A DNA stretch of 64,000 nucleotides from an uncultured bacterium. GTDB taxonomy: Bacteria; Verrucomicrobiota; Verrucomicrobiia; CAIQCK01. How positions within the stretch are numbered: position 1 is the first letter of the stretch; every line of letters begins with the position of its first letter. The notes under the pieces were generated by a model, which saw only the letters and a list, made by a program, of their open reading frames with translations, was not told the origin of the DNA and did not search any database. Position numbers and translations under genes: made by a program. The stretch lies in the NCBI GenBank assembly GCA_903870275.1, contig CAIQCK010000101.1:13141-77140 (forward strand), given 5' to 3'. This document shows, piece after piece, positions 1-64,000 of the stretch.

Positions 1-21
1 ACCACCTGATTTAATATCACC

Positions 22-825
22 ATGAAACTCCGCTCCAGCCGCATTCTCCGCGAACTTCACGCCGGCCAGTGTCCGACAGTGTTGAAAATGAACTTCAGCG
101 ATCCGCGCGCTGTTGAACTGGCCGGCTTGGCCGGCGCGTCCGCGGTGTGGCTCTGCAACGAGCACGTGCCAAACGACTGGCTCAATCTCGAGCACATGAT
201 CCGCGCCGCGAAACTCTACGACATGGACACCATTGTCCGCGTCGCGAAGGGTTCCTACAGCGACTACGTGAAACCGTTCGAGGCCGATGCGACCGCAATC
301 ATGGTGCCCCATGTCTCCTCTGCTGAGGAGGCGCGGCATATCGTCGAGATGACACGGTTTCATCCCCTTGGCCGCCGGCCGATTGACGGCGGTAATATGG
401 ACGGCGTTTTCTGCCAGGTGCCCTACCCCGAATACATCGAGCACAGCAACCGCGAAAGGCTGCTCATTCTTCAGATCGAGTCGCCGGAGGCACTGGCGAA
501 AGTGGAGGAGATCGCTGCCGTGCCGGGCTTTGACGCACTGCTGTTCGGCCCGGGCGATTTCAGCCATCTCATTGGCAAGGTGGCACAGGTCAAGGCACCG
601 GAAGTCGTCGCCGCTCGCAAACGCGTCGCCGCCGCAGCGCGCAAGCACGGCAAATACGTCGTCACCGCCGGCATGCTCGACACCCGCGAAGCGCTCGAAG
701 CCGAAGGCGTTTCCATCTTCACGCTCGGCGCGGATGTATTGGGCCTCGGCGATTATTTCAAACAGCTCATCGCGGGATTTCACAAGGCCGCGCCAGCGGC
801 GAAGCCGAAGGCGGTCAATCGCTGA
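22..825 (+). CDS. HpcH/HpaI-family aldolase (2-keto-3-deoxy sugar-acid aldolase-like)
   Basis: 267-aa ORF with the (beta/alpha)8 aldolase signature typical of HpcH/HpaI and 2-dehydro-3-deoxy-rhamnonate aldolases (..IMVPHV..AEEA.., ..LLFGPGDF..). Coding-like GC3. Followed 11 nt later by the SDR gene. Confidence 0.75.
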   Translation: MKLRSSRILRELHAGQCPTVLKMNFSDPRAVELAGLAGASAVWLCNEHVPNDWLNLEHMIRAAKLYDMDTIVRVAKGSYSDYVKPFEADATAIMVPHVSSAEEARHIVEMTRFHPLGRRPIDGGNMDGVFCQVPYPEYIEHSNRERLLILQIESPEALAKVEEIAAVPGFDALLFGPGDFSHLIGKVAQVKAPEVVAARKRVAAAARKHGKYVVTAGMLDTREALEAEGVSIFTLGADVLGLGDYFKQLIAGFHKAAPAAKPKAVNR

Positions 826-836
826 CAAGGAGGCGT

Positions 837-1610
837 ATGCCCGACTCGTTCAGCCTTGAAAATAGAGTTGTCGTCCTCACCGGCGGCGCGGGATTGTTTG
901 GCCGCGGACTGGTATCCGCCATCGCAGCGGCTGGCGCGAAGCTGGTAATCGCCTCGCGCGACGTCGCCAAGCTCAACCGCGTCGCCGCCGAAGAAAATGC
1001 CCGGGGCCACTCCGTCGTGACTGAAAAGCTCGATCAAGGCGACGAAACATCCGTGCTGGCGCTGCGCGACCGCGTGTTGGAACGCTTCAGCCGCGTGGAC
1101 GGGTTGGTGAACAATGCGGTGTTGCGCCCGATGAAATCGCCAGACGCGCCAGTGGCCGCATGGGAGGAATCCATGCGGGTCAACGCCACGGGGACGTTTC
1201 TCATGACGCGGGCGTTTGGCGAAGCCATGTGCCAGCAACAGAGCGGCAGCATCGTCAACATCGGCTCCATGCAAGGCATGGTCGGCCCCAGCCTTGAACT
1301 CTACGAAGGCACCAACATGGGCGTTCCACCGCCGGATTATTTTTTCCACAAAGGCGGCATGATCAACCTCACCCGTTACTACGCCGCACTCTTCGGACAG
1401 CACAACGTGCGCGTGAACTGCGTCTCACCCGGCGGATTCTTCGATCATCAGCCGGAACCGTTTCTGAGCCGCTACTGCTCTCGGACTTTCGTCGGCCGGA
1501 TGGCCGACGATACCGACCTCGGCGGACCCGTGGTGTTCCTTTTGAGTGACGCTGCGCATTACGTCACCGGCGCGAACCTGCCCGTGGACGGCGGCTACAC
1601 GGCAAAGTAG
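837..1610 (+). CDS. short-chain dehydrogenase/reductase (SDR) family oxidoreductase
   Basis: N-terminal Rossmann motif VVLTGGAGLFG. Internal NNAV and catalytic Y..K region. 257 aa, typical SDR length. Probably an operon with the aldolase. Confidence 0.85.
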   Translation: MPDSFSLENRVVVLTGGAGLFGRGLVSAIAAAGAKLVIASRDVAKLNRVAAEENARGHSVVTEKLDQGDETSVLALRDRVLERFSRVDGLVNNAVLRPMKSPDAPVAAWEESMRVNATGTFLMTRAFGEAMCQQQSGSIVNIGSMQGMVGPSLELYEGTNMGVPPPDYFFHKGGMINLTRYYAALFGQHNVRVNCVSPGGFFDHQPEPFLSRYCSRTFVGRMADDTDLGGPVVFLLSDAAHYVTGANLPVDGGYTAK

Positions 1611-1615
1611 CGCGG

Positions 1616-2539
1616 CTAGCGCGACAACTCCGCAAGCCGAATCCGCCAGCAAGCCGCGGAGCGATGCTTCTGCCGGTCTTCGCCGCCGAGCGCCCACAGC
1701 CACTCGCGCGTCTTCACGAGGTGAACCATCCCGCGAATGGGCAGCCGCACGCACGGCTCGAAGCGGTCCGAGGCAATGTCGTAGATGAAACTCTCGTCGG
1801 TGAAACCCTCTTTCGCGCTCTTGAAGCCGCCAGCCAGAAAGACCTGTTTCTCATTCAAGGCCACAGCGGTGACGCCACGCGCGGCGAAAGGATAGGGGCA
1901 GATTGGTTTCCATGTTCGCGTCGCGGGGTCAAACGCGAACGCCGCGTCTCGATTCACCACCTGTTGGGTAGCCGCATCCCACGTCGCGCCGGTGAAAGCG
2001 AAGACACGCGCCTTTGCCGCAGCCACCGCCACCAGTGCGGTCGGGCCAGCGGGATAATCCATCAGAAGCTGCGCTTCCTTCGCTCCGCCGCGCCACTCAA
2101 AACAACGAGCCACGACCGTGCTGAAGTTCGCAATGTCCCCGGCACCACCGATCACGAACAACCGGCTGTCGGCGAAAGCTGCGCCCGCGAGCGTCACCGG
2201 TTGCGGTAAACGTGCAAGCTGCCGGGGAAGACTTTCAGTTTTCCATTCCAGAATCGCATCGGATGATCTTTCTCCGTCGCTGCCCCCGGCTGTGAAATGG
2301 CCGCCGCACGCAGCGTAAGCAAGAGGCGCGTCCAACGACGGCAGCGGTTTCCACAAATTCGCCTTCGCGTCGAATCGCCAGCGTTTCGCGAGCCACCGCT
2401 TCGAGTCGTTCTCCCAATTCGTCCCGCCCGCCACCACGATGTCTTCGCCTGTCGAAAAGCAGATCATTCCACCGTTCGATTCAAGAAGGTCGGGCATCCG
2501 TTGCCAGCCTTCGGCCGCGAAGGAAATCGTGGTGGTCAT
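1616..2539 (-). CDS. Kelch-repeat beta-propeller protein (NanM/cyclically-permuted mutarotase-like)
   Basis: Repeated ..AGG..G(x)..-W..- Kelch-like blades across about 300 aa. No signal peptide. The start is taken at the internal ATG 2539 (MTTTISFAAEGW); the ORF extends to 2662, but that upstream part overlaps the neighbouring gene frame. Confidence 0.6.
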   Translation of the reverse strand: MTTTISFAAEGWQRMPDLLESNGGMICFSTGEDIVVAGGTNWENDSKRWLAKRWRFDAKANLWKPLPSLDAPLAYAACGGHFTAGGSDGERSSDAILEWKTESLPRQLARLPQPVTLAGAAFADSRLFVIGGAGDIANFSTVVARCFEWRGGAKEAQLLMDYPAGPTALVAVAAAKARVFAFTGATWDAATQQVVNRDAAFAFDPATRTWKPICPYPFAARGVTAVALNEKQVFLAGGFKSAKEGFTDESFIYDIASDRFEPCVRLPIRGMVHLVKTREWLWALGGEDRQKHRSAACWRIRLAELSR

Positions 2540-2561
2540 GATAGCAATCCACAGACACGCA

Positions 2562-3128
2562 TCAGTCAGCCTTGCGCGTCGTCTTATCGTCAGGGTTATT
2601 AGCGCGTTCATAAACATCCATCGTTCCGTGCGGCGGCAACCAGTCCGCACGCTGGCGAACATCGTGTGTGCCGCTCATTTTCCCCGACTCGCTCGGCGGT
2701 GTGGGATCGTCGGCGCGGCGCAATTCCCACCAGCACTGCCCGCAGTGGTTGTGCTCGTGGTCCACGACCCACCCGCATTGTTTTAGCAACGGACCGATCC
2801 AGCCCATGCAGTGGTCGCAATAGTCGTGGTATCGCCGGAGAACGTTACGAAGCAGAAAGCCTTTCGATGGACACTCGTGCATGTCTATGCGGAATGTGGC
2901 GCTCGTGGCGGCGCAGTAGTAACCGGCGCCTTCGTCCGCAAGCGTATGGCCCCAGTATTCTTTCATGCCGGCGATGCCTTTCGCAGCGATAAGAGCCGCC
3001 GCGTGCCGCTGCGAGTCGCGATGAATCGCTTCGTCCCAATACTCGCGGACCAAGGACTCACCGCCCTGTTGGCGCAGCCATTCGAAGGTCCACTCGTAGT
3101 GGCCACAGAAATCGTAACAGCCTAGCAC
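2562..3128 (-). CDS. Cys/His-rich hypothetical protein (probable metal-binding)
   Basis: Frame remains open and coding-like from the stop of the upstream gene. Putative GTG start (3126-3128) overlaps the upstream TAG (GTGcTAG coupling). Motifs GCYDFCGHYEW, HDYCDHCMGW, HEHNHCGQCWW. An alternative ATG lies at 2966. Could also be a frameshifted continuation of 3122..3643. Confidence 0.45.
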   Translation of the reverse strand: MLGCYDFCGHYEWTFEWLRQQGGESLVREYWDEAIHRDSQRHAAALIAAKGIAGMKEYWGHTLADEGAGYYCAATSATFRIDMHECPSKGFLLRNVLRRYHDYCDHCMGWIGPLLKQCGWVVDHEHNHCGQCWWELRRADDPTPPSESGKMSGTHDVRQRADWLPPHGTMDVYERANNPDDKTTRKAD

Positions 3129-3643
3129 GCGGCCTCCTTGATGAGCGCGAGGTCCTGTGGCGCTGATACGATGTGGTGACGGAGAAAAGTTTGTCGGCAC
3201 GAACCATTGCCGCCTTCGACGCGCACCGTCAGCCCCGCTGGCGCAACCATCGCCTCGCCAACGAAATAGCAGTGCTGGCAGAAGCACGGGACGATTTCCC
3301 GGCCGTGCGCGCGGAGATGTTTGATGGCTGGGCAAACTTTCACGTCTAGTGTGACGACATCCGACGATTGGTGGACTTCGACTTCCGCTCCCGGTTCCGC
3401 GGCAAAGAAGGCGCGCCAATATGCTGCGACGGCCGGCAGGCCGCCCGTTCTCCAACGCACCATGACCGGAGCGAAATAGCCCGCACCGAGATCGGTCCAG
3501 TATCGCCGCAACCCCTCGATGCCGGACTTCTTCAGCACAAAGCGGAAGGTTGCGTTGATCGCGTAGTAAAAATCCGCCGCGCCGACCAGTTTCGTGTCAG
3601 TGTAGGGTAGCGGTTTGGCGGAGGAAGGCATGATGGCTTTCAA
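3122..3643 (-). CDS. hypothetical protein (contains CFCQHCYF motif)
   Basis: 173-aa ORF. Its ATG overlaps the stop of the upstream MFS gene (ATGA). Same strand and operon as the Kelch gene. No family recognised. Confidence 0.5.
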   Translation of the reverse strand: MKAIMPSSAKPLPYTDTKLVGAADFYYAINATFRFVLKKSGIEGLRRYWTDLGAGYFAPVMVRWRTGGLPAVAAYWRAFFAAEPGAEVEVHQSSDVVTLDVKVCPAIKHLRAHGREIVPCFCQHCYFVGEAMVAPAGLTVRVEGGNGSCRQTFLRHHIVSAPQDLALIKEAAC

Positions 3644-4905
3644 CTTTCAGCTACGCGACGGGATGGCTTGACCATAAACATCAACCCGGCGCAGAAAAGC
3701 ATGCTAACCGACGACCACATGAAGAGGTTGTTCACGTTCACATGCGCGTCGCGCAGCGCGCCGCCCGCGTAGATCGACACACCGCCGATGATGCAACTGA
3801 ACATGTTCAACACGCCATAGCCGGTCGCACGATAACGCGGGTCGGCTACCAAACAAAGCGCCGGCATCATGTTCGCGTCGGTGAAATAGCGTCCCACGCC
3901 GTATAGCATCAGCCCGGCGATGGCGACGATCAGCACGCTGGTCTTGGCCATGACAAAGACAGCGGGCGCGGCCAGGCATAGGCCGATGGCGGGGACGAGG
4001 ATGCGAGCGCGGATGTTGGTTCGGCTCCAGCGATCGGCCCACACGCCGCCAATGAGCAGGCCCAGCAACGTCGCCGTTTGCAAATAGCCGGTCGCCGACA
4101 AGCCGGCCACGCCTTGTGAGAGATGAAAGTTTTCGTTCAAGTAAGTTGGCAGCCAGCCCACCACCGCCCAGACGGCCATCCCGAGCACGCCCCAATAACC
4201 GAGCATGAAATAAAACGGGCCGCAGCTAAACAAGCTGCCGAGCGCTTCAACAAAACCTGCCTTCTGCTTGGGTCCCGCGGTTGCCAGCGCCTCTGCGTCC
4301 TCGCGTGGCGCATCCCGCAGCGTGAACACAAGCACCGCGGCATAAATGATGCCGACGATACCGAACAGGATAAACGCGTAATTCCATCCATGCCGTTCCG
4401 CCAGCCATCCGCCCAAACCGCCCAGCCCGGCGCCGACGCTAACGCCGGTCATGTGGACGCCCGTCGCCAGTGAGCGCGTGCCGGTGCGATGATAATCGGC
4501 GATGAGCGCGAGCGCCGCCGGGATGTAAGTCGCTTCGCTGATGCCCATGAGAGCGCGTGCAGCCAGAAGCTGCTCGAACGTCTTCGCGTGCCCCGTCAGC
4601 CACGTGAGCGCCGACCAGACCAGCAAGCTTGCGATAATAACGCGGCTGCGGCTGCAACGGTCCGCCAAATAACCCGTAAATGGGCTGATCACGCCATAGA
4701 CCCAGAGGAACACCGATGTAAGCAAACCAAATTGCGCGTCGGTCATTGGAATCGCCGCAACCAATGATCCGTGCATCGTGGTGATCATCACACGGTCGAG
4801 GTAATTCAAGCAGGCCACAATCCAAAGCAATCCCACAACGAGCCACGCCCGCGTGCATTGATTGGGGTTGCTAGTCATTTGGGTCGGATCAAACTTCGTC
4901 TTCAT
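3640..4905 (-). CDS. MFS transporter (sugar/sugar-acid type)
   Basis: 12 predicted hydrophobic helices. MFS-type loop motifs (..DRCSRSRV.., ..GWLAERHGW..). ATG taken at 4905 (MKTKF); the ORF extends to 4935. Confidence 0.8.
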   Translation of the reverse strand: MKTKFDPTQMTSNPNQCTRAWLVVGLLWIVACLNYLDRVMITTMHGSLVAAIPMTDAQFGLLTSVFLWVYGVISPFTGYLADRCSRSRVIIASLLVWSALTWLTGHAKTFEQLLAARALMGISEATYIPAALALIADYHRTGTRSLATGVHMTGVSVGAGLGGLGGWLAERHGWNYAFILFGIVGIIYAAVLVFTLRDAPREDAEALATAGPKQKAGFVEALGSLFSCGPFYFMLGYWGVLGMAVWAVVGWLPTYLNENFHLSQGVAGLSATGYLQTATLLGLLIGGVWADRWSRTNIRARILVPAIGLCLAAPAVFVMAKTSVLIVAIAGLMLYGVGRYFTDANMMPALCLVADPRYRATGYGVLNMFSCIIGGVSIYAGGALRDAHVNVNNLFMWSSVSMLFCAGLMFMVKPSRRVAES

Positions 4906-5208
4906 CCGCGCGCAAGGCCACCGAGGCGAGCGCAAGCATCGTGAACCACAGAACTGTTTTCATAGTGGGCAGCACTGTTGAAGACATCGTAGCGGAGGCG
5001 GGATGCGTCACAAGCGCGAAATGTTATCCTTGAACAAAGACCACAACTTCAAGCTTGGGTTTATCGTTCCGCTCAATCCGCCACACCGGCTCATTGCCCG
5101 CGCCTCCTGCCGCCTGAAAACCAACATTTACCAACACTTAAGGAACACTTTGTCGCTCCAACAACCGCAAGTCCGTGTGAGTGACAAGGCGGGACGCGGA
5201 ACACCCGC

Positions 5209-8070
5209 TCAAGGCGTGCTTTTTGAGATGTGCCGCTGCGGTTCGATGGGAATCAAGGCTCCGTTTCGAGCGGGTAGCCTGATTCGCAGCGGTTCCCGGC
5301 GACCGGCCAAATGCACGCTTGCCGTAACAGGCTTGGCAGCATGGTTGACGGCAACCAACCACTCGATTCCATCGCCCACAAGCAAACTGGTCTCGACATC
5401 ATCATTGTCTGCGCGGGCGTGAGTCGTGACCCCGGTCTTTGTGAGCGCAGCGCGCACCTGCCGCAGAAGATCCGTGCGCTCCCTCGTGTCCGGCGTCTCG
5501 GCGGCATCGTGGAACCGTTGTTCGAGGCTGCCGCTGAATCGAATCACACGCGGGTTGTCCCGAAATTCATCCGGCAGCCTGGCCGTGTCGTCACAGATGA
5601 CCCACCCGCCTGTGCGGAGAAAATCCGCAAGACACACGAGAGCCTCCTTCGGCAAGTAATCCGTTTCGACCATCGCCAGCACTTTCACCGGACCAAAACC
5701 CTTTCGCCCGACCGCGATCTGTTCGTGAGCGATGTCACACTCGCCAAAAGCGCGGAACAACAGTTGATACGCGTAGGCAGGCGCGAATTTCTTGCCGCCG
5801 CTCATCCACTGCGCCTGGGGAAAGTAAAGCGCCAGAGGCGATGGCAGTTTGTGAGTGTGCAGCAGCGCCGGCCCGGCGTCGCATATGGTGCACAGCTCGC
5901 GGCCCAAGTGATCCCATCGCTCCGGCCGCGCGCCCGTGCCGGTTCCAAACGCATTGTTGATGAATGAGTTCAGGTAGTGACAACCCTGGCTGATGGCGGT
6001 CCACGCGCACTCGCTACTTGCTTCGACCGGGTTGATCTGAAATGGATAGTTCCGATCATCCAGCTCGACGTAAAAACCCGCCGGCTTGCCAAGATGCCCG
6101 GCAATGGCGCGTTGCACCGCAAAACAGAAATGCGCCTGAAGCATCCGAATGTTTTGCGAGACGGGATAAAAGTAGGGATACACGTCGAAGTCCACGTAGT
6201 CGGCAGCGCGCGACCAGCCGAGAACATCCTCCAGCGCGCGCCGATTATCGGCGTAGCCGTAGCCGGGCGCCATGTAGGTCAACAGCAGACCAAACGGCGC
6301 GGCGGATTCGCTCGCGACCTGCCGGCTTGCTTCGTAGCCGGTCGCCACATAATCGGCAATGAACTGACTGAGCTGCCGGTGGCCTTCGGCGTCGCCGGCC
6401 GGTATCTCAGCGCGCCTTCGCAATGGCCGGCCGAATCGTTTCTGAAACTCACGCTGGCAGAGCGGGCAGTAGTCCAGCGACTTGTCACAGGCGGTCGGCT
6501 CGTCGAGAATCTTGATTCCCCACACGCGTGGATACTCGCGCGCCGCGTCGAGCCTCGGCCTCAATATTTTGGCAAGAGCTTCACGATAATCGGGCGCGAA
6601 CACACAAGGCGTTGGCGGCGTGTCGGTGCCAATGTTGGTCAGGCGTTCGTATTCGAACATGACAGCCATGCCGCGCGACTGCGCGTAGCGGATTGCATAG
6701 TCGAGCAGCCGCGCACGGTTGTCCCAGGGCTTGCGGGCCAGGTGCCGCAAGCCGCCAATGGCAACGGTATTGAATCCGTGTCCGCTCAGATCGTCCACGC
6801 GTTCGCGCAACGCGCGCTCGTCGAGCAAGTGACCGCCTCCCTCGGTGCCAAGCCATGAGATGATCGGAAAGAAGTTTGTGCGGTCGAGGGGTTGGGGATG
6901 CGCGAAATCGGCGGGCACTGCGGCGTAACCCGGCAGATTTGCCGCGCCAGGCTCCTGCCCGGCGAGCCACTGGCAGGTTCGCGCCAGTTGCGTCCGGTAT
7001 TCTCCCGACGCGAAATAACAGCCATCCATGGTTGTTGCGACATTGGGACGTCCATTGAGCAACGCCACGCGCCCGAGATGAAAACTGCGTTGCGACAGCA
7101 TGGCCTTATTCTTCGTGTTCGCTGCGGGCAGCATCTCCGCGAGGGGGCGGGGAAAGGATTTTGCCGTGTCGAGCGTCGTCGGCCCACCCACGAACAGCAA
7201 CCCGCCGCCGCTGGCAACATAATCACAGAGCATTTCCACCTGTGCCCGCGTCAACACGTAAGGATCAACGTCCACCAGCGCCACGAGGTCATAGTCCAAC
7301 ATCTCCCGTGAGGACGCGGGAAAACCGAAGACGGGAAAATGAAGGCCCCGAAACAGTCGCCGCTCCACGGCCACGCCAACCGCTTCCAGCGTCTCGCGGA
7401 CGAAATAGAAGCTCGCCGCGGAGTGGGTAACCAACAGGGCACGGCTCAGGTTGCCGGTCTTGCGCGGGCTGACGCGCGGTTGGTATTGCCAATCGGGCGG
7501 CGACTTCGGACGCAGCCGGATGTTTGCCACGGCAAAGTCGCCTTCAAATGCCTGTCCGTCGGCCACGCCAATCCGAAACGTGAGTTCCTTCAACGGATGG
7601 AAATACGCGCTGTAGATATTGCGGGGTTCGGCGAAGTGGTCGAGCCGTACCACAGCCGTCTGCCATCGGCCCGGCGTTACATCGTGCAACCGCGCAAAAG
7701 GCAGATCAGTGAACTCGGCCGGCCCGGTGCGGAACCGGAACACCAGCGCGCGATCCGGGTCGAGATGATTCGTCGACCTGAGACGGAAAGAAAATGTGAG
7801 CTGTTCCCAGCGGTGAAGGCCCGGCAAGTTGTCGAACTTCTTTGTCAGAAACGCGGCGTGCGGCGAACTGTCCACCGCGACACGGAGCGTGCCGCACAAC
7901 GCAGACGAGCCATCCACGGCATTGCTGACGACGTTCAAGCTCTTTGCTCCGGCACCGCTGAGTTGCCATCCAGCCGGTCGCGGCGAAGAGAAATCGTCCA
8001 AAACGGTGACTTCAGCATGAGCCGTCACGACTGTGGCGAGAACAAGAAAGAGAGCTTTCATAAACAGCAT
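5209..8070 (-). CDS. large secreted multidomain glycoside-hydrolase-like protein
   Basis: Signal peptide MLFMKALFLVLATVVTAHA from ATG 8070; the ORF extends to 8241. 950 aa with TIM-barrel GH-like stretches (..GFNTVAIGG.., ..FEYERL..) and a trimerisation/ThuA-like stretch (..DYVASGGGLLFVGG..). Family not resolved. Confidence 0.5.
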   Translation of the reverse strand: MLFMKALFLVLATVVTAHAEVTVLDDFSSPRPAGWQLSGAGAKSLNVVSNAVDGSSALCGTLRVAVDSSPHAAFLTKKFDNLPGLHRWEQLTFSFRLRSTNHLDPDRALVFRFRTGPAEFTDLPFARLHDVTPGRWQTAVVRLDHFAEPRNIYSAYFHPLKELTFRIGVADGQAFEGDFAVANIRLRPKSPPDWQYQPRVSPRKTGNLSRALLVTHSAASFYFVRETLEAVGVAVERRLFRGLHFPVFGFPASSREMLDYDLVALVDVDPYVLTRAQVEMLCDYVASGGGLLFVGGPTTLDTAKSFPRPLAEMLPAANTKNKAMLSQRSFHLGRVALLNGRPNVATTMDGCYFASGEYRTQLARTCQWLAGQEPGAANLPGYAAVPADFAHPQPLDRTNFFPIISWLGTEGGGHLLDERALRERVDDLSGHGFNTVAIGGLRHLARKPWDNRARLLDYAIRYAQSRGMAVMFEYERLTNIGTDTPPTPCVFAPDYREALAKILRPRLDAAREYPRVWGIKILDEPTACDKSLDYCPLCQREFQKRFGRPLRRRAEIPAGDAEGHRQLSQFIADYVATGYEASRQVASESAAPFGLLLTYMAPGYGYADNRRALEDVLGWSRAADYVDFDVYPYFYPVSQNIRMLQAHFCFAVQRAIAGHLGKPAGFYVELDDRNYPFQINPVEASSECAWTAISQGCHYLNSFINNAFGTGTGARPERWDHLGRELCTICDAGPALLHTHKLPSPLALYFPQAQWMSGGKKFAPAYAYQLLFRAFGECDIAHEQIAVGRKGFGPVKVLAMVETDYLPKEALVCLADFLRTGGWVICDDTARLPDEFRDNPRVIRFSGSLEQRFHDAAETPDTRERTDLLRQVRAALTKTGVTTHARADNDDVETSLLVGDGIEWLVAVNHAAKPVTASVHLAGRREPLRIRLPARNGALIPIEPQRHISKSTP

Positions 8071-8191
8071 GCTTGTTGTCATTGCACCGATGATGCCGTG
8101 AAGAAGCTCTCGCGTCGAGGATGGAGCGGTTTTTGGGCGGATGCAGGGTCGGAAACCTGCTATAATCTGTGCCCAAGCATCTTCACTACCT

Positions 8192-10411
8192 ATGAACCGA
8201 ATCATTGCGGCCCTACTCTTGGCAGGTCTCAGCAACTCCATGCTGTGCGCGGCAGCGCAGACCCCACTGAAAGCTTACGGCGTTACGGCCATTGAAAAGG
8301 TGACGCAAAATCAGGAGCCAGCCACCGACTGGCGCGCAGGCCGGATCGCCATTGAGTGCGCCCGAAATGAGTCCGAGTCATTCCAAGTCGTGGTGCGGGC
8401 AAACAGACCGATGGACAACCTTTCAGTGGGATTGGAGGATTTGCGAACCGCAGGAGGCGCGGTGTTGCCAGCCCGGTTTATCAATTTGCGGAAGGTGGAG
8501 TGGGTGGATGTGAACGCGCCATTCGATCCGGCAGAGCCTTCGACGAAACCCAACTTCCTGCCTGACCCCCTGCCCCCTGTTGACGCGGCAAAGGACCGTT
8601 TCGCCGTGGAGCCGGGGAAGAATCTTGTCTTCTGGCTGACGGTGACTGTTCTCGAAGACGCGCGCGCGGCGATTTACCGCGGCCGGGTGCGGTTGCTGCG
8701 GGGAAGTGAGACCGTGGCGACCATCGCGGTGGAACTGCGCGTGCGTGGTTTCACCCTGTCCAACCCGCCAATCCTTCAGAGCATGGTCGGCCTGTCGGCG
8801 TCAAACATCTACAAGGCTCACGGCTGCAAAACGCGCGAGGACAAGGAGCGGATCATCCGGGTTTACTTCGACGAATATATTCGCGCGCGGCTTTCCCCGT
8901 TTCTCTACGCGCCGGGAACGATGGCCTTTAGCCCGCTGCCGGACAGCGCGATCAAATGGGAGTTCCTCAAAGGTCCTGACGGCAAGCCGACCGGCCAGGC
9001 AAAGCTGGACTTCACAGGCTTTGACCGCGAAGGCGAACGCTACTTCAATCAGCGGCGGGCCTTCAGCGCGTTCAACTTCGCGCCGTATCTCTGGACCCGA
9101 CGTGACAAACGCGACAAACAACAGGGAACTGTTCTCCGTTTTGCCGACGGGAAAGGCGCCGTCGTTGAGCGACGCAATCCAGACGATTCGATCAATCCCG
9201 TGTTCGACCGGCTCGTCATGGGCGTATTCCGGCAGATCGCCACGCACCTGGCGGAGAAAGGCTGGCTTGACCGGGCGATCTATTACGTCACCGACGAACC
9301 GCCCGAGTCAGACATGGAGGCGCTGAAGGAAATTTGCCTGCTCATCCGACAAGCCGATCCGCGTATTCGCACGGCAATGACTTACGATCCGGCCAACCGT
9401 CCGAAGCTTGCGGAGTTGGCCCAGGATGGCAAGTCGCTCATCTCGGTGTGGATTCCCTATTGCACGCTTTACCGCGAAGACGTGGCGGCGGCCGAGCGCA
9501 AAAAAAACGCCGATTACTGGCTCTATGACGTGAAGGATTTCTGTCTCATCTCGCACACTGGGCTGCTCAACCGCGCAATGTTCTGGGATGTCTGGCGGCG
9601 CGATGCCGGCGGTTATCTGTATTATCTCTCGACCCATTGGGGGCAAACCACCACGCCGTGGGAGCGGCCGAATTTCCTGCTGCCCGGTGTTTCTTACAAG
9701 TATCGCCACGGCGACGGCTATTTTTTCTATCCGCCGCTGCGCCACGGGGAGCCGGACGCGCCGCTGTTGGACCGCGTCGTGCCGACCATTCGTTGGGAAC
9801 TGATGCGCGAGGGCGCGGAGGATTACGACTACCTGCGGATGCTGGAGCGATTGGTGAGCGCCGCCAACCGGAAGAATCCCTCCGCCGCCAATAAAGGCCG
9901 GCTCGCGCTGGCTCAGGCGCGCAACTTCGCCAACATCGCGGCTGGCGCGGCCAACAACTACACGATCCAGATGTTGCAGTTGGAGAAAGCGGAGGGTTGG
10001 TCGTGGTCCGCCACGGAGAGCTGGCTTATTCACCGGGGCGGCAAGCCATCCAAGCTGAAGGTGACGATCAAAACCGGCATGAAAGACGGCCTCTACGATC
10101 TGTCACTCCGGGTGTATGACGACCGCGACCACCACGGTCGGATCTATTCGCGTTTCGCCGTTAACGGCAAGCCTTGCGCATCGCCAGGGACGGACGTGAA
10201 AGGCCCCGTCGCGGTGGAGGTTGGAAGCGTGGCCGTGCGGGGCGGGGTTTGCTCGTTCGAGCTTTCCTCTTCGCCGGAGGATTACGGTGTGATTGTTTAC
10301 GGCGTTGGCCTGCGCGAGATCGTAAAAGCAAAGAGCCGGAGCATCTACGCCGTGCGCCACGACGTGGCCGATGCCATCGAACTGTTGCAGGCGACGCTAG
10401 CCGCCAAGTGA
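8192..10411 (+). CDS. secreted DUF4091-like glycoside-hydrolase-domain protein
   Basis: Signal peptide MNRIIAALLLAGLS at ATG 8192. VTDEP / WTRRDK / WIPY motifs recalled from DUF4091-type proteins. Divergent from the 5209..8070 gene. The ORF ATG is at 8141. Confidence 0.5.
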   Translation: MNRIIAALLLAGLSNSMLCAAAQTPLKAYGVTAIEKVTQNQEPATDWRAGRIAIECARNESESFQVVVRANRPMDNLSVGLEDLRTAGGAVLPARFINLRKVEWVDVNAPFDPAEPSTKPNFLPDPLPPVDAAKDRFAVEPGKNLVFWLTVTVLEDARAAIYRGRVRLLRGSETVATIAVELRVRGFTLSNPPILQSMVGLSASNIYKAHGCKTREDKERIIRVYFDEYIRARLSPFLYAPGTMAFSPLPDSAIKWEFLKGPDGKPTGQAKLDFTGFDREGERYFNQRRAFSAFNFAPYLWTRRDKRDKQQGTVLRFADGKGAVVERRNPDDSINPVFDRLVMGVFRQIATHLAEKGWLDRAIYYVTDEPPESDMEALKEICLLIRQADPRIRTAMTYDPANRPKLAELAQDGKSLISVWIPYCTLYREDVAAAERKKNADYWLYDVKDFCLISHTGLLNRAMFWDVWRRDAGGYLYYLSTHWGQTTTPWERPNFLLPGVSYKYRHGDGYFFYPPLRHGEPDAPLLDRVVPTIRWELMREGAEDYDYLRMLERLVSAANRKNPSAANKGRLALAQARNFANIAAGAANNYTIQMLQLEKAEGWSWSATESWLIHRGGKPSKLKVTIKTGMKDGLYDLSLRVYDDRDHHGRIYSRFAVNGKPCASPGTDVKGPVAVEVGSVAVRGGVCSFELSSSPEDYGVIVYGVGLREIVKAKSRSIYAVRHDVADAIELLQATLAAK

Positions 10412-11120
10412 TGCCTTGGGCGAAGTCTATGTTCTTTCCATTCCAGCCGCGCGATCTCAGCAGTGCGAAGCCCGGCGAATCCGCCCAGCGCCATCAACAG
10501 CAACTTGTCAGCATCCGCCGCCGCCAGCAACGCCGCTATTTCCTGCGGTGTGAAGATCTCAACCTCACCCGGCTTGACCTTGACGCGCGTGGAGGCATCG
10601 GCCGCGGTGTTGCGGTCGCGCGGCAGATAACCGCGGCTCTTCGCAAACGCGAACGTCGTTACCAGCGCGACCCGGACATTGTGACGCGAGCGCGTGCTGA
10701 AAGGTCAGGCTCGAAGATAATCATCAATCTCGGCAGTCGTGAGTTCGGATTGCCATGTTTTGAGTAGAAGTCCGCTGCTTCCAGTAGTGGGCGACCGCCG
10801 ATTCGTTGGCGGGCGGCAATATATTCCTGCACGGCAACGGCAAGCGACACGCCAAACGGTTTCAAGGATTCGACCACTGCAAGATGAACCTCGACTTCGG
10901 CCGCTGGCAATACGCCTGTGCCGGCGATTTGCGCGCCAATCTGCCGGGCCACATCTCTGGCACGCGCCGTCGCAGTTTTCAGGTCGCCGCGGAATGTTTC
11001 CCGGCAACGCCTATTGTTCAGATAGTAGCCAATAAGGTAGCTCGTGACATTTTTCGGGCTATGCGGAAGATTTTGACGCTGACACCAGACTGACGAATGA
11101 GCATGCCTTCCTTTCCGCAA
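10345..11120 (-). pseudogene. tyrosine recombinase (phage-type integrase) remnant, frameshifted and C-terminally truncated
   Basis: N-terminal SAM-like/core-binding domain in frame 10659..11120. Continuation ..KTWQSELTTAEIDDYLRA in a second frame (about 10705-10770). Catalytic-domain start ..LLLMALGGFAGLRTAEIARLEW.. in a third frame (10345..10530), which then runs into the 3' end of the 8192..10411 gene. Lies next to the 3' end of tRNA-Leu. Confidence 0.7.
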
Positions 11121-11207
11121 TCGCGAAAGGATTGGCTCATTTCACTCCGTCGAGTTGTCACGTTTCTGTCACGCGCCGACCGAATATGCATTTTCCCCAG
11201 GAAAAAG

Positions 11208-11291
11208 TGGTGCGGGCGACAGGACTTGAACCTGCAAGCCTCTCGGCGTCCCGCCCTAAACGGGATGCGTCTGCCATTCCGCCACGCCCGC
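11208..11291 (-). tRNA. tRNA-Leu (anticodon UAG)
   Basis: Reverse complement folds as a class II tRNA: acceptor GCGGGCG/CGCCCGC, D arm GCGG-AATGGCAGA-CGC, anticodon stem TCCCG/CGGGA with loop TTTAGGG (anticodon TAG), long variable arm, T arm GCAGG-TTCAAGT-CCTGT, encoded CCA. Confidence 0.85.
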
Positions 11292-11489
11292 GCCGCGCTT
11301 CGGAAACCGCAGAACCCCACTTCTAGCCTCATCCAGCCGGATGTTCAACGGTTTTGTTTCCCGGGTGTATTCCACGGCATCCGTGGAGGCGCATCAGACA
11401 ATGCCGCAAAACACTTGCCCGAAACGTGGCGGCAAGGCAATATGTCTGGCAACAGTTTGACAAAACAACTTAGGAGCTTGAAACACACA

Positions 11490-11951
11490 ATGGAAACAAC
11501 TGGGAGCAACTCGCAGTCCATCATCACAGCGGACGCGGAAGTCACGGGCAACATCAAAACCAGCGGCTCGCTTCTGATTGACGGCAAAGTCGAGGGCGAT
11601 GTCGCGTGCGGACACGATATCACGATGGGAAAGACCGGCTCAATCAAGGGCAACACGACGGTGAATTCCATCGTCGTTGAAGGCACCGTCGAAGGCAATA
11701 TCGTCGCCCACGAGCGCATCGAATTGAAAGCCTCCACGCGGATGACGGGCGACCTCAAAGCCAAGCGTCTCTCCGTAGAGGAAGGCGTGGCATTTTCCGG
11801 CAAGGCTGAGATCACGCCGAGCGGTGCGGGCGAAGCCTCCGCCGCCAAGAGCGAAAACCGGTCGGCGTCAACGGAATCGTCGCGATCCGCGACGACGGCC
11901 GCCGGCGCTGCCCGGCCGGATGTGCGTGGCAATCTGTTTGGCAAGCGCTAA
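11490..11951 (+). CDS. bactofilin family cytoskeletal protein
   Basis: DUF583/bactofilin beta-helix signature (..IDGKVEGDV.., ..GNTTVNSIVVEGTVEGNIVA..ELK..TGDLKAKRLSVEEG..) with a Ser/Ala-rich tail. AGGAG RBS 12 nt upstream of ATG 11490. The longer ORF from 11097 runs across the tRNA and is rejected. Confidence 0.8.
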   Translation: METTGSNSQSIITADAEVTGNIKTSGSLLIDGKVEGDVACGHDITMGKTGSIKGNTTVNSIVVEGTVEGNIVAHERIELKASTRMTGDLKAKRLSVEEGVAFSGKAEITPSGAGEASAAKSENRSASTESSRSATTAAGAARPDVRGNLFGKR

Positions 11952-11986
11952 GCGAGAGATGTTCCCACGCAGGGGTTTCTTGTGAG

Positions 11987-12048
11987 GATGGGCGCGCATA
12001 AGCGCGCCGCCCATCGCGGGTGGGTTGTGCCACCACAGTGCGTTTTTT
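11987..12048 (+). terminator. GC-rich hairpin plus downstream T-tract (probable terminator region after bactofilin gene)
   Basis: gatgggcgcgc-ataa-gcgcgccgcccatc hairpin (11987-12015) followed 27 nt later by TTTTTT (12043-12048). Spacing is non-canonical. Confidence 0.4.
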
Positions 12049-12303
12049 GGACTGGCCACGTCCGCTCTCATGAACTTGCATAGGTTGCCAACGAAGTCGC
12101 AAATCGTTTCCAGCCGCCCTGCATGACGACCGCGAGCGGGCCTCTTGTCAAACACATCGTTGTCGCGGAAGAATTTGGCGTGGACTCGCAAACAAATTGA
12201 GTCTGCTGGTCACGACGTTGTACGCAGCGGTCTGCGTTTGGGCTTCTCAAACAAAACGATATCGCCATAATACAGCGTCGGAAAGTTAACCCAAGGACAC
12301 AAC

Positions 12304-12684
12304 ATGGAAATGCACAAGATCATTCATGATTTGGGATCCGGTATTTTCCTGGGCCTCGGCGTTGCGGCGGCTCTCCTCGGCGTCGTCTTCGTCATCCACT
12401 GGTTCCTGCTGCCTTTTGGGGTTTTTGGCATCAGAGACCGGCTTGACCGTGTGCTGATCCAACTCGCGGAATTGCAGCGCCAACTCGAAAAAATGGAAAA
12501 TGTTTCCGGTCTGTCGGGAGCGGAGTCGAAACACGCGCCTCGCAATGCCGCAAACCCCGGCGGGAGTCGGAGAGAGGCGAAATGTCCGCACTGCAACCAA
12601 CTCTTTGAAATCAAAGATGTTCCCCTTGGCACTCCGCAACAATGCTCCCACTGCCATAAGCCGATCTATAACTTTGAAACGTAA
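12304..12684 (+). CDS. small membrane protein with C-terminal zinc-ribbon (CPHC...CSHC)
   Basis: One N-terminal TM helix, a coiled segment and CxxC-x17-CxxC at the C-terminus. AAGGA RBS upstream. Confidence 0.55.
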   Translation: MEMHKIIHDLGSGIFLGLGVAAALLGVVFVIHWFLLPFGVFGIRDRLDRVLIQLAELQRQLEKMENVSGLSGAESKHAPRNAANPGGSRREAKCPHCNQLFEIKDVPLGTPQQCSHCHKPIYNFET

Positions 12685-12828
12685 TTCCCGATGGCGGGCG
12701 TTTCTCGCGCTCCAAGTTTCGGCGGCGCTTCTTCACGCGCGCGGTTTGACTTTCCGCCACGCCGTGCTTGTTTAGAGGGCGGAATTTGAAAAGCGAGCGA
12801 CAACATTCCAAAGAGAGAGGACACGACC

Positions 12829-13323
12829 ATGGCAATTCAAGTGGGTGACAAGGCGCCGGACTTCAATCTGACCACCAAGACGGCGGAGGGCCCGAAAAAA
12901 GTCAGGCTCAGCGATAATGCAGGCAAGAAGAGCAGCGTGCTGTTGTTCTTCCCGATGGCGTTCACCGGCGTCTGCACCAAGGAAATGTGCGACGTCAGCC
13001 AGGGGTTGAACGCCTTCACCGGTCTCAACGCCGTCGTCTATGGCATCAGCGGCGACAATCCCTTTGCGCAGGAGGCGTGGGCGCAGAAAGAGAAAATCCA
13101 GGTGCCGTTGCTGGCGGATTACGATCACGCCGTCGCTCGTGCCTACGGCATCGCTTACGAGAGTTTTTTGGCCGAAAAAAATCTGGGCCAGTCCGGCGTG
13201 CCCAAGCGCAGCGCGTTCGTCGTGGACAAGACGGGCACCGTCCGATACGCTTGGTTTAGCGACAATCCCGGCACTCTTCCCAACTTCGAGGAGATCAAGG
13301 CCGCGCTGGGCAAATTGCAGTGA
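12829..13323 (+). CDS. peroxiredoxin (AhpC/TSA family, AhpE/Prx-type)
   Basis: Thioredoxin fold with peroxidatic-Cys motif PMAFTGVCTKE. Conserved W..S..D and R regions. 164 aa. Confidence 0.85.
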   Translation: MAIQVGDKAPDFNLTTKTAEGPKKVRLSDNAGKKSSVLLFFPMAFTGVCTKEMCDVSQGLNAFTGLNAVVYGISGDNPFAQEAWAQKEKIQVPLLADYDHAVARAYGIAYESFLAEKNLGQSGVPKRSAFVVDKTGTVRYAWFSDNPGTLPNFEEIKAALGKLQ

Positions 13324-13410
13324 CGCACGATCGCAAGAGCGTGGAAATGAAACTCGTGCTATTGTAGACGGGGTAGCGCGTGGCGCAGAGCGGACCGGGT
13401 TTCATCCGCG

Positions 13411-14073
13411 GTGGCCGACCCCGAGCGAATGGCGTATATGGCGAAAACAATCAAAGCAGAACGTTTGAGTAAACCCACCAGGGACGTTCTCCCTGTGCTG
13501 GTGGTGATCGTGGACAAAAACCTGGCCATCAGGGAACTCAATGGCGCGGCCCGGCAATTCCTCGGTCCGCAATATAAAAAGGCGCTTCACAAGCGCAATG
13601 GAGAGGCGTTTGCGTGTATACACAGCCACGATGCTCCGGCAGGGTGCGGACACGGCAGGTTTTGCAGCATATGCCCCATACGCGAGGCAGCGACCCTCGC
13701 ATGGCAGGAGCAACGGGTGGTGCGCCGTCGCACGAAGGCGCAAATCGGAAGCGACGAGCAACGCCGTGACGTCAATTTGTTGGTGACTGCCACTCCGCTG
13801 CCGTCGCAAAAATCAGCCCGCATCCTTTTGATGCTGGAGGATGTCACCGCGCTGGCGGCTCTGCAAACCTCAGCGCCCGTGTGCGCTTCGTGCAAGCGCA
13901 TCCGCGATGACCGCGCCTACTGGGAACAATTGTGCGCTCATCTCAACGAACAGTTGGACCTGGATTTGACCGACGGGGTTTGCACCAAGTGCCGGCAGCA
14001 ACTCTACCGGGGCCTCAAGGAAAGCCAGCCCTTGTTCTTCAAAGAACCGGCGGGCTTGTCCAGACACCGCTGA
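13411..14073 (+). CDS. PAS-like sensory-domain protein with Cys-rich C-terminal motif
   Basis: N-terminal part looks PAS-like (..VLVVIVDKNLAIRELNGAARQFLG..). Two Cys clusters (CIHSHDAPAGCGHGRFCSICP; CASCKRIRDDRAYWEQLCAHL...CTKCRQQL). The true start may be 13438 (MAKTIK). Confidence 0.5.
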   Translation: MADPERMAYMAKTIKAERLSKPTRDVLPVLVVIVDKNLAIRELNGAARQFLGPQYKKALHKRNGEAFACIHSHDAPAGCGHGRFCSICPIREAATLAWQEQRVVRRRTKAQIGSDEQRRDVNLLVTATPLPSQKSARILLMLEDVTALAALQTSAPVCASCKRIRDDRAYWEQLCAHLNEQLDLDLTDGVCTKCRQQLYRGLKESQPLFFKEPAGLSRHR

Positions 14074-14134
14074 TCCCAACGAGTGAAATGAGCCGTCCGA
14101 CGCAGCGTTGACGGCGCGGGAAAACGGCTGGGCT

Positions 14135-15241
14135 TCACCATCGGCTCTTCAGCATCTTGTCGAAAACCCCCAGGATTTCCTCGCGGTTGCGTTCCTCATC
14201 GTCAAGTTGCCGCCGAAAGAAATCATAACCGCATCGAGTCTTGGCACCGGCGAGATCATCTCGGCTGGCCGTGCGCAACAAGGCCGGCAGACTCTGTCCA
14301 CCGCCCGAGGCGGTGCGCGAGCCGGGACGCAGGCTCCGATTTACATAAAAAGCGCTCAGCGCACCCCGGATCGCCGCCGAATCGTAGCTGTGCGTCGGGC
14401 GACCGTGCCTGCCCAGGTCGTTGAGCAGGTCCACAAACTCCGCCGTGGTTTTCTTGACCCGTTCCAGGTCGTCGGCCTCGGCATAAAACCGTTTCCAGTC
14501 AATGGTCTGCCACTTTTGCACACTGTCCAACCGGAAGCCAAAGCGGCGGATCTTCTCTTGGCGGGGGCCCGTCTTTTTCACCATCGCATAGGTCGCCACG
14601 CCGAGAACCTTGCCGCTTTGCACGTGGATGATCGGGCTGCCGCTGTTGCCCGGCACGAACGGCGCATCCACCTCTACCAGATTCGGCCCGATGCCGATCA
14701 GTTTGCCTTCCAACAGATTCACGACCCCCGCGCCTTCCGCGTTGCCAAGCACCACGACGGCGTCGCCGATTTCGGCCTCCTTCTCCACGGACGCCACCGG
14801 CGGGATGGACACGCCGCCTTCGACCACCGCGAGCGCAACCAAATCGTGTCCCATCGCCACCAACGGAGTGCCGACCTGCACCGGCGTGCTATCGAGCAGT
14901 TTGAACGTGGCGGCTTTGATGGCGGCTACCACGTGGGCGTTGGTAATCAGATACTTCCGGCCCCGGATGTCCGTAATAAAACCGCTGCCCTTTCCGGCCT
15001 TGCCCTCGAAGAAAACCAGACCGCTGCGGTAATTGCGCACCAGCGCCGCCGCCTTGTCATCGTCCGACGCGCGCGCCGTGCCGTAAAAGACAAGACCACA
15101 AGCGAGAGCGGCGATGACAGCCCACGCTTTGAAAGCACAGCAACTCCGGGAAGAAAAAAAACCTCGTGCGTCGTGACCGGAGCCTTCCGTCCACGCCTGC
15201 TTCCTGTTCTGTTGTGCCATCAAGTTCAAACCGGGCGGCAA
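14135..15241 (-). CDS. trypsin-like serine peptidase (S1/S1C family)
   Basis: Catalytic triad contexts TNAHVV (His), D in LVAL, and GNSGSP (Ser). N-terminal hydrophobic segment. Preferred over the overlapping plus-strand ORF 14108..15373, which has no motifs. Confidence 0.75.
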   Translation of the reverse strand: MPPGLNLMAQQNRKQAWTEGSGHDARGFFSSRSCCAFKAWAVIAALACGLVFYGTARASDDDKAAALVRNYRSGLVFFEGKAGKGSGFITDIRGRKYLITNAHVVAAIKAATFKLLDSTPVQVGTPLVAMGHDLVALAVVEGGVSIPPVASVEKEAEIGDAVVVLGNAEGAGVVNLLEGKLIGIGPNLVEVDAPFVPGNSGSPIIHVQSGKVLGVATYAMVKKTGPRQEKIRRFGFRLDSVQKWQTIDWKRFYAEADDLERVKKTTAEFVDLLNDLGRHGRPTHSYDSAAIRGALSAFYVNRSLRPGSRTASGGGQSLPALLRTASRDDLAGAKTRCGYDFFRRQLDDEERNREEILGVFDKMLKSRW

Positions 15242-15331
15242 TTTAATGGCCGCCGCGCCCCCGCAACAGCAAAATCATCCGGGCCGGCACGGTGCAACGT
15301 CGTAACGCGCGCCGCCATCGCGGAAAAAAAA

Positions 15332-15408
15332 TGGTGGGCGCGCTCGGATTCGAACCGAGGACCCAGTGATTAAGAGTCACTTGCTCTAGCCAGCTGAGCT
15401 ACGCGCCC
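15332..15408 (-). tRNA. tRNA-Lys (anticodon CUU)
   Basis: Reverse complement GGGCGCGTAGCTCAGCTGGCTAGAGCAAGTGACTCTTAATCACTGGGTCCTCGGTTCGAATCCGAGCGCGCCCACCA gives a canonical cloverleaf with anticodon loop CTCTTAA (CTT) and encoded CCA. A T8 run follows immediately 3'. Confidence 0.9.
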
Positions 15409-15426
15409 ACTCGAAAAGTGCGCAGA

Positions 15427-15484
15427 CCCTACCGATGTCGCCATGGCCTGTCAATACTCTACTCGATGGTACTCTACTCGATGG
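15427..15484 (-). promoter_or_regulatory. putative sigma70-type promoter of tRNA-Lys with upstream tandem 15-bp repeats
   Basis: On the minus strand: TTGACA (15450-15455) -17 nt- TAGGGT (15427-15432), about 18 nt before the tRNA 5' end. Immediately upstream are two perfect tandem copies of tactctactcgatgg (15455-15484). Confidence 0.4.
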
Positions 15485-15622
15485 CAAAATGCTGGCGACA
15501 AATCCCCCTTCTCCACCCGTCACGTCGCCTTCGCGGGCGGCCTGCGCACGCTCTTGACGCAGCCTGCCAATCCGCCCAAACTGGCGTGCCAGAAGGAAAC
15601 CAACCTTAACAGGCGATTCATC

Positions 15623-16024
15623 ATGAGCACTCTGGATCCGATTCAAATCCTCAATATCCTCTGGGGACTCCGCCAGGAAATTGACGCGTTGGAGAACGAT
15701 ACAAGGAGCGAAGTGGTCTCCGGCGCGCAAGTGGAGCAGAACGTCACGTCCCGCATGATCATCCCGCTCGACGCGCGCCTGAGCAAACTCTCGCTGATTT
15801 GCCGCGCCATGTGGTCGCTCATGCAGCAAAACCTGGGCGTGACCGAAGAAGATTTGCTGAAGCGCATCACCGAGATTGATGGCATGGACGGCCGGATCGA
15901 CGGCAGGGTGACCAAACCGGCGCTCCAGTGTCCCAAGTGCAAGAGCGTGGTTTGCCGCCAGTTCAATCGCTGCTTGTTTTGCGGCTACGAACCGCCCGAC
16001 CGCGACCCTTTCGATGAAGTCTGA
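15623..16024 (+). CDS. small hypothetical protein with C-terminal zinc ribbon (CPKC...CLFC)
   Basis: 133-aa ORF from ATG 15623; the ORF extends back to 15443 across the tRNA promoter region. Helical N-terminus plus CxxC-x11-CxxC. Confidence 0.5.
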   Translation: MSTLDPIQILNILWGLRQEIDALENDTRSEVVSGAQVEQNVTSRMIIPLDARLSKLSLICRAMWSLMQQNLGVTEEDLLKRITEIDGMDGRIDGRVTKPALQCPKCKSVVCRQFNRCLFCGYEPPDRDPFDEV

Positions 16025-16038
16025 CGCAGGCTGGGAAC

Positions 16039-16073
16039 GCGCTGCGGTCGAGACAGCAGCGCGCTGATTTTTT
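16039..16073 (+). terminator. putative bidirectional intrinsic terminator
   Basis: gcgctgc-ggtcgagaca-gcagcgc hairpin followed by gctgaTTTTTT. Lies between the convergent 15623..16024 and rsfS genes. Confidence 0.45.
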
Positions 16074-16081
16074 ACTGCCGG

Positions 16082-16432
16082 CTACACCCGCTTCGCGTCG
16101 CCCCACAACCGCTCCAGCGCGTAGTGATGACGCACGTCGGCGCGAAAGACGTGGACGACGACGTCGCCGTAATCCACCACGACCCAGTGGCTGGAGTAAA
16201 CGCCGTCGCGACCGCGCGGCATGCGGCCATGCTCCTTGAGCCGCATCTCGACACTGCCGGCAATGGCTTTCAGATGCGGCTCGGAGGTGCCGTTGCAGAT
16301 GAGGAAAAAGTCGCAGAAGGAGGAGATGCCGCGCATGTCGAGCAGCACGATCTCGTCGGCCTTTTTTTCCAGCGCGGCCTCGCGGCACAGGCTGGCCAGT
16401 TCGGGGGAATCCAGGGGGGTGTTGTTGTCCAT
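16082..16432 (-). CDS. rsfS: ribosomal silencing factor RsfS (Iojap family)
   Basis: 116 aa. Conserved Iojap core ..DIVLLDMRG..FCDFFLICNG.S..H. Overlaps the stop of the upstream nadD, the typical nadD-rsfS arrangement. Confidence 0.85.
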   Translation of the reverse strand: MDNNTPLDSPELASLCREAALEKKADEIVLLDMRGISSFCDFFLICNGTSEPHLKAIAGSVEMRLKEHGRMPRGRDGVYSSHWVVVDYGDVVVHVFRADVRHHYALERLWGDAKRV

Positions 16433-17007
16433 CAGCTGTAAAGTCCGGTTTTCTCAATATACCGCCGCACGGCATCCGGCACAAGGTAGCGGACCGACGC
16501 GCCGCGCGCGAGCCGGTCGCGGATGTCTGACGACGAGATGTCGGCAGGATGGCCGGGCAATCGGTGAACACGCACACCCCGGAGCCGCGTGCGGGCCGGC
16601 CGTTCGCCGGGCCGCGCGACGCAAATAAACTCGCAGAGCCGTGCCAGTTCCGAAGCCTCGCGCCACGTGTGCAGTTCGTTCAGGCTGTCGGTGCCGATGA
16701 GAAAATAAAACTTCGCGCGTGGCATGGCGTGGAGCAGTTGGCGCAACGTCTCCACCGAATACGACGGCCCGCCCCGCCGCATCTCCATGTCGGAGCAGCC
16801 GAAACGCGGATTGCCGTGAATGGCGAGTTTGACCATCCGCAGCCGGTGTCGCGCCTCGGCCAGCACAGGGGGCCGTTTGTGCGGCGGCGTGGCGGCGGGA
16901 ATGAAGATGACCCGATCCAGTTCGAGCGCTTCCGCCGCGGCGTCGGCAATGAGCAGGTGCCCCATGTGAATGGGGTTGAACGTGCCGCCGAAGATGCCGA
17001 GTTTCAT
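16432..17007 (-). CDS. nadD: nicotinate-nucleotide adenylyltransferase NadD
   Basis: GIFGGTFNPIHMGHL (HxGH nucleotidyltransferase motif) and C-terminal ISSSDIR motif. Start taken at MKLGIFGG (17007); the ORF extends to 17028. Confidence 0.85.
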   Translation of the reverse strand: MKLGIFGGTFNPIHMGHLLIADAAAEALELDRVIFIPAATPPHKRPPVLAEARHRLRMVKLAIHGNPRFGCSDMEMRRGGPSYSVETLRQLLHAMPRAKFYFLIGTDSLNELHTWREASELARLCEFICVARPGERPARTRLRGVRVHRLPGHPADISSSDIRDRLARGASVRYLVPDAVRRYIEKTGLYS

Positions 17008-17030
17008 CGTGTCGCTATCAGTCGCCACTA

Positions 17031-17119
17031 GTCAGTGTACAGTGGTTAGTGGACAGTGACCAGTGTTCAGTTTGCAGGAATCCGTTCGTTCACTGCCCAC
17101 TGTTCACTGTCCACTGATC
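17031..17119. repeat. inverted heptamer-period repeat pair: (NNCAGTG)x6 -13 nt- (CACTGNN)x4
   Basis: Left arm 17031-17083: seven 7-nt units (gtcgcca ctagtca gtgtaca gtggtta gtggaca gtgacca gtgttca) plus partial gtttg. Right arm 17096-17119: gttcact gcccact gttcact gtccact. The arms are imperfect reverse complements (gtggacagtgaccagtg / cactgttcactgtccac). Lies between the nadD start and the tRNA-Tyr 3' end. Confidence 0.7.
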
Positions 17120-17135
17120 CCTATTCACAAAAAAA

Positions 17136-17220
17136 TGGTGGAGGGAGAAGGATTTGAACCTTCGAAGGCATAGCCACCTGATTTACAGTCAGGCCCATTT
17201 GGCCGCTTTGGTATCCCTCC
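17136..17220 (-). tRNA. tRNA-Tyr (anticodon GUA)
   Basis: Reverse complement GGAGGGATACCAAAGCGGCCAAATGGGCCTGACTGTAAATCAGG...TTCGAAGGTTCAAATCCTTCTCCCTCCACCA. Anticodon loop CTGTAAA (GTA), long variable arm, encoded CCA. A T7 run follows immediately 3'. Confidence 0.9.
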
Positions 17221-17303
17221 ACTCTCAAAAAACGTGGCGCGCAACGTACCAGACCCCAATATCGGAGTCAAGGCATGCGCGGACGGGTTGTTGGGAAATC
17301 CGC

Positions 17304-18092
17304 TCATCGCGCCGGCAGTTCGCGAATCTTGAGATTGCGGAACCAGACGCCGCCGCCGTGGTCCTGCAAGAGGATCGGCGTCTTGATTTTGTCGGCGAAC
17401 CCGGGCACGTCCTTGAACTTGCTCTCGGCAATGCCCGCCGCCGACTCGGCGCTGTCGGTCTCATACTCGACCACCTTCGCGCCGTTGAGCCAGTGCTCGA
17501 CATGCTTGCCTTGGATCACAATGCGCGACTGGTTGAATTCGCCCAGCGGTTTCAGCACGGCGCCCTTCGGCGCGATGACCACATACCACGACGCCGTCAT
17601 GGACTTCGGCCCCTCTTTCTTGGCCCACGCCGCGTCGTCGAGCATCTGATACTCGTGAGCGATGGCGCTCTTGTAAACCTTGCCCTTCTTGTCGGCGCGC
17701 TTCTCGTCCACAAAATACTTCACACCGCTGTTGGCGCCGGCCGAAAGCTTCCACTCCCACGAGAACTCGAAATTATCAAATAGCTTCGTTGTGATGATGT
17801 CGCCGCCGCCGGTGGCCTTGGGCTTCTCGCCGGGCGCGGGCGCGGCAGGTTTCTCACAGTTGAGACAGCCGTCCTCGACCACCCAGCCGTGCGCGGGAAA
17901 CGCCTCCTTCTGGAAACCGCGCCAGCCGGTCGTGCCCTTGCCGTCGAACAACAGTCGCCAACCGGCCTCCTTCTCCGCTGCCGTCAGCTCATTGCATCCG
18001 GCCTCGGCGCCCGTCGCCCACGCGACCGCCGCCGCGCCGATGCCGCACATCATCCACATCCTGCTCATCAAATTCATTTTCGCTCTCCTCAT
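17304..18092 (-). CDS. DUF1080 (3-keto-disaccharide hydrolase-like, ConA-like fold) secreted protein
   Basis: Signal peptide MNLMSRMWMMCGIGAAAVA. Characteristic DUF1080 motifs W..L.DG...GWRG..., ..NSGVKY.. and DHGG.VWFRN..I. ATG taken at 18092; the ORF extends to 18170. Confidence 0.75.
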   Translation of the reverse strand: MRRAKMNLMSRMWMMCGIGAAAVAWATGAEAGCNELTAAEKEAGWRLLFDGKGTTGWRGFQKEAFPAHGWVVEDGCLNCEKPAAPAPGEKPKATGGGDIITTKLFDNFEFSWEWKLSAGANSGVKYFVDEKRADKKGKVYKSAIAHEYQMLDDAAWAKKEGPKSMTASWYVVIAPKGAVLKPLGEFNQSRIVIQGKHVEHWLNGAKVVEYETDSAESAAGIAESKFKDVPGFADKIKTPILLQDHGGGVWFRNLKIRELPAR

Positions 18093-18211
18093 TGCGCCCT
18101 CTTCGCTAAAGCATTCGCCACCGAACGTCCAGCGGATTTTGCGGTTGCGCCGGCGGCGCGCTGGCACCAACTGCGGACGCGTCGCGATTACCCGGGAACG
18201 TTTTTGCCGAA

Positions 18212-19648
18212 GTGCCCGACAATAGAACCGTTTTGCAGTCAGACCGTTTTACATTGAGTCGGCAGCCGCCGCGTTTTACTTTGGCGTGTGTGGCTGCTGG
18301 ACAACACAAAACACACGGCTGGAAAAACGAAATTTTGAGAACCCAACATCTTATCGCGGCTTGCGCGCTGTTGCTCGGCGCAACGGAAGTCTATCCCCAA
18401 AACAAAGCGCCCCAGCCCACGGTTCGGAGCGATTCGGTGAACCTCGCCGCAGCCTGCAACAACGACGGCCACGCCAAGCTGGCCAGGCACGAGTGGGACG
18501 GCGCGCTGGCCGATTTCAACCGCGCCATCGAACTCAATCCGCAATTGGCCGCCGCCTACTGCAACCGCGCCAGCGCCTACTACAACAAAGGCGACTACGA
18601 CCGCGCCTTGCAGGACTTCAACCGCGCCATTGCCCTCGACCCAAACTACAGCACGGTCTTCAATGGGCGGGGCTATGTCCTGCTCGAACAAGGCGACTGG
18701 AGCGGCGCGCTGGCCGACTTCAACCGCGCTCTCGGCCCCTACCCCCATGACGCCGCCGCCTACAATGGCCGCGGCAACGCCCGGCAAAATCTGGGTGACG
18801 CGGACCGCGCTCTGGCCGATTTCAGCCGCGCCATCGAACTCAATCCCAGCTACGCCGCCGCCTACAATGGCCGCGGCAATGTCAAATGGACCAAGGGTGA
18901 CTTGAAGGGTGCGCTGGCCGATTTCAGCAAAGCCATCGCGCTCAATCCGAAGTTCGCTCCGGCTTGCACCAATCGCGGCCATATCCGTCGCATCCAGGGC
19001 GACGTGGACGGCGCGCTGGCCAACTTCAACCGCGCCATCGAATGCAACCCGAAGTTTGCTCCTGCATACAACGGCCGCGGCAGCATCAAGTGGACCAGGG
19101 GCGACACGAGCGGCGCGCTGGCCGATTTCAACACCGCCGTTGAACTGGATTCCAAGCTCGCCTCCGCCAGCTTCAACCGCGCCAGCGTCTTCTACGACAA
19201 ACGCGATTACGGCCGGGCCATCCAGGATTACAACCGCGCCATCGAGTGCAACCCGAAGTTCGCCCCCGCCTACAACGGCCGCGGCAGCGCCAAGTGGGCC
19301 AAGGGCGACGTGAGCGGCGCGCTGGGCGATTTCGATACCGCCATCGAACTGGATTCCAAACTCGCCCTGGCCTACTGCAACCGCGCCGGCGTCTATTACA
19401 ACCAGCGCGATTACGACCACGCCGTGCATGACTACGACCGAGCCATCGCGCTCGATCCAACCCACGCCGCCTCCTACTATGGCCGCGCCGCCGTTTGTTT
19501 CGTCAAAGGCGACTATACGCGGGCACTGGCGGATGTGAAGACATGCCAAAAACTGGGCGGCCAAGTGGATCCCGCCTTTCTCGCGCAACTGATGCAACCG
19601 CCCAGCAAGGCGAAGAAGGAAGAGAAGTCAGTGATCAGTAATCAGTAA
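18212..19648 (+). CDS. TPR-repeat protein (secreted/periplasmic)
   Basis: At least 10 tandem 34-aa TPR units (..A.ADFNRAIELNP..A.AY.NRG...). A probable signal peptide (LIAACALLLGATEV) begins at in-frame TTG 18335; coordinates given are the ATG ORF. The last 7 codons are encoded by the CAGTG heptamer array. Confidence 0.8.
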   Translation: MPDNRTVLQSDRFTLSRQPPRFTLACVAAGQHKTHGWKNEILRTQHLIAACALLLGATEVYPQNKAPQPTVRSDSVNLAAACNNDGHAKLARHEWDGALADFNRAIELNPQLAAAYCNRASAYYNKGDYDRALQDFNRAIALDPNYSTVFNGRGYVLLEQGDWSGALADFNRALGPYPHDAAAYNGRGNARQNLGDADRALADFSRAIELNPSYAAAYNGRGNVKWTKGDLKGALADFSKAIALNPKFAPACTNRGHIRRIQGDVDGALANFNRAIECNPKFAPAYNGRGSIKWTRGDTSGALADFNTAVELDSKLASASFNRASVFYDKRDYGRAIQDYNRAIECNPKFAPAYNGRGSAKWAKGDVSGALGDFDTAIELDSKLALAYCNRAGVYYNQRDYDHAVHDYDRAIALDPTHAASYYGRAAVCFVKGDYTRALADVKTCQKLGGQVDPAFLAQLMQPPSKAKKEEKSVISNQ

Positions 19649-19687
19649 CCAGTGTTTAGTAATCAGTGGCCAGCGGCCAGTCGTCAC
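19627..19687. repeat. (NNCAGTR)x8-9 heptamer tandem array
   Basis: gtcagtg atcagta atcagta accagtg tttagta atcagtg gccagcg gccagtc. Spans the TPR gene stop and ends 20 nt before the membrane-protein ATG. Confidence 0.75.
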
Positions 19688-19706
19688 AAACAACCGGTAT
19701 TCGCAT

Positions 19707-20327
19707 TTGGATTCGTTCACTGTGAACAAGGCCAAGGTCATTCTACTCAGCATCATCGCCGCGTGCGGCTACGGGGTTGTCCACGACCAGATCACCGCCC
19801 GGCTCTGCATCGAGTATTTCACCGTAGCCCACCCGCCGCTGTTTCACACAACGTCCCCCACGCTTCTCGCGCTCTGCTGGGGTATCGCTGCCACTGCAGC
19901 CATCGGCGCTGGCTTTGGCATCGTCTTGGCATTGGTTTCGCAGTCCGGCAGTCCACCACCCTATCCAGTCTCGCGCCTCTTTCAAAATATTTTGCTTTTG
20001 CTCTCGGTGATGGCGCTATCGGCATTCATCGCCGCGGTTGCGGGCTATCAACTCTCGCAACGCGGCTTCCTTTCCGATCCCGCAGGTTTGATGGAGGCAA
20101 TTCCCGCCCACCAGCATCACCGCTTCAGGGCTGTCTGGTTCGCACACATCGCCAGCTACCTCGTTGGTCTGGGCGGCGCAACGGTTCTATGTTTGCGCGT
20201 GTGGCGCCAGCGGGGTTGCCCCTCCGTCATCTCACTTTTTCCCCGCACGCGCGCGGCCGCTATCCGCGCTGTCATCGTTGTCGCCATCGCCGCATCTATC
20301 GTATGGATTTGTTTTATCGCTCACTGA
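19707..20327 (+). CDS. hypothetical integral membrane protein (5-6 TM)
   Basis: 206-aa ORF with several hydrophobic helices. No family recognised. Flanked by oppositely oriented CAGTG/CACTG heptamer arrays. Confidence 0.5.
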   Translation: MDSFTVNKAKVILLSIIAACGYGVVHDQITARLCIEYFTVAHPPLFHTTSPTLLALCWGIAATAAIGAGFGIVLALVSQSGSPPPYPVSRLFQNILLLLSVMALSAFIAAVAGYQLSQRGFLSDPAGLMEAIPAHQHHRFRAVWFAHIASYLVGLGGATVLCLRVWRQRGCPSVISLFPRTRAAAIRAVIVVAIAASIVWICFIAH

Positions 20328-20387
20328 GCAACCAACGAAAGCACCCACCCATGTGTTGTTGCAAACCGCCGTCCTGCCCCTTTCCGC

Positions 20388-20425
20388 TTACTGTCCACTG
20401 TTCACTGACCACTGATCACTGGCCA
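20388..20425. repeat. (CACTGNN)x5-6 heptamer tandem array (inverse orientation of 19627-19687 array)
   Basis: ttactgt ccactgt tcactga ccactga tcactgg ccattcc. Lies in the convergent intergenic region between the membrane-protein gene and the gluconolactonase gene. Confidence 0.7.
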
Positions 20426-20430
20426 TTCCC

Positions 20431-21333
20431 CTACTTCGCCTGATTGGCGCCTTTGACGCGCATGCGGATGGAGTAAAAGCCTTTGCTGGCAGTGATGAAA
20501 AGAGTGCGCTTGTCCTTGCCGCCGAAACAAAGGTTGGCGGTCCACGGCTCCGGCACGTCTATGTGCTCGATCTGTTTGCCCGTGGGGTCGAAGACGGTGA
20601 CGCCTTTGCCGGTGATGTAGATGTTGCCCTCGTCGTCGAGCGTCATGCCGTCGGAGCCGGGCCGAAACAGCAGCGTCTTGTTTGTGAGCGAGCCGTCGGG
20701 CTGAATGTTGTAGCGGTAGGTCTTCCGGTCCTGGATGTCGGCGACGTAGAGGGTCTTGCCGTCGGGCGTGCCGATGATGCCGTTGGGCTGGACGAGGTCG
20801 GTGGTGATGCGCACGAGCTTCTTGCGGTCCGGCGTGAGGTAATAGACCTGCTGGCTGTCCTGCGGCATCTTGTCGTGCTTCCACCACGGCCGCTTGTAAA
20901 ACGGGTCGGTGATATACATCCCGCCGTCGGGCCGCACCCAGACATCGTTCGGGCCGCACAGCAGCTTGCCCTCGTAGTCCTTCACGAGCACGGTCACGCT
21001 TCCGTCGGGCGCGATGCTCCACAGCTCGTTCTTCTCGTCGGCGCAGGAGATGATGTTCCCCTGCGCGTCGAAATACATGCCGTTGGAGCGGCCGGCCGGC
21101 TGTTTGAACGTGGTGAGTTTGCCGTCCACGCTCCATTTCATGATGCGGTCGTTGGGCTGGTCAGTGAAGAAGACGTTGCCGGCGGCGTCGCAGGTCGGCC
21201 CTTCGGTGAACTTGAACTCGCCGGAGAGTTTCTCCAGTTTAGCGCCGGGGGCGATGACGCTCTCCGCGCCGAAGAGCTGCGCGCCGGCGATAAGGCAAAG
21301 GGTCAGTGTGGCCAGCAGGAGTTTGGTTTTCAT
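20431..21333 (-). CDS. SMP-30/gluconolactonase/LRE-like beta-propeller protein (secreted)
   Basis: Signal peptide MKTKLLLATLTLCLIAGAQLFG at ATG 21333. SGL-family motifs ..FTEGP..D..GN..F.D, ..PNG.. and ..D..GN.Y.T. The ORF extends to 21495. Confidence 0.75.
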   Translation of the reverse strand: MKTKLLLATLTLCLIAGAQLFGAESVIAPGAKLEKLSGEFKFTEGPTCDAAGNVFFTDQPNDRIMKWSVDGKLTTFKQPAGRSNGMYFDAQGNIISCADEKNELWSIAPDGSVTVLVKDYEGKLLCGPNDVWVRPDGGMYITDPFYKRPWWKHDKMPQDSQQVYYLTPDRKKLVRITTDLVQPNGIIGTPDGKTLYVADIQDRKTYRYNIQPDGSLTNKTLLFRPGSDGMTLDDEGNIYITGKGVTVFDPTGKQIEHIDVPEPWTANLCFGGKDKRTLFITASKGFYSIRMRVKGANQAK

Positions 21334-21486
21334 GATGAACTTCCTCGCGTTTTCAACTGTCGGGCAACCGCGCAAACCATAAGCACGCCGTTCGCCGCCC
21401 GTCGAGCGCATTCCAACTCGTGGCAGGCCAAACGGTGAGTTCGAAATTCCACGACGAGCCGGAGGATTTAAGGTAGGATTCTCGTT

Positions 21487-21993
21487 ATGCGCCACGCCAT
21501 CACATCCATTTTACTGGCACCGCTGATTCTTATTCAAGGAACCACCTTGGCCGCAGATAACGCCGCCGACCAAGCGACGGTGCAGTTCATCAACCAACAG
21601 GCGTTGCGATGCATGACCAGCATCAAACTCGAGCTGGCCGGGTTGAGCAACCGGTGTCCCGCCTTCAAAACCATCGTCGCCGAACCGATGGACGCCGCGA
21701 AACCCACCGGCAAGAATGCGGGCTGTAGCATGAATTTCTGGCATCAAATGCATTACGTGGATGGCAAAGAGGTGCTGGATGACAGCGGAGTCCGCCTCGC
21801 CGTGGGCATCCGGGAACACATGCCCAACATGCAGACGACCCAACGGTATCGGGCCACCGTCGGCAAAAAACGAGTGACCGCCTATTATCACCTCGAGCTC
21901 GGCCAAAATCTGAAAGATCTGGAGGCGCCAATCAAGGCGATCCTCGACAGGAACTTGCAGCAATTCTGCGCCCTGGCGGAAAAGATGAAGTGA
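21487..21993 (+). CDS. secreted hypothetical protein
   Basis: 168 aa with N-terminal signal peptide (ILLAPLILIQGTTLAA). No recognised family. Confidence 0.45.
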   Translation: MRHAITSILLAPLILIQGTTLAADNAADQATVQFINQQALRCMTSIKLELAGLSNRCPAFKTIVAEPMDAAKPTGKNAGCSMNFWHQMHYVDGKEVLDDSGVRLAVGIREHMPNMQTTQRYRATVGKKRVTAYYHLELGQNLKDLEAPIKAILDRNLQQFCALAEKMK

Positions 21994-22003
21994 TGAGGCG
22001 GGG

Positions 22004-22046
22004 ATTGGAGATTGGTAATTGGTGGCCGGTAATTGATTGTTGGTGA
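22004..22046. repeat. (NNATTGG)x6 heptamer tandem array
   Basis: ggattgg agattgg taattgg tggccgg taattga ttgttgg, immediately after the stop of the 21487..21993 gene. Confidence 0.6.
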
Positions 22047-22109
22047 AAGGCGGAACGCCATCTGTCAGGTCTGGCCGGATAAAACGTGACGGACCGCATC
22101 CTCGACCGT

Positions 22110-22808
22110 TCAAAAAGCCTCCCATGGCGGTTCGTAATGAATAAACTCGTGGTGTTCGCCAATCGTCGCCTCCCAGAAAGGGCACCACATCAAGTCAATT
22201 ATGAACGCCGGAGGCACTAACACCTGCGCTGGATATCCCCACCATTCTCTGTAGTCACGACGCATGTGCGTGCCTGGAATAACCTGCAAGTGGATGTTCT
22301 TGCCCATTATGACGTAAGGAATTGTCTGGCCCATTGCGAAAGTGGATGCGTTCTTCCTGAAATTCGGTGGAATCTTTTCGAGCGCCATATTCTCACGGCT
22401 GATGCCATCGGGGACAACCTCCCAGACTTTGTTTCCACAACAATCAGCCGATATCTGGATGGTGGGCGGATATTGCTGTCCCGGATTCGTCAGACGCGGG
22501 TGAGAGTCATACTCCCGCCACGTTTTCGTTCTATAGATAGAGCTTTCAACACCAGAGCGGGAAGCAATTACGTATTTGTTACACCTGAAGATCGGGTTTC
22601 CATTTCCAGCAGCGATCCCAAACCTGGCTTTCACGGCAATTGCTCCATCCTCTGCCACAATCACCGAATCTTTGGCCAGAATGTCGCTATTAAGATATTC
22701 CATGCGTTTGCCCGCGACTGTCACCGCCTTCGTTGTCATGCACCCGCTAGTGATGACGGACAACAGCACCAGACCAGCGATCCTCAGCCAAGCCTTGTTC
22801 ATTTTCAT
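22110..22808 (-). CDS. hypothetical lipoprotein
   Basis: Signal peptide with lipobox-like LLSVITSGC at ATG 22808 (MKMNKAWL). About 230 aa, no family recognised. The ORF extends to 22877. Confidence 0.5.
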   Translation of the reverse strand: MKMNKAWLRIAGLVLLSVITSGCMTTKAVTVAGKRMEYLNSDILAKDSVIVAEDGAIAVKARFGIAAGNGNPIFRCNKYVIASRSGVESSIYRTKTWREYDSHPRLTNPGQQYPPTIQISADCCGNKVWEVVPDGISRENMALEKIPPNFRKNASTFAMGQTIPYVIMGKNIHLQVIPGTHMRRDYREWWGYPAQVLVPPAFIIDLMWCPFWEATIGEHHEFIHYEPPWEAF

Positions 22809-23061
22809 GGGTGTTGCTCCTGATGGTTCCACAGGGAAAGGCGCGGCTAAGCCCGGCGTATAACGGAGAATTTCCAAAGTCCATCGTGATCCGTTTCCGG
22901 TGATAAGACCGGACCGCCGGGCCGGCCAAAATAACGACTCGGCGCGCCCAGCGGTCGCACCCTACCCGTGTGCCAGGCGTCCCGCCTGTCCTACTCTTTC
23001 CTCTGGAATTTGCCGCCGGTTCGGAGACATATTGTCCCCGTCATCGAAAGGAAACCCGATA

Positions 23062-24510
23062 ATGAAGAAACGCGGCTCCAACCATCCGACGATTTCCAAC
23101 TCGTCCGTCCATCCGTCCGCTTCGCCGCCTTCCCCTGCTCTCTCGCGCCGGCGGTTTCTCGGCTTCGCGGCGGCGGCGTGGGCCACAACCAACATCGTGC
23201 CTGCGCGCGTACTCGGCGCAGACGGCCAGACACCGCCAAGCGGGCGGCTCAGTCTCGCGGGCGTCGGCGTCGGCGGCGTCGGGTTTCCCCAACTTCAGGA
23301 TTTTGAGAAGGCCGGCTTCAATATCGTCGCGCTCTGCGACGTGGACGACGTGTATGCCAAAAAAGCCTTCGACAAATGGCCGCAGGCGCGCCGTTACCGC
23401 GATTACCGCGAGATGCTTCGCGCCGAGGGCGACAAGATTGACGCGGTCCACGTCGCCACGCCCGACCACACGCACGCGCTGGTCACGCTCGCCGTGCTGC
23501 GGCGCGGCAAGCACGTCTGTTGTGTGAAGCCGTTGACCCGCACCATCCACGAGAGCCGCGTGATCGTGGAGGCGGCGCGCAAGGCCGGCGTAGCCACGCA
23601 GGTCACCGCGCAACCCAATACCAGCGAGACCGCCTGCCGCACGTGCGAATTGATCCAGGCCGGCGCCATCGGCGCGGTGCGCGAAGTTCACGTCTGGTCC
23701 AACCGCCCGCTCTGGCCGCAAGGCATGCAGCGCCCGCCGGGCGAGGACGCCGTGCCGGACACGTTCGATTGGAAAATGTGGCTCGGCCCCGCGCCGCAGC
23801 GGCCGTTCAAGGACAAGTGGCCCGACGGCAGCTACGCGCTCGATCAGGTGAAGGCGGCGGGCAAGAAAGGGCCGTCGGTCAAGGCGGTGTATCATCCGTG
23901 GAATTTTCGCGGCTGGTGGGATTTCGGCACCGGCGCGCTCGGCGACATGGGCTGCCATTACCTGAACACGCCGTTCCGCGCGTTGAAGCTCGCCCATCCG
24001 ACGCGCGTGCAGGCCAGTGCAACGCAGGTGTTCGCCGAGACGGCGCCACTAGCAGCGGTGGTCACGTATGATTTCCCGGCGCGCGGCGAAATGCCGCCGC
24101 TGCGCCTGATCTGGTATGACGGCGGTTTGAAACCGCCCGCGCTGGGCGATTTCGAAGGCCGCCCGCCCGACGGCGGCGCGCTCTACATCGGCGACGAGGG
24201 CAAGATGCTCGGCACGACGGTGCTGCCCGGCTCGCGCGCGACGAAGTTCGAGAGCCTGCCCAAGACCCTGCCGCGGCGCGGCGGGACGTGGGCGGAGTGG
24301 TTTGAAGCCTGCAAAGGCGGCGAACCCGCGGGTTGCAACTTCAACTGGGCCGGGCCGCTCACGGAAACGGTGTTGCTCGGCAACATCGCCATCCGCACCG
24401 GCAAGCGGCTGGAGTGGGACGCCGCGCAGATGAAATTCACCAACGACGAGCCGGCGAACGCTCTCGTGAAGGAATCCTACCAAAACGGCTGGTCGCTCGA
24501 CCCGGCGTGA
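23062..24510 (+). CDS. Tat-exported Gfo/Idh/MocA family oxidoreductase
   Basis: Twin-arginine motif RRRFLGFAAAAWA. NAD(P) Rossmann GVGGVG. Gfo/Idh/MocA motifs (..DAVHVATPDHTH.., ..GKHVCCVKP..) and a C-terminal alpha/beta domain. AAAGGAAA RBS before ATG 23062; the ORF extends back to 22900. Confidence 0.8.
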   Translation: MKKRGSNHPTISNSSVHPSASPPSPALSRRRFLGFAAAAWATTNIVPARVLGADGQTPPSGRLSLAGVGVGGVGFPQLQDFEKAGFNIVALCDVDDVYAKKAFDKWPQARRYRDYREMLRAEGDKIDAVHVATPDHTHALVTLAVLRRGKHVCCVKPLTRTIHESRVIVEAARKAGVATQVTAQPNTSETACRTCELIQAGAIGAVREVHVWSNRPLWPQGMQRPPGEDAVPDTFDWKMWLGPAPQRPFKDKWPDGSYALDQVKAAGKKGPSVKAVYHPWNFRGWWDFGTGALGDMGCHYLNTPFRALKLAHPTRVQASATQVFAETAPLAAVVTYDFPARGEMPPLRLIWYDGGLKPPALGDFEGRPPDGGALYIGDEGKMLGTTVLPGSRATKFESLPKTLPRRGGTWAEWFEACKGGEPAGCNFNWAGPLTETVLLGNIAIRTGKRLEWDAAQMKFTNDEPANALVKESYQNGWSLDPA

Positions 24511-24755
24511 CGCCCGCGGGCGAGTCGTGGGTCTCTTTCTAATTGTGGCGGCGGTAGCCGACCACGAAAGGCAGGGTCGGACCGCAGGGCCGGCCGAAAG
24601 CCCCGGCAAAGAGGAAGCGATGCCGATTTGAGAACGTTGCGGCGCGCCCAGCGGTCGCGCCCTACCAGTCTACCCCAACAGGGTGGGAATCACTCAGCCC
24701 GGCGTCGTCTGGCCCTCCGGCCTGCGCCTTTTTTGAAAATAATAGACAATTTCAC

Positions 24756-24783
24756 TTGACATGATAGCATAAATCTCTATATT
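24756..24783 (+). promoter_or_regulatory. near-consensus sigma70 promoter (TTGACA-16-TATATT) with AT-rich UP-like tract
   Basis: TTGACA 24756-24761, 16-nt spacer, TATATT 24778-24783. Preceded by ttttttgaaaataatagacaatttcac. Conspicuously AT-rich in a 62% GC genome. Fires toward the structured leader and the 25426 Gfo/Idh/MocA gene. Confidence 0.5.
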
Positions 24784-25425
24784 CTGTCCCCAGCGTCGAA
24801 ACGGACCGCTGGGCCAACGCCCGCCGTCCGGCGCGGCAAAAGACCATCGGAGAACAAAGAGACAGCCATGAGGACAGGGAATACCAAAACATTGGCGCCG
24901 AAACAGATCGAGGCCAACCGCCACAACGCCCTCCAATCCACCGGCCCGAGGACGCCGGCGGGGCCGCTGGAGCAGACGCTGGTGGAGCATACCGTTGCCA
25001 TGCTGAGGCGGTCGCCACGGGGCGGAAATCATATATGCTCGTTTCCCAAAACGAACCCATATGACGGCGGCTTCGAAAACCGGAAAACCTCGTTTTCCAA
25101 TTGGAATCGGCGTTTTTCGATTCCGGGGAGTGTGAAAAACAACAACCTTTTTTACGAAACGAACCCAAATGAATGGGACCCATTTTTGCCGCACATCGGG
25201 CGACAATCCGGCTTGCGGCCATCGCGCGCCCGGCGCCGCTTGCCACAAGTCAGATGGTCAGCCCCGAAAGCTCCGACAGGAGTCGCGAGTCCATCCCAGA
25301 CTTTCGGGGTCAGAAACCGCCGCCACAGCCAATGCCCCCGCGTCCGCTGATACCTCAGTAGTTCTCGACCGCCCAACGCACGCCGTGGTATGTCTGGAGC
25401 CGAAGCGGTTTCGCATCGGACCATC

Positions 25426-26718
25426 ATGAAACAACTCTCACGGCGCGATTTTGTGAAGGGCGCGGGCGCGGCGCTCGGTTTTCCTTTTCTCGTTCCATCC
25501 TCCGCGCTCGGTCTGGGCGGCGCGATCGCGCCCAGCGAACGCATCACAATGGGCTTCATCGGCGTCGGCGGCCAGGGCGGCGGCCATCTGCTCGGCGGCG
25601 CGTGGACCTACATCCCCGGCGGTTACAGCGCGCGGCCCGACGTGCAGGTGCTCGCCGTTTGTGACGTGCGGCGCGAACGCCGCGAGCGCGCGGTGCAGCG
25701 CGTGAACGAAAACTACGCGCAAACGCCCGGGCGCAGCGGCGGCAAGCCGTGCGAGGGGTATGTGGATTTCCGCCAGGTGCTCGAGCGCGACGACATTGAC
25801 GCCGTGCTCATCGCCACACCGGCGCACTGGCACGCCATCATGGCGATCATGGCGGCGGAGGCGGGCAAGGACATCTATTGCGAGAAGCCGTCGGCGTGCA
25901 CCGTTCACGAGGCGCAGGCGATGGCCGCGGCGGTGCGGCGCTACGGCCGCGTCTATCAAGCCGGCACGCAGCAGCGCAGCGAATACGGAGGCAAGTTCCG
26001 CCGGGCGTGCGAGTTTGTCCGCAGCGGGCGCATCGGGCGGTTGAAAGAGATTTACGCCTACCGCGACGGCGGCGCGATCCGATGGCCGGTGCGGTTCGGC
26101 GCAGGCCGGCCGGTGCCGGACGGGCTGGACTGGGAACTCTACCTCGGTCCCGCGCCGTGGCTCCCCTATGACGGCAACGTTGGCTCGCACCGGTTCGACA
26201 TCGGCGAACTCAACTGGGGCCAGCACCACTACGACATCGTGCAGTGGGCCGCCAACGCCGACGAGACCGGCCCGGTGGAGTTGTTCATGGACGGAGATCG
26301 CACCGCCTATCGCTACGCCAGCGGCGTGACGGTGTTCGGCAAACCATACCCCGGCGAAAAAGTCGGCGGCAACGGTGGCGCGTGCTTCGTCGGCACGAAC
26401 GGACGCATCGCCGTGGACCGCGACAATCTCGTCTCCGATCCACCCGACATCGTGCGCGAACCGCTCCGACCCGACGAGACGCATCTCTATCACTGCGATA
26501 GCCACTCCGGCAATTTTCTGGAATGCGTCCGTACCCGCCAGCGCACGATCTGCCACGAAGGCGTCGCGCACCGCTCATCGAGCGCGCTGCTGCTCGGCGG
26601 CGTCGAGAAACAGTTGCAGCGGCCGTTGAAGTGGGATCCGCAACGCGAGCAGTTCGTCGGCGACGACGAGGCCAACCGCCTGCTCTCCATCGCCCAGCGC
26701 CCGCCGTGGCACATCTAA
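25426..26718 (+). CDS. Tat-exported Gfo/Idh/MocA family oxidoreductase (paralog)
   Basis: Tat motif SRRDFVKGAGAALG. GFIGVGGQGG Rossmann. ..DAVLIATPAHWH.. and ..GKDIYCEKP... ATG at 25426; the ORF extends back to 25390. Confidence 0.8.
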   Translation: MKQLSRRDFVKGAGAALGFPFLVPSSALGLGGAIAPSERITMGFIGVGGQGGGHLLGGAWTYIPGGYSARPDVQVLAVCDVRRERRERAVQRVNENYAQTPGRSGGKPCEGYVDFRQVLERDDIDAVLIATPAHWHAIMAIMAAEAGKDIYCEKPSACTVHEAQAMAAAVRRYGRVYQAGTQQRSEYGGKFRRACEFVRSGRIGRLKEIYAYRDGGAIRWPVRFGAGRPVPDGLDWELYLGPAPWLPYDGNVGSHRFDIGELNWGQHHYDIVQWAANADETGPVELFMDGDRTAYRYASGVTVFGKPYPGEKVGGNGGACFVGTNGRIAVDRDNLVSDPPDIVREPLRPDETHLYHCDSHSGNFLECVRTRQRTICHEGVAHRSSSALLLGGVEKQLQRPLKWDPQREQFVGDDEANRLLSIAQRPPWHI

Positions 26719-26728
26719 GGAACCGACG

Positions 26729-29173
26729 ATGCGACTCATTTTCATTGCCATCATTTTCGCCGCCCTGCTCTCGCCGTTGCGCGCCGCCGATTCGGACGAG
26801 GAACAATCCATCGCCGTCCTGCAATCGGACGCCACCTTGCAGCAGAAGGACGCCGCGTGCGCGCAACTCAAGCACATCGGCACCGTCCGCTCTGTGCCCG
26901 CGCTGGCCGCGCTGCTCGCCGACGAACAACTCTCCCACTCCGCCCGTTACGCGCTCGAATCCATGCCGCTGCCCGAAGCGGGCCGCGCGTTGATCGGCGC
27001 GCTGGACAAGACCGCCGGCCTGACCCGGGTTGGCATCATCACTTCGCTCGGCTACCGCCGCGAACTCGCTGCACTGCCGGCGCTGGCGAAACTGGTTTCC
27101 GACAACGACCCGCAGATCGCCTCGGCGGCAGCGGTGGCGCTGGGAAAAATCGGCGGTGCGGAGGCGGCGAACACCCTGAAGGCCGCCCGCGCCGGAGCAC
27201 CCGCCCCCGTCCAACCCTCCATCGCGGACGGCCTGCTCCGTTGCGCCGCGCATTTCCTCAAAAAGGGCGCAATGCATTCTCCGCACGCGCTCCCCGCCGA
27301 TGAGGACACCGCGGCGGCATCGGAAATCTACCAATCGCTTCTGCACTCCAAAGAGCCTCGCCTGCGCACCGCCGCCGCTCACGGCCTGATTGTCTCCAGC
27401 GGCAAGGACGCGGCCGCAACGGCGCAGAAGATGTTGCTGGGAGACGATCCCTTCTGCCGGATGGCCGCTTTGCAGTTGATCGCCCGGATTCCCGGAGAGG
27501 TCGCAACGAAACTTTTCGCCGAGTCGCTGCCCTCGCTCCCCGCCGATATCCAAGTCGCGGTGATTGAAGCCCTGCGACAACGCGGCGACGCGGCGGCCGT
27601 TCCCGCGCTCGTCCCGGCCACGAAGGCTTCGTCGGATGCGGTGCGCATTGCCGCCCTGCGCGCGCTGGGCGCGATTGGCGACGCTTCGGTCATTGCGCCG
27701 CTAGCCGAAACAGCCGCCGGCACAAAGGGCGGCGAGCAGGAAGCCGCGCGTGACGCGCTCGATCTGCTTCGCGGCAAGGGCATCTCCAAGGCCATGCTGG
27801 CCCATCTGACCAAGGCGGCGCCGGAAGTTCAGACAGAACTGATTCTGTCGTTGGGCCGGCGCAAAGAAACCTCCGCCGTTCCGACGTTGCTGAAGCTTGC
27901 CGGGTCTTCCAGCGAATCGCAGCGCGCCGCCTCGCTTCAGTCGCTCGCGCTGACGGCGGATGAAGGCGTGGTGAACGATCTCGTCGGGCTTCTGGTGAAG
28001 GCCGGCACCGATGGCGAACGCGACGCGATTGAGAAAACCCTGCTGACCATCTGCGTCCGCAGCAAACATAGCGAGGTCTGCGCCGCGTCCGTGCTGAAGT
28101 CCGAGAAAACCGCTGCCGTTCCGGTGCGTTGCGCCTTGCTCAGAGTTCTCGGTCGCGTCGCCGGCAACGAATCGCTCCAGGAACTTCGCACCGCCACCCG
28201 CGACAGCGATCCCGCCATTCAAGACGCCGCCATCCGCTCGCTCGCCGATGCCGGACGGCTCGACGCCATGCCGGACCTGCTCGCGCTGGCGAAAGACGCG
28301 CCCACCCTGCCCCATCGCGTCCTCGCGCTCCGCGGTTACTGGCACGCCGTCTCGCTCGCCGACAAATGCGCCGCCGCCGAGCGCCTGAAAATGTGCGAGA
28401 CGGGCCTGGCGGCTTCACCGCGCCCCGACGAAAAGCGGCTCGGTCTCACGGAACTGGCGAAAATCCCGGACGTTGGTGCGTTCAAGCTGGCCGAGCCGTT
28501 TCTCGCCGACGCCGCCGTACGCGCCGAAGCCGCGTCCGCCATCGTGCAGATCGCGCTAGAAACCTCCGGCGCGCACCGCAGCGCCGCCAAAGCCGAACTG
28601 ACCCATCTTCTTGCCACCGCGCCCGACGACGCTACCCGCAAAGCTGCGGAAGCGGCGCTGGATCAACTTGAGCCGGCCGCCGGCTACATCACCGCGTGGC
28701 AGGTGGCCGGTCCCTACGCGCAAGAGGGCAAGAACTACCGCGCTCTTTTCGATATCCTCTTCCCGCCGGAAACGCCCGACGCGGCGCAGGTGAAATGGCG
28801 CACGTTGCCGGCCGGCACCAGCGCCGGCACACCGTGGCTGCTCGACCTGCTCAAGTTCCTCGGCGGCCAACAATGCGTGGCCTACGCGCGCACCAACGTC
28901 TACTCCGACAAACCACAAGCCGCGCGCCTCGACCTCGGCTCCGACGACGGCGTGAAAGTCTGGCTGAACGGCGAGGTGATCCACGCCAACAACACCGCGC
29001 GTCCCCTGAAGCCGGGATCGGACAAGGTCGCCATCAAGCTCAAGCAAGGCTGGAACGCGCTCCTGTTGAAAATCACCCAGAACAACCTGGGCTGGGAATT
29101 TTCCGCCCGCATCGTCAAACCCGACGGCACGCCGCTCTTCGGCCTCCGCGCCGACACCTCTCCGGTTCATTAA
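26729..29173 (+). CDS. HEAT/PBS-lyase repeat protein with C-terminal beta-sandwich (lectin/PA14-like) domain, secreted
   Basis: Signal peptide MRLIFIAIIFAALLSPLRA. About 600 aa of HEAT-like repeats (..ALG.IG..A...L..LL.D.D..VR..A..AL..). C-terminal about 160-aa beta-sandwich (..VKVWLNGEVIH..). Starts 11 nt after the Gfo/Idh/MocA stop, an operon arrangement common in PVC genomes. Confidence 0.7.
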   Translation: MRLIFIAIIFAALLSPLRAADSDEEQSIAVLQSDATLQQKDAACAQLKHIGTVRSVPALAALLADEQLSHSARYALESMPLPEAGRALIGALDKTAGLTRVGIITSLGYRRELAALPALAKLVSDNDPQIASAAAVALGKIGGAEAANTLKAARAGAPAPVQPSIADGLLRCAAHFLKKGAMHSPHALPADEDTAAASEIYQSLLHSKEPRLRTAAAHGLIVSSGKDAAATAQKMLLGDDPFCRMAALQLIARIPGEVATKLFAESLPSLPADIQVAVIEALRQRGDAAAVPALVPATKASSDAVRIAALRALGAIGDASVIAPLAETAAGTKGGEQEAARDALDLLRGKGISKAMLAHLTKAAPEVQTELILSLGRRKETSAVPTLLKLAGSSSESQRAASLQSLALTADEGVVNDLVGLLVKAGTDGERDAIEKTLLTICVRSKHSEVCAASVLKSEKTAAVPVRCALLRVLGRVAGNESLQELRTATRDSDPAIQDAAIRSLADAGRLDAMPDLLALAKDAPTLPHRVLALRGYWHAVSLADKCAAAERLKMCETGLAASPRPDEKRLGLTELAKIPDVGAFKLAEPFLADAAVRAEAASAIVQIALETSGAHRSAAKAELTHLLATAPDDATRKAAEAALDQLEPAAGYITAWQVAGPYAQEGKNYRALFDILFPPETPDAAQVKWRTLPAGTSAGTPWLLDLLKFLGGQQCVAYARTNVYSDKPQAARLDLGSDDGVKVWLNGEVIHANNTARPLKPGSDKVAIKLKQGWNALLLKITQNNLGWEFSARIVKPDGTPLFGLRADTSPVH

Positions 29174-29559
29174 CTCACGCCATCCGTCCTCAATGGAGCC
29201 GGAGCGGACTCTTCACCGCACCATGCCGCGCCGCACCCATGGACGCAGCCGCCGACGCTTGCCACGTGTGACGTGGTAAGGAGAACTCCGCTAGCTCGGC
29301 GTTGACGTGTCCGGGCCATAAACCCGTCGGAAGGGTCCCGGAGAGCCCCGGCCTCCAATGCTTGGACGCGCATCGCGACCATGAACTGGCATGATCCCTC
29401 GCGATTCCAAAGCGGCAGAGGACTGCCGCAGTCCAAGAGGCTTGCGCCCATGTGTGAGGGGCTGTCCGCAACGCGGCAGCGCCGTCGCACTGCGTCATTA
29501 AGGTCTTGGGCACTAGGTCCTCGGCGACACCGCTGAGAGCGAATGCGTCGAAGAGGGCG

Positions 29560-31250
29560 TGAATGATGGCGAGTTGAAGTTTCCTGGTTTTTGGTTATGC
29601 CGGTCACGCCCGCCGAACTCGCTCTCGGTTTGACCAACGTGGGTCTTTACAGTTGTTAGCCTCGTCGAACTTAGGTTCGACAAGCTCCTTCCCCCACAGC
29701 TTGCCGCCGGCACGCTGTGGATTGTTCCGAAAATGGCGATTGCGGTCCCGAAAGTAGCGGTTAATAGCCTCCTTGCACTCTTCGACTGACTGGTAATCAC
29801 TGTTGTGAAGTATCGCCTTCGCCATGCCACTGAAAACGGATTCGATCACATTCAGAAACTGTGCGCCCGCAGGAAGCGGGGCCAGTCTAACGAATGGCCC
29901 ATGCAGATCTCGGCGAAACTCGCGGCTGTTTACGAAATGAACCCTCTCAAGAAACTGATGCGAAGCGTGCCAAGACGCAGCGTCCCAAGAGAAATAGATG
30001 AACTTTGCCGCACGATACTTCCGCACAAGCAGATTCAGCAACTTGATCATCTCGGTTGTGTCCTTCTTTCGTGAGTAGAAATGCGTGGCTTGATTACGTG
30101 ATAACTCGAGTGCAGCCGTGACGATCAAACTGCCTTTATTCTTTTGGAGTTGTGGGACCACTCGCACTTGCCCTCTGGGGACGAATGACTTTCCGCCAGT
30201 CATCTTGACAGCAAATGGTCCGAACTCATCCACGGAGAAGAATCTGTCTTTTGTTCCCAAGTGTGAGAGTATGCGCGTAATCTTCCGAACTTTTTCAGAG
30301 TATTGCGGATCCGCGCTAGTCAGCACTTTCTTTGCCTTTCGCATCCGCCAACCTGCGTTCCTGATTATTCTGCTGATGCAGGCTTTCCCAACATGAAGCC
30401 CCTGTTTGCCCATGATGCACTTGATGTCCTGCAATCGCCAAGTCGTCCGGTTAACTCCAAAGGCGCGTGGCGGTGCATGGAGTATCGAGAAGACGGCCTG
30501 TTTGTATTCAGGGACATCGCACTTCGCGTATGCACGGCTAACAGGGTTTACGGCAGCTTCGCACCCTTTGGCAGCAAGTTGGGATATGTGAGCATCAACA
30601 GCGGAATGACCGAGGTGCAGGAATCTCGAAATGACCGAGACCGGAATTCCTTTCAGATGAGCAAGAATCGAAACCGCACGGTTCCTGAAACGCAAGCCCT
30701 TGTCTCTAATGCAACTCAGGATAAGACCGATCTCGCGCGGCGTCAGATGCTTCGCAAACAACAGAGCAAGTTGCTCGACAGTGAAGCTACCCTGAAGCAA
30801 GGAGAGCATCCACTCGCGACTTTTCTGCTCCCGGTCTGCGCGCGGGTTTACAGCTCTAATTGGTCGTTTACAATCTGGATAGATGCCATCTTCGTCACCC
30901 CGCCTTCGCATTCCTGACGCGCTTTCTAATGAACGTATCGACTGCTCCGCAAGCGACTGTGCATCGCTTGGGCATCGGCGTAGAGGCCGGAAACTTGCTG
31001 CTGCTTTGTCGAGCAACGCCTTCTTCCACCTGTAGAACACGTTCTGATGAATCCCGTAGCCTAAGCACAATAAGCGAACAGGAATCTTCTCCTCAAAGTG
31101 CATTCGGAGGAGCCTGACCTTTTCATCGGCGTTGAAGTGCCTTCGTTTTCTCGGCATGCGTGCTTAACATTGTTTCATTTCGCAGGCTGCGCCAGTGAAT
31201 TGTCAGTGGCGAGCCGGGACTCGAAACCTTCTCCCGCTAACCGCATCCAC
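29560..31250 (-). mobile_element. IS630-family insertion sequence (boundaries approximate)
   Basis: Single 517-aa transposase ORF with noticeably lower GC than its flanks. Terminal inverted repeats could not be resolved by eye, so the ends are estimated from the ORF ends plus typical 50-100 bp flanks. Confidence 0.55.
29604..31157 (-). CDS. IS630/Tc1-mariner family transposase (HTH + DDE_3)
   Basis: N-terminal HTH region (RRHFNADEKVRLLRMH...). DDE_3-like core (..FSVDEFG.., ..FSWDAASWH.., ..LPAGAQFLNVIESVF.. corresponding to the LPPYSPDLNPIE motif). Confidence 0.75.
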   Translation of the reverse strand: MPRKRRHFNADEKVRLLRMHFEEKIPVRLLCLGYGIHQNVFYRWKKALLDKAAASFRPLRRCPSDAQSLAEQSIRSLESASGMRRRGDEDGIYPDCKRPIRAVNPRADREQKSREWMLSLLQGSFTVEQLALLFAKHLTPREIGLILSCIRDKGLRFRNRAVSILAHLKGIPVSVISRFLHLGHSAVDAHISQLAAKGCEAAVNPVSRAYAKCDVPEYKQAVFSILHAPPRAFGVNRTTWRLQDIKCIMGKQGLHVGKACISRIIRNAGWRMRKAKKVLTSADPQYSEKVRKITRILSHLGTKDRFFSVDEFGPFAVKMTGGKSFVPRGQVRVVPQLQKNKGSLIVTAALELSRNQATHFYSRKKDTTEMIKLLNLLVRKYRAAKFIYFSWDAASWHASHQFLERVHFVNSREFRRDLHGPFVRLAPLPAGAQFLNVIESVFSGMAKAILHNSDYQSVEECKEAINRYFRDRNRHFRNNPQRAGGKLWGKELVEPKFDEANNCKDPRWSNRERVRRA

Positions 31251-31276
31251 ACGAACGCGATTCTTGTCCATTTACC
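31250..31276 (+). promoter_or_regulatory. shared upstream motif GAACGCGATTCTTGTYYATTTAC (copy 1, imperfect palindrome ACGAAC-N5-TTCTTG)
   Basis: About 40 nt upstream of the GH gene ATG at 31307. 21 of 23 positions identical to the copy at 35385-35410. Confidence 0.45.
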
Positions 31277-31306
31277 GCGAGACGTGACACGAGCATACTG
31301 GCAGAC

Positions 31307-33415
31307 ATGAAGGCACTTGCAATTATCCGACTCGGTTGCGCGTGTTTGGTTGGCGGTGCGATTGGAGCAGCGGCGGACGAGATTGTGTTGTTCGATGCCG
31401 CTACGACGCCGATGGCCGCGGTCGCGTCGCAGTCGGGCGGGAAGATCGAGTTGCGAGACGGGCTGCTGGAAGTCGAGACGAAGGGCGGGACGGGCTATCC
31501 GGGGATTCGTGTCAAGGGCGTGTGGGATTTGTCGAAGTGCAACCGGCTGACGCTGGAGCTGGCCCTTCGCGATCGCAAGGGCGAACTGCCGCTCACGATC
31601 CGGCTCGACAATCCGGATGCGAATCCCGGCAAATCAGAAGGCGTGTTTGTGGATCGCGTGAAGATCCGTGGCAAGAAGCCGGCGAGCTACGAAGTAGCGC
31701 TCCCGCCGCCGCTGCCCTACGGGCGCGAAATCAACAGCAAACTCACCGGCATGAAGCGCGGGCCGTTGGCGACGACGGGTGTGGCGGCCGATCTGGATGC
31801 GTCGAAGGTGGTCGGCGTGGCGGTCTATATCAACGAGCCGAAGCTGGACTGGCTCTGGAGTGTGAAGCGCATCGTCGCGCACACCGGGCCGTCGCCAGAC
31901 GTGGCGGCATGGATGCGGCTGCCGCCGGAAACGTTTTTCCCGTTCATTGACGTGTATGGCCAGTTCAAACACAAGGAGTGGCCCGGCAAGACGCACTCGG
32001 ACAACGACCTGAAAAAGGCACTGGAGACCGAGCGCGCCGACCTCGCCGCGCATTCCGGCCCCGACGGGTGGAACCCATACGGCGGTTGGGCCAAGGGGCC
32101 GCGGCAAAAAGCGACCGGCCGGTTCCGCGTCGAGAAGATCAACGGCAGGTGGTGGATGGTGGATCCCGAAGGCTGCCTCTGGTGGTCGCACGGGCCGGTG
32201 CGCGTCACCTCCTCGTCGGCGGTGACGCCGCTGGACGGGCGCGAGCTTTACTTCACCGATCTGCCCAAGCCGGACTCGCCGTTCGCGCTCTTCTATACGA
32301 CGCGCGACGCGCTGCTCTGGCCGTATTACGAGGCGCGCGGCATCCAGCGGACGTATGATTTTTCCTCGGCCAACGCCTACCGCAAGTATGGCGCGGACTG
32401 GCGCGCGCGCTACGCCGACATGGCGCACCAACGGCTGCGGAGCTGGGGCATGAACACCATCGCGAACAGTTCCGACAAGGGCATCTGCCTGCAGCGGCGC
32501 ACGCCCTACTGTGACCGCTTCGAGTTGAAATCGCCGGACATCGAGGGCGCGCATCTCGGCTGGTGGAAGTTCAAAGACCCGTTCCACCCCGAATTCCGCG
32601 CCAACTTCCGGCGGCAGCTCGCGCAGCGAAAAGAGGAACTCGATGACCCGTGGTGTTTCGGGTTTTTCGTGGACAATGAGATCAGTTGGGGCGGCGAGAC
32701 CGCGCTGGCGGACTGGACATTGCAATCGCCCGCCACCCAGCCGGCGAAGATCGAGATGATTCGCCGGCTCAAGGAGAAATACGCCGCCATCGCCCAACTC
32801 AACGCGGCATGGAAAACCAACTACACCGACTGGGACGCGTTGCTCCAATCGCAGCAGAAGCCACCGCCCGATGCGAAAGACGACTGCGCTGCATTCACCG
32901 CGGTCGTGACCGAGGCATACTTCAAGAACATCCGCGACGAATTCAAGGCTGTCGCTCCCAACACGCTCTATCTCGGTTGTCGCTTCGCCGGCTCGACCAA
33001 GGCCGCCGTCCAGATCGCGGCCAAATACTGCGACGTCATCAGCTACAACCTCTACCGGCACACGCTGGATGATTTCAAACTGCCGGAGGGCGTGGACAAG
33101 CCGGTTATGATTGGCGAGTTCCATTTCGGCGCGCTCGACCGCGGCATGTTTCATCCGAGCCTGATCGAGGTCGCCGACCAGGCCGCGCGCGGCAAAGCTT
33201 ACGCGACCTACATCGCTTCCGCGCTGCGCCACCCGAACATCGTCGGCGCGCACTGGCATCAATTCGGCGAGCAGCCGACCACCGGCCGCTTCGACGGTGA
33301 GAATCTTCAGAACGGCCTGCTCGATGTGTGCGACACGCCCTACCCCGAAACCATCGCCGGCATCCGCGACGTCGGCTATCGCCTTTACGAAATCCGCAAC
33401 GAAGGAGTGAGATAA
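31307..33415 (+). CDS. secreted glycoside hydrolase (N-terminal CBM-like beta-sandwich + TIM-barrel; GH42/GH50-like)
   Basis: Signal peptide. About 200-aa N-terminal beta-sandwich. TIM-barrel region with ..GMNTIANS.., ..GFFVDNEISW.., ..MIGEFHFG.. and ..HWHQFGEQPTTGR.. typical of clan GH-A hydrolases. Exact family unresolved. Confidence 0.6.
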   Translation: MKALAIIRLGCACLVGGAIGAAADEIVLFDAATTPMAAVASQSGGKIELRDGLLEVETKGGTGYPGIRVKGVWDLSKCNRLTLELALRDRKGELPLTIRLDNPDANPGKSEGVFVDRVKIRGKKPASYEVALPPPLPYGREINSKLTGMKRGPLATTGVAADLDASKVVGVAVYINEPKLDWLWSVKRIVAHTGPSPDVAAWMRLPPETFFPFIDVYGQFKHKEWPGKTHSDNDLKKALETERADLAAHSGPDGWNPYGGWAKGPRQKATGRFRVEKINGRWWMVDPEGCLWWSHGPVRVTSSSAVTPLDGRELYFTDLPKPDSPFALFYTTRDALLWPYYEARGIQRTYDFSSANAYRKYGADWRARYADMAHQRLRSWGMNTIANSSDKGICLQRRTPYCDRFELKSPDIEGAHLGWWKFKDPFHPEFRANFRRQLAQRKEELDDPWCFGFFVDNEISWGGETALADWTLQSPATQPAKIEMIRRLKEKYAAIAQLNAAWKTNYTDWDALLQSQQKPPPDAKDDCAAFTAVVTEAYFKNIRDEFKAVAPNTLYLGCRFAGSTKAAVQIAAKYCDVISYNLYRHTLDDFKLPEGVDKPVMIGEFHFGALDRGMFHPSLIEVADQAARGKAYATYIASALRHPNIVGAHWHQFGEQPTTGRFDGENLQNGLLDVCDTPYPETIAGIRDVGYRLYEIRNEGVR

Positions 33416-33417
33416 AC

Positions 33418-35331
33418 ATGAACCGCCGCGCAATCTCCACCCTGACGGCGGCGCTGCTGCTGGCCATTGGAGCTTTGGCACAGGAACCCAAACCGCCGGT
33501 CTTCGCCTATCGCTCGTTCTGGCCGGAGTTCGAGGCGATGAAGCAGTTCAAGGACGCGGGCGTGAACACCGTCTGCATCTTCGCCGCCAACACCTACAAC
33601 TCGCTCGGCCAGCCTTACTGCAAATACCCGCCCGTGTGGCGCTGGTTTCGAAAGTATGACTTCGCGTCGCTGGACAAACAATATGACGATGTCCTCGCGA
33701 TCAATCCGAAGGCGGATTTTCTCTGCATGATAGACCTGAACACGCCGATCTGGCTCAAGCACCAGATGGCGTTGCGCGGACAGCCGGATTGCGACAGCTT
33801 CACCATGCTGAGCTGTGCTTGCGCCAGCCGCGAATGGCGCAAAACAACCGGCGAGTATCTGGAGGCGGTGGTCAAGCACATGGAGGCGCGTTATGGCGAC
33901 CGCGTGAAAGCCTACGTGCTCGCCTGCGGCCAGACCGACGAGTGGATGGATTACAGCCGTGGCATGGCCGGCCGGGCAAAAACCCAGGCGTGGAAAACAT
34001 GGCTCAAAGACCACGGCAGGGCCGACGTGGCCGTGCCCACGCTGGAGCGACTGGATCACGCGTCATTCGAGGACTTGATTCGCGATCCGGCCACCGAGCG
34101 GGACGTGGTGGATTACGCGCAGTTCACCGGCGACATCGTTGCGGACACCGTGCTGGAGTTTGCGAAGAAGACCCGTTCGCTGATTCCAAGGCAACGACAG
34201 ATCGGAATGTTTTTCGGCTACATCCTGGAGTTGACCCGCACGCGTCTGGTTTGGGCAGGCCATCTGGAATACGAACGGCTTTACAGCTCGCCGGACATTG
34301 ATTTCTTCATCAGCCCGGGAACCTACAGCGATCGGCCGATGGGCGGCGGCAGCGGCTTCATGGTGCCGAACGCAACGCGGCTGCTGAATCATAAAGGCTT
34401 CCTCCACGAGATGGATCACCGCACGCCGACGTATAATGTCCACCTCGACGAGTTCGTCTCCATTGCGTGGATGGTGCCGTGGAAAAATCAGGCGGAAACC
34501 GACGCCGGCCTGAAGCGGGAGTTTGCCCTCGCGATCACCGCACAGAGTTCGCTGTGGTGTTTCGACATGTGGGGCGGGGTTTTTAAGACGCCGGAAACGA
34601 TGCAATGCGTCAAGCAAGCCAAGACGCTGTGGGATCGTTTCACCGCGCAGCCGCTCAAGACCCGCGCCGAGGTCGCGCTGGTGGTGGACCCGCAAAGCGC
34701 GCGCTACGTCAACGACCAGAACGCCACGGTGGCGCAGATCTACCAGAACACGCGCAACACGCTCAATCGCTTGGGCGCGCCGTTCGAGGTTTTCTCCTTC
34801 AACGACCTGTCGCGCGCCGACCTGTCTCAATACCGGCTGTTTATTTTTCCCGGACTCTTCGAGCTGACGCCCGAGAAAATGGAGGTGCTCAAAAATCACG
34901 TTCTCAAAAACAATCGCACGGTGATGTTCCTCTACGCGCCCGGCATCTGCGACGGCAAGACCCTCGATCCGGCGCGGGTGAAAGCGCTGACCGGCACCGC
35001 GTTCAAGACGCCGGGCCTCAGCACGGTGCCGCGCGATGGTTGGAAGGCCGTTTATGCCGCCGGCTACGCGGACTTGACGGCGGAGACCTTGAGAAAAGCG
35101 GCTGTCGAAGCGGGCGTCACGATCTACTGTCAGGACGCCGTTCCGGTTTACGCCAACGAACGCCTCGTGGCGATTCACACGGCGCAAGGAGGTGAGAAGA
35201 CCATCACGCTGCCGGTTGACTGCCGGCAGGTTCGCGAGCTTTACACCGGCCGTCTTGTGCCCGTGACAGCACGCCAGTTCCGTTACTCATTTGAGACGCC
35301 GGACACGGCACTGTTCGAACTGATTTGGTAA
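33418..35331 (+). CDS. secreted glycoside-hydrolase-like protein (TIM-barrel + beta-galactosidase-trimerisation-like domain)
   Basis: Starts 3 nt after the previous stop with a GGAG RBS. Signal peptide MNRRAISTLTAALLLAIGALA. Resembles the GH42-like/DUF4832-type two-domain architecture. The ORF extends back to 33328. Confidence 0.5.
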   Translation: MNRRAISTLTAALLLAIGALAQEPKPPVFAYRSFWPEFEAMKQFKDAGVNTVCIFAANTYNSLGQPYCKYPPVWRWFRKYDFASLDKQYDDVLAINPKADFLCMIDLNTPIWLKHQMALRGQPDCDSFTMLSCACASREWRKTTGEYLEAVVKHMEARYGDRVKAYVLACGQTDEWMDYSRGMAGRAKTQAWKTWLKDHGRADVAVPTLERLDHASFEDLIRDPATERDVVDYAQFTGDIVADTVLEFAKKTRSLIPRQRQIGMFFGYILELTRTRLVWAGHLEYERLYSSPDIDFFISPGTYSDRPMGGGSGFMVPNATRLLNHKGFLHEMDHRTPTYNVHLDEFVSIAWMVPWKNQAETDAGLKREFALAITAQSSLWCFDMWGGVFKTPETMQCVKQAKTLWDRFTAQPLKTRAEVALVVDPQSARYVNDQNATVAQIYQNTRNTLNRLGAPFEVFSFNDLSRADLSQYRLFIFPGLFELTPEKMEVLKNHVLKNNRTVMFLYAPGICDGKTLDPARVKALTGTAFKTPGLSTVPRDGWKAVYAAGYADLTAETLRKAAVEAGVTIYCQDAVPVYANERLVAIHTAQGGEKTITLPVDCRQVRELYTGRLVPVTARQFRYSFETPDTALFELIW

Positions 35332-35384
35332 AGTGGGGCGGGCATTTCAACCAGATCGTGCCCTCAAGACCGATACCGCACTCG

Positions 35385-35442
35385 CAAGAACGCGATTCTT
35401 GTTTATTTACGACGGCCTTCGGGCGGCGCATAATGCCGCCCG
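35385..35442 (+). promoter_or_regulatory. shared upstream motif copy 2 (perfect palindrome CAAGAA-cgcga-TTCTTG) plus 5'-UTR hairpin
   Basis: caagaacgcgattcttg (35385-35401), tttatttac, then GGGCGGC-gcataat-GCCGCCC hairpin (35420-35442). ATG of the ceramidase-like gene is at 35467. Confidence 0.45.
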
Positions 35443-35466
35443 TGCAGTCTGAAGAACATTGAAGCC

Positions 35467-36876
35467 ATGTCACGGAGCACGATCATGCCCACACTCGCCA
35501 CTCGCCGAAGTTTTCTTTGCCACCTCGTCATCGTCGCATCGAGCTTGTCGCTCGCCCACGGCGCAGCCGCCGGCGACGGCGGACTGAAGCTCGCCACGTT
35601 CGACGTGGACGCCACGCCGCCGGTTGGCTCGATGCTAGCTTACGATCCCGTCATCCGCGTGGACGAACTGACGCTGCGATGCCGTGGTGTCGTCTTGATC
35701 GGCGCGGGCGAGCCGATTGTGTTGTGCGCGGTGGATTGGATCGGCATCGCCAACGAAGCCCACGACGCTTTCTGCGAGGCGCTGGCCAGGGCCGCGCACA
35801 CGACGCCGCAGCGCGTCGCCGTCCACGTGGTGCACCAGCACGACGCGCCGGGATGCGATTTCACCGCGGAAGCTCTGTTGAAAAAAGCGGGTGTAAGCGA
35901 CCTCGGCCGCTACGAAAGCGCCTTTGCGCGCAAAGTGATCAGCCGCGCCGCGGAAGCGGTGCGGGTTTCCCTCACGAAGGCGCAGCCCGTCACCTACTGC
36001 GGCTGGGGCGAAGCCAACGTGAAGGAAGTGGCGTCGAACCGCCGCATCCCCGGCCCGGACGGCCGCATCCGCGCCACGCGCTGGACCACTTGCAAGGACC
36101 CGAAATTGCGCGCGGAGCCGGAAGGCGTGATTGACCCGCGTGTGTCGCTGCTGAGTTTTTGGAACGACGACGAACCGGTCGCCGTCCTGAGCTACTACGC
36201 CTGTCATCCGCAAAGCTACTACCGCATGGGCATTCCCAGCCCGGATTTTCCCGGCATCGCGCGTTTCTTCCGCCAACAAGACGTGCCGGAGGCGTTGCAC
36301 GTACATTTCAACGGCGCCGGGGGAAATATCACCGCGGGCAAATACAACGACGGCGCGCGGGAGAACCGCGTGGCGCTCGCGCTGCGGCTGGCCAACGGCA
36401 TGAGGCGCGCGTGGGAAGCGACGCGGGTCTTTCCCATCAACGCAACGAACATCCAGTGGCGCGTGGAGCCTGCGGCCCTGCCGCCTGCGGCTCATCTCGA
36501 CGAGGCAAAGCTGCGTGCCGACCTGACTCAGCAAAAGAATCCCAAGCTCGCCTTGGACGCCGCCGACCAGCTCGCGTGGCTGTTGCGTTGCCAGAGCGGG
36601 CACAAGATAGACATCGCGATGCTGGGCGTCGGCGACGTGCGAGTACTGCACATGCCAGGCGAGCTGTTCGTCGAATATCAACTTGCCGCCAAGCAGATGC
36701 GTCCCGATCTTCACGTCGCAATGGCCGCCTATGGCGAATACGGCCCCGGCTACATCGGCACGGCACGCGCCTACCCCGAAGGCGGCTACGAAACCAGCAA
36801 GCTGGCGTCCGGTGTCACGCCAGAGGTGGAGTCGGTATTGATGACCTCCATGCGGAAGCTGCTGGAGCCGCGATGA
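35467..36876 (+). CDS. neutral/alkaline ceramidase-like hydrolase (paralog 1), Tat/Sec-exported
   Basis: [24 protein letters not shown] leader. Ceramidase N-terminal-domain signature VHQHDAPG (GxHxHSGP-like) and overall similarity to 57589..59049. Confidence 0.55.
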
Positions 36877-36982
36877 TGCTTTGAATCGCGTGAGAAACTT
36901 TCCCTTGGAATCGCTTGTTTCAAAACAACGGGCCGGTAGAATCCCGCCGTTCACGTCTCTTCATCTACGAGCTTGAGAAACC

Positions 36983-38164
36983 ATGCTCTGCCAGCAAACG
37001 ACTGCACATGCCGAGCCTGCCGTCGCCGCGAAAAGCGGCCGGCTGGCGTCGCTCGATGCGTTGCGCGGGCTGGACATGTTCTGGATCATCGGCGGCGGCC
37101 AGGCGGCGGTGGCAGCGGCCAAAGCCAGCGGCCAATCATGGCTCAACTGGGTTCCCGTCCAGATGAGCCACGTGGCATGGGACGGGTTCCGCTTCTATGA
37201 CCTGATCTTTCCGCTGTTCCTGTTCATGATCGGCGTCGCGATTCCCTACGCACTAGGCAAGCGTCTCAGCCGCGGCGACAGCCGCCCAAGCATCTACGGT
37301 CATCTCATCTTGCGCGTCGCCGTCATGATCGTGCTGGGAATGATGGTCAACGGTAGCTTGCTGACGCTCGACCCAAAGAAGTTCGAACTGACCTACAGCG
37401 TGCTCCAGATGCTGGCGCTGGGCTATTTCGTCGCGGCGGTTCTGTTCCTGAACCTGGGTCTGCGCGGCCAGATCATCGCCACGGTCGCGATGCTCGTGGG
37501 CTACTGGGCTTTGCTGGCGTTCGTGCCCGGTCCCGGCCATGAAATCGGACGGTTCCGCGAAGGCTGCAACGCGGGCGATTGGGTGACCGAATATCTTTTC
37601 GGCAAATGGCGCGGCCAGCAGATCGGCTGGGTCGTCGGCATTCTCGGCCATGCTTCGACCGCGATGCTCGGCGTGTTTGCCGGACACCTGCTTCGCTCCG
37701 GTCTGGACGCGTGGCAAAAACTGCGATGGCTCGCCGTGCTCGGCGTGGCCTGTCTCGCCGCAGGTTTTCTCTGGAGTGGCTGGCTTGCCGAATGGTTTCC
37801 GGGCGCGTGGAACCAGTGGCCCATCTGGTTCCCAATCATCAAGGTCCGATGGACGAGTTCGTACGCGCTCTACGCGGGCGGCATCAGTTTCCTGTTGCTG
37901 GCGCTCTGCTACCTGATCATTGACGTGCGGGGATGGCGCCGCTGGGCGGAGCCGTTCATGGCCATCGGCGCCAATTCGATCTTCGCCTACATGGCGTGGC
38001 AACTCTGCAGTTCCGCCTTCCGGCGCGTCGCGGAGGTATTTCTGGGCGGACTGAAGGCTTACGTCGGTCCATGGCACGAAACGATCCTCGCGGCCGGAAC
38101 ATTCGCTGTCTTGTGGATTCTGCTCGGCTACCTGTATCGCAAAGGAACTTTCATTCGCATCTGA
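36983..38164 (+). CDS. DUF5009/HGSNAT-like (heparan-alpha-glucosaminide N-acetyltransferase-like) integral membrane protein
   Basis: Motif R.ASLDALRGLDMFWII at the N-terminus followed by about 10 TM helices, typical of the DUF1624/DUF5009 acyltransferase-3-like family. Confidence 0.6.
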   Translation: MLCQQTTAHAEPAVAAKSGRLASLDALRGLDMFWIIGGGQAAVAAAKASGQSWLNWVPVQMSHVAWDGFRFYDLIFPLFLFMIGVAIPYALGKRLSRGDSRPSIYGHLILRVAVMIVLGMMVNGSLLTLDPKKFELTYSVLQMLALGYFVAAVLFLNLGLRGQIIATVAMLVGYWALLAFVPGPGHEIGRFREGCNAGDWVTEYLFGKWRGQQIGWVVGILGHASTAMLGVFAGHLLRSGLDAWQKLRWLAVLGVACLAAGFLWSGWLAEWFPGAWNQWPIWFPIIKVRWTSSYALYAGGISFLLLALCYLIIDVRGWRRWAEPFMAIGANSIFAYMAWQLCSSAFRRVAEVFLGGLKAYVGPWHETILAAGTFAVLWILLGYLYRKGTFIRI

Positions 38165-38204
38165 ACAACCGCCCATCATCGAAATCATAACAAAGGAGTC
38201 CGCC

Positions 38205-39047
38205 ATGTCTCGCGCACCACATTTTTCCCGACGACGTTTCCTCCAGATCACCGGCGCGGCCCTGCCCGCGTCCGTCCTTGCCGCCCCGGCATCGGGCAAG
38301 CTGAAATCGCACAAGTATGAGGAACTTCGCCCGGAGGAATTCTACGCCGAACTCGAACGCACGCCCATCGCCTACTGGGGTTGCGGCGCGATGGAAGAGC
38401 ACGGTTTGCAGAACCCGCTCGGCGTGGACCCGCTCACCGCTTATGAAATTTGTCTGCGGGCCGTAAAAATCTCCGGCGGCATTGTCTTTCCGCTGGTGCC
38501 GTTTGCGCCGGCCTACATGCCGCCGTGCCTGACGCGCCGCGAATTGCGCGAGAAGTCCAAGGAACTGTTCCTGCCGAGCCTCTGGACCAGCGGCGAGCTT
38601 TGCAAACAACTCTACATCGAGCTGCTCGAATCGCTCGCCGACATCGGCTTCAAGTCCTGCATCGCCTTCAGCGGCCATGCGCCCGCGGACGTGCTGCTTC
38701 AGCAGATTGACAAGGAACTCGGCGGCAAGGTGGGCGCGATGCGATTCTGGGGCGGCGGCACCGTGAGCATCCTGCGCGATCATCTCAAGGATCTGGCGAA
38801 ACAATACCCGCTCGGCATGGGCCACGGCATGATGTGGGAAACGTCATTCATGATGGCGCTCAATCCGGAGTGCGTGGACCTGCCGCGGGCGAAACGCGTC
38901 AAGGACTATCCGCGGCCTTCGCAGCTCTCCAAACAACCCGACAAGAATCTTGACGATATCTCCAACGCCAACACCGAACTCGGCAACCGCGAATTCAACC
39001 TCGCCGCCGAGCGCGCCGCCAAGATCGCGCGCGAGATGCTCCAATAA
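38205..39047 (+). CDS. creatininase-family amidohydrolase-like protein, Tat signal
   Basis: Tat motif SRRRFLQITGAALPA. Creatininase-fold metal-site motif ..AYWGCGAMEEHG..PLGVD.. and ..FSGHAP... Confidence 0.6.
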   Translation: MSRAPHFSRRRFLQITGAALPASVLAAPASGKLKSHKYEELRPEEFYAELERTPIAYWGCGAMEEHGLQNPLGVDPLTAYEICLRAVKISGGIVFPLVPFAPAYMPPCLTRRELREKSKELFLPSLWTSGELCKQLYIELLESLADIGFKSCIAFSGHAPADVLLQQIDKELGGKVGAMRFWGGGTVSILRDHLKDLAKQYPLGMGHGMMWETSFMMALNPECVDLPRAKRVKDYPRPSQLSKQPDKNLDDISNANTELGNREFNLAAERAAKIAREMLQ

Positions 39048-39082
39048 TTGAACGCCGCGACTCAATAAATTCGAACTCATCC

Positions 39083-41776
39083 ATGAAACCCGTCTTCCCC
39101 TTCTGTCTTGCCGCGCTGTTCGTGGCCGGCGTTGCAACCGCAACGGATTTTTACGTCGCGGCCACCGGCGACGACGCCAATCCCGGCACGAAGACGAAGC
39201 CGTTCGCGACGCTGGAACACGCGCGCGACGCCGTCCGGCAATCCAAGACCCAAAATCCAAAGTCCAAAATCGAAGTCTTTCTCCGCGGCGGAGTTTACCG
39301 CGTCGAAAAGACGATCGAGTTCACGCTGGAAGACTCAGGCTCCGAGGACGCGCCGATCACTTACGCGGCATACGGCAGCGAGCGGCCGGTCATTTCAGGC
39401 GGTCGGCAAATTACCGGCTGGCAGAAAGGCGACGGCAAGCTCTGGCAAACGGTCGTGCCGGACGTGAAGGAAGGCCGCTGGTATTTCAACCAGCTTTTCG
39501 TCAACGGACAGCGGCGCACACGAGCACGGACGCCCAACAAGGGCTTCCTCTACACCGAAGGCATCCTCGCGCCGTTCAATCGCGCGAAATGGTCCAGCGA
39601 CACGGTGGCAAAACACGGCTTTGTGTTTCGCGACGGCGACATCAAGCGCTGGCGTAATTTCAACGACGCCGTGGTCGTCGTTTATCACTCATGGACAACC
39701 TCGATTCACCTGATCACCGATCTTGATTCCGGGCAGCGAACAGTGCGGCTCGCGCCGTCGTCGCGATGGCCCATCGGTTACTGGTGGGAATACAACACGC
39801 GATATCACGTCGAAAATATTTTCGAGGCGCTCGACGAGCCGGGCGAATGGTATCTCGACCGCGCTACGGGCGTTTTGAGCTACTGGCCAATGCCCGGCGA
39901 GAACATGCGTCGCGCGGAAGTCGTCGCGCCGGTCGTGCGGCAGACGCTGGTCGCGTTCCAAGGCGCGGCGGCGAAGAAGCAATACGTTGAATACCTTCGC
40001 TTCGCCGGCCTGTCGTTCCAGCACACGGATTACCTGCTCGCGCCGGACATGCCGCCTGATGAGCAAGGGGCCACGGAGCGCTTGCCGCTGATCGCCGCCG
40101 AAGGGTTGCGCCACGCGGTCTTTGAAAACTGCGAGATCACCCACGCCGGTGAGAACGCCCTCTGGCTCGATAGTGGTTGCGCCAACAACGTCTTCCGCCG
40201 CTGCCACATTCACGACCTCGGCGGCAGCGCCATATTCATCGGCCCGAAGAAATGGCGCGATACGCCGGAAGAACGCGTCGAGCGCAACGTTGTGGACAAC
40301 TGTTTCATTCACGATGGCTCGCACATATTCCTCGGCAGTCAGGGCGTGTGGATCGGCCGCTCCTCATACAACGAGGTGACGCACAACGAGATTTCCGACT
40401 TCGCCCATCTCGGCATCTCCGTCGGTCACTCGTGGGGTTACGCGCCGAGCAGCGCGCACAACAACCGGATCGCTTTCAACCACGTCCACCACATCTGCAA
40501 CGGATTTTTCAGTGACGGCGGCGGCATTTATACGCTCGGCATTTCGCCGGGCACAGTGATCCTGAACAACGTCGTCCACGACGTGGTGCCGACACCGCAG
40601 ATGCCGGTCGGCGGTACCGGCATCTACCTCGACGAAGGCTCCAGCGACATCGTCGTCGAGAGCAACCTCGTCTATCGCGTGGGCGCGGGCGCGTTCAACC
40701 AGCACTACGGGAAGGAAAACCTCGTGCGGAACAACATCTTCGCTTTCGGCGGGCGCAATCCGATCACCAGCGGCCGGCCGGAGGACCATTTGTCCTTCAC
40801 GTTCGAGGGCAACATCGCCCTGTCCAGCGAAGGCCAGGCCACGGCGGACCATTTCAGCCCGCTCAAATCAAAAACCGCGTTCCGCCACAATCTCTACTGG
40901 GACACCTCGACCACGGAACCGCTTTTCTCGAGTGTGAGTTTCGCCGAGTGGCAGCGCACCGGCCGCGACCAGGACTCGCACATCGCCGACCCGCAGTTCT
41001 ACGACGCGACGCATGGCGATTTCCGGCTCAAGAAAACCTCGCCCGCGCTCGCTATGGGTTTCCAACCGATCGCAACGGACCTTGTGGGTCTCTACGGCGA
41101 CGTCGCATGGGTGAACGCACCCAAGCGAATCAAGCGGGCGCCACTTCCCGATCTTCCGCCGCTGCCACCCGCGCCACCGCCGAAACCGCTGGTTATGGAT
41201 TTTGAATCCGACGCCACCGGCAAACAACCGGCTATGCTCACATGCACGCCCGCCGACCGAACCGACGTGCTGCAAGTGACTGAGGAAACGGCCGCCAGCG
41301 GAACGAAGTGCCTTAAGTTCACCCACGCCGCCGGTTTGCAACACTCCTGGCAGCCGCACGTCTATTACAGTTCCACCCGCTACACGAACGGCCTCGTCCG
41401 GTTCTCTTGTGACATCCAAAACAGCGCCGCGCATCCCTCCGATTGCTATGTCGGCTTGCGCGACTGGGGCAATGGCGGCGGCTCATATCGCGAGGGCGCC
41501 AGCCTGCTGCTGAAAACTGATGGCACGCTTTGTGCCAACGGCAAGCCCATCGTCAAAGTCGGGCTTGGTCGCTGGGCACACCTTGAAATTCAAACCGGGA
41601 CCGCCGATTACCGTCTAGCGGTCACCATCGCCAGTGAAAAAGAGCAAGTCTTCGAGCATCTGCCCTACGCCAATCCGGAATACCGTCAATTTACCTGGTT
41701 CGGTTTCTCATCTATGGGCAAACCCGGCGTGATCTTTTACGTGGATAACATTCGCCTGGAGTTACTTCCCAAATGA
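39083..41776 (+). CDS. secreted right-handed parallel beta-helix protein (pectate-lyase fold; polysaccharide lyase/hydrolase-like) with C-terminal beta-sandwich domain
   Basis: Signal peptide. DFYVAATGDDANPGTKTKPFATLEHARDAV N-terminus typical of beta-helix (Pectate_lyase_3/Beta_helix) CAZymes. Many ..N.....N.. coil repeats. Pro-rich linker PLPDLPPLPPAPPPKP followed by about 190-aa beta-sandwich. Contains in-frame 7-nt repeats at 39244-39278. Confidence 0.7.
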   Translation: MKPVFPFCLAALFVAGVATATDFYVAATGDDANPGTKTKPFATLEHARDAVRQSKTQNPKSKIEVFLRGGVYRVEKTIEFTLEDSGSEDAPITYAAYGSERPVISGGRQITGWQKGDGKLWQTVVPDVKEGRWYFNQLFVNGQRRTRARTPNKGFLYTEGILAPFNRAKWSSDTVAKHGFVFRDGDIKRWRNFNDAVVVVYHSWTTSIHLITDLDSGQRTVRLAPSSRWPIGYWWEYNTRYHVENIFEALDEPGEWYLDRATGVLSYWPMPGENMRRAEVVAPVVRQTLVAFQGAAAKKQYVEYLRFAGLSFQHTDYLLAPDMPPDEQGATERLPLIAAEGLRHAVFENCEITHAGENALWLDSGCANNVFRRCHIHDLGGSAIFIGPKKWRDTPEERVERNVVDNCFIHDGSHIFLGSQGVWIGRSSYNEVTHNEISDFAHLGISVGHSWGYAPSSAHNNRIAFNHVHHICNGFFSDGGGIYTLGISPGTVILNNVVHDVVPTPQMPVGGTGIYLDEGSSDIVVESNLVYRVGAGAFNQHYGKENLVRNNIFAFGGRNPITSGRPEDHLSFTFEGNIALSSEGQATADHFSPLKSKTAFRHNLYWDTSTTEPLFSSVSFAEWQRTGRDQDSHIADPQFYDATHGDFRLKKTSPALAMGFQPIATDLVGLYGDVAWVNAPKRIKRAPLPDLPPLPPAPPPKPLVMDFESDATGKQPAMLTCTPADRTDVLQVTEETAASGTKCLKFTHAAGLQHSWQPHVYYSSTRYTNGLVRFSCDIQNSAAHPSDCYVGLRDWGNGGGSYREGASLLLKTDGTLCANGKPIVKVGLGRWAHLEIQTGTADYRLAVTIASEKEQVFEHLPYANPEYRQFTWFGFSSMGKPGVIFYVDNIRLELLPK
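39244..39278 (+). repeat. intragenic heptanucleotide tandem repeat (CAARRYC)x4-5
   Basis: caagacc caaaatc caaagtc caaaatc gaagtct, encoding ..SKTQNPKSKIEV.. about 55 codons into 39083..41776. Confidence 0.7.
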
Positions 41777-41805
41777 CACGGTTCAGCAAACACAAAGACT
41801 CGATT

Positions 41806-44800
41806 ATGAAGAAGATATTGTGCATCGCCGCCGCCATGGCCGCTGCGGCCATCAGCCACGCCGACGTGTCCCTTTACGTCGCCACCAACGGCGACGACGC
41901 CAATCCCGGCACGAAGGCCAAACCGTTCGCGACGCTGGAGCACGCGCGCGACGCCGTCCGGGAATCTCAAATTTCAAATCGCAAATCTCAAATTGTGGTG
42001 TATGTCCGCGCCGGAACCTACGAACTGACAACGACGTTCAAGCTCACCACCGAGGATTCCGGTACTGAAAAAGCGCCGGTGGTTTATCGGGCGTATCCGA
42101 AGGAGAAGGTCCTGCTCATCGGCGGCAAGCGGATCACCGGCTTCACGCCATACAAGGGCGCGATTCTCAAAGCCGATGTCGGCGCGCAGGGGTTCACGAA
42201 TTATTTCCGCCAGCTTTTCCTCGACGGCAAGCGGATGCAGCTCGCGCGGTATCCGAATTACGATCCGGTGAATCCCAACGGCGGGTTCGCCTACGTGGAC
42301 GGCCCGTTGCCGAAGGACTCCGAGAAATACAAGGAGAAGCCGGAGTATCGGCCGCGGCAGATTTGTTTCAAGCCCAGCGACGCCCGCTCGTGGGCGCACC
42401 CGGAACAGGCCGAGGTGATTTATTTCCCGTGGCACAACTGGATGAACATCAGCGTCCCCGTCGCGTCGGTGGACAAGGAGCAGCGGCTCATCACGCTGAC
42501 GCGCGACGTGAAGACGCATGCCGGCTACCCCGGCGGCGTTCGCCCGGGCGACCGTTACTATGTCCGCAATGTGTTTGAGGAACTCGACTCGCCCGGCGAA
42601 TGGTTTCTCGACCGCGAGACGCACACGCTCTACTTCTGGCCGCCCGCCGACAGTAGCCGTCTACGTAAGGAGACGGGCGGAACCGCAGCAACGCCAAATC
42701 CGCCTCCTCACGTCGGCGGCTACGAGGCAATGAACGTTTACGCTCCGACCACCGAGAACCTGATCGAGATCGGCGCGAACGCCGCGTGGATCACCATCCG
42801 CGGGTTCACACTGGAATGCTGCGACGGCTACGCGGTGGCGTTGCGAGGGGCGAGCAACTGCCTCGTGGCCGCCAACACAATCCGCAACACGGCGGGCGGA
42901 CGCATCGGCGGCGGTGGCGCCGTGCTCGTGGACGGCGGCGCGAACTGCGGCGTCGTTGGCAATGACATCTATGACGTGGGCAACATCGGCATTACACTGC
43001 GCGGCGGCGACAAGGAGACGCTCAAGCCGGCCGGGCATTACGCCGACAACAACTACCTCCACCACATCGGCGTCCTCAACGGCCACGGCAACGGCATCAA
43101 GATCGAGGGCGTTGGCCTGCGCGTCTCGCACAACCTGTTGCACGACATCACCCGCAACAGCATCTACGGCGGCGGCAACGATTGCGTTGTGGAATACAAC
43201 CACGTCCGCCACGACAACCTGATGACCGAGGACACCGCCGGTTATTACAACGGCGGCAACTGGCACAACCGCGGCCAGATCGTCCGCTACAATTATGTCC
43301 ACGACACGCTCGGCTACGGCCGCCACGGCGGCAAATGGGTCTGGCCGTTCTTCGCCTGGGGCATCTACCTCGACGACGACGAAAGCGGCACGCACGTCTA
43401 TGGCAACATCGTCGCCCGCACCATGCTCGGCGGCTTCCACATCCACGCCGGCCGCGAGAACGTCATCGAGAACAACATCATCATCGACTGCGAGAAGCAG
43501 CAGTTCCAGATGTCCGGCCACGACCCGAGAAGCAGCCAGTGGCTGATTGACAAGAAGATGGCCGAGTTCGCGAAGTTCCAGCACAACCCCGCCTACGCGA
43601 AATATCCGGAGGTGCCGGCGCTCGACCCGGAAAAAGCGTGGCTGATGGTCGGGAACCAATTCTGCCGCAACATTGTCTGCTACCGGGGCACCAACTCCAT
43701 GCTCTACACCTATTCGCAGGATCGGTTTCCCGAACAGAACACGACCGACAACAATCTGGTCTGGCATTTCGACCAGCCGATCACTGTGCAACACAGCACC
43801 GGCTGGAAATCAGCGAAATACTCGTGGGAGGAATGGCAGAAGGCGGGCCACGACCAGCATTCCGTCGTCGCCGACCCGCTTTTCGTGAACGCCACGAAGG
43901 ACGATTACCGGCTCAAGAAAAACTCGCCTGCGTTCAAGCTCGGTTTCAAACCGATCCCCATCGAAAAGATCGGCCCGTATCGCGACGAACTCCGCGCGAG
44001 CTGGCCCATCGTCGAGGCCGAAGGTGTCCGCGAACATCCGCAGCCCGTCGAGATGGGCTCGCTCTGGCCCGACCAGGCGCCCGTGGGCGACGGCACCTTC
44101 GACACGGCCAACGCCAACATCACCGTGCATCTCCCCTCGCCCGACAAAGCCAACGGCGCGGCGGTGGTCATCTGTCCCGGCGGCGGCTACCAGCGCCTCA
44201 TGGTCCAACCCGAAGGCCACCAGATCGCCCGCTGGCTCAACGAGCACGGCATCGCGGGCATTGTGCTGGAATACCGGATGCCGGAGGGCCGGCATCTCGT
44301 CCCGTTGCTCGACGCCCAGCGCGCCATCCGCTACGTGCGATCGCGGGCCGCCGAGTGGCGCATCGCGCCGGATCGCATCGGCATCATGGGCTTCTCCGCC
44401 GGCGGACACCTCGCGTCCACGGCCGTCACCCACTTCGACGACGGCGACCCGAAGGCCGCCGATCCCGTCGCGCGCCTGGGTTGTCGTCCTGATTTCGGAA
44501 TCCTCATTTATCCCGTCGTCACGATGGGCGACAAAACCCACAGCGGCACGAAGAAGAACCTGCTCGGTCCCGACCCGAAGCCGGAACTGGTCAAGCTGTT
44601 CTCCAACGAAGAACAAGTCACCGCCAAAACACCGCCAACGTTCCTCGCCCACGCGATAGACGACAAGGCCGTGCCGATAGACAACAGCCGGAACTTTGCC
44701 GAGGCGATGAAAGCTCACAACGTCCCCGTCAAATATCTAGAACTCCCCTCCGGTGGCCACGGCCTCAACCACTACTCCGGCCCCATGTGGGACGCGTGGC

Positions 44801-44880
44801 AGACGCAGTCAATCGAGTGGCTAGCCGCGCAGGGATTCACCTCGCGAGGCAACGCTTCTCGCGCGTCAAAAACACCGTGA
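41806..44880 (+). CDS. secreted beta-helix protein (paralog of 39083..41776) fused to C-terminal alpha/beta-hydrolase carbohydrate-esterase domain
   Basis: N-terminus about 70% identical to the upstream gene (DVSLYVATNGDDANPGTKAKPFATLEHARDAV). C-terminal about 300 aa has esterase features (..VVICPGGGY.., nucleophile elbow GFSAGGHLA, ..HGLNHY..). ATG at 41806; the ORF extends back to 41773, overlapping the previous stop. Contains 7-nt repeats at 41968-41995. Confidence 0.7.
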   Translation: MKKILCIAAAMAAAAISHADVSLYVATNGDDANPGTKAKPFATLEHARDAVRESQISNRKSQIVVYVRAGTYELTTTFKLTTEDSGTEKAPVVYRAYPKEKVLLIGGKRITGFTPYKGAILKADVGAQGFTNYFRQLFLDGKRMQLARYPNYDPVNPNGGFAYVDGPLPKDSEKYKEKPEYRPRQICFKPSDARSWAHPEQAEVIYFPWHNWMNISVPVASVDKEQRLITLTRDVKTHAGYPGGVRPGDRYYVRNVFEELDSPGEWFLDRETHTLYFWPPADSSRLRKETGGTAATPNPPPHVGGYEAMNVYAPTTENLIEIGANAAWITIRGFTLECCDGYAVALRGASNCLVAANTIRNTAGGRIGGGGAVLVDGGANCGVVGNDIYDVGNIGITLRGGDKETLKPAGHYADNNYLHHIGVLNGHGNGIKIEGVGLRVSHNLLHDITRNSIYGGGNDCVVEYNHVRHDNLMTEDTAGYYNGGNWHNRGQIVRYNYVHDTLGYGRHGGKWVWPFFAWGIYLDDDESGTHVYGNIVARTMLGGFHIHAGRENVIENNIIIDCEKQQFQMSGHDPRSSQWLIDKKMAEFAKFQHNPAYAKYPEVPALDPEKAWLMVGNQFCRNIVCYRGTNSMLYTYSQDRFPEQNTTDNNLVWHFDQPITVQHSTGWKSAKYSWEEWQKAGHDQHSVVADPLFVNATKDDYRLKKNSPAFKLGFKPIPIEKIGPYRDELRASWPIVEAEGVREHPQPVEMGSLWPDQAPVGDGTFDTANANITVHLPSPDKANGAAVVICPGGGYQRLMVQPEGHQIARWLNEHGIAGIVLEYRMPEGRHLVPLLDAQRAIRYVRSRAAEWRIAPDRIGIMGFSAGGHLASTAVTHFDDGDPKAADPVARLGCRPDFGILIYPVVTMGDKTHSGTKKNLLGPDPKPELVKLFSNEEQVTAKTPPTFLAHAIDDKAVPIDNSRNFAEAMKAHNVPVKYLELPSGGHGLNHYSGPMWDAWQTQSIEWLAAQGFTSRGNASRASKTP
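41968..41995 (+). repeat. intragenic heptanucleotide tandem repeat (CAAATYN)x4
   Basis: caaattt caaatcg caaatct caaattg, encoding ..SQISNRKSQIV.. at the position homologous to the repeat in the upstream paralog. Confidence 0.7.
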
Positions 44881-44964
44881 CAAGCCAATGGCTGGAGCGG
44901 TGCCGGGAAATATTCATGGGAATCGGATTCCAAGTCGCACGGCTGTGCTTCCCTGCCGTGCGCG

Positions 44965-46644
44965 TTATCGGAGCTTGGCCGACTTCAGATAGATGACGCC
45001 GGGCTTGATGAGTTCGGCCAGCGTGAGGCCGCCGAAACCTGTGGCGGTGGTGCTGAAGGTGCCCCAAGGCATTTCGGGATCGCAGAGGATGCCGAGCCGG
45101 GCCGCCCAGTCCGGGTTGCAAAGGACGACGGTCGCGCGCCGCACGGCTTCGGCAACCTCGGGGTCACGGGTCATGCTGCGATCATACTCGATGAGCACCA
45201 GCGGCATGGCCGCGGCCTTGGAGTTGGTCCAGGGATCGGTCAGCGGCCACCAGACGCCATGCTCGCGCGCGGCGAGCAGCCCGTGATCGCCCTTGATGTG
45301 CCAGCCGTAAACCCGACGGATTTTTTCTTTCAGGGCCTGGTCGGTCGTCCAGTGCCAGACCCAGAGGATGGCTTCGTGGTAGTAGTACACGTCGCCGAAG
45401 TCGGTGACGCCCACCGCGCTGCTGCTGGCCTTGGCGTGATGGTGATGGATGGGCCGTCCGTCTTCCCGCCAGTCATCGAGCAGGAACCGCACGGCGCGTT
45501 CCGCAATCTTCAGGTCCTCGTCCCGGCCCGTGATCGCATAAAGTGCGCAAAAGCTCATGCCTTGGGTGCCGGTGGCCACGCTGTAGGGGACGGTCATGTC
45601 CTTGCCGCCCCATCGCCCGTTGGTGAAGGCACCGGAAGGCAGTTGCCAGCGCGCGGCGTAGTCGTGGGCAAACCGCTGGAGGGACTGGAGGTAGAGCTTC
45701 TTGCGCGCCTCGTCCACGTAGGGATAGGCGACGGCAAGGCAAGTGGAGATCGAGCCGACGTCGGCGGTGTTGGTGGTGCCGCTCTGCGCTTTCTGGATTT
45801 GCTCCGGGGTCCGCTGGGCGAGCGGCTTGTTGGCGAAACCCGAGGACCAGGCTCCGTTGGGGAGCTGTTCGCCGACGAGTTTGTCGAGGCACACGGTCAC
45901 CGCGTCGAGGTAGGCTTTGTTGCCGAAGATCTCATAGCCCGCCAGCAGCGACCGCACGGGGTAGGATGTGCGATACCACTCGGAGGAGTTCGGGTTGAAG
46001 GAACCGCTCTCGGTTTGATGGGCCAGCAACCAGTCGCAGTAGCGCTTCAACGCTTTCGATGCGTCAGGCTGACCGCAGGCGTTGATCTCCGCGAGCGTGG
46101 GGACCAACTTCGACGGCCCATCGGGAAGCGCGCGGTGCACACCGGACTGCTTTGGGCCGCGGATGACCATCGAGTTGATGGCAAAATTCACGCCGCCCTC
46201 GACGGGAATGATGCCGATGCGGAGCCTCTCGTCCTCGACCATCGCGGGGAAGACCTTGCTGATGAACTTACCCTTGGGGGTCGCCAGTTTCGCGAAGACC
46301 ACCTGCCCTTGCGCCAGGACGTTGAAGGGCCCGTGGGCGTAGTTGGAATCGCCGAAGGTGACCTCCACCTCGTAGCAGCCGTTATCCAGTCCGACCGTGA
46401 ACTCGCCTCGATCTCCATGAATGAAGTCACGGTGCAACAAGTCGTCGCCGCCCCGATCGCGCGTGCTTAAGCCCCGGCCCTTCCAAAAAAAGCGGGGATC
46501 GGAAGGCTTGACGTCCACGGGCAGGAATCCCGGGGCGCAGGTGGCGGCGGGGCCGAAGTCTATTTGATAGACGACGTTTGTCGGATCGGCCGAGGCACCG
46601 GTTGCCCCGCCCAGCACGAACAGGACGGCGAGAATCGTTCTCAT
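44965..46644 (-). CDS. secreted glycoside-hydrolase-like protein (N-terminal CBM/malectin-like domain + (alpha/alpha)6-toroid domain)
   Basis: Signal peptide MRTILAVLFVLGGATGASA at ATG 46644. About 150-aa beta-sandwich, then alpha-helical repeats with W/Y-rich segments typical of (alpha/alpha)6 GH or lyase-like enzymes. The ORF extends to 46899. Confidence 0.5.
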   Translation of the reverse strand: MRTILAVLFVLGGATGASADPTNVVYQIDFGPAATCAPGFLPVDVKPSDPRFFWKGRGLSTRDRGGDDLLHRDFIHGDRGEFTVGLDNGCYEVEVTFGDSNYAHGPFNVLAQGQVVFAKLATPKGKFISKVFPAMVEDERLRIGIIPVEGGVNFAINSMVIRGPKQSGVHRALPDGPSKLVPTLAEINACGQPDASKALKRYCDWLLAHQTESGSFNPNSSEWYRTSYPVRSLLAGYEIFGNKAYLDAVTVCLDKLVGEQLPNGAWSSGFANKPLAQRTPEQIQKAQSGTTNTADVGSISTCLAVAYPYVDEARKKLYLQSLQRFAHDYAARWQLPSGAFTNGRWGGKDMTVPYSVATGTQGMSFCALYAITGRDEDLKIAERAVRFLLDDWREDGRPIHHHHAKASSSAVGVTDFGDVYYYHEAILWVWHWTTDQALKEKIRRVYGWHIKGDHGLLAAREHGVWWPLTDPWTNSKAAAMPLVLIEYDRSMTRDPEVAEAVRRATVVLCNPDWAARLGILCDPEMPWGTFSTTATGFGGLTLAELIKPGVIYLKSAKLR

Positions 46645-46964
46645 GTTATGGCTCCTCATGCGCGGCTCGCGGCTCCACGATTTCATCGGCGTGGCTCGAT
46701 GGGCAAAGTGTAGCCGCTTCGCGTGGCGGCACAAATCAATTTGTCGGCGCGCTCCGCGATGGCGGGATTGGGCCAAAGGCTCATGCGAACGGAAAGCGCT
46801 GGCAGGAATTTTTTCATGGCGCGCGGGCGGAGTGCGGTGGCACTCTGCCGGAAGCCAGAAAGAGATTGCACAGCCGATGGCCGGCAATGAATCCGTCAAG
46901 AGTCGTGAACCGCCCCCGATGGAGAATCACTGACCTGTATATTTTTCCAAGGTGTTGTGCAAAT

Positions 46965-47843
46965 ATGGCCAGCATCGCGATGACAAAAACCGCTTTCAGG
47001 TCTCGTCGGGCTGTAATTCGCTGGATCGTGCCAGTTCTCACAGCAGTCATTGTCTTCCCGGTGAGTGGAGCTGATGAATCCACCCCGGCTTCCGTGTCGC
47101 CATCGTGGAATGTGGTCAAGCATCCAGTGAGTCCCGACATTAAACACCAATCGTTTGCCAGCAAGGTGGTGAATGCGGAGGTGGGATACAATGTCTGGCT
47201 GCCGCCCGGCTATGACGGCGGCACTGCGCGTTATCCGGTGCTCTATTTTCTTCCCGGCAATGGCGGGAACGAATACGACGGGACCAGCCCCGTGCTTCAG
47301 CGCGTGCGCGCGGCGGTGAAGAAGAAAACCCTGCCGCCGGTGATATGCGCTTTCTGCAATCCGGGCAACGGCACGTTTCGGGACAACCGGGTGCCGGGCG
47401 TTTTGGGCGAGACGATGTTCATAACGGAGTTTGTTCCCATGATTGACCGTGAGTTCCGCACGGTGGCATCCCGCAATGGCCGGGCAGTGACCGGCTTTTC
47501 CATGGGAGGCGGCGGGACACTGCGGTTTGTCCTGGGCCATCCCCAGATGTTTGCGGCAGGAGTCAGTTGGGGTTGCCCGCGGCTGAAGGAGGAAGAAGCG
47601 GCCATGAGTCGATTGGCTCAGGTCAAAGAGGCCGGGACCGCGGTGATGATTGTATTCGGCACCAAGGAATCCGACAAGAGCGTCGGGGTGGCTGAAGGGT
47701 TTGTCAAAGCCCTCTCCGGTCATGGTGTCTCCTGCTTGCTGAAAAGACCGGAGGTGCCGCACAATCTGGAACTCTATTTGAATACCTCCTGGGATGACGT
47801 GGCGGTGTTTCTCAGCGCGCGCCTCAAACCCGGTTCGCAATAG
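46965..47843 (+). CDS. secreted esterase (putative esterase family, CE1-like alpha/beta hydrolase)
   Basis: ..YPVLYFLPGNGGNEYD.., nucleophile elbow GFSMGGGG, C-terminal His region. Signal-like N-terminus. In-frame ATG at 46965; the ORF extends back to 46578. Confidence 0.65.
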   Translation: MASIAMTKTAFRSRRAVIRWIVPVLTAVIVFPVSGADESTPASVSPSWNVVKHPVSPDIKHQSFASKVVNAEVGYNVWLPPGYDGGTARYPVLYFLPGNGGNEYDGTSPVLQRVRAAVKKKTLPPVICAFCNPGNGTFRDNRVPGVLGETMFITEFVPMIDREFRTVASRNGRAVTGFSMGGGGTLRFVLGHPQMFAAGVSWGCPRLKEEEAAMSRLAQVKEAGTAVMIVFGTKESDKSVGVAEGFVKALSGHGVSCLLKRPEVPHNLELYLNTSWDDVAVFLSARLKPGSQ

Positions 47844-47895
47844 ATTAAAAACACGGTAGCTGCCACCGGTTTGGAGCAAGCCAAGGAGACAAACG

Positions 47896-48819
47896 ATGAC
47901 ACAGTGGATTGTCACGCGATGCGCGCTCGCGAGCGCGCTTTGTTCCCTCACAGCCAACGCCGAGGCGCCGGCGCTAGGGCCCGGCGACCGTGAGATCACC
48001 GTGCGGGTTGGCACTCAAACGCGCACCTGTCTGATTCATCTGCCTCCAGCGCACGGCGGCGCGAAGCTCCTGCCTTTGCTGATCACGCTTCACGCATCCG
48101 GGCAAACCGGCGAGGCCATGGCCAAGATGACAGGGTTCAACGCCATGGCGGATAAACACGGCTGGATGACCGCGTTTCCAGACGGCATGATCGGCAAAAA
48201 GCGCGCCTGGAGCTCCCTCTTCGGCAAGGGTCCCGCCAACCAGATCGTGTTGGCCGACGACGTGGACCATGTCGCACTCATCCGGTCGCTCATTGATACA
48301 CTGCGCAATTCCCATCATGCCGACCCGAATCGCGTCTTCGTTTGCGGCCATTCGTCGGGCGCCTTCATGGCCTACCGGGTGGCGATAGATCTGGCCGACC
48401 GGGTCGCTGCGGCCGGGGTCGTCAACGGCTCGTTGGGAATCCGGTTGCTGGATGGCAAACCCTCCATCTCCGACATCCCCATGCCGGTGGCCCCTGTCTC
48501 CGTGATCCACATCTGTGGCGCGAAGGACAACCTCGTGAAGTTCGACGGCGTCCAGACTCCCAGGGTGGTCACCAAGTCCGTGCCTGACTGCATCCAGCAC
48601 TTCGTCAAGGCCAATGGATGCGCCGCCACCGGCAAGGAGACCAAAGACGCTGAGCACGGCGTGGACCGCACGCTCTATTCCGGGGGCAAGGCGGGCACCG
48701 AGGTCGAACTGGTGATCGTTGAGAACTGCGACCACAACTGGCCGTTCCCGCCAACCGGCCTTTCAGCCAGCCAGGAATTGTGGGACTTCTTCACCAAGCA
48801 CCCCAAAGCTGCGCGCTAG
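47896..48819 (+). CDS. secreted esterase, PHB-depolymerase/LpqC-like (CE1-like)
   Basis: Signal peptide. ..LPLLITLHASGQTGE.. and nucleophile elbow GHSSGAF, the characteristic Esterase_PHB pattern. Confidence 0.65.
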   Translation: MTQWIVTRCALASALCSLTANAEAPALGPGDREITVRVGTQTRTCLIHLPPAHGGAKLLPLLITLHASGQTGEAMAKMTGFNAMADKHGWMTAFPDGMIGKKRAWSSLFGKGPANQIVLADDVDHVALIRSLIDTLRNSHHADPNRVFVCGHSSGAFMAYRVAIDLADRVAAAGVVNGSLGIRLLDGKPSISDIPMPVAPVSVIHICGAKDNLVKFDGVQTPRVVTKSVPDCIQHFVKANGCAATGKETKDAEHGVDRTLYSGGKAGTEVELVIVENCDHNWPFPPTGLSASQELWDFFTKHPKAAR

Positions 48820-49039
48820 GTCGCACATCTGTAGTTGCCTGCACCTTGGATGACCACCCGCTCCACCCTATTCAACTCTGCATCCGCGTTCATTCGCGGC
48901 GGCTGCCGTTCTCGGTTTAGCCCATCGCCGTTGCGGATTTTTTGTGGCGCATGGACGGCTTTCAGGGCAGGCTGCCGCGAGCGACCAGGAGACTGCACAG
49001 GCGATGTTCAAGCACGCGCGCACGAAAAGGAGAATTGTC

Positions 49040-50113
49040 ATGAGTCATCATCGAATCGTTCTGATCTTAGCCGTCGCCCTCATGCTGTCTGCGGCTTGTT
49101 TCGCGGCGGAGACTGACAGTGCCAATCTGCCGAAGGTGACGGTGACGAATCTGCGGCGGGTGTTCCACAACGGCGAACACAACGCCTTCACCGATCTCGT
49201 GCGGTATCATGGTCAGCTTTATCTCACCTTCCGAAGCTGTCCCGACGGCCACATGGTCTTCCCCACGTCGTCCATCATCATCATGCGCAGCCGGGACGGC
49301 GCGACATGGGAGGAAGCGCATCGCTTCCGCGTGGACTTGCGAGACACGCGCGACCCGCATTTCCTCGTCTTCAAAGACAAGCTCTTTGTCTATACCGGCA
49401 CTTGGTATAGCGGGCCGACGAAACCTGCGCGCGAGGATTACGACCTCAACAAACACCTCGGCTACGCCGCGTGGACCGACGACGGCGCAACGTGGCACAG
49501 CCCGATCATGCTCGAAGGCACCTTCGGCCATTACATCTGGCGGGCGGCGGCGTGCGGCGACAAAGCGTATCTTTGCGGCCGGCGAAACATCGGATTCGCC
49601 ATCGGCGTGCGCGGCGAAGGCAGGAAGGTCGAGTCGCTCATGCTGGAAAGCGATGACGGTCTCATCTGGCGCAAGCGCGCGGTGTTTCAGGAAATCGCCG
49701 GCGACGAGACGGCGTTCATGTTCGAGCCGGATGGCAGCGTGCTCGGCGTGGGCCGGCGCGGCAGCGCTCCCGCGCAACTGTTGCGCTCCAAACCGCCCTA
49801 CACAAACTGGGACCGCAAGGACCTCGACCGCTACATCGGCGGGCCGTTGATAACCAAGTGGGGCGACCACATTATCGTCGGTGGCCGCAAGACGACGAAG
49901 GAAGCCGGGCCGAAGATGTCGCTCTGCTGGCTGGTCGGCGACCAGTTGCACGAGTTCGCCGAGTTCCCCAGCGGCGGCGACTGCTCTTATCCCGGGTTTG
50001 TCGAACTCGCGCCCGGCCGCGCGCTGGTCTCCTACTACTCCAGCCACGAGAAGGACGCGTCGGGCAAAACGATCACGGCGGTCTATCTGGCGGAGCTGGT
50101 GCTGGGAAAGTAA
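49040..50113 (+). CDS. secreted BNR/sialidase-superfamily beta-propeller protein (no canonical Asp-boxes)
   Basis: Signal peptide MSHHRIVLILAVALMLSAACFA with AAGGAG RBS. Repeating ..W.. / ..DDG..W.. blades. Similar to sialidase-like glycosidase domains. The ORF extends back to 48944. Confidence 0.5.
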   Translation: MSHHRIVLILAVALMLSAACFAAETDSANLPKVTVTNLRRVFHNGEHNAFTDLVRYHGQLYLTFRSCPDGHMVFPTSSIIIMRSRDGATWEEAHRFRVDLRDTRDPHFLVFKDKLFVYTGTWYSGPTKPAREDYDLNKHLGYAAWTDDGATWHSPIMLEGTFGHYIWRAAACGDKAYLCGRRNIGFAIGVRGEGRKVESLMLESDDGLIWRKRAVFQEIAGDETAFMFEPDGSVLGVGRRGSAPAQLLRSKPPYTNWDRKDLDRYIGGPLITKWGDHIIVGGRKTTKEAGPKMSLCWLVGDQLHEFAEFPSGGDCSYPGFVELAPGRALVSYYSSHEKDASGKTITAVYLAELVLGK

Positions 50114-50122
50114 ACCGCCACG

Positions 50123-51799
50123 ATGAAACAACTCATGAACCGCCGACAGTTCCTGACCTCCTCCGCTGGCGCGCTCGTCGCATCGGCCGCGTCATCGGAT
50201 AGTTTCGCTGACGAGTCGCCCATTGAATTGCCATCCGATCACCAAAACGCGATGGCTCGACGAAAACGGCGCATCGTGATTCAGCACGATGTGCATTGGG
50301 TGATGCTCAACTACGGGAAAATGCACCCGGATGGCGGCGCGGCTTTCGCGCCCTTTTGTGACGCGGTTTTCTCGTATGTGGACGAACCGGACAGCCAGAT
50401 TGATGCGATCTGGTGGGACATCGGCGGCAACGCCACGGGCGCCATTTATCCGAGCAAGGTGGCGCCGTCCGTGGCTCCTGCGCTGGTGCAGCAGTGGTTG
50501 CGCGACGGTGTGGATTGGGCCAAGGAACTGGTCGCCGAAACGCGCCAACGAAAGCTGGAGTGTTTTTGGAATCACCGCATCAGCGAGGTGGACATCCTGC
50601 CCGAAGGCGGCCACTCGAAACAGCCCGATCCGCTCAAGCTGGAGCATCCCGATTGGGTGGTGCCAACTTCGTGGTGGCCGCACGGCATGTGGAATCTGGC
50701 GGCGGCGGGATTGCGCGAACACAAGGTTGCGCTCCTGCGCGAGATTGCGACGCGCTACGACCTGGACGGGATTCAGATTGATTTCGCCCGCCACGTTCCC
50801 TGTTTGCCAGTGGGCCGGCAGTGGGAACTTCGCGATCACGTCACGCAGTTCATGCGCATGGTGCGGCGGATGTTGCTGGAGGTCGCGCGCCAGCGGGGAC
50901 GACCATTCCTGCTGGCGGCGAGAGTGCCACAGACATTGGATGGATGCCGTGCGGACGGCTTCGACGTGAAGACGTGGGCGGAGCAGCATTTGGTGGACGT
51001 GCTGACGCTTGGCTCGCGCTCCATGGATGTGGACGTCGAGAGCCTCCGGGCCGCCATCGGCAGGCAGGTTCAGCTTCAACCCTGCTTTGACGACCACCAC
51101 ACCACCGACGGCTATCGCTACGCCTCCATAGAGTTCTTGCGCGGCGTTTTCGCGAACCACTTTCAACGCGGCGCGGATGGCGTGGTGGCCTTCAACTGGC
51201 CCATCGGCACGCCCGAAGTGGCCCGTTCGGTTGGCGGCGAGATTGCTCCGCTCACGCATCGGGTCGCGTTCAAGGAAATCGGCGACCCGCGCACGCTCGC
51301 GAGCAAGGACAAGATGTTCGCCGTCGAGCGCCGCGGCGGATATCCGTGGGCCGAGGGATTTTTCAACCGCAACGACACTGCGCCGTTGCCCGCGCCGCTG
51401 GCCGGCGACGGTCGCGCCGCCGGATTCGTGCTGCACATGAGTGACGCGCCTGAGGCAACCGACGCGAAGGTCGTTCTGCGCTGCGTTCTGTTCCGCGCGA
51501 CAGAAAAAGATGAATTTGAAGTCCACATCAACGGCGCACCGCTGGCCATCCACCTGCGCGATACCGAATGGAAGGACGCGCAAATTTTCTCTCCCGCCCC
51601 GCAGCCGGCGTCCGGCGGCAAGGGCCAATACCGGGTCAATCCGAAACAACGTCTGCTCCGGTTGGACTGCCACGTTTCGCGCGAAGCGTGGAAGCGCGGT
51701 CCCAACCGCATCGAAATCCGCGTCGCCTCGCGCGGGCCATCTCCATCCACTGAAGTCATTCAGCTTGAAAAACTCGAAGCGCACCTGCGATACCATTGA
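50123..51799 (+). CDS. Tat-exported TIM-barrel glycoside-hydrolase-like protein
   Basis: Tat motif NRRQFLTSSAGALVASAA. (beta/alpha)8-like pattern with ..DLDGIQIDFARH.. and ..WWDIGGNA... Family unresolved. Confidence 0.5.
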   Translation: MKQLMNRRQFLTSSAGALVASAASSDSFADESPIELPSDHQNAMARRKRRIVIQHDVHWVMLNYGKMHPDGGAAFAPFCDAVFSYVDEPDSQIDAIWWDIGGNATGAIYPSKVAPSVAPALVQQWLRDGVDWAKELVAETRQRKLECFWNHRISEVDILPEGGHSKQPDPLKLEHPDWVVPTSWWPHGMWNLAAAGLREHKVALLREIATRYDLDGIQIDFARHVPCLPVGRQWELRDHVTQFMRMVRRMLLEVARQRGRPFLLAARVPQTLDGCRADGFDVKTWAEQHLVDVLTLGSRSMDVDVESLRAAIGRQVQLQPCFDDHHTTDGYRYASIEFLRGVFANHFQRGADGVVAFNWPIGTPEVARSVGGEIAPLTHRVAFKEIGDPRTLASKDKMFAVERRGGYPWAEGFFNRNDTAPLPAPLAGDGRAAGFVLHMSDAPEATDAKVVLRCVLFRATEKDEFEVHINGAPLAIHLRDTEWKDAQIFSPAPQPASGGKGQYRVNPKQRLLRLDCHVSREAWKRGPNRIEIRVASRGPSPSTEVIQLEKLEAHLRYH

Positions 51800-51877
51800 G
51801 GAGACAACCCCGCACAACCATGAAGCCCTTTCCCGAAGTTGATGATGGGAACATGAATCGTTGAAAGGAAACCTGCC

Positions 51878-52966
51878 ATGACAGACCTCTCCCGCCGCAC
51901 CGTGTTGAAGTTGGGAACCGCCGGATTGGCTGGCTCGGCATTGCCCGCACTCACGTCAGGAAGCGAGAAGGCGGGCAAGACGAGCGACGGTTTGTGCAAC
52001 GCGGCCATCAACATCCGCGCCCATCAACTGCTGAGTCTTGTCTGCGTCCTCGGCGGCGCGAAATGCCCGTTGATGGAAGCAGCCAAGGCGCGCGCGGTGT
52101 TGCAGCGGCTCGGCAGCGATCCCACGACCGCGATCCGTCTGATATCGAACGCGGACGAGATTCCGCATTATACCAAGCTGGCGCAGACAGGGAAAGCCGC
52201 GCCGGACGCGCAGGAGGTGCTGAATCGAAAACGCGACCTCGACGTGCTCCAGCGGCTGGGCCTCGCGCCGGGCGACACGCGCCGCGCCCGTTACCTTTAC
52301 GACCTGCTGTTCAAGCGCATCGAGACCCCGAAAGGCATTTGCGCCCATGACACGCCGGGATGGGAAGGCTGTCCGCTCGCAAAAGACGGCGCGTATGAAC
52401 GCGTGCGCGCGCAGGGGTGGAAGACGGTCGTTTATTTGCGAACGGATCAGGAGCGCGAGCAATACCGCCGCCGCAATGTGCAGCGCATCGAGACGGGCGA
52501 CCGCCTCTTCGTCCGTCCGCACCATTTGATGTGCCTGGCGTGCTGGTATGCCGGCGGCAAGAACCAGTCGCCCCGGCCCAACGACACGTTATTCGAAATC
52601 TGGCAGCGCATCCGCCGCGAGCCGGACGCGCCCATTACGCTGGTCGAAGGAACGTGCATGGCCTGCGATTGCTGCGACGGCTTCCATCCGCCCAACGGCC
52701 GCTGCGTCCACTCGTGCGGGCTGATCCGCGATTACAAAAAAGACCTCGACGTTCTCCAGAAGCTTGGGCTGATGCCCGGCGCGACAATGAAGGCGCGCGA
52801 ACTGTTCGCCCTCTTGTTCCAGCGCATCCCGTCCACGCGCGACGTCTGCGCCTACGGCGACGGCATCGAGCGCTCCGAGGAATGGAAAATTTGCAGCGGC
52901 CCCGACGGCAATCCGGGCTACGTCGCGACACGACGAACAGGCGTCTTCAACGAAGACCGCTCATGA
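51878..52966 (+). CDS. Tat-exported cysteine-rich hypothetical protein with internal duplication
   Basis: Tat motif SRRTVLKLGTAGLAGSA. Two homologous about 40-aa segments (KRDLDVLQRLGLAPGDTRRARYLYDLLFKRIETPKGICAH / KKDLDVLQKLGLMPGATMKARELFALLFQRIPSTRDVCAY). Cys clusters CNAAINIRAHQLLSLVCVLGGAKC and CLACW...CMACDCCDGFHPPNGRCVHSC. Confidence 0.55.
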   Translation: MTDLSRRTVLKLGTAGLAGSALPALTSGSEKAGKTSDGLCNAAINIRAHQLLSLVCVLGGAKCPLMEAAKARAVLQRLGSDPTTAIRLISNADEIPHYTKLAQTGKAAPDAQEVLNRKRDLDVLQRLGLAPGDTRRARYLYDLLFKRIETPKGICAHDTPGWEGCPLAKDGAYERVRAQGWKTVVYLRTDQEREQYRRRNVQRIETGDRLFVRPHHLMCLACWYAGGKNQSPRPNDTLFEIWQRIRREPDAPITLVEGTCMACDCCDGFHPPNGRCVHSCGLIRDYKKDLDVLQKLGLMPGATMKARELFALLFQRIPSTRDVCAYGDGIERSEEWKICSGPDGNPGYVATRRTGVFNEDRS

Positions 52967-53009
52967 CGCACATCAGAAACCCGCACTAACAGACGATTTC
53001 GGAAAACAC

Positions 53010-55409
53010 ATGAAACACAATCCAATGAACAAAACCCTGGTCCATCTCTTTTTCGCAACCGCCTTGCTCGTCAGCGATGTCGTGGCTGACGATTCCGGCA
53101 AGGCGCGTGGATGGCCAGACACCGCCCCGTTGACGAAACGAAGCGTGATCGTGACTTTCGACGGCGGCGCCTCCGTGCGCGTGGACGTGCTGGGCCAAAA
53201 GCTGTTTCGCATCCGCCACAGCAAGACGGGCCAGTGGACGGAATCGGGACTGAACCGTTACGGCATATTCACCACGTCCTTTCCCGATGTCGCCTTTGAG
53301 CGGACGGAGGGCAAAGGCGAAATGGTGGTCGCCACCCAACAGGCCAGGCTCACCATCAACCGCAAAGACGGTGCCATCGCTCTGGCGACTGCCGACGGAA
53401 TCGCGCTGACGCAGCAGGCCGCTCCCGTCTATGAAACCAACGGCGGCTATGATGTCCGTTTCACACTGGCCAAGGACGAGCGTCTCTACGGGTTGGGCGA
53501 CGTCAGCCGCGAGAACATCATGCGCCGGCCCGGTGTCTATGAGTTTTGGGTGCTCAATGTGAAAGCGTATATCCCGATTCCAGTGATGTTGAGCAGCCGG
53601 GGCTGGGGCATGCTAATGAACACCACCTGGCGCAACACCATGGACATCGGCAAGAGCGACCCGGACCGGATCGTCTGCACCGCGCCCCGGAGCGATCTCG
53701 ACTACTATCTGTTTTGCGGGCCGGATTATCGGAGTCTGCTCGACACCTACACGTCGTTCAGCGGGCGCCCTGCCCTGTTGCCGATCTGGGGATATGCGTT
53801 CACCTACGTCTGCAACGAAAACATTGACGCCTTTAACATGATAAACGAGGCGCTCACATTCCGGCGCGAGGGCATGCCGTGCGACGTCATCGGACTCGAA
53901 CCCGGCTGGATGTCCAAGAACTACGACGGCACCACCGCGAAGGCCTGGCATCCCCAGCGTTTTCCAATCCCCTACTGGGCGCCGAAGGGGCCGCATACCT
54001 TTCTCGGCGCGCTCAAGCGCAAAGGGTTCAAGCTCAGCCTCTGGCTCTGTTGCGATTACGATTTGGGCGTTTACGAGGAAGAACTGCTCGCCGGGCGTAA
54101 AACGGCGCCGGCATCGGACGCCAAATCGGCCACGGCGCGTGGCTCCGTCAACATCCAGGAAGGATTCGAAGACGAGCGGCTGACCAAACCCACAGGCGCC
54201 AAAACAAAGAACGCGGCCAAACACGAAGCGCCGTCGGTCCTGGAACCCTGGTTCGATCATCTCAGCAAGTTCGTGGATCAGGGTGTCTCGGCGTTCAAAC
54301 TCGACGGCTCCAGCCAGGTCATCGAACATCCCACCCGCAAATGGGGCAACGGCATGACGGACGAAGAGATGCACAACCTCTATCCCGTGATCTATGCCAA
54401 ACAGATGTCGCGGGGATTTGAGGACCACGCCAAACGCCGTTCCATGATTTACTCCGCCGGCGGGTACTCGGGCGTCCAGCAGTTCGTCGCCACCTGGGCC
54501 GGCGACACCGGAGGCGGAGCCAAGCCGCTGGCCTCCATGTTGAATCTCGCGTTCTCGGGTCATTCCAACCACTCGTGCGACATGAATGTCTCCGATGTGG
54601 AAGGCATTCACTTTGGGTTTCTACAAACTTGGGCACAGCAAAATAACTGGGCTTATTGGTATCAGCCCTGGCTCCTGGAGGACGCGCAGACCGCCGCGTT
54701 CCGCGCGTATGGGCAGCTTCGCTACAAGCTGCTCCCCTATCTTTACTCGACGGCCGCCGAGGCCGCGCTGACCGGTTATCCGGTCATGCGCGCGATGTCC
54801 ATGGCTTATCCCGACGATCCGGCGTGGGACGCCAGCCGGGCGCAATACATGTTGGGCGATTTTCTGTTGGTCTCGGCCTTCTCCAAAGAAGTCCGTCTGC
54901 CGAAAGGAGCGTGGATTGATTTCTGGAGCGGTAAACGTCTCGACGGGCCGGCGACGGTTCCCGTGCAAATCACGCCCACGCAGGGTGGCGCGCTGCTGGT
55001 GAAAAGTGGCGCCATCATTCCCACATGGCCGCCTTGCGATCATGTCGGAAAAGGCTGGTCGCCTGAAGTCGGATTGCTCGTTTACCCGGCGGCCAGCAGC
55101 GCCTTCACGTTGTATGAAGATGACGGCGCAAGCCTCGCCTACCGTAAAGGCAAGTTCGCCCGGACGCGCCTGACTTGCGAGACGACCGGGAAGACAACCA
55201 AACTGACCATCGGCGGGCGGGAAGGAAGCTACGCCGGCATGCCCGCGACGCGCGACTTCACCGCCACCATTCATTTGCCCGCCCGTCCCAAAACAGTCAC
55301 GCTCGACGCCGTGGCTGTGACCGACTGGCAGTGGAGCGACGAAACTTCGGTCGCAACGATCAAAATTCCCGCGTGCGGCAATGGGCCACGGGTGTTGGTC
55401 TGCGACTAA
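53010..55409 (+). CDS. glycoside hydrolase family 31 (alpha-glucosidase/alpha-xylosidase-like), secreted
   Basis: Signal peptide. GH31-type regions ..DVIGLEPGWM.., ..SAFKLDGS.. and ..IYSAGGYSGVQQFVATWAGDTGG.. (equivalent to the GH31 ..RS.F.G.QRY...W.GDN.. block). Confidence 0.7.
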   Translation: MKHNPMNKTLVHLFFATALLVSDVVADDSGKARGWPDTAPLTKRSVIVTFDGGASVRVDVLGQKLFRIRHSKTGQWTESGLNRYGIFTTSFPDVAFERTEGKGEMVVATQQARLTINRKDGAIALATADGIALTQQAAPVYETNGGYDVRFTLAKDERLYGLGDVSRENIMRRPGVYEFWVLNVKAYIPIPVMLSSRGWGMLMNTTWRNTMDIGKSDPDRIVCTAPRSDLDYYLFCGPDYRSLLDTYTSFSGRPALLPIWGYAFTYVCNENIDAFNMINEALTFRREGMPCDVIGLEPGWMSKNYDGTTAKAWHPQRFPIPYWAPKGPHTFLGALKRKGFKLSLWLCCDYDLGVYEEELLAGRKTAPASDAKSATARGSVNIQEGFEDERLTKPTGAKTKNAAKHEAPSVLEPWFDHLSKFVDQGVSAFKLDGSSQVIEHPTRKWGNGMTDEEMHNLYPVIYAKQMSRGFEDHAKRRSMIYSAGGYSGVQQFVATWAGDTGGGAKPLASMLNLAFSGHSNHSCDMNVSDVEGIHFGFLQTWAQQNNWAYWYQPWLLEDAQTAAFRAYGQLRYKLLPYLYSTAAEAALTGYPVMRAMSMAYPDDPAWDASRAQYMLGDFLLVSAFSKEVRLPKGAWIDFWSGKRLDGPATVPVQITPTQGGALLVKSGAIIPTWPPCDHVGKGWSPEVGLLVYPAASSAFTLYEDDGASLAYRKGKFARTRLTCETTGKTTKLTIGGREGSYAGMPATRDFTATIHLPARPKTVTLDAVAVTDWQWSDETSVATIKIPACGNGPRVLVCD

Positions 55410-55437
55410 CCCGTAACCGCGCCGGTATGCGAGGCGA

Positions 55438-57567
55438 ATGATCTTCGAATCAACCCGGATGATAGCAACCTCAACGCTCAAACCGGTCCTGGCGCGCGTC
55501 ATCGTTGCGTTGACCTTTCTCCATGTTCTCGCCTTTGCTGACGCTACGCCTGTCGAGAAAACACCACCGTTGGACACCCGATTGCCGAGCGCAGATGAAC
55601 TGATGGCCGCAAAACAATGGATTCAAACCACCCTGCTTGACGGAAAGGCGCGCAAGCCGTTCAGCTTCGTTTATGACGGCAAAGAGTCCGGCACCTTGTT
55701 TGGCAGATGGAAGCCGGGCAAGCGGACACGCAACCTGGATGCGCGACGGCACGAGCACACGCTGACGTGGACGGACGCCGCAACGGGTTTGCAGATCCGC
55801 TGCGTTACGGTGGAATACGCCGACTTCCCGGTGGTGGAGTGGACGGTTCGCCTCAAAAACACCGGAAAAGAAATCACACCCATCGTTGAGAATATTCAAG
55901 GGCTTAGCGCCCGCTTTGAGCGAAGCATGGGAGGGGAATTTGTTCTTCACGGCAACCGGGGCGATTCATGCGTCGTCGAAAGTTATCGGCCCTATGAACT
56001 GACGATGGGTCCCGATTTTTCAAAACGCTTCTCGCCTCCAGTGAAGGGTGACATGGTGTCGGGCAAATCGTCCGATGGCCCCGACGGCTGGCCTTACTTC
56101 AATCTTCAAAAACCGGGTGGCGGAATCATCATCGCCGTGGGCTGGCCGGGACAATGGGAGGCTTCGTTTGCTCGCGATCATGATTGCGGCGTGCAGATCA
56201 ACGCCGGACAACAACTCACCCACCTGTATCTGAAACCCGGCGAGGAGATTCGCACGCCGCTGATCGCGCTCTTGTTCTGGCAAGGAACGGACGTCGTGCG
56301 AGCACAGAATCTCTGGCGCTCGTGGTATTTGCGGCACAACCTCCCACGAATCAACGGCAAGCCGCAACCGCCGGTCAGTTCAATTCAAGTCGAGGGATCT
56401 CTGTCGTTCCTGCCGAAGGTCGAGGCTTATCTCGAAGCGGGTATCAAACCAGACGTTTGCTGGCGGGATGCCGGAGGCCAGCACACCTGGTATCCCAACC
56501 GCACAGGTCCTTACACGGGCAAAATGGCCTGGCTCAACACCGGCACCTGGGAACCCGATCCCGTGAGGTATCCGCAGGGGTTCAAACCCTTCAGCGACAA
56601 GGTGCGCGCCATGGGCATGCAGTTTCTCTTATGGTTTGAGCCGGAACGCGTCGGCGATCCGGATTCATGGCTCGGCAAGAACCATCCCGAATGGTTGCTG
56701 CCGGGAAACAGTAACGGCTCGGTGCTCAATGAGGGTATTCCACAGGCCTTAAGTTGGCTGATTCATCACGTGGACGGCATGATCAAATCCCAAGGACTCG
56801 ACTGGTATCGCGAAGACTTGAACGGCGCTCATTACGGGACCGCGTGGCGAAAGAATGATGCCGCCGATCGCCAGGGCATCACCGAGAACCTCTATATGCA
56901 AGGACATCTGGCCTTTTGGGATGAACTCCGACGCAGAAATCCAAAGCTGCACATTGATTCCTGCGCCTCCGGTGGCCGGCGTAACGATCTGGAGACCATG
57001 AGGCGGGCGGTGCCGCTCCTTCGCAGTGATTTTCAATTCCCAACCATGAAGGGCGTCATCGAAGGGAACCAGGGACATACCTACGGCATCTCGTCATGGC
57101 TGCCCTGGAATGGTTCCGGCGTTTACTTCACGGATAGCTACGCCGTCCGCAGTTTTCTGCTGCCGGGCTTTGGCGTTGTCCCTCCCGGCGATTGGGCAAA
57201 ATCGGACAAAGAGCGAGCCGCGATAAAAAAGGCCTATGATGAATGCCGCCAAGCCGCGCCGCTCATGCTCGGTGATTACTTTCCGCTGACGCCTTACAGT
57301 TTGGATACGGACAAATGGATCGCATGGCAGTTTCATCGTTCCGACCTCGGCGAGAGCCTCGTGCAAGCCTTTCGCAGACCCAACGCGGAATCGGAAACGC
57401 TCACGGTCAAACTCCGCGGCCTCGAACCGGATTCGCGCTACGAGGTGGAAAATTTCGACGGAGGCAAAGAAACGCGCACCGGACACGACTTGATGGACGG
57501 CTTCGCGATCAGACTGGTTTCCAAGCCCGCAGCGGCGGTGCTTGTTTTGCGAAAAGTCCGGCGATAA
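55438..57567 (+). CDS. glycoside hydrolase family 36 alpha-galactosidase-like, secreted
   Basis: Signal peptide (start possibly 55459). GH36 signatures ..GLDWYREDLN.. (KxD nucleophile region analogue) and ..IDSCASGGRR.. (CxSGGGR motif). Confidence 0.7.
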   Translation: MIFESTRMIATSTLKPVLARVIVALTFLHVLAFADATPVEKTPPLDTRLPSADELMAAKQWIQTTLLDGKARKPFSFVYDGKESGTLFGRWKPGKRTRNLDARRHEHTLTWTDAATGLQIRCVTVEYADFPVVEWTVRLKNTGKEITPIVENIQGLSARFERSMGGEFVLHGNRGDSCVVESYRPYELTMGPDFSKRFSPPVKGDMVSGKSSDGPDGWPYFNLQKPGGGIIIAVGWPGQWEASFARDHDCGVQINAGQQLTHLYLKPGEEIRTPLIALLFWQGTDVVRAQNLWRSWYLRHNLPRINGKPQPPVSSIQVEGSLSFLPKVEAYLEAGIKPDVCWRDAGGQHTWYPNRTGPYTGKMAWLNTGTWEPDPVRYPQGFKPFSDKVRAMGMQFLLWFEPERVGDPDSWLGKNHPEWLLPGNSNGSVLNEGIPQALSWLIHHVDGMIKSQGLDWYREDLNGAHYGTAWRKNDAADRQGITENLYMQGHLAFWDELRRRNPKLHIDSCASGGRRNDLETMRRAVPLLRSDFQFPTMKGVIEGNQGHTYGISSWLPWNGSGVYFTDSYAVRSFLLPGFGVVPPGDWAKSDKERAAIKKAYDECRQAAPLMLGDYFPLTPYSLDTDKWIAWQFHRSDLGESLVQAFRRPNAESETLTVKLRGLEPDSRYEVENFDGGKETRTGHDLMDGFAIRLVSKPAAAVLVLRKVRR

Positions 57568-57588
57568 ACATACACGAGAGACAACTCT

Positions 57589-59049
57589 ATGAAATCCCCT
57601 GCCCATCCCCACTCGGTTCTTGCCACTGTTTCAATCGCGCTGCTCTTGACCATCGCGTCCGGTTCCGCCGCGCCCACCCCAAAAACCCCGCCGCTACGCG
57701 CCGGCGCCGCCGCCGTGGACATCACGCCGAAACAATTCCCGCTCAACATGCCGGGCGGTTTCAGCGCAAATATGGCCGACGGCGCGAACGATCCACTCCA
57801 TGCCCGCGCGCTGGTGCTTGACGATGGTTCGACCACCCTCGCGATGGTCGTCGTGGACAATCTCGGCGTGCCCCCCGAAGCCGCCAATGATGCGAGAGCC
57901 CTCGCCTCCCAGCGCTGCGGCATCAAGCCGGAGAAAATCCTGATCTGCGCCACGCACACGCACTCTGCCCCCTACTGCAACGCAACCAACGGCCCCGCCC
58001 CGGCCGTGGCATACCGGAAACTCTTCGTCGAAGGCGTCGCCGAGTCCATCGTCCGCGCCCACGCCGCGCTTCGGCCTGCCGCGGTCGGCGCCGCCGCACG
58101 TCCGCTGCCGGATGAGGTTTTTAACCGCCGCTGGTTTCTCAAACCGGGCAAGATGCCGTTGAATCCCTTCGGCAAACTGGACCAGGCGAAAATGAATCCC
58201 GACAACAGTCCCGATGTGCTCGACCACCCCGCGGGCCCCACTGACCCCGACATCACCGTGCTTTCCGTCCAGGACCCGAAGCGCAAACAGATCGCCCTTT
58301 TTGCCAACTATTCGCTTCATTATGTTGGCGGTACACCGAAAGGCATGGTTTCCGCCGACTACTACGGCGAGTTTGCCCGATTGATGCCCTCGCGCCTTCC
58401 CGGCGATGGCAGGCTTGTTGCCATGATGTCCAACGGCACTTCAGGCGACATCAACAACATCCCGTTTGGCTCCAGCCGCCCGCCACGCGAGCCGTTCGAG
58501 CAAATTCGCATCGTGGCACAACAAGCGGCCGACACAGCTTGGACTGCATGGAAAAGCATCAGCTCGTATCAGTCCAGCCCGCGCCTCGGCATGGTGCAAC
58601 GCGAGGTCACGCTCAAGTATCGCCGCCCCACCGCCGAACAGGTCGCCGCGGCCCGGGCCGTGCTCGCCATCAAGGATAAAGCAGAGCGCGAGAAGCTGCC
58701 GCGTCTCGCCGAGAATTACGCCCGCAGCACCATCTCTGCCGCCGAGCGCAAAGAGGACACGATCACGGTCATTCTTCAAACCATCCGCGTCGGCGATCTG
58801 GCCGTGTGCGGCATTCCCTTCGAGGCTTTTTGCGAGATCGGCCTCGACCTGAAGAAGCGCAGTCCGTTCCCGCGCACAATGGTCATCGGCCTCGCCAATG
58901 GCCGGCACGGTTATCTGCCAACGCCCGAACAGCACAAGCTCGGCGGCTACGAAACCTGGATCGGCACATGCAGCGTCCAGGAAGACGCCTCCGTCATCCT
59001 CACCAACAACTTGCTCGAAATGCTCGCGGAACTGGCGAAGGCAGACTGA
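57589..59049 (+). CDS. neutral/alkaline ceramidase-like hydrolase (paralog 2), secreted
   Basis: Signal peptide. ..LICATHTHSAPY.. (ceramidase GxHxHSGP-type motif). Paralogous to 35467..36876. Confidence 0.55.
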   Translation: MKSPAHPHSVLATVSIALLLTIASGSAAPTPKTPPLRAGAAAVDITPKQFPLNMPGGFSANMADGANDPLHARALVLDDGSTTLAMVVVDNLGVPPEAANDARALASQRCGIKPEKILICATHTHSAPYCNATNGPAPAVAYRKLFVEGVAESIVRAHAALRPAAVGAAARPLPDEVFNRRWFLKPGKMPLNPFGKLDQAKMNPDNSPDVLDHPAGPTDPDITVLSVQDPKRKQIALFANYSLHYVGGTPKGMVSADYYGEFARLMPSRLPGDGRLVAMMSNGTSGDINNIPFGSSRPPREPFEQIRIVAQQAADTAWTAWKSISSYQSSPRLGMVQREVTLKYRRPTAEQVAAARAVLAIKDKAEREKLPRLAENYARSTISAAERKEDTITVILQTIRVGDLAVCGIPFEAFCEIGLDLKKRSPFPRTMVIGLANGRHGYLPTPEQHKLGGYETWIGTCSVQEDASVILTNNLLEMLAELAKAD

Positions 59050-59117
59050 ACCTGCGGCAGGATGTGACGACGATTCGCTTGCGGTTGTCCTTCTATCCGC
59101 GTCCCGAATAACGACGG

Positions 59118-60155
59118 TTATTTCTTCGCAGCGGCGGCGGCCTTGGCCTTGGCTTGATTCGCGGCAATAAATGCGTCCCAGTCTTTTTTGACCTCCGGAG
59201 CCTGGATAAAGAGATAATCGCGCTCGGTCTTTTGCGCCATCTGCACGTCCTTCATGAGTTGCTTATACTTCGCGTCTTCGCTGGCGAGCCGTTTCTTCTC
59301 CGCATCCGCCTTCGGACCTTTGCGATTGACGACCGGGAACGCCTTCGCGAGGGCTTCCATGGCGGTGCCGCGCACGTCCACCAGCGACTTGAATTTCTCG
59401 TCGGACTTCATCAGCCGGTCGCGGGCCTTTACCTCGGCCGCCATATATGCGTCCTGCGGATTGCCCGAGCGATCAATGGCGGGCCGCGCGGTCTGGCGCA
59501 CAAAGAGTTTGGCTTTCTCCGCCGGCCAGGATGGGCTGGGTGTGGCGCTCCAGAGCTTCACGTTGTCGAACTGCGCCGCCCCGATCACCGCGAATAAGAG
59601 ATCCGTCTTCTCCTTGTTGATGCCGGGGTGCGAGCCGCAGAGGAAGATTGTGTCGTCCACGCGGGCCAGCATCTCCTCGCCGTTGAGTTCCACGATCATC
59701 GTGTGCCAGATATCCGGAGCGAGCGTGGCGCCTGTTTCGTCGAGGATGGGCGAATAGCTGCGGGGGTCTTTGCGATCCGCGTTCTTATACATGACCAGCG
59801 AATTGGGCCGAATCTGGATGTAGCTGTTGTGGCCGCCCGCGTCGTTGAGACCGAAGTGGATCCGGGAATCGCCTTTGATCATGAAGGAAAACTGCGCCAC
59901 CCCCGTGATACAGGCGAACGGCGTTTTGATCACGGCGGCGTGATGATCCTCGGGGCGTTCGGCGCCGATAAGCGCGCCGTTTTCGATTGTCCAGCCGCCA
60001 ATGGCCACTTTCCACTTGTTGGTGTCGAGGCTGCCGCTGAACGACTCGTCAAGCAAACACGCGCCCCGTTGAACCATGAGCGGCTGCACATCCCCCGCCA
60101 AGGCTGCCGCCGTGCCAACCAACAGTGAAACCGAAAGCGTAATCATGTTGTTCAT
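59118..60155 (-). CDS. secreted ConA-like lectin/glucanase-domain (DUF1080-like) protein with Lys/Ala-rich coiled-coil tail
   Basis: Signal peptide. About 200-aa beta-sandwich (..W....GGW..ENGAL.., ..DNVKLW..). C-terminal about 120 aa is K/A/E-rich and helical. Confidence 0.5.
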   Translation of the reverse strand: MNNMITLSVSLLVGTAAALAGDVQPLMVQRGACLLDESFSGSLDTNKWKVAIGGWTIENGALIGAERPEDHHAAVIKTPFACITGVAQFSFMIKGDSRIHFGLNDAGGHNSYIQIRPNSLVMYKNADRKDPRSYSPILDETGATLAPDIWHTMIVELNGEEMLARVDDTIFLCGSHPGINKEKTDLLFAVIGAAQFDNVKLWSATPSPSWPAEKAKLFVRQTARPAIDRSGNPQDAYMAAEVKARDRLMKSDEKFKSLVDVRGTAMEALAKAFPVVNRKGPKADAEKKRLASEDAKYKQLMKDVQMAQKTERDYLFIQAPEVKKDWDAFIAANQAKAKAAAAAKK

Positions 60156-60318
60156 GGCGTGTAGTCCTAACGCAATTGGGAATTCCCGTAAACAACTGTT
60201 TCTGGGGTCGCGGTGTCTGGCTCGTTGGTCGGGGTTCCGGTGTCATCGTTGGCCAAGCCGCGGGCAAGCATTTTCTGGTGGCGCGCGGACGGCGGGCGGT
60301 GGCACGCTGCGGCTTGCC

Positions 60319-61884
60319 ATGAAGAAGCTTTGCATCCTCTCTCTCGCCGTTATCTTGCTGGCGCCGCTGGTCGCGATGGCTGAGGAAGCCACGATCCGGG
60401 GCGAACCGATCATCAAGGATGATTTTGAGCGATGTACGCCCAAGGACAAGATCCTGAACGACGAGAACCGGTCCGGTTTCTGGAACCTCCGCTACAAGAC
60501 CTGGGGCGACAACAACCTGCTTTACGGCAACCCGGCCGCGCCGGACATCGCTTACGATCCGGCGCTGAAAGGTTTCTATGATGTTGAAGTGGAATCCCGC
60601 GCCACCGACCGCGCGGGCGGCTTCGGTTTGAGATTGTCATCGGAGGCGGAGTTTACTGTTCTCCATGTGCCCAACGAAGGCGCGACCCCACAAAAGCACT
60701 TCAACGTCTGGCTGCCGTTCCGGAAAAACGTCAGGCTGGATAACGAGAAACTCATCATCCGTTACACCGGCAAAGCCGCCCACATTGATGCGTTCAAGTT
60801 CATCCCCATCGGCCGATTCACCAAATTCCGGCCGCTGGCCGCAAACGAGCCGGGTCCTTCCACCGGGGTGATCTGCAAAGAGATGGGCCGATACATTGGA
60901 TGGCCGACTATCGCCAGAACTTCCAAAGGCGAGTTGATCGTGACCTTCTCCGGGGATCGCGACGCGCATGTCTGCCCCTGGGGAAAAACCCAGATGGTCC
61001 GCTCCGCCGACAACGGTAGAACGTGGTCCGATGTTGTCACCATCAACAACACGCCGCTGGACGACCGGGACACCGGCGTCATTGAAACAAGCAAGGGCAC
61101 CCTGCTTGTCAGTTGGTTCACGTCGCTCTACTTCGAGCGGCCGGGCATCCTGCGGGATTCGTGGCGGCAGCACGCGGCCAAGATCGGCCCGGAAACCCGC
61201 AAGCAATGGCTCGGCACCTGGGTGCGCCGCTCCGAAGACAACGGCAAGACGTGGGGCGTTCCGACAAGGACCTCCGGCTCCGCCCCGCACGGCCCGATTC
61301 CGTTGAAGGACGGCCGGTTGATTTATGTCGGCACGGGTGACGGCCCCGGCCCCTCCGATCGCGTCGTCGTGGAGGAATCGAAAGACGACGGCGTCACGTG
61401 GCAGCAAATCGCCAAGGTGTCGTCGCCGCCTTCCTTTTACGCGGATGAACCGCACGTCGTAGAGTGTAGCAACGGCCGGCTCGTGGCTATGTTTCGGAAT
61501 GAACACCCGGATGAATCCCAGCGGTTCCTCGGCCAATCGGAAAGCGAGGACGGCGGCCGGACTTGGAGCATGATTCACCGTATCGAGATATGGGGCTATC
61601 CGCCGCATCTCACCCGGTTGAACGACGGACGGTTGCTGATGGTTTACGGACACCGCCGCCAGCCCTTTGGCCAGCGCGCCTGCCTTTCCCGCGACGACGG
61701 CCGGACGTGGGACCTTAAGAACGGGATTGCGCTCGTGGACAATGCGCCGGACGGCGATCTCGGTTATCCGGCTTCCGCGCAACTCGGCGACGGAACCATC
61801 CTGACCATTTACTATCAGAAGGATCAGCCCGCTGAGAAACCGTGCCTGATGGGCACGCACTGGCGCCTGCCTGCAGCGAGATAA
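60319..61884 (+). CDS. BNR-repeat exo-alpha-sialidase-like glycoside hydrolase (GH33-like), secreted
   Basis: Signal peptide MKKLCILSLAVILLAPLVAMA. Five Asp-box motifs (SADNGRTW, SEDNGKTW, SKDDGVTW, SEDGGRTW, SRDDGRTW) preceded by an N-terminal beta-sandwich. The ORF extends back to 60076. Confidence 0.75.
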   Translation: MKKLCILSLAVILLAPLVAMAEEATIRGEPIIKDDFERCTPKDKILNDENRSGFWNLRYKTWGDNNLLYGNPAAPDIAYDPALKGFYDVEVESRATDRAGGFGLRLSSEAEFTVLHVPNEGATPQKHFNVWLPFRKNVRLDNEKLIIRYTGKAAHIDAFKFIPIGRFTKFRPLAANEPGPSTGVICKEMGRYIGWPTIARTSKGELIVTFSGDRDAHVCPWGKTQMVRSADNGRTWSDVVTINNTPLDDRDTGVIETSKGTLLVSWFTSLYFERPGILRDSWRQHAAKIGPETRKQWLGTWVRRSEDNGKTWGVPTRTSGSAPHGPIPLKDGRLIYVGTGDGPGPSDRVVVEESKDDGVTWQQIAKVSSPPSFYADEPHVVECSNGRLVAMFRNEHPDESQRFLGQSESEDGGRTWSMIHRIEIWGYPPHLTRLNDGRLLMVYGHRRQPFGQRACLSRDDGRTWDLKNGIALVDNAPDGDLGYPASAQLGDGTILTIYYQKDQPAEKPCLMGTHWRLPAAR

Positions 61885-61905
61885 GAATCGGGAACAGACC
61901 TTGCG

Positions 61906-62910
61906 ATGAAACCAGTCCGTCTCACCCTCATTGCTCTATTGCTGGCCCCGCTGGCCGCGCTTCATGCGGCTGAGCCTGACTGGGTGTTGGAAACCAAGGC
62001 GGCGGGTTGGCAGGCGCGCGACTCTCAGGGCGAGTTTGCGTTCCGCGACCGGCTCTGGATCATGGGCGGATGGTTCAACTCCAATGAGGCCCCGCCGCGT
62101 GATGTGTGGTCTTCGGCGGACGGCCGCGTGTGGAGTCTCGTCACCCAATGTGCGCCGTGGATTCATAGCGATCTGCCGATGGCCATCGTCTTCAAAAACC
62201 GCATGTGGATGATGGGCGGATGGTATAACGGCCGATTGCCAGGACACTCGGCCAGCCACCAGGTCTGGTGGTCCACCGACGGCGCGAACTGGCAGCAGGC
62301 CACGGCCGCCGCCGGTTGGTCGCCGCGCATCGCAGCCGCCATCGTGGAGTTTCGCGGCCGCATGTGGATACTCGGCGGCACGGAGAACTATTACTTTGGC
62401 GATGAGAAGAGCCTGAAGAACGACGTGTGGTCATCCGCTGACGGCAAAGAGTGGAAACAGGAAATCGCACAGGCCCCCTGGTCGCCGAGGGCTTATCATC
62501 AGGCGGTGGTGTTGAACGATAAGATATATGTCCTTGGCGGCGGCAACTATGTCCCCGCATACCACGCGAAGAACGACGTGTGGTCGTCCAGCGATGGCGT
62601 GCATTGGGTTTGCGAAACGGAATCGGCCCCGTGGCAGCCGCGCCTGTGGTTCTCCGCCGCAGTGTATCGCGGCCACATGTGGGTGCTCGGCGGCTGGTGC
62701 AAGGAAAAGGACAACTACGGCGACGTTTGGCACTCGGCCGACGGCAAAACGTGGCAGCGATTGGAAACGAAAACATGCTGGAAGGCGCGGCATGAGCACT
62801 CGGTCTTTGTTTTTCAGGACAAACTCTGGATCGCCGGCGGTCACGCGCGTCCCCTTTCCAGCGAGGTCTGGTCACTATATCTGCCGCCAAATTTCTGCGC
62901 ACAACCATGA
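61906..62910 (+). CDS. secreted Kelch-repeat beta-propeller protein
   Basis: Signal peptide. Six repeats of ..R.W.MGGW....DVWSS.DG..W.. (Kelch/galactose-oxidase-like blades). Confidence 0.65.
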   Translation: MKPVRLTLIALLLAPLAALHAAEPDWVLETKAAGWQARDSQGEFAFRDRLWIMGGWFNSNEAPPRDVWSSADGRVWSLVTQCAPWIHSDLPMAIVFKNRMWMMGGWYNGRLPGHSASHQVWWSTDGANWQQATAAAGWSPRIAAAIVEFRGRMWILGGTENYYFGDEKSLKNDVWSSADGKEWKQEIAQAPWSPRAYHQAVVLNDKIYVLGGGNYVPAYHAKNDVWSSSDGVHWVCETESAPWQPRLWFSAAVYRGHMWVLGGWCKEKDNYGDVWHSADGKTWQRLETKTCWKARHEHSVFVFQDKLWIAGGHARPLSSEVWSLYLPPNFCAQP

Positions 62911-64000
62911 AACAAATCATCTCCCTGACTCTCGCCGCGCTGCTGCTGGCTCTGGCGGTCGCCGCCAGTCCAACCCAGGCGCAAACACCCAGGAAACTTC
63001 TTCCGGCCAATTGGGACGCCAAACAAGCCGCGGACCGCGTGATGGACGGCCTCGTCAACATCTCCGCTCCGCAGGTCAAAGGCGCGCATGATGCGGGCAT
63101 CGTCATCGTGAACGACAAGGCCTATGTCGTCGCGATTTGCAACGACGTGCAGCCGGGCGAAAACCCCGAGTGGGCCTTCTGCTACGTGAGCATGTCCGTG
63201 GTGAACGTGAAGACGCGGACGGTGGAGAAGTTCATCCCGGTTGCCAAATCGGAGCAAGTGTTCGAGAACGAAACGCTGCCCTCCGGTGCGTGCTTTGTGC
63301 CGCGCATCTTCGGAATAAACGCGCGGACGCTGCGCTGCTTCTTCGCCAGCGAAGCGCCGAAACTCCGCCAGGCGCAGGTGTGGTTCACCGACTTCAATCT
63401 CCAGAGCGGCGCTTTTGAGAACCGCATTCATCGCGCGAAGCTCAAGATGGCGAATGGCGTCTTCGACATGCAGCCGAAACCGTTCTACGACGATGCCGCG
63501 GCGCATGGCTTTACCCATGAGCCGAAGGATTACGGCTTGTATCTCATTGACGCCTTCAAGGCCTTCGATGGAAAAACCTACGCGGTCCTCAACAACTTCG
63601 CCGCCGGCCAGGACGCGCTCGCGCTCTTGAATCCGGACATGGACACCTTTGAAGTGCTTGGCCACTACAACGAGCCGCACGGTTTGAAGCTTACCGAGTC
63701 GGCTGTAAACCGTCTGCCGGACAGCACGTGGATGGCGATCTGCCGGCAGGAAGGCGGCAACAAGAACTACACCTTCACCACGAGCAAAGACGGCAGGACT
63801 TGGACGCCCGGCGAGCACCGCGACTTCGTGCCGAACGGCGGCAGCTCGAAGCCGACCTTTGACCGCTTCAAGGGCGTCTATTATCTCGGCTGGCAGGAGA
63901 GCACGCGCATCGCCGGCGTCGGGCGTTCCGTGTTCAACATCGAAGTCTCCGCCGACGGCATAAACTGGGAGCGCAAGTATCGCTTCGAATCCGCGAAAAC
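62907..64000 (+). CDS. secreted BNR/sialidase-like protein (partial, runs off window end)
   Basis: ATG overlaps the previous stop (ATGA). Signal peptide MKQIISLTLAALLLALAVAA. Asp-box-like SKDGRTWT and SADGINWE. The frame stays open to 64000. Absent from the supplied ORF track because it lacks a stop within the window. Confidence 0.6.
   Translation, partial: MKQIISLTLAALLLALAVAASPTQAQTPRKLLPANWDAKQAADRVMDGLVNISAPQVKGAHDAGIVIVNDKAYVVAICNDVQPGENPEWAFCYVSMSVVNVKTRTVEKFIPVAKSEQVFENETLPSGACFVPRIFGINARTLRCFFASEAPKLRQAQVWFTDFNLQSGAFENRIHRAKLKMANGVFDMQPKPFYDDAAAHGFTHEPKDYGLYLIDAFKAFDGKTYAVLNNFAAGQDALALLNPDMDTFEVLGHYNEPHGLKLTESAVNRLPDSTWMAICRQEGGNKNYTFTTSKDGRTWTPGEHRDFVPNGGSSKPTFDRFKGVYYLGWQESTRIAGVGRSVFNIEVSADGINWERKYRFESAK

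Follow-up and report, generated by a model that had tools for sequence, protein, structure and literature searches.

A putative glycan-degradation cluster of an uncultured Verrucomicrobiota bacterium encodes ceramidase-fold and creatininase-fold proteins

Verrucomicrobiota lack SusCD, and the PUL-like CAZyme clusters described from them normally do without it (PMC8857213). Metagenome-assembled genomes (MAGs) of freshwater Verrucomicrobia are rich in glycoside hydrolases; their GH coding density ranges from 0.4 to 4.9% (PMC5615132). NagX has been proposed to N-acetylate periplasmic glucosamine from cytoplasmic acetyl-CoA (PMC9007349). Here, we describe a locus in a 64,000-nucleotide stretch of verrucomicrobial DNA (the window) that is very probably an ordinary glycan-degradation cluster of this kind, and in which amidohydrolase-type and NagX-like genes lie among the glycosidases.

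Between positions 31307 and 64000, open reading frames supported by GC3 give 20 genes, 18 of them on the plus strand (Table 1). Same-strand gaps mostly range from -4 to 135 bp (two are bigger, 220 and 329 bp), and within blocks the genes are packed so closely that stop and start codons overlap, as at G7, whose start overlaps G6 by 4 bp. Nearly every product begins with a Sec-like or twin-arginine signal, as read by eye from the N-termini. Searches of Pfam, NCBIfam and the PDB place no fewer than 12 of these 20 genes among GH, CE or BNR types; set against the GH coding density of freshwater MAGs (PMC5615132), this clustering far exceeds chance. The locus of closely spaced genes for secreted CAZyme-type products, described in an earlier note on this DNA, is real, and the same searches recover its two ceramidase-like genes (G3, G16), its HGSNAT-like and creatininase-like proteins (G4, G5), its GH31 and GH36 enzymes and its Cys-rich protein (G13), and likewise find no sulfatase, transporter or regulator in 31307-64000. 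The locus runs on past 64000 for at least 11 kb along the source scaffold, which stems from a lake metagenome and where a third ceramidase-like gene (G22), a further esterase (G23) and two more beta-helix proteins follow, one of the latter with a faint GH141 signature; counted from 31307, the whole locus covers at least 43 kb and extends past 75000 in window coordinates.

Table 1. Genes of the locus within the window
Gene	Position	Strand	Length (aa)	Export signal	Assignment
G1	31307..33415	+	702	signal peptide	GH50-like (beta/alpha)8 glycosidase, extra N-terminal domain
G2	33418..35331	+	637	signal peptide	unclassified putative glycosidase, GH42-like layout
G3	35467..36876	+	469	twin-arginine-like (RRSFL)	neutral-ceramidase-fold paralogue 1
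G4	36983..38164	+	393		polytopic membrane protein, NagX/HGSNAT-like putative acetyltransferase
G5	38205..39047	+	280	Tat (SRRRFLQ)	creatininase-fold metal amidohydrolase
G6	39083..41776	+	897	signal peptide	GH141 beta-helix glycosidase
G7	41773..44880	+	1035	signal peptide	GH141-like beta-helix, C-terminal BD-FAE-type acetyl esterase
G8	44965..46659	-	~564	signal peptide	
G9	46965..47843	+	292	signal peptide	esterase D / CE1-like type; Pfam Esterase 6e-13
G10	47896..48819	+	307	signal peptide	PHB-depolymerase-family esterase
G11	49040..50113	+	357	signal peptide	possibly beta-propeller
G12	50135..51799	+	554	Tat	GHL10 (glycosyl-hydrolase-like 10) TIM-barrel; Pfam 29.4 bits
G13	51878..52966	+	362	Tat	15 Cys; DUF1284 duplicated internally
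G14	53025..55409	+	794	signal peptide	GH31 alpha-glycosidase
G15	55438..57567	+	709		divergent GH36
G16	57589..59049	+	486	signal peptide	neutral-ceramidase-fold paralogue 2; Ceramidase_alk 47.7 bits
G17	59118..60155	-	345	signal peptide	weakly DUF1080 (3-keto-disaccharide-hydrolase)-like; Lys/Ala-rich tail
G18	60319..61884	+	521	signal peptide	N-terminal domain, six-bladed BNR propeller
G19	61906..62910	+	334	signal peptide	Kelch beta-propeller, faint NanM (mutarotase) similarity
G20	62907..64000	+	396 in full	signal peptide	weak BNR_2-like propeller; ends ~97 bp outside window

The glycosidase assignments differ in depth. Residues 312-696 of G1, an enzyme missing from the earlier list (GC3 0.81), match the beta-agarases 5Z6P, 4BQ2 and 6XJ9 in a PDB sequence search (E 2.8e-80 to 2e-72), and Pfam yields a weak GH42 match only. 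G2 remained without a match in Pfam, NCBIfam and PDB searches; a homologue in locus L176 (44% identity) carries a weak Glyco_hydro_42M match, and another (45%, L052) lies close to a G16 orthologue. The two beta-helix proteins of the earlier note, one fused to an esterase, stand as such and their family is corrected to GH141: G6 has Beta_helix and GH141_M domains in Pfam and matches PDB 9RX2 (2.8e-58) and BT_1002 (5MQP, 2.2e-43), and G7 combines Beta_helix, GH141_M under cut-off (22.8 bits) and BD-FAE (5.7e-21), its esterase domain being PaeX/AxeA1-like in NCBIfam (1e-61). Together with G9, for which the source-scaffold gene call is also 292 aa, and G10 (Pfam Esterase_PHB 5e-8; NCBIfam NF050058 1.4e-39, under cut-off), this brings the esterase domains of the window to three, where four were once counted; the fourth lies just past its end. 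G14 has four of four GH31 Pfam domains and matches PDB 6JR6 (6e-54) and YicI (4e-42), and G15 shows Melibiase (4e-21) and GH36C in Pfam and the alpha-galactosidase 3MI6 (8e-19) in the PDB. Their closest characterised relatives are alpha-gluco/xylosidases and alpha-galactosidases, respectively, not alpha-HexNAc-ases. A 29% homologue of G12 lies close to a G13 homologue in L173.

Of the three proteins once read as sialidase-like, G18 alone clears the cut-off for Pfam BNR_2 (90 bits; five Asp-boxes), whereas full-length G20 (product taken from L001; GC3 0.78) stays under cut-off at E 1e-4 and G11 gives very faint matches to a BT_1020-like propeller (E 0.045) and an endosialidase propeller (E 0.19). 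G11 has a 76% homologue in the syntenic locus L007. G18 is not a canonical sialidase: the FRIP motif was sought in it and is absent, its match to true sialidases spans only ~50 residues, and among solved structures it comes closest to Dfer_1899 (5HX0, 2e-19), itself uncharacterised. The sialylated substrate proposed earlier thus loses its footing. G19 matches Kelch families (1e-16 to 3e-27) and reaches 32.8 bits for NANM against a cut-off of 45. For G8 (GC3 0.80), weak Pfam hints, AGA-YXIM_GBD at E 0.018 and GH127 (catalytic domain) at E 0.097, suggest that the N-terminal domain is carbohydrate-binding-like and that an alpha/alpha-toroid-like domain is also present. G17 has 3keto-disac_hyd under cut-off (E 0.0034), and a 37% homologue adjoins a G16 orthologue in L019.

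What do the ceramidase-like proteins do in such a locus? Foldseek matches of G16 are neutral ceramidases only (E 3e-19, TM 0.60), and its site is intact, with the zinc and catalytic residues (H-x-H, H, E, Y, Y) aligning with those of neutral ceramidase. G3, which shares 22% identity with G16 over 427 residues and scores under cut-off for Ceramidase_alk (21 bits), has kept the residues that line up with HxH, R, H, E and Y of neutral ceramidase; G3, G16 and G22 all share HxH, R, H, E and the first Y, and the second Y is Phe in G22. This conserved site, the GH36 gene, the GH123-type genes at 8141-10411 and the GH123-type genes that adjoin related genes in L172 and L091 would suit degradation of glycosphingolipids or similar glycolipids, in which glycosidases trim the head group and true ceramidases split the N-acyl bond of the freed ceramide; the enzyme on which family GH123 was founded is active on glycosphingolipids. 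We nevertheless consider this very unlikely. Identity to real ceramidases is only 17-18%, the C-terminal domain is missing, the NCBIfam neutral-ceramidase equivalog, whose cut-off is 1200 bits, scores 31, and each locus holds three or four paralogues. Fusion partners among relatives are a dehydrogenase-type module (DUF7133-HEAT-cytochrome c), DUF1080 (as in P0372), Laminin_G_3 and an esterase domain, none of the dehydrogenase-type, DUF1080 and lectin-like partners being lipid-related; lipase, sphingomyelinase and fatty-acid genes are absent nearby, and G18 lacks sialidase motifs. Genes close to ceramidase-like ones in other genomes are those for esterases and sulfatases and BNR, NagX-like, GH141, GH109, GH123 and GH36 genes. 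The ceramidase- and creatininase-like genes are not housekeeping genes, an assignment that would have spoken against the earlier note: relatives of both turn up repeatedly in carbohydrate loci, in other PVC genomes and in Armatimonadota. These neighbours and fusions suggest that the putative ceramidase-fold zinc amidohydrolases may act on carbohydrate.

Judged from its homologues, G16 is a member of a very large, highly conserved PVC-wide family: it has more than 8000 homologues, with 70-80% identity across phyla, and occurs in the genomes of at least 592 species, the best homologues come from PVC or Verrucomicrobiota, and the Humisphaera borealis orthologue is 73% identical. Such conservation suits a core function better than a niche CAZyme and would fit remodelling or recycling of the cell's own envelope polymer or exopolysaccharide (partly de-N-acetylated EPS or peptidoglycan-derived amino sugars, for example) rather than feeding on external glycans. 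So would G5, as creatininase-fold enzymes hydrolyse cyclic amides, and G4, as the MurNAc transporter is a distant relative of NagX (PMC9007349). Yet genes for glycosyltransferases, polymer export and cell-wall synthesis are absent in and beside the locus, and exo-/endo-glycosidase families and esterases, typical of nutrient acquisition, dominate it, which makes remodelling of own polymers highly improbable.

G4 matches NagX (NF046061, 1.6e-63) at 215 bits against an equivalog cut-off of 480 and Pfam DUF5009 at 26.7 bits, and its His63 is invariant in four homologues. In G5 (Pfam Creatininase 2e-25, 90 bits), E64, H66, D75, H158, H207 and E212 do not vary among 16 homologues and correspond in the alignment to the metal and catalytic residues of creatininase. 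A NagX-like gene paired with a Tat-creatininase gene also occurs in L175, where identity is 83% and 70% and the flanks differ, and, in reversed order, in a Kiritimatiellae MAG (L090; 43% and 53%), and in L091 a signal-less homologue adjoins a cytoplasmic aminoglycoside-type N-acetyltransferase. The link is not obligatory, as of 80 metagenome NagX-like loci only one has a creatininase-like gene nearby and only one a ceramidase-like gene.

Is the locus a single coherent system, as first proposed? Whole-locus synteny is found in one close relative only (L007, 65-89% identity), rearranged there and containing a sulfatase; elsewhere the parts, including the G4-G5 pair, occur separately, and neighbourhoods of G16 orthologues vary across 82 loci. 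The opposite-strand genes G8 and G17 and the two gaps of more than 200 bp imply several transcription units, at least four, promoter and terminator scans of the locus gave nothing exceeding chance, and an IS630 transposase adjoins the left edge. The claim of one system is thus not borne out, and the locus might be a composite CAZyme island, in which small independent operons for different substrates were juxtaposed by chance and the amidase and NagX genes would serve general amino-sugar scavenging. Against this speak the very close packing with overlapping codons inside blocks, the GC content, which is even throughout, and a guild of DUF1284, ceramidase-like, GH36, GHL10, DUF1080, esterase and NagX-like genes that recurs in the unrelated L172, L173 and L174. 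We regard a composite origin as unlikely, yet of appreciable weight.

In summary, gene content and packing, the GH50-like, GH141, GH31 and GH36 assignments and the published record (PMC8857213, PMC5615132) argue for a SusCD-less, PUL-like glycan-degradation cluster of a freshwater PVC bacterium, most probably of Verrucomicrobiota, and exported enzymes for glycan or glycoconjugate breakdown, as in the earlier note, are well supported. The substrate itself, which we agree is not readable from sequence, is most likely a heteropolysaccharide or glycoconjugate that carries many O-acetyl groups and contains much galactose and L-sugar. We speculate that products exported by Sec or Tat would act in the periplasm: esterases (the G7 C-terminus, G9, G10 and, beyond the window, G23) would take off O-acetyl groups; G1, G2, G6, G7, G12, G14, G15, the BNR propellers and the two downstream beta-helix proteins would then depolymerise the chain; G3, G16, G22 and G5 would remove N-acyl groups from amino-sugar nitrogen; and G4 would use acetyl-CoA from the cytoplasm to re-N-acetylate the freed amine, which would open the way for ordinary HexNAc enzymes and for uptake systems. 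The amidase specificities, the order of these steps and co-expression of the genes are conjectural. The N-acyl editing part, suggested by the ceramidase fold with its intact site, the fusions, the glycan-locus neighbours, the G4-G5 recurrence and the NagX proposal (PMC9007349), is tentative and on balance doubtful, and for the reading as a whole, editing included, we see the chances as evenly poised. It is weakened by the rarity of NagX neighbours, the variable G16 neighbourhoods and the single syntenic relative, by the strand switches, wide gaps and null scans, by the lack, inside the cluster, of a HexNAc-specific glycosidase, of genes for amino-sugar catabolism, of a transporter and of a regulator, and by GH31 and GH36 relatives of other specificity.

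Compared with known systems, the architecture, earlier called atypical, is the one that is normal in Verrucomicrobiota (PMC8857213). The ceramidase-like proteins have the catalytic fold in common with neutral ceramidases and differ from them in missing the C-terminal domain. What is unusual is confined to three families: the putative ceramidase-shaped amidases, the exported, putative creatininase-type amidase with its candidate membrane acetyltransferase, and the Cys-rich protein.

Window 31307-64000 carries 20 genes, 18 of them on the plus strand according to the ORF listing and the third-position GC test, and the gaps between same-strand neighbours are mostly -4 to 135 bp, with two wider ones of 220 and 329 bp; the genes may be co-expressed. 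Gene families were assigned by Pfam, NCBIfam and PDB-sequence searches and export signals (Sec or twin-arginine) were judged by eye from the N-termini. Almost all products start with a Sec-type or a twin-arginine signal (the latter in G3, G5, G12 and G13), which agrees with the nearly complete export proposed in an earlier note made from the sequence alone. Based on the family assignments of the 20 genes, the dense locus described in that note is real and its gene list essentially right, most labels being confirmed and four corrections being needed.

Features of the window and of the adjoining scaffold (positions in the window)
Feature	Position	Strand	Assignment
G1	31307-33415	+	GH50-like; agarase structures, E 2.8e-80
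G2		+	unclassified; GH42-like layout
G3		+	ceramidase-like
G4		+	NagX/HGSNAT-like; polytopic membrane protein
G5		+	creatininase family
G6		+	GH141; BT_1002 at 2.2e-43
G7		+	GH141-like with fused BD-FAE acetyl esterase
G8		-	no family assigned; faint GH127-like hint
G9, G10		+	esterases
G11		+	no family assigned; faint propeller hint
G12		+	GHL10
G13		+	Tat-exported; 15 Cys; duplicated DUF1284
G14		+	GH31
G15		+	divergent GH36
G16		+	ceramidase-like
G17		-	weakly DUF1080-like
G18		+	BNR_2 propeller
G19		+	Kelch propeller
G20		+	weakly BNR-like; runs past window end
G21	past G20		174-aa membrane protein
G22	past G20		third ceramidase-like gene, 501 aa
G23	past G20		BD-FAE esterase
G24	past G20		889-aa protein without assigned function
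G25, G26	past G20		two beta-helix proteins, ~797 aa each; faint GH141 signature in one
Second sugar-related cluster	22-10411
ORF in second cluster	5209-8241	-	putative, 1010 aa, no family match
Bactofilin gene	11097-11951	+
tRNA calls (Leu, Lys, Tyr)	11208-11291, 15332-15408, 17136-17220	-
Sugar-oxidation genes	17304-29173
Transposase	29604-31157	-	IS630 family (DDE_3 and HTH_Tnp_1)

The cluster extends beyond the window end on the 168.5-kb ENA scaffold BUCK21-1_SAMEA6872795_METAG-scaffold_32 (ERZ18629311), which encodes an identical G16 and from which the downstream genes were read. The scaffold label probably points to the Buck et al. data set on stratified freshwater lakes. Among the ORFs of 31307-64000 and of the next 11 kb, neither a SusC-like TonB-dependent transporter nor a SusD-like lipoprotein was matched in Pfam or NCBIfam, and, as the earlier note had stated, no sulfatase, transporter or regulator was detected among the genes of 31307-64000. 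Rfam returned no riboswitch or other RNA within the locus, and a scan for sigma-70 promoters and terminators did not rise above the shuffled expectation and revealed no operon boundaries. GC content is uniform over the cluster region. The transposase gene directly adjoins the cluster on its left side; its third-position GC (0.58) is clearly below that of its neighbours, and no terminal inverted repeats are evident around it. This element parts the cluster from a series of periplasmic sugar-oxidation genes typical of PVC bacteria, which encode a DUF1080 protein (148 bits), a TPR protein, an SMP-30/gluconolactonase, two GFO_IDH_MocA oxidoreductases and an 814-aa HEAT-repeat protein. The second sugar-related cluster encodes an HpcH/HpaI aldolase, a short-chain dehydrogenase, an MFS transporter, a Kelch protein that is faintly NanM-like and a GH123-like protein, and might contribute the uptake and catabolism missing from the main locus. 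Between these two gene groups, the tRNA-Leu call (ARAGORN) falls inside the bactofilin ORF, is missing from the Rfam results and may be spurious.

Several of the glycosidase assignments had to be revised. G1, absent from the earlier enzyme list, matches 5Z6P, 4BQ2 and 6XJ9 over residues 312-696 (E up to 2e-72, PDB-sequence search); judged by this similarity its catalytic TIM barrel is GH50-like, with a predicted activity. Because beta-agarase is, to our knowledge, the sole known activity of GH50, the enzyme of this apparently freshwater host may differ in specificity or may act on an agar-like galactan of freshwater. The PDB-sequence search with G2 gave no match. The two beta-helix genes noted previously are present and can now be named as GH141 in the case of G6 (Beta_helix 64.6 bits, GH141_M 35.8 bits, PDB 5MQP) and as GH141-like only in the case of G7, because its GH141_M score of 22.8 bits lies under the cut-off of 27. 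Instead of four esterases the window holds three esterase domains, one of them indeed fused to a beta-helix (G7). Of the three sialidase-like proteins, one is a solid BNR propeller, namely G18 (BNR_2 90 bits), which has five S-x-D-x-G-x-T-W Asp-boxes and corresponds to the six-bladed Asp-box propeller of GH33, while the matches of G20 and G11 are weak and faint, respectively. All three proteins lack the [FY]R[ILV]P (FRIP) motif, the match of G18 to NanA-type sialidases is confined to residues 195-245 (~50 residues), and among solved structures its best relative is Dfer_1899 (5HX0), itself an uncharacterised protein. We reject a true sialidase identity on the missing motif and the short match, and since the NanM score of G19 is also under its cut-off, the sialylated substrate that had been proposed is unsupported.

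Are the ceramidase-like proteins of the cluster ceramidases? A PDB search with the single sequence of G16 found no match, so that a profile was needed for the structural comparison. An AlphaFold2 model of G16 (pLDDT 68, pTM 0.73, active-site loops of low confidence) had no Foldseek matches other than the neutral ceramidases 2ZWS, 2ZXC and 4WGK (E 3e-19 to 5e-17, prob 1.0), with a TM of 0.60 and 17-18% identity, and structure prediction thus bears out the ceramidase-like label at the level of the catalytic-domain fold. When the family profile is aligned to 4WGK and 2ZWS, THTHSAP falls on THTHSGP, slHyvG on aiHpvS, iPfEtf on iPgEft and GYlpt/GGYEt on HYitt/RYEa, i.e. the motifs THTHSAP, sLHYVG, IPFE, GYLPT and GGYET align onto the zinc/catalytic His, His, Glu, Tyr and Tyr. 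The residues H123, H125, R180/181, H244, E412 and Y442 are invariant in G3, G16, G22 and other relatives, with the three paralogues being mutually only 22-26% identical; the second Tyr is Phe in G22. A C-terminal Ig-like domain was not matched in these proteins (469-501 aa), which stop directly after the catalytic domain. With 31 bits, the match to the NCBIfam ceramidase_neut equivalog stays below its cut-off of 1200, and G3 reaches 21 bits with Pfam PF04734 against a gathering threshold of 32. The kept fold and residues would suit true ceramidases that degrade glycosphingolipids, the absent C-terminal domain and the low equivalog score argue against them; we therefore regard G3, G16 and G22 as zinc hydrolases with a ceramidase fold that are probably active, and not as demonstrable ceramidases. 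The family is large: more than 8000 homologues of G16 were scored, typically 70-80% identical across phyla, the best of them labelled Verrucomicrobia, Lentisphaerae, Kiritimatiellae and Planctomycetes, and relatives are present in at least 592 species-representative genomes. Among cultured carriers, Humisphaera borealis has an orthologue of G16 at 73% identity and Kolteria novifilia one at 49%. An exhaustive search gave 14,125 clusters at 50% identity with E <=1e-3, of which 744 had E <=1e-30. Literature searches on PULs, Verrucomicrobia and Planctomycetes turned up nothing relevant about ceramidase homologues there.

The surroundings of this family were compared by tblastn with all locus proteins in 82 loci with G16 orthologues, and proved variable. 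A conserved operon around G16 was not borne out, with the exception of one close relative, a Verrucomicrobia MAG (L007), which alone shares a module of G3, G11, G13, G16, G18, G21, G22 and G23 at 65-89% identity, together with an extra paralogue and a sulfatase. Such poor synteny fits a rival reading, in which the cluster would be a composite island made of independent operons. The frequent neighbours DUF1501, sulfatases and PSCyt proteins are simply abundant PVC families. Some neighbours recur without being obligatory: about a dozen loci contain further ceramidase-like paralogues, 5 contain BNR proteins, 3 NagX-like genes and 2-3 GH141, and BD-FAE-type esterases and sulfatases recur as well. 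Many of the ~40%-identical homologues are fusions of 700-2000 aa (P0364, P0376, P0379, P0403, P0372, P0424), in which the partner is the PVC DUF7133 propeller-HEAT-cytochrome c module, DUF1080 (3-keto-disaccharide hydrolase), Laminin_G_3 or an esterase domain; the succession of G16 and the weakly DUF1080-like G17 repeats the pairing within P0372. Because neighbours and fusion partners point there, circumstantial evidence places the family in periplasmic carbohydrate rather than lipid metabolism. Homologues of the Cys-rich G13 were found in three unrelated contigs, with Tat-exported GFO_IDH_MocA oxidoreductases directly upstream in two, ceramidase-like genes in two, and GH109, GH123, GH36, GHL10, DUF1080, AXE1 esterases and a NagX-like gene among the other neighbours. 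These contigs repeat much of the gene guild of the window.

The membrane protein G4 matches NF046061 over its full length (1.6e-63), with 215 bits against the equivalog cut-off of 480, and DUF5009 with 26.7 bits against a cut-off of 25. Its His63, in Q-x-x-H-x-x-W-x-G, is invariant among the four homologues compared (33-47% identity). The catalytic His that carries the acetyl group is His72 in Shewana3_3111 and His297 in HGSNAT, and fitness data led to the proposal that NagX, like lysosomal HGSNAT, uses acetyl-CoA of the cytoplasm to N-acetylate glucosamine in the periplasm (PMC9007349). Neither nagA nor nagK nor nagP was found within the window or 11 kb downstream. The adjacent Tat-signal-bearing G5 passes Pfam PF02633 (90.1 bits, cut-off 31.3) and scores under the equivalog cut-offs of creatinine amidohydrolase and MftE (TIGR04448 33 against 235 bits, TIGR03964 15 against 172). 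The invariant residues E64, H66, D75, H158, H207 and E212 align to the metal and catalytic residues of P. putida creatininase, presumably Glu34, His36, Asp45, His120, His178 and Glu183.

Is the neighbourhood of G4 and G5 more than coincidence? We inspected the genomic contexts of five G5 homologues and of the window itself. L175 has a NagX-like gene (83% identity) immediately before its G5 homologue (70%), amid entirely different flanking genes, and in L090, a Kiritimatiellae MAG, the two genes lie side by side with their order inverted (53% and 43% identity). On an Armatimonadota contig (L091, 6874-8783) a signal-less G5 homologue adjoins a cytoplasmic aminoglycoside-type N-acetyltransferase (Antibiotic_NAT), beside two GH123 genes and an SSF sugar symporter, an arrangement that is the cytoplasmic counterpart to the periplasmic pairing. 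The two others (L089, L176) lie amid BNR, GFO_IDH_MocA and G2-like genes. The reverse test on 80 NagX-like metagenome loci gave a weak result, with a creatininase-like neighbour in one and a ceramidase-like neighbour in one. It did not bear out the expected regular flanking of NagX-like genes by either, and none of the other neighbour families recurred strongly there. The pairing of NagX-like and creatininase-fold proteins, of which we found no description in the literature, is thus real but facultative.

What could the cluster act on? The evidence best supports an ordinary PUL-like cluster of the verrucomicrobial kind, periplasmic or extracellular in its action, for a strongly O-acetylated heteroglycan, because at least four esterase domains in the full cluster accompany GH50-like, GH141, GH31, GH36, GHL10 and propeller enzymes. 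In a rival reading, these exported enzymes would remodel envelope polymers of the cell itself. Within the O-acetylated heteroglycan reading, the presence of two structurally unrelated kinds of metal amidohydrolase alongside a transmembrane N-acetyltransferase suggests, more speculatively and by analogy, that N-acyl groups of amino sugars may be removed and the amine re-acetylated. We consider it unlikely, if conceivable, that G3, G16, G22 and the Tat-exported G5 represent new families of periplasmic carbohydrate de-N-acylases which form, with the NagX/HGSNAT-like enzyme, a PVC-wide 'N-acyl editing' route. In such a route formyl, glycolyl, lactyl, hydroxybutyryl and similar groups would be removed from amino sugars on the outer side of the cytoplasmic membrane, and the NagX/HGSNAT-like enzyme would then re-acetylate the freed amine across it, a bacterial counterpart to the lysosomal logic of unmasking, HGSNAT and hydrolysis.

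In lakes, soils and oceans, complex glycans are broken down to a major extent by Planctomycetota, Verrucomicrobiota and their relatives, and for many of the enzymes of these bacteria no function is known. No member of the ceramidase-fold family has been characterised and none has a solved structure, though the family is found repeatedly in glycan loci. Should it and the NagX-creatininase proteins act on N-acyl groups of amino sugars, they would fill in a missing chemical step in models of the recycling of recalcitrant, decorated polysaccharides and provide new enzyme families for glycan analysis; otherwise the locus is another ordinary verrucomicrobial CAZyme cluster. Its value lies in bringing together three large uncharacterised families rather than in the type of locus.

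The architecture, described as atypical in the earlier note, is not: SusCD is reported absent from Verrucomicrobiota, where glycosidases, sulfatases, carboxylesterases and others, with GH141, GH31 and GH36 among them, are instead co-localised in units of a PUL-like type (PMC8857213), and the lack of SusCD is therefore a property of the phylum. GH coding density reaches up to 4-5% in freshwater Verrucomicrobia MAGs (PMC5615132). With the published clusters of marine bloom (PMC8857213) and freshwater MAGs (PMC5615132) the present one shares phylum and lifestyle, as well as glycosidases, carboxylesterases and proteins without assigned function side by side and no SusCD pair. Those clusters are usually rich in sulfatases and in fucosidases or rhamnosidases, often with transporters, whereas ours has no sulfatase or transporter across at least 43 kb and contains three predicted ceramidase-fold amidases, a NagX-creatininase pair and a GH50-like enzyme.

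The rhamnogalacturonan-II PULs of Bacteroides thetaiotaomicron combine GH141, BNR-type propellers and esterases on a highly decorated glycan. Our cluster resembles them in these families, in a faint GH127-like toroid match and in BT_1002 as the closest named structure of G6, and differs in lacking SusCD; none of GH137-140, GH142/143 (above threshold), GH78, GH106 and PL1 was detected in it. Because the GH127 and BT_1020-like matches are below significance, we reject this reading.

Compared with the neutral ceramidases (P. aeruginosa 2ZWS, human ASAH2 4WGK; PF04734), the catalytic-domain fold and the zinc-ligand and catalytic residues are shared, whereas the low identity, the lack of the Ig-like domain, several paralogues per locus, the carbohydrate-gene context and, in relatives, dehydrogenase-type, DUF1080 or lectin-like fusion partners set the family apart. 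G5 likewise resembles creatininase and formamide hydrolases (PF02633; P. putida 1J2T) in its Pfam score, metal ligands and catalytic His, and differs in its Tat export to the periplasm, its low equivalog score and its membrane-acetyltransferase partner in glycan loci. In the lysosome, heparan sulfate is processed by sulfamidase, HGSNAT and alpha-N-acetylglucosaminidase in succession. Compared with this and with the NagX route (PMC9007349), G4 lies below the NagX equivalog, has no nagA, nagK or nagP nearby and has a creatininase-fold partner with a hypothetical unmasking chemistry. The likeness consists in a homologue of a transmembrane, acetyl-CoA-dependent N-acetyltransferase beside candidate amine-exposing or amine-using hydrolases, and the order of steps would by analogy be to unmask the amine, to re-acetylate it across the membrane and to hydrolyse or import the product.

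Follow-up and report, generated by a model that had tools for sequence, protein, structure and literature searches.

The window analysed here, a 64,000-nucleotide stretch of a contig from an uncultured Verrucomicrobium, contains two tandem genes for beta-helix proteins, named G1 and G2, whose products share ~29% overall identity. G1 (39083–41776, plus strand) is a full-length ORF for a secreted GH141-like right-handed beta-helix protein of 897 aa. It matched the Pfam families Beta_helix (1.1e-17) and GH141_M (9e-09; 35.8 bits against a cut-off of 27) and, among PDB sequences, 9rx2 (2.8e-58) and 5mqp, which is BT_1002 (2.2e-43). On the basis of its similarity to 5mqp_A and the GH141_M insertion domain, G1 is a putative member of the BT_1002-like GH141 family. 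The AlphaFold2 model of G1 has a mean pLDDT of 89.7. The second ORF, G2 (41806–44880, plus strand), encodes a protein of 1024 aa in which a beta-helix (Pfam Beta_helix, 6.6e-12) is fused to a BD-FAE/alpha-beta-hydrolase esterase domain (BD-FAE, 5.6e-21). Because its GH141_M score of 22.9 bits falls under the cut-off of 27, G2 is better named a fusion of a related beta-helix with an esterase. Translation could also begin at an ATG at 41773, which would give 1035 aa; the ATG at 41806, where the signal peptide sets in (MKKIL...), was favored, and the MKK... start is kept in the relatives L001, L059, and L064.

Both genes carry an array of 7-nt units in frame at codons 53–64. The array of G1 (39239–39274, plus strand) consists of AATCCAA, GACCCAA, AATCCAA, and AGTCCAA, preceded by C and followed by AATCG, and encodes QSKTQNPKSKIE. 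The array of G2 (41962–41997, plus strand) consists of AATCTCA, AATTTCA, AATCGCA, and AATCTCA, preceded by G and followed by AATTG, and encodes ESQISNRKSQIV. Tandem Repeats Finder (TRF) reported period 7 for both, with 4.6 copies, 76% matches, and the consensus AATCCAA in G1 (39240–39271) and with 4.4 copies, 83% matches, and the consensus AATCTCA in G2 (41963–41993). The G1 array belongs to the AATCCAA family, the same as in G2 orthologues. The units quoted in the first-pass annotation were found exactly as given, at 39244–39271 and 41968–41995, and both arrays lie in frame within the full-length ORFs, as it had stated. Its claim of homologous N-terminal placement was likewise confirmed, but the arrays do not lie just after the signal peptide; they are ~30 codons past the probable cleavage site as judged by eye. 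In the model of G1, the array is predicted to span the end of the N-terminal cap helix (44–57), a turn (58–62), and the start of the first beta-strand (63–67), an ordered segment with pLDDT of at least 90.

The periodicity of the arrays was compared with chance at two levels. When codons were resampled synonymously with the peptides fixed, the actual codons exceeded 99% of the resampled versions in period-7 matches (P = 0.009 for G1 and 0.006 for G2). When the window was scanned with a threshold of at least four copies and at least 76% self-match, it yielded five period-7 arrays, where 100 dinucleotide-preserving shuffles averaged 0.17, and the same scan at periods 8–11 gave none. The array codons are atypical for the genome, with GC3 of 0.17–0.5 (2/12 in G2) against 0.77 genome-wide and with the rare codons TCT, TCA, and CCA. 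As head-to-tail copies of a 7-nt unit beyond chance, the arrays count as heptanucleotide repeats, in agreement with the first-pass annotation. Adjacent units are never identical in either array, and because every unit is interrupted in this genome, neither reaches the three uninterrupted identical units that are the usual minimum for a simple sequence repeat (SSR) (Power, 2009; PMC2651432). When one or two units were added or removed in silico, either gene ran into a stop at residue 71–193, and changes of three units remained in frame. A one-unit change would thus abolish or restore the product, the placement known for phase-variable loci, and the predicted frame shift on unit gain or loss was reproduced. 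Programmed −1 ribosomal frameshifting at the AAATTTC of G2 was rejected because, in the frame that is read, this heptamer does not fall in the X_XXY_YYZ phase.

The window as a whole is enriched in 7-nt repeats, of which the G1 and G2 arrays are two. Two inverted intergenic arrays, CAGTGNN x6 and CACTGNN x6, adjoin tRNA-Tyr at 17031–17128 (TRF); the second of these (17088–17128) is additional to the arrays listed in the first-pass annotation, and the minus strand of the whole region folds as a hairpin (−50.1 kcal/mol, z = −5.3). The array TCAGTRA x5.7 (19628–19667, plus strand; TRF) is intergenic or terminal, with the stop codon of a TPR gene (18212–19648) inside it. An array with a CAGTG core on the minus strand (20390–20425; TRF) directly follows, on its 3′ side, the stop codon of ORF 20431–21495, which is encoded on the minus strand. 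The fourth intergenic array that had been listed, NATTGGN at 22003–22045 (plus strand), ~10 nt past the stop of the ORF 21487–21993, proved weaker than the other three; it gave no TRF report at a score of at least 30 and was found by the relaxed scan only. Rfam at gathering thresholds returned only tRNAs, and no match at any array. The suggested abundance of 7-nt repeats was borne out within the window. The presence of the same kind of array in intergenic DNA and in other protein loops points to a general mutational habit and not to a dedicated switch.

The orthologues were retrieved via full-length proteins, which biases the set toward ON alleles, and the arrays of the closest lineage (94% identical; P0001, P0127, P0128, and P0131) are known here from peptides alone. 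The repeat-coded stretch was 36 nt in most of the orthologues recovered, down to ~77% protein identity. In the comparison of unit number that the first-pass annotation had proposed, none of these orthologues differed by a whole unit, and two had stretches longer by 12 or 27 nt. At least three perfect units were found in several relatives, namely the G2 orthologues L059 and L061 (x4.4, AATCCAA) and L060 (x3.4), as well as L066 (x3) and L039 (x3). L059 and L061 encode GAATCCAAAATCCAAAATCCAAAATCCAAAATCG at the same codons, and the nucleotide identity of a relative with the perfect x4.4 array is ~87%. The arrays of L062 and L063 are three positions off a perfect array, that of L064 alternates AATCCAG with AATCCAA, and that of L001 G2 has decayed into GC-rich sequence, still of 36 nt. 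The unit varies by lineage (AATCCAA, AATCTCA, ATCAGAA, GC-rich ATTCGCG, and the decayed form in L001 G2). The motif QSKIQNPKSKIE is recurrent in many G2 orthologues, and most homologues have no repeat at the site and use common codons there.

Third-codon differences among the AATCCAA carriers were mostly 0–3/12 within the array (maximum 5/12), against 13–17/30 just downstream of it among G2 orthologues, and the aligned synonymous sites are evidently more conserved inside the array than in its flanks. Substitutions within the arrays were mostly nonsynonymous. The G2 array of the window is in register with that of L059 and L061, with unit positions 5–6 differing in every unit; compared with L059, position 6 carries A>C and position 5 carries C>T/G in 4/4 full units each. 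Similarly, L001 G1 has (ATCAGAA)n against (ATCCAAA)n in the window G1 at identical length. These comparisons indicate that the units of an array change in concert, the same change running through all units. The arrays are DNA-level repeats and not a selected peptide motif. Since they are repetitive across ~77–90% protein identity and perfect in some lineages, either continuing homogenization, with the arrays still mutable in relatives, or selection on DNA or RNA is implied, which tells against the explanation favored below.

The 5′ segments 39150–39246 of G1 and 41873–41970 of G2 (both plus strand) are 91% identical over 98 nt and form a probable gene-conversion tract between the paralogues that ends at the array. 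The window G1 differs from L059 G2 at 10/87 positions before the array, 4/36 inside it, and 40/90 after it. In G1 orthologues at a greater distance (up to 81% protein identity over the matched part), the site holds a nonrepetitive ELKKAGPLKEPVTV segment. These observations support, indirectly, that the G1 array was probably acquired from G2 by 5′ gene conversion. The repeat itself may have been seeded by the native codons K-L-K-A (AAG CTC AAA GC), as L065 and L066 suggest.

Whole-unit changes were found outside the orthologues. In L066, a related gene of a different organism, the stretch is 29 nt, which is 36 minus 7, so that one unit is missing and the frame is broken. L039 has 21 nt more than L022, L003, and L004, equal to three units gained in frame, in a different loop. 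Relatives have undergone both a frameshifting loss of one unit and an in-frame gain of three. L065 was rejected as a case of slippage, its shift being +1 nt and not a whole unit, and the many split genes on its contig suggest indel errors of long-read sequencing. A search for OFF alleles with a profile of the N-terminal 66 residues returned short ORFs only, mostly contig-end fragments or broken genes; the matches were spread over many unrelated beta-helix families, with arrays in L066 and L065 only. The assemblies of this strain (L055–L058) have arrays identical to those of the window; they are 100% identical to it throughout, up to 22.7 kb, and the array identity was therefore downgraded to weak evidence of stability. 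Among the contigs that encode the exact proteins (15 and 12), all of them clonal consensus sequences, no length variants were present, and minority length variants may exist within the population.

Both heptanucleotide repeats and phase variation based on heptamers are on record for other bacteria. Heptamer switches have been proposed in Haemophilus influenzae, including inside ORFs (Power, 2009; PMC2651432), and their description in the first-pass annotation as unusual was thus overstated. The H. influenzae heptamer loci comprise the hmw1A/hmw2A promoters, (AATTTTG)14 inside hmw1A, and (AACAACC)8–13 inside a TonB-dependent receptor gene (Power, 2009; PMC2651432). As in the window, the 7-nt unit lies in or near an exported-protein gene, where gaining or losing a whole unit changes either frame or expression. 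However, the H. influenzae tracts are perfect, of 8–38 units, and strain-variable, whereas those of the window comprise 4–5 units, all interrupted, whose number is constant across the available assemblies. Long heptanucleotide SSRs are in excess in certain bacterial genomes (Mrazek et al, 2007, cited in PMC4679880 and PMC4692102), and the GGGAATC arrays of Xanthomonas and GGGGA(C/T)T arrays of Nostoc are under-represented in coding sequence (Rehm, 2015; PMC4692102). The window arrays resemble these heptamers in unit length, in having about four units, in the local period-7 excess, and in intergenic copies tens of bases from stop codons, some as inverted pairs. In contrast to those of Xanthomonas and Nostoc, the window units are not G-rich and allow no quadruplex, several unrelated cores coexist, two arrays lie in frame in coding sequence, and the host is an uncultured Verrucomicrobium.

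Direct repeats of TAACTGA in 2–6 copies are known from Beggiatoaceae, Cyanobacteria, and Bacteroidetes (MacGregor, 2015; PMC4679880). Their forward copies provide stops in three frames and overlap gene ends, and copies in the reverse orientation occur in frame at the protein periphery, where they are tolerated (PMC4679880). None of the window arrays falls within this type; the one at 19628 (TCAGTGA TCAGTAA ...) alone is similar to TCAGTTA, the reverse complement, and it encodes SVISNQ, comparable with LSVISYQ. The coding arrays of the window are of AATCCAA/AATCTCA type, the units are degenerate, each combining a core of five bases with two variable ones, and the intergenic arrays with CAGTG/CACTG cores are 3′ of genes, whereas TAACTGA repeats are mostly found directly upstream of start codons. 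The literature search returned nothing specific on heptamer repeats in Verrucomicrobia.

The first-pass annotation had read the arrays as candidate phase-variation switches, that is, as an active contingency locus in which one-unit slipped-strand mispairing reversibly toggles each enzyme gene at a useful rate. The position near the 5′ end with its simulated truncations, the perfect x4.4 arrays in relatives, and the concerted evolution, which implies repeated unit turnover, are in line with this reading, and short perfect tracts of long units can switch fast, as with (GACGA)4 to 3 in H. influenzae hsdM (Power, 2009; PMC2651432). L066 offers a natural allele lacking one unit at the corresponding place in a related gene, but this solitary instance comes from another gene in another organism. 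Interruptions affect every unit in the window, no recovered orthologue is off by a whole unit (most being 36 nt, in a full-length retrieval that favors ON alleles), the 15 and 12 contigs hold no variant, and similar arrays occur in intergenic DNA and other loops; such switching is therefore unlikely in this genome. By a wider conjecture, which we consider doubtful, perfect (AATCCAA)4 or (AAGCTCA)3–4 tracts in the N-terminal cap would toggle secreted beta-helix genes in free-living Verrucomicrobia and re-diversify the exposed segment in each cycle, the window alleles being locked ON. It is also quite unlikely that the array is kept for rapid in-frame change of an exposed segment, like antigenic variation. 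Relatives that share a 90%-identity protein cluster (~85–87% nucleotide identity) do have very different segments (QSKTQNPKSKIE, ALKIRDSRSALSDSVT, and QPEVRNQKSEIK in G1; ESQISNRKSQIV, ESKIQNPKSKIE, and QSKTGKPGAKAH in G2), and the mostly nonsynonymous substitutions agree with diversification. Yet the same pattern would be expected if a sequence prone to slippage turned over neutrally where the protein tolerates it, the segment is predicted to be ordered and is constrained in length, and it is not apparent what agent would exert such selection on an enzyme that degrades polysaccharides.

The conserved synonymous sites, the rare codons, and the fixed position at codons 53–64 in both paralogues and the orthologues could also reflect an element acting at the DNA or RNA level, such as A/T-rich rare codons ~30 after the signal peptide that slow translation for export, or a periodic protein-binding site. 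The unit differs among lineages, from AATCCAA, AATCTCA, and ATCAGAA to ATTCGCG and the decayed L001 G2 form, and most homologues are repeat-free with common codons, which makes this explanation highly improbable. The notion that the arrays are simply a structural peptide repeat under protein selection, with the DNA periodicity as a by-product, could draw on the recurrence of QSKIQNPKSKIE and on the order of the segment in the model. It is largely refuted and can be given hardly any credence, because the codons are A-rich and repeat-consistent with almost no synonymous drift, the resampling gave P < 0.01, the changes are mainly nonsynonymous, and more distant homologues have unrelated sequence at the site.

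The explanation that we favor, and regard as probable, is that both arrays are interrupted and largely stabilized in-frame descendants of a heptanucleotide microsatellite at codons 53–64 of a GH141-like tandem beta-helix family in one Verrucomicrobial clade. In a lineage with a propensity for 7-nt repeats, replication slippage or conversion from unit to unit would give rise to such arrays and drive their turnover; both the slippage mechanism and the cause of the 7-nt preference are what we infer. Selection would retain only the versions that preserve the frame and the ~12-residue segment. In this genome, point substitutions in every unit suggest that slippage is now rare, and the arrays would behave like any other coding sequence. 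The outcome would be a fast-evolving peptide segment of near-constant length; the repeat probably reshapes a small part of the protein and does not switch the gene on and off.

The case traces a non-triplet microsatellite in a gene from a putative proto-repeat seed through three-unit in-frame expansion, homogenization, probable copying between paralogues, and occasional frame break to freezing by point mutation, and places an uncultured Verrucomicrobial lineage among the bacteria that have 7-nt repeats in excess. Its practical lesson for annotation is that a repeat near the 5′ end of a secreted-protein gene does not by itself make a phase-variation switch. If the perfect arrays of the relatives do switch, phase variation would extend beyond host-adapted pathogens to the carbohydrate-degrading enzyme genes of an environmental bacterium.

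The G1 and G2 genes, which lie in tandem on the plus strand of a window with a GC content of ~60%, both encode beta-helix proteins. The G1 ORF (39083–41776, 897 aa) showed Pfam matches to Beta_helix and, above its cut-off, to the GH141 insertion domain, and it also matched the solved GH141 enzyme BT_1002 (5mqp, 2.2e-43) and 9rx2. The adjoining G2 ORF (41806–44880) encodes a G1-related beta-helix protein with a fused BD-FAE-type esterase domain (Pfam), and the two proteins are ~29% identical overall. The ATG at 41806 (MKKIL...) is where the signal peptide of G2 begins and is the conserved start in orthologues; a second in-frame ATG at 41773, which overlaps the G1 stop as ATGA (41773–41776), was chosen by gene callers and gives 1035 aa. 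Tandem Repeats Finder detected a period-7 array of 4.6 copies in G1 (39240–39271, plus strand) and of 4.4 copies in G2 (41963–41993, plus strand), and both sit in frame, as the first-pass annotation had described, at codons 53–64. These codons read CAA TCC AAG ACC CAA AAT CCA AAG TCC AAA ATC GAA in G1, encoding QSKTQNPKSKIE, and GAA TCT CAA ATT TCA AAT CGC AAA TCT CAA ATT GTG in G2, encoding ESQISNRKSQIV. In an AlphaFold2 model of G1 (mean pLDDT 89.7; at least 90 in the array segment), residues 53–57 end the N-terminal cap helix (44–57), residues 58–62 form a turn and residues 63–67 the first beta-strand. Most homologues carry ELKKAGPLKEPVTV at this segment, which is one residue longer and is written in ordinary GC-rich codons without the repeat.

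Five period-7 arrays (≥4 copies, ≥76% self-match) were counted in the window against a mean of 0.17 in 100 dinucleotide-preserving shuffles, and arrays of periods 8–11 numbered 0 in the window at the same criterion. When the encoded peptides were fixed and codons were drawn from local usage, the period-7 signal was matched in 0.9% (G1) and 0.6% (G2) of the synonymous resamplings. The GC3 of the arrays was 0.5 in G1 and 0.17 in G2 versus 0.77 for the genome, and they contain the rare codons TCT (0.04 of serine), TCA (0.06) and CCA (0.09 of proline). Most comparisons between AATCCAA carriers gave differences at 0–3 of 12 third codon positions (maximum 5/12); in the 30 codons directly downstream, 13–17 of 30 differed among G2 orthologues. 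The substitutions within arrays were mostly nonsynonymous (K->R, K->E, K->T, I->M, I->T). Conserved third positions, nonsynonymous changes and atypical codons are together the opposite of what peptide selection would be expected to leave. The first-pass annotation had named a conserved peptide in non-repetitive codons as part of what would speak against it, and the codon evidence argues that the arrays are DNA-level repeats and not a peptide motif.

The strain of the window, which was assigned to its group from the source names of homologues ("Verrucomicrobia" or "Verrucomicrobiia" bacterium), was recovered from several metagenomes, both as BUCK21-1 ENA assemblies and in Logan runs. Both arrays were unchanged in the contigs L055–L058, which say little on array mutability because they match the window at 100% identity across as much as 22.7 kb and so are the same clone; the exact G1 protein was found on 15 contigs and the exact G2 protein on 12. 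The informative relatives showed ~85–87% nucleotide identity to the window. In the G2 of two of them (L059 and L061), codons 53–64 form a perfect array of 4.4 copies (G AATCCAA AATCCAA AATCCAA AATCCAA AATCG) encoding ESKIQNPKSKIE, which recurs with three mismatches in L062 and L063. At the same codons, L060 has a perfect array of 3.4 copies with 27 extra non-repeat bases upstream, L064 alternates AATCCAG and AATCCAA, and L001 keeps the 36 nt in a GC-rich decayed form. QNPKSKI is the translation of (AATCCAA)n, and the peptides of further G2 orthologues (QSKIGNPKSNME, QAKVQNQKSKIE, QSKTQNPTSKID and others) are consistent with decay from it. The G1 of L001 carries CAGAAGT CAGAAAT CAGAAAT CAGAGAT at a length identical to that of the window G1, the array in the G1 of L061 is of ATTCGCG type and is four codons longer, and the repeat was absent at the array site in more distant G1 orthologues.

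Comparison of the window G2 with the perfect array of L059 gave 12 differences in 36 positions; in the window G2, unit position 6 is changed from A to C in 4/4 full units and unit position 5 is also changed in 4/4. Similarly, L001 G1 differs from the window G1 by one identical two-base change repeated per unit. Since the same change in every unit is very unlikely to arise from independent point mutation, the units appear to have been replaced by one another, which could proceed via slippage cycles or unit-to-unit conversion with the total of 36 nt kept. The window G1 and L059 G2 differ at 10 of 87 positions upstream of the array (4 of 29 third positions) and at 4 of 36 within it, and they are unrelated downstream (40/90); within the window, the 5' segments of G1 and G2 are 91% identical over 98 nt. 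This likeness upstream and in the array, lost downstream, suggests that a gene conversion from G2, with its end at the array, is the probable source of the G1 array.

Whole-unit changes were seen in relatives. On L066, a 2,090-bp JGI contig with another beta-helix gene, the homologous segment consists of (AAGCTCA)×3 followed by AAGTCGA A, 29 nt versus the canonical 36 nt; its frame is broken, and one added unit restores the frame and the 12-residue segment KLKAQSSKLKVE. In the G1 orthologue of L039, the CAATCCAAAAT loop of the C-terminal domain, different from the codon 53–64 segment, has gained 21 nt (three in-frame units) compared with L022, L003 and L004, and in L046 an ATTCCGC array codes for a loop in an esterase-like protein. 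Another short duplicated heptamer in coding sequence, CTCGAAA CTCGAAA (...SKLET...), lies in a lengthened C-terminal-domain loop of another G1 orthologue (L005, 12431–12550; L036, 8431–8550). The AAGCTCA array of L065 was discounted for its 1-nt insertion on a contig full of split genes.

Outside G1 and G2, Tandem Repeats Finder placed period-7 arrays at 17031–17071 (CAGTGNN ×6), 17088–17128 (CACTGNN ×6, inverted relative to the former), 19628–19667 and 20390–20425. The intergenic arrays noted in the first pass at 17031, 19627 and 20388 were thus seen, and that at 22004 proved weaker (22003–22045). The inverted pair (17010–17140, minus strand), between tRNA-Tyr (17136–17220, minus strand) and the next minus-strand gene, folds as a long hairpin (-50.1 kcal/mol, z = -5.3 versus shuffles), which a run of seven U precedes and does not follow. 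In each unit of the arrays at 17031, 17088, 19628 and 20390, five core bases (CAGTG or CAGTR) are conserved and the other two are nearly random; because this is not expected from uniform microsatellite decay, the core may be under constraint. On the coding strand of the upstream gene, these four arrays lie at its stop codon or within ~10–60 nt of it. A TPR gene (18212–19648) ends within the 19628–19667 array (TCAGTGA TCAGTAA TCAGTAA), which gives stops in all three frames, encodes ...SVISNQ and a stop, and resembles the reverse complement of the Beggiatoaceae/Cyanobacteria TAACTGA repeats (LSVISYQ peptides). The same gene contains, at 18750–19448, 102-nt and 204-nt tandem repeats that are 34-residue TPR units of 64–81% identity. 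A perfect 15-nt tandem duplication (TACTCTACTCGATGG ×2) was found at 15455–15484, ~50 nt from tRNA-Lys (15332–15408, minus strand). A DDE_3 transposase gene (~29604–31157, minus strand; L055 522–2075) lies between a HEAT-repeat gene and its neighbour; a 94%-identical relative lacks it on a contig that is otherwise syntenic, and it looks like a strain-specific insertion sequence. GC dips to 0.56 in the adjoining 30001–32000 block.

The first-pass annotation had proposed both coding arrays as slipped-strand phase-variation switches. Its statement that a one-unit change would break the frame was borne out by simulation, where a one- or two-unit change truncated the G1 and G2 proteins at residue 71–193, so that the layout needed for a switch exists. 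Slippage is generally expected to fall when units are interrupted, as every unit of both window arrays is. Variants of one to three units were absent from the 90%-identity clusters of G1 and G2; the recovery of orthologues via full-length proteins is biased against OFF (frameshifted) alleles. With all units interrupted, neither array has the three or more uninterrupted units usually taken to define a repeat (Power 2009, PMC2651432). We consider an active switch in this genome improbable; we rate the chance as higher for the perfect tracts in relatives, as candidate switches. The arrays are better described as real heptanucleotide microsatellites by descent. We infer that the host lineage generates 7-nt repeats readily, with slippage as the presumed mechanism and 7 nt as the presumed preference, and within genes only versions that keep frame and segment length would persist.

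Heptameric repeats have been described as over-represented in some bacteria, an excess for which polymerase slippage was put forward as an explanation (Mrazek 2007, as cited in PMC4679880 and PMC4692102). Four-unit heptamer arrays occur near stop codons in Xanthomonas and Nostoc (PMC4692102), and the TAACTGA arrays of Beggiatoaceae and Cyanobacteria supply stop codons in every frame, although proteins occasionally tolerate them in frame at their periphery (PMC4679880). Heptanucleotide tracts of H. influenzae, some of them intragenic, were proposed to mediate phase variation (PMC2651432), and in some pathogens an enrichment of repeats near N-termini that exceeds what structure would predict has been connected with phase variation (PMC3315296). 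The phenomenon itself is already known; this case stands out for its host lineage, for a non-triplet repeat that has stayed in frame at a single structural segment in different paralogues and species, and for how clearly concerted evolution is recorded.
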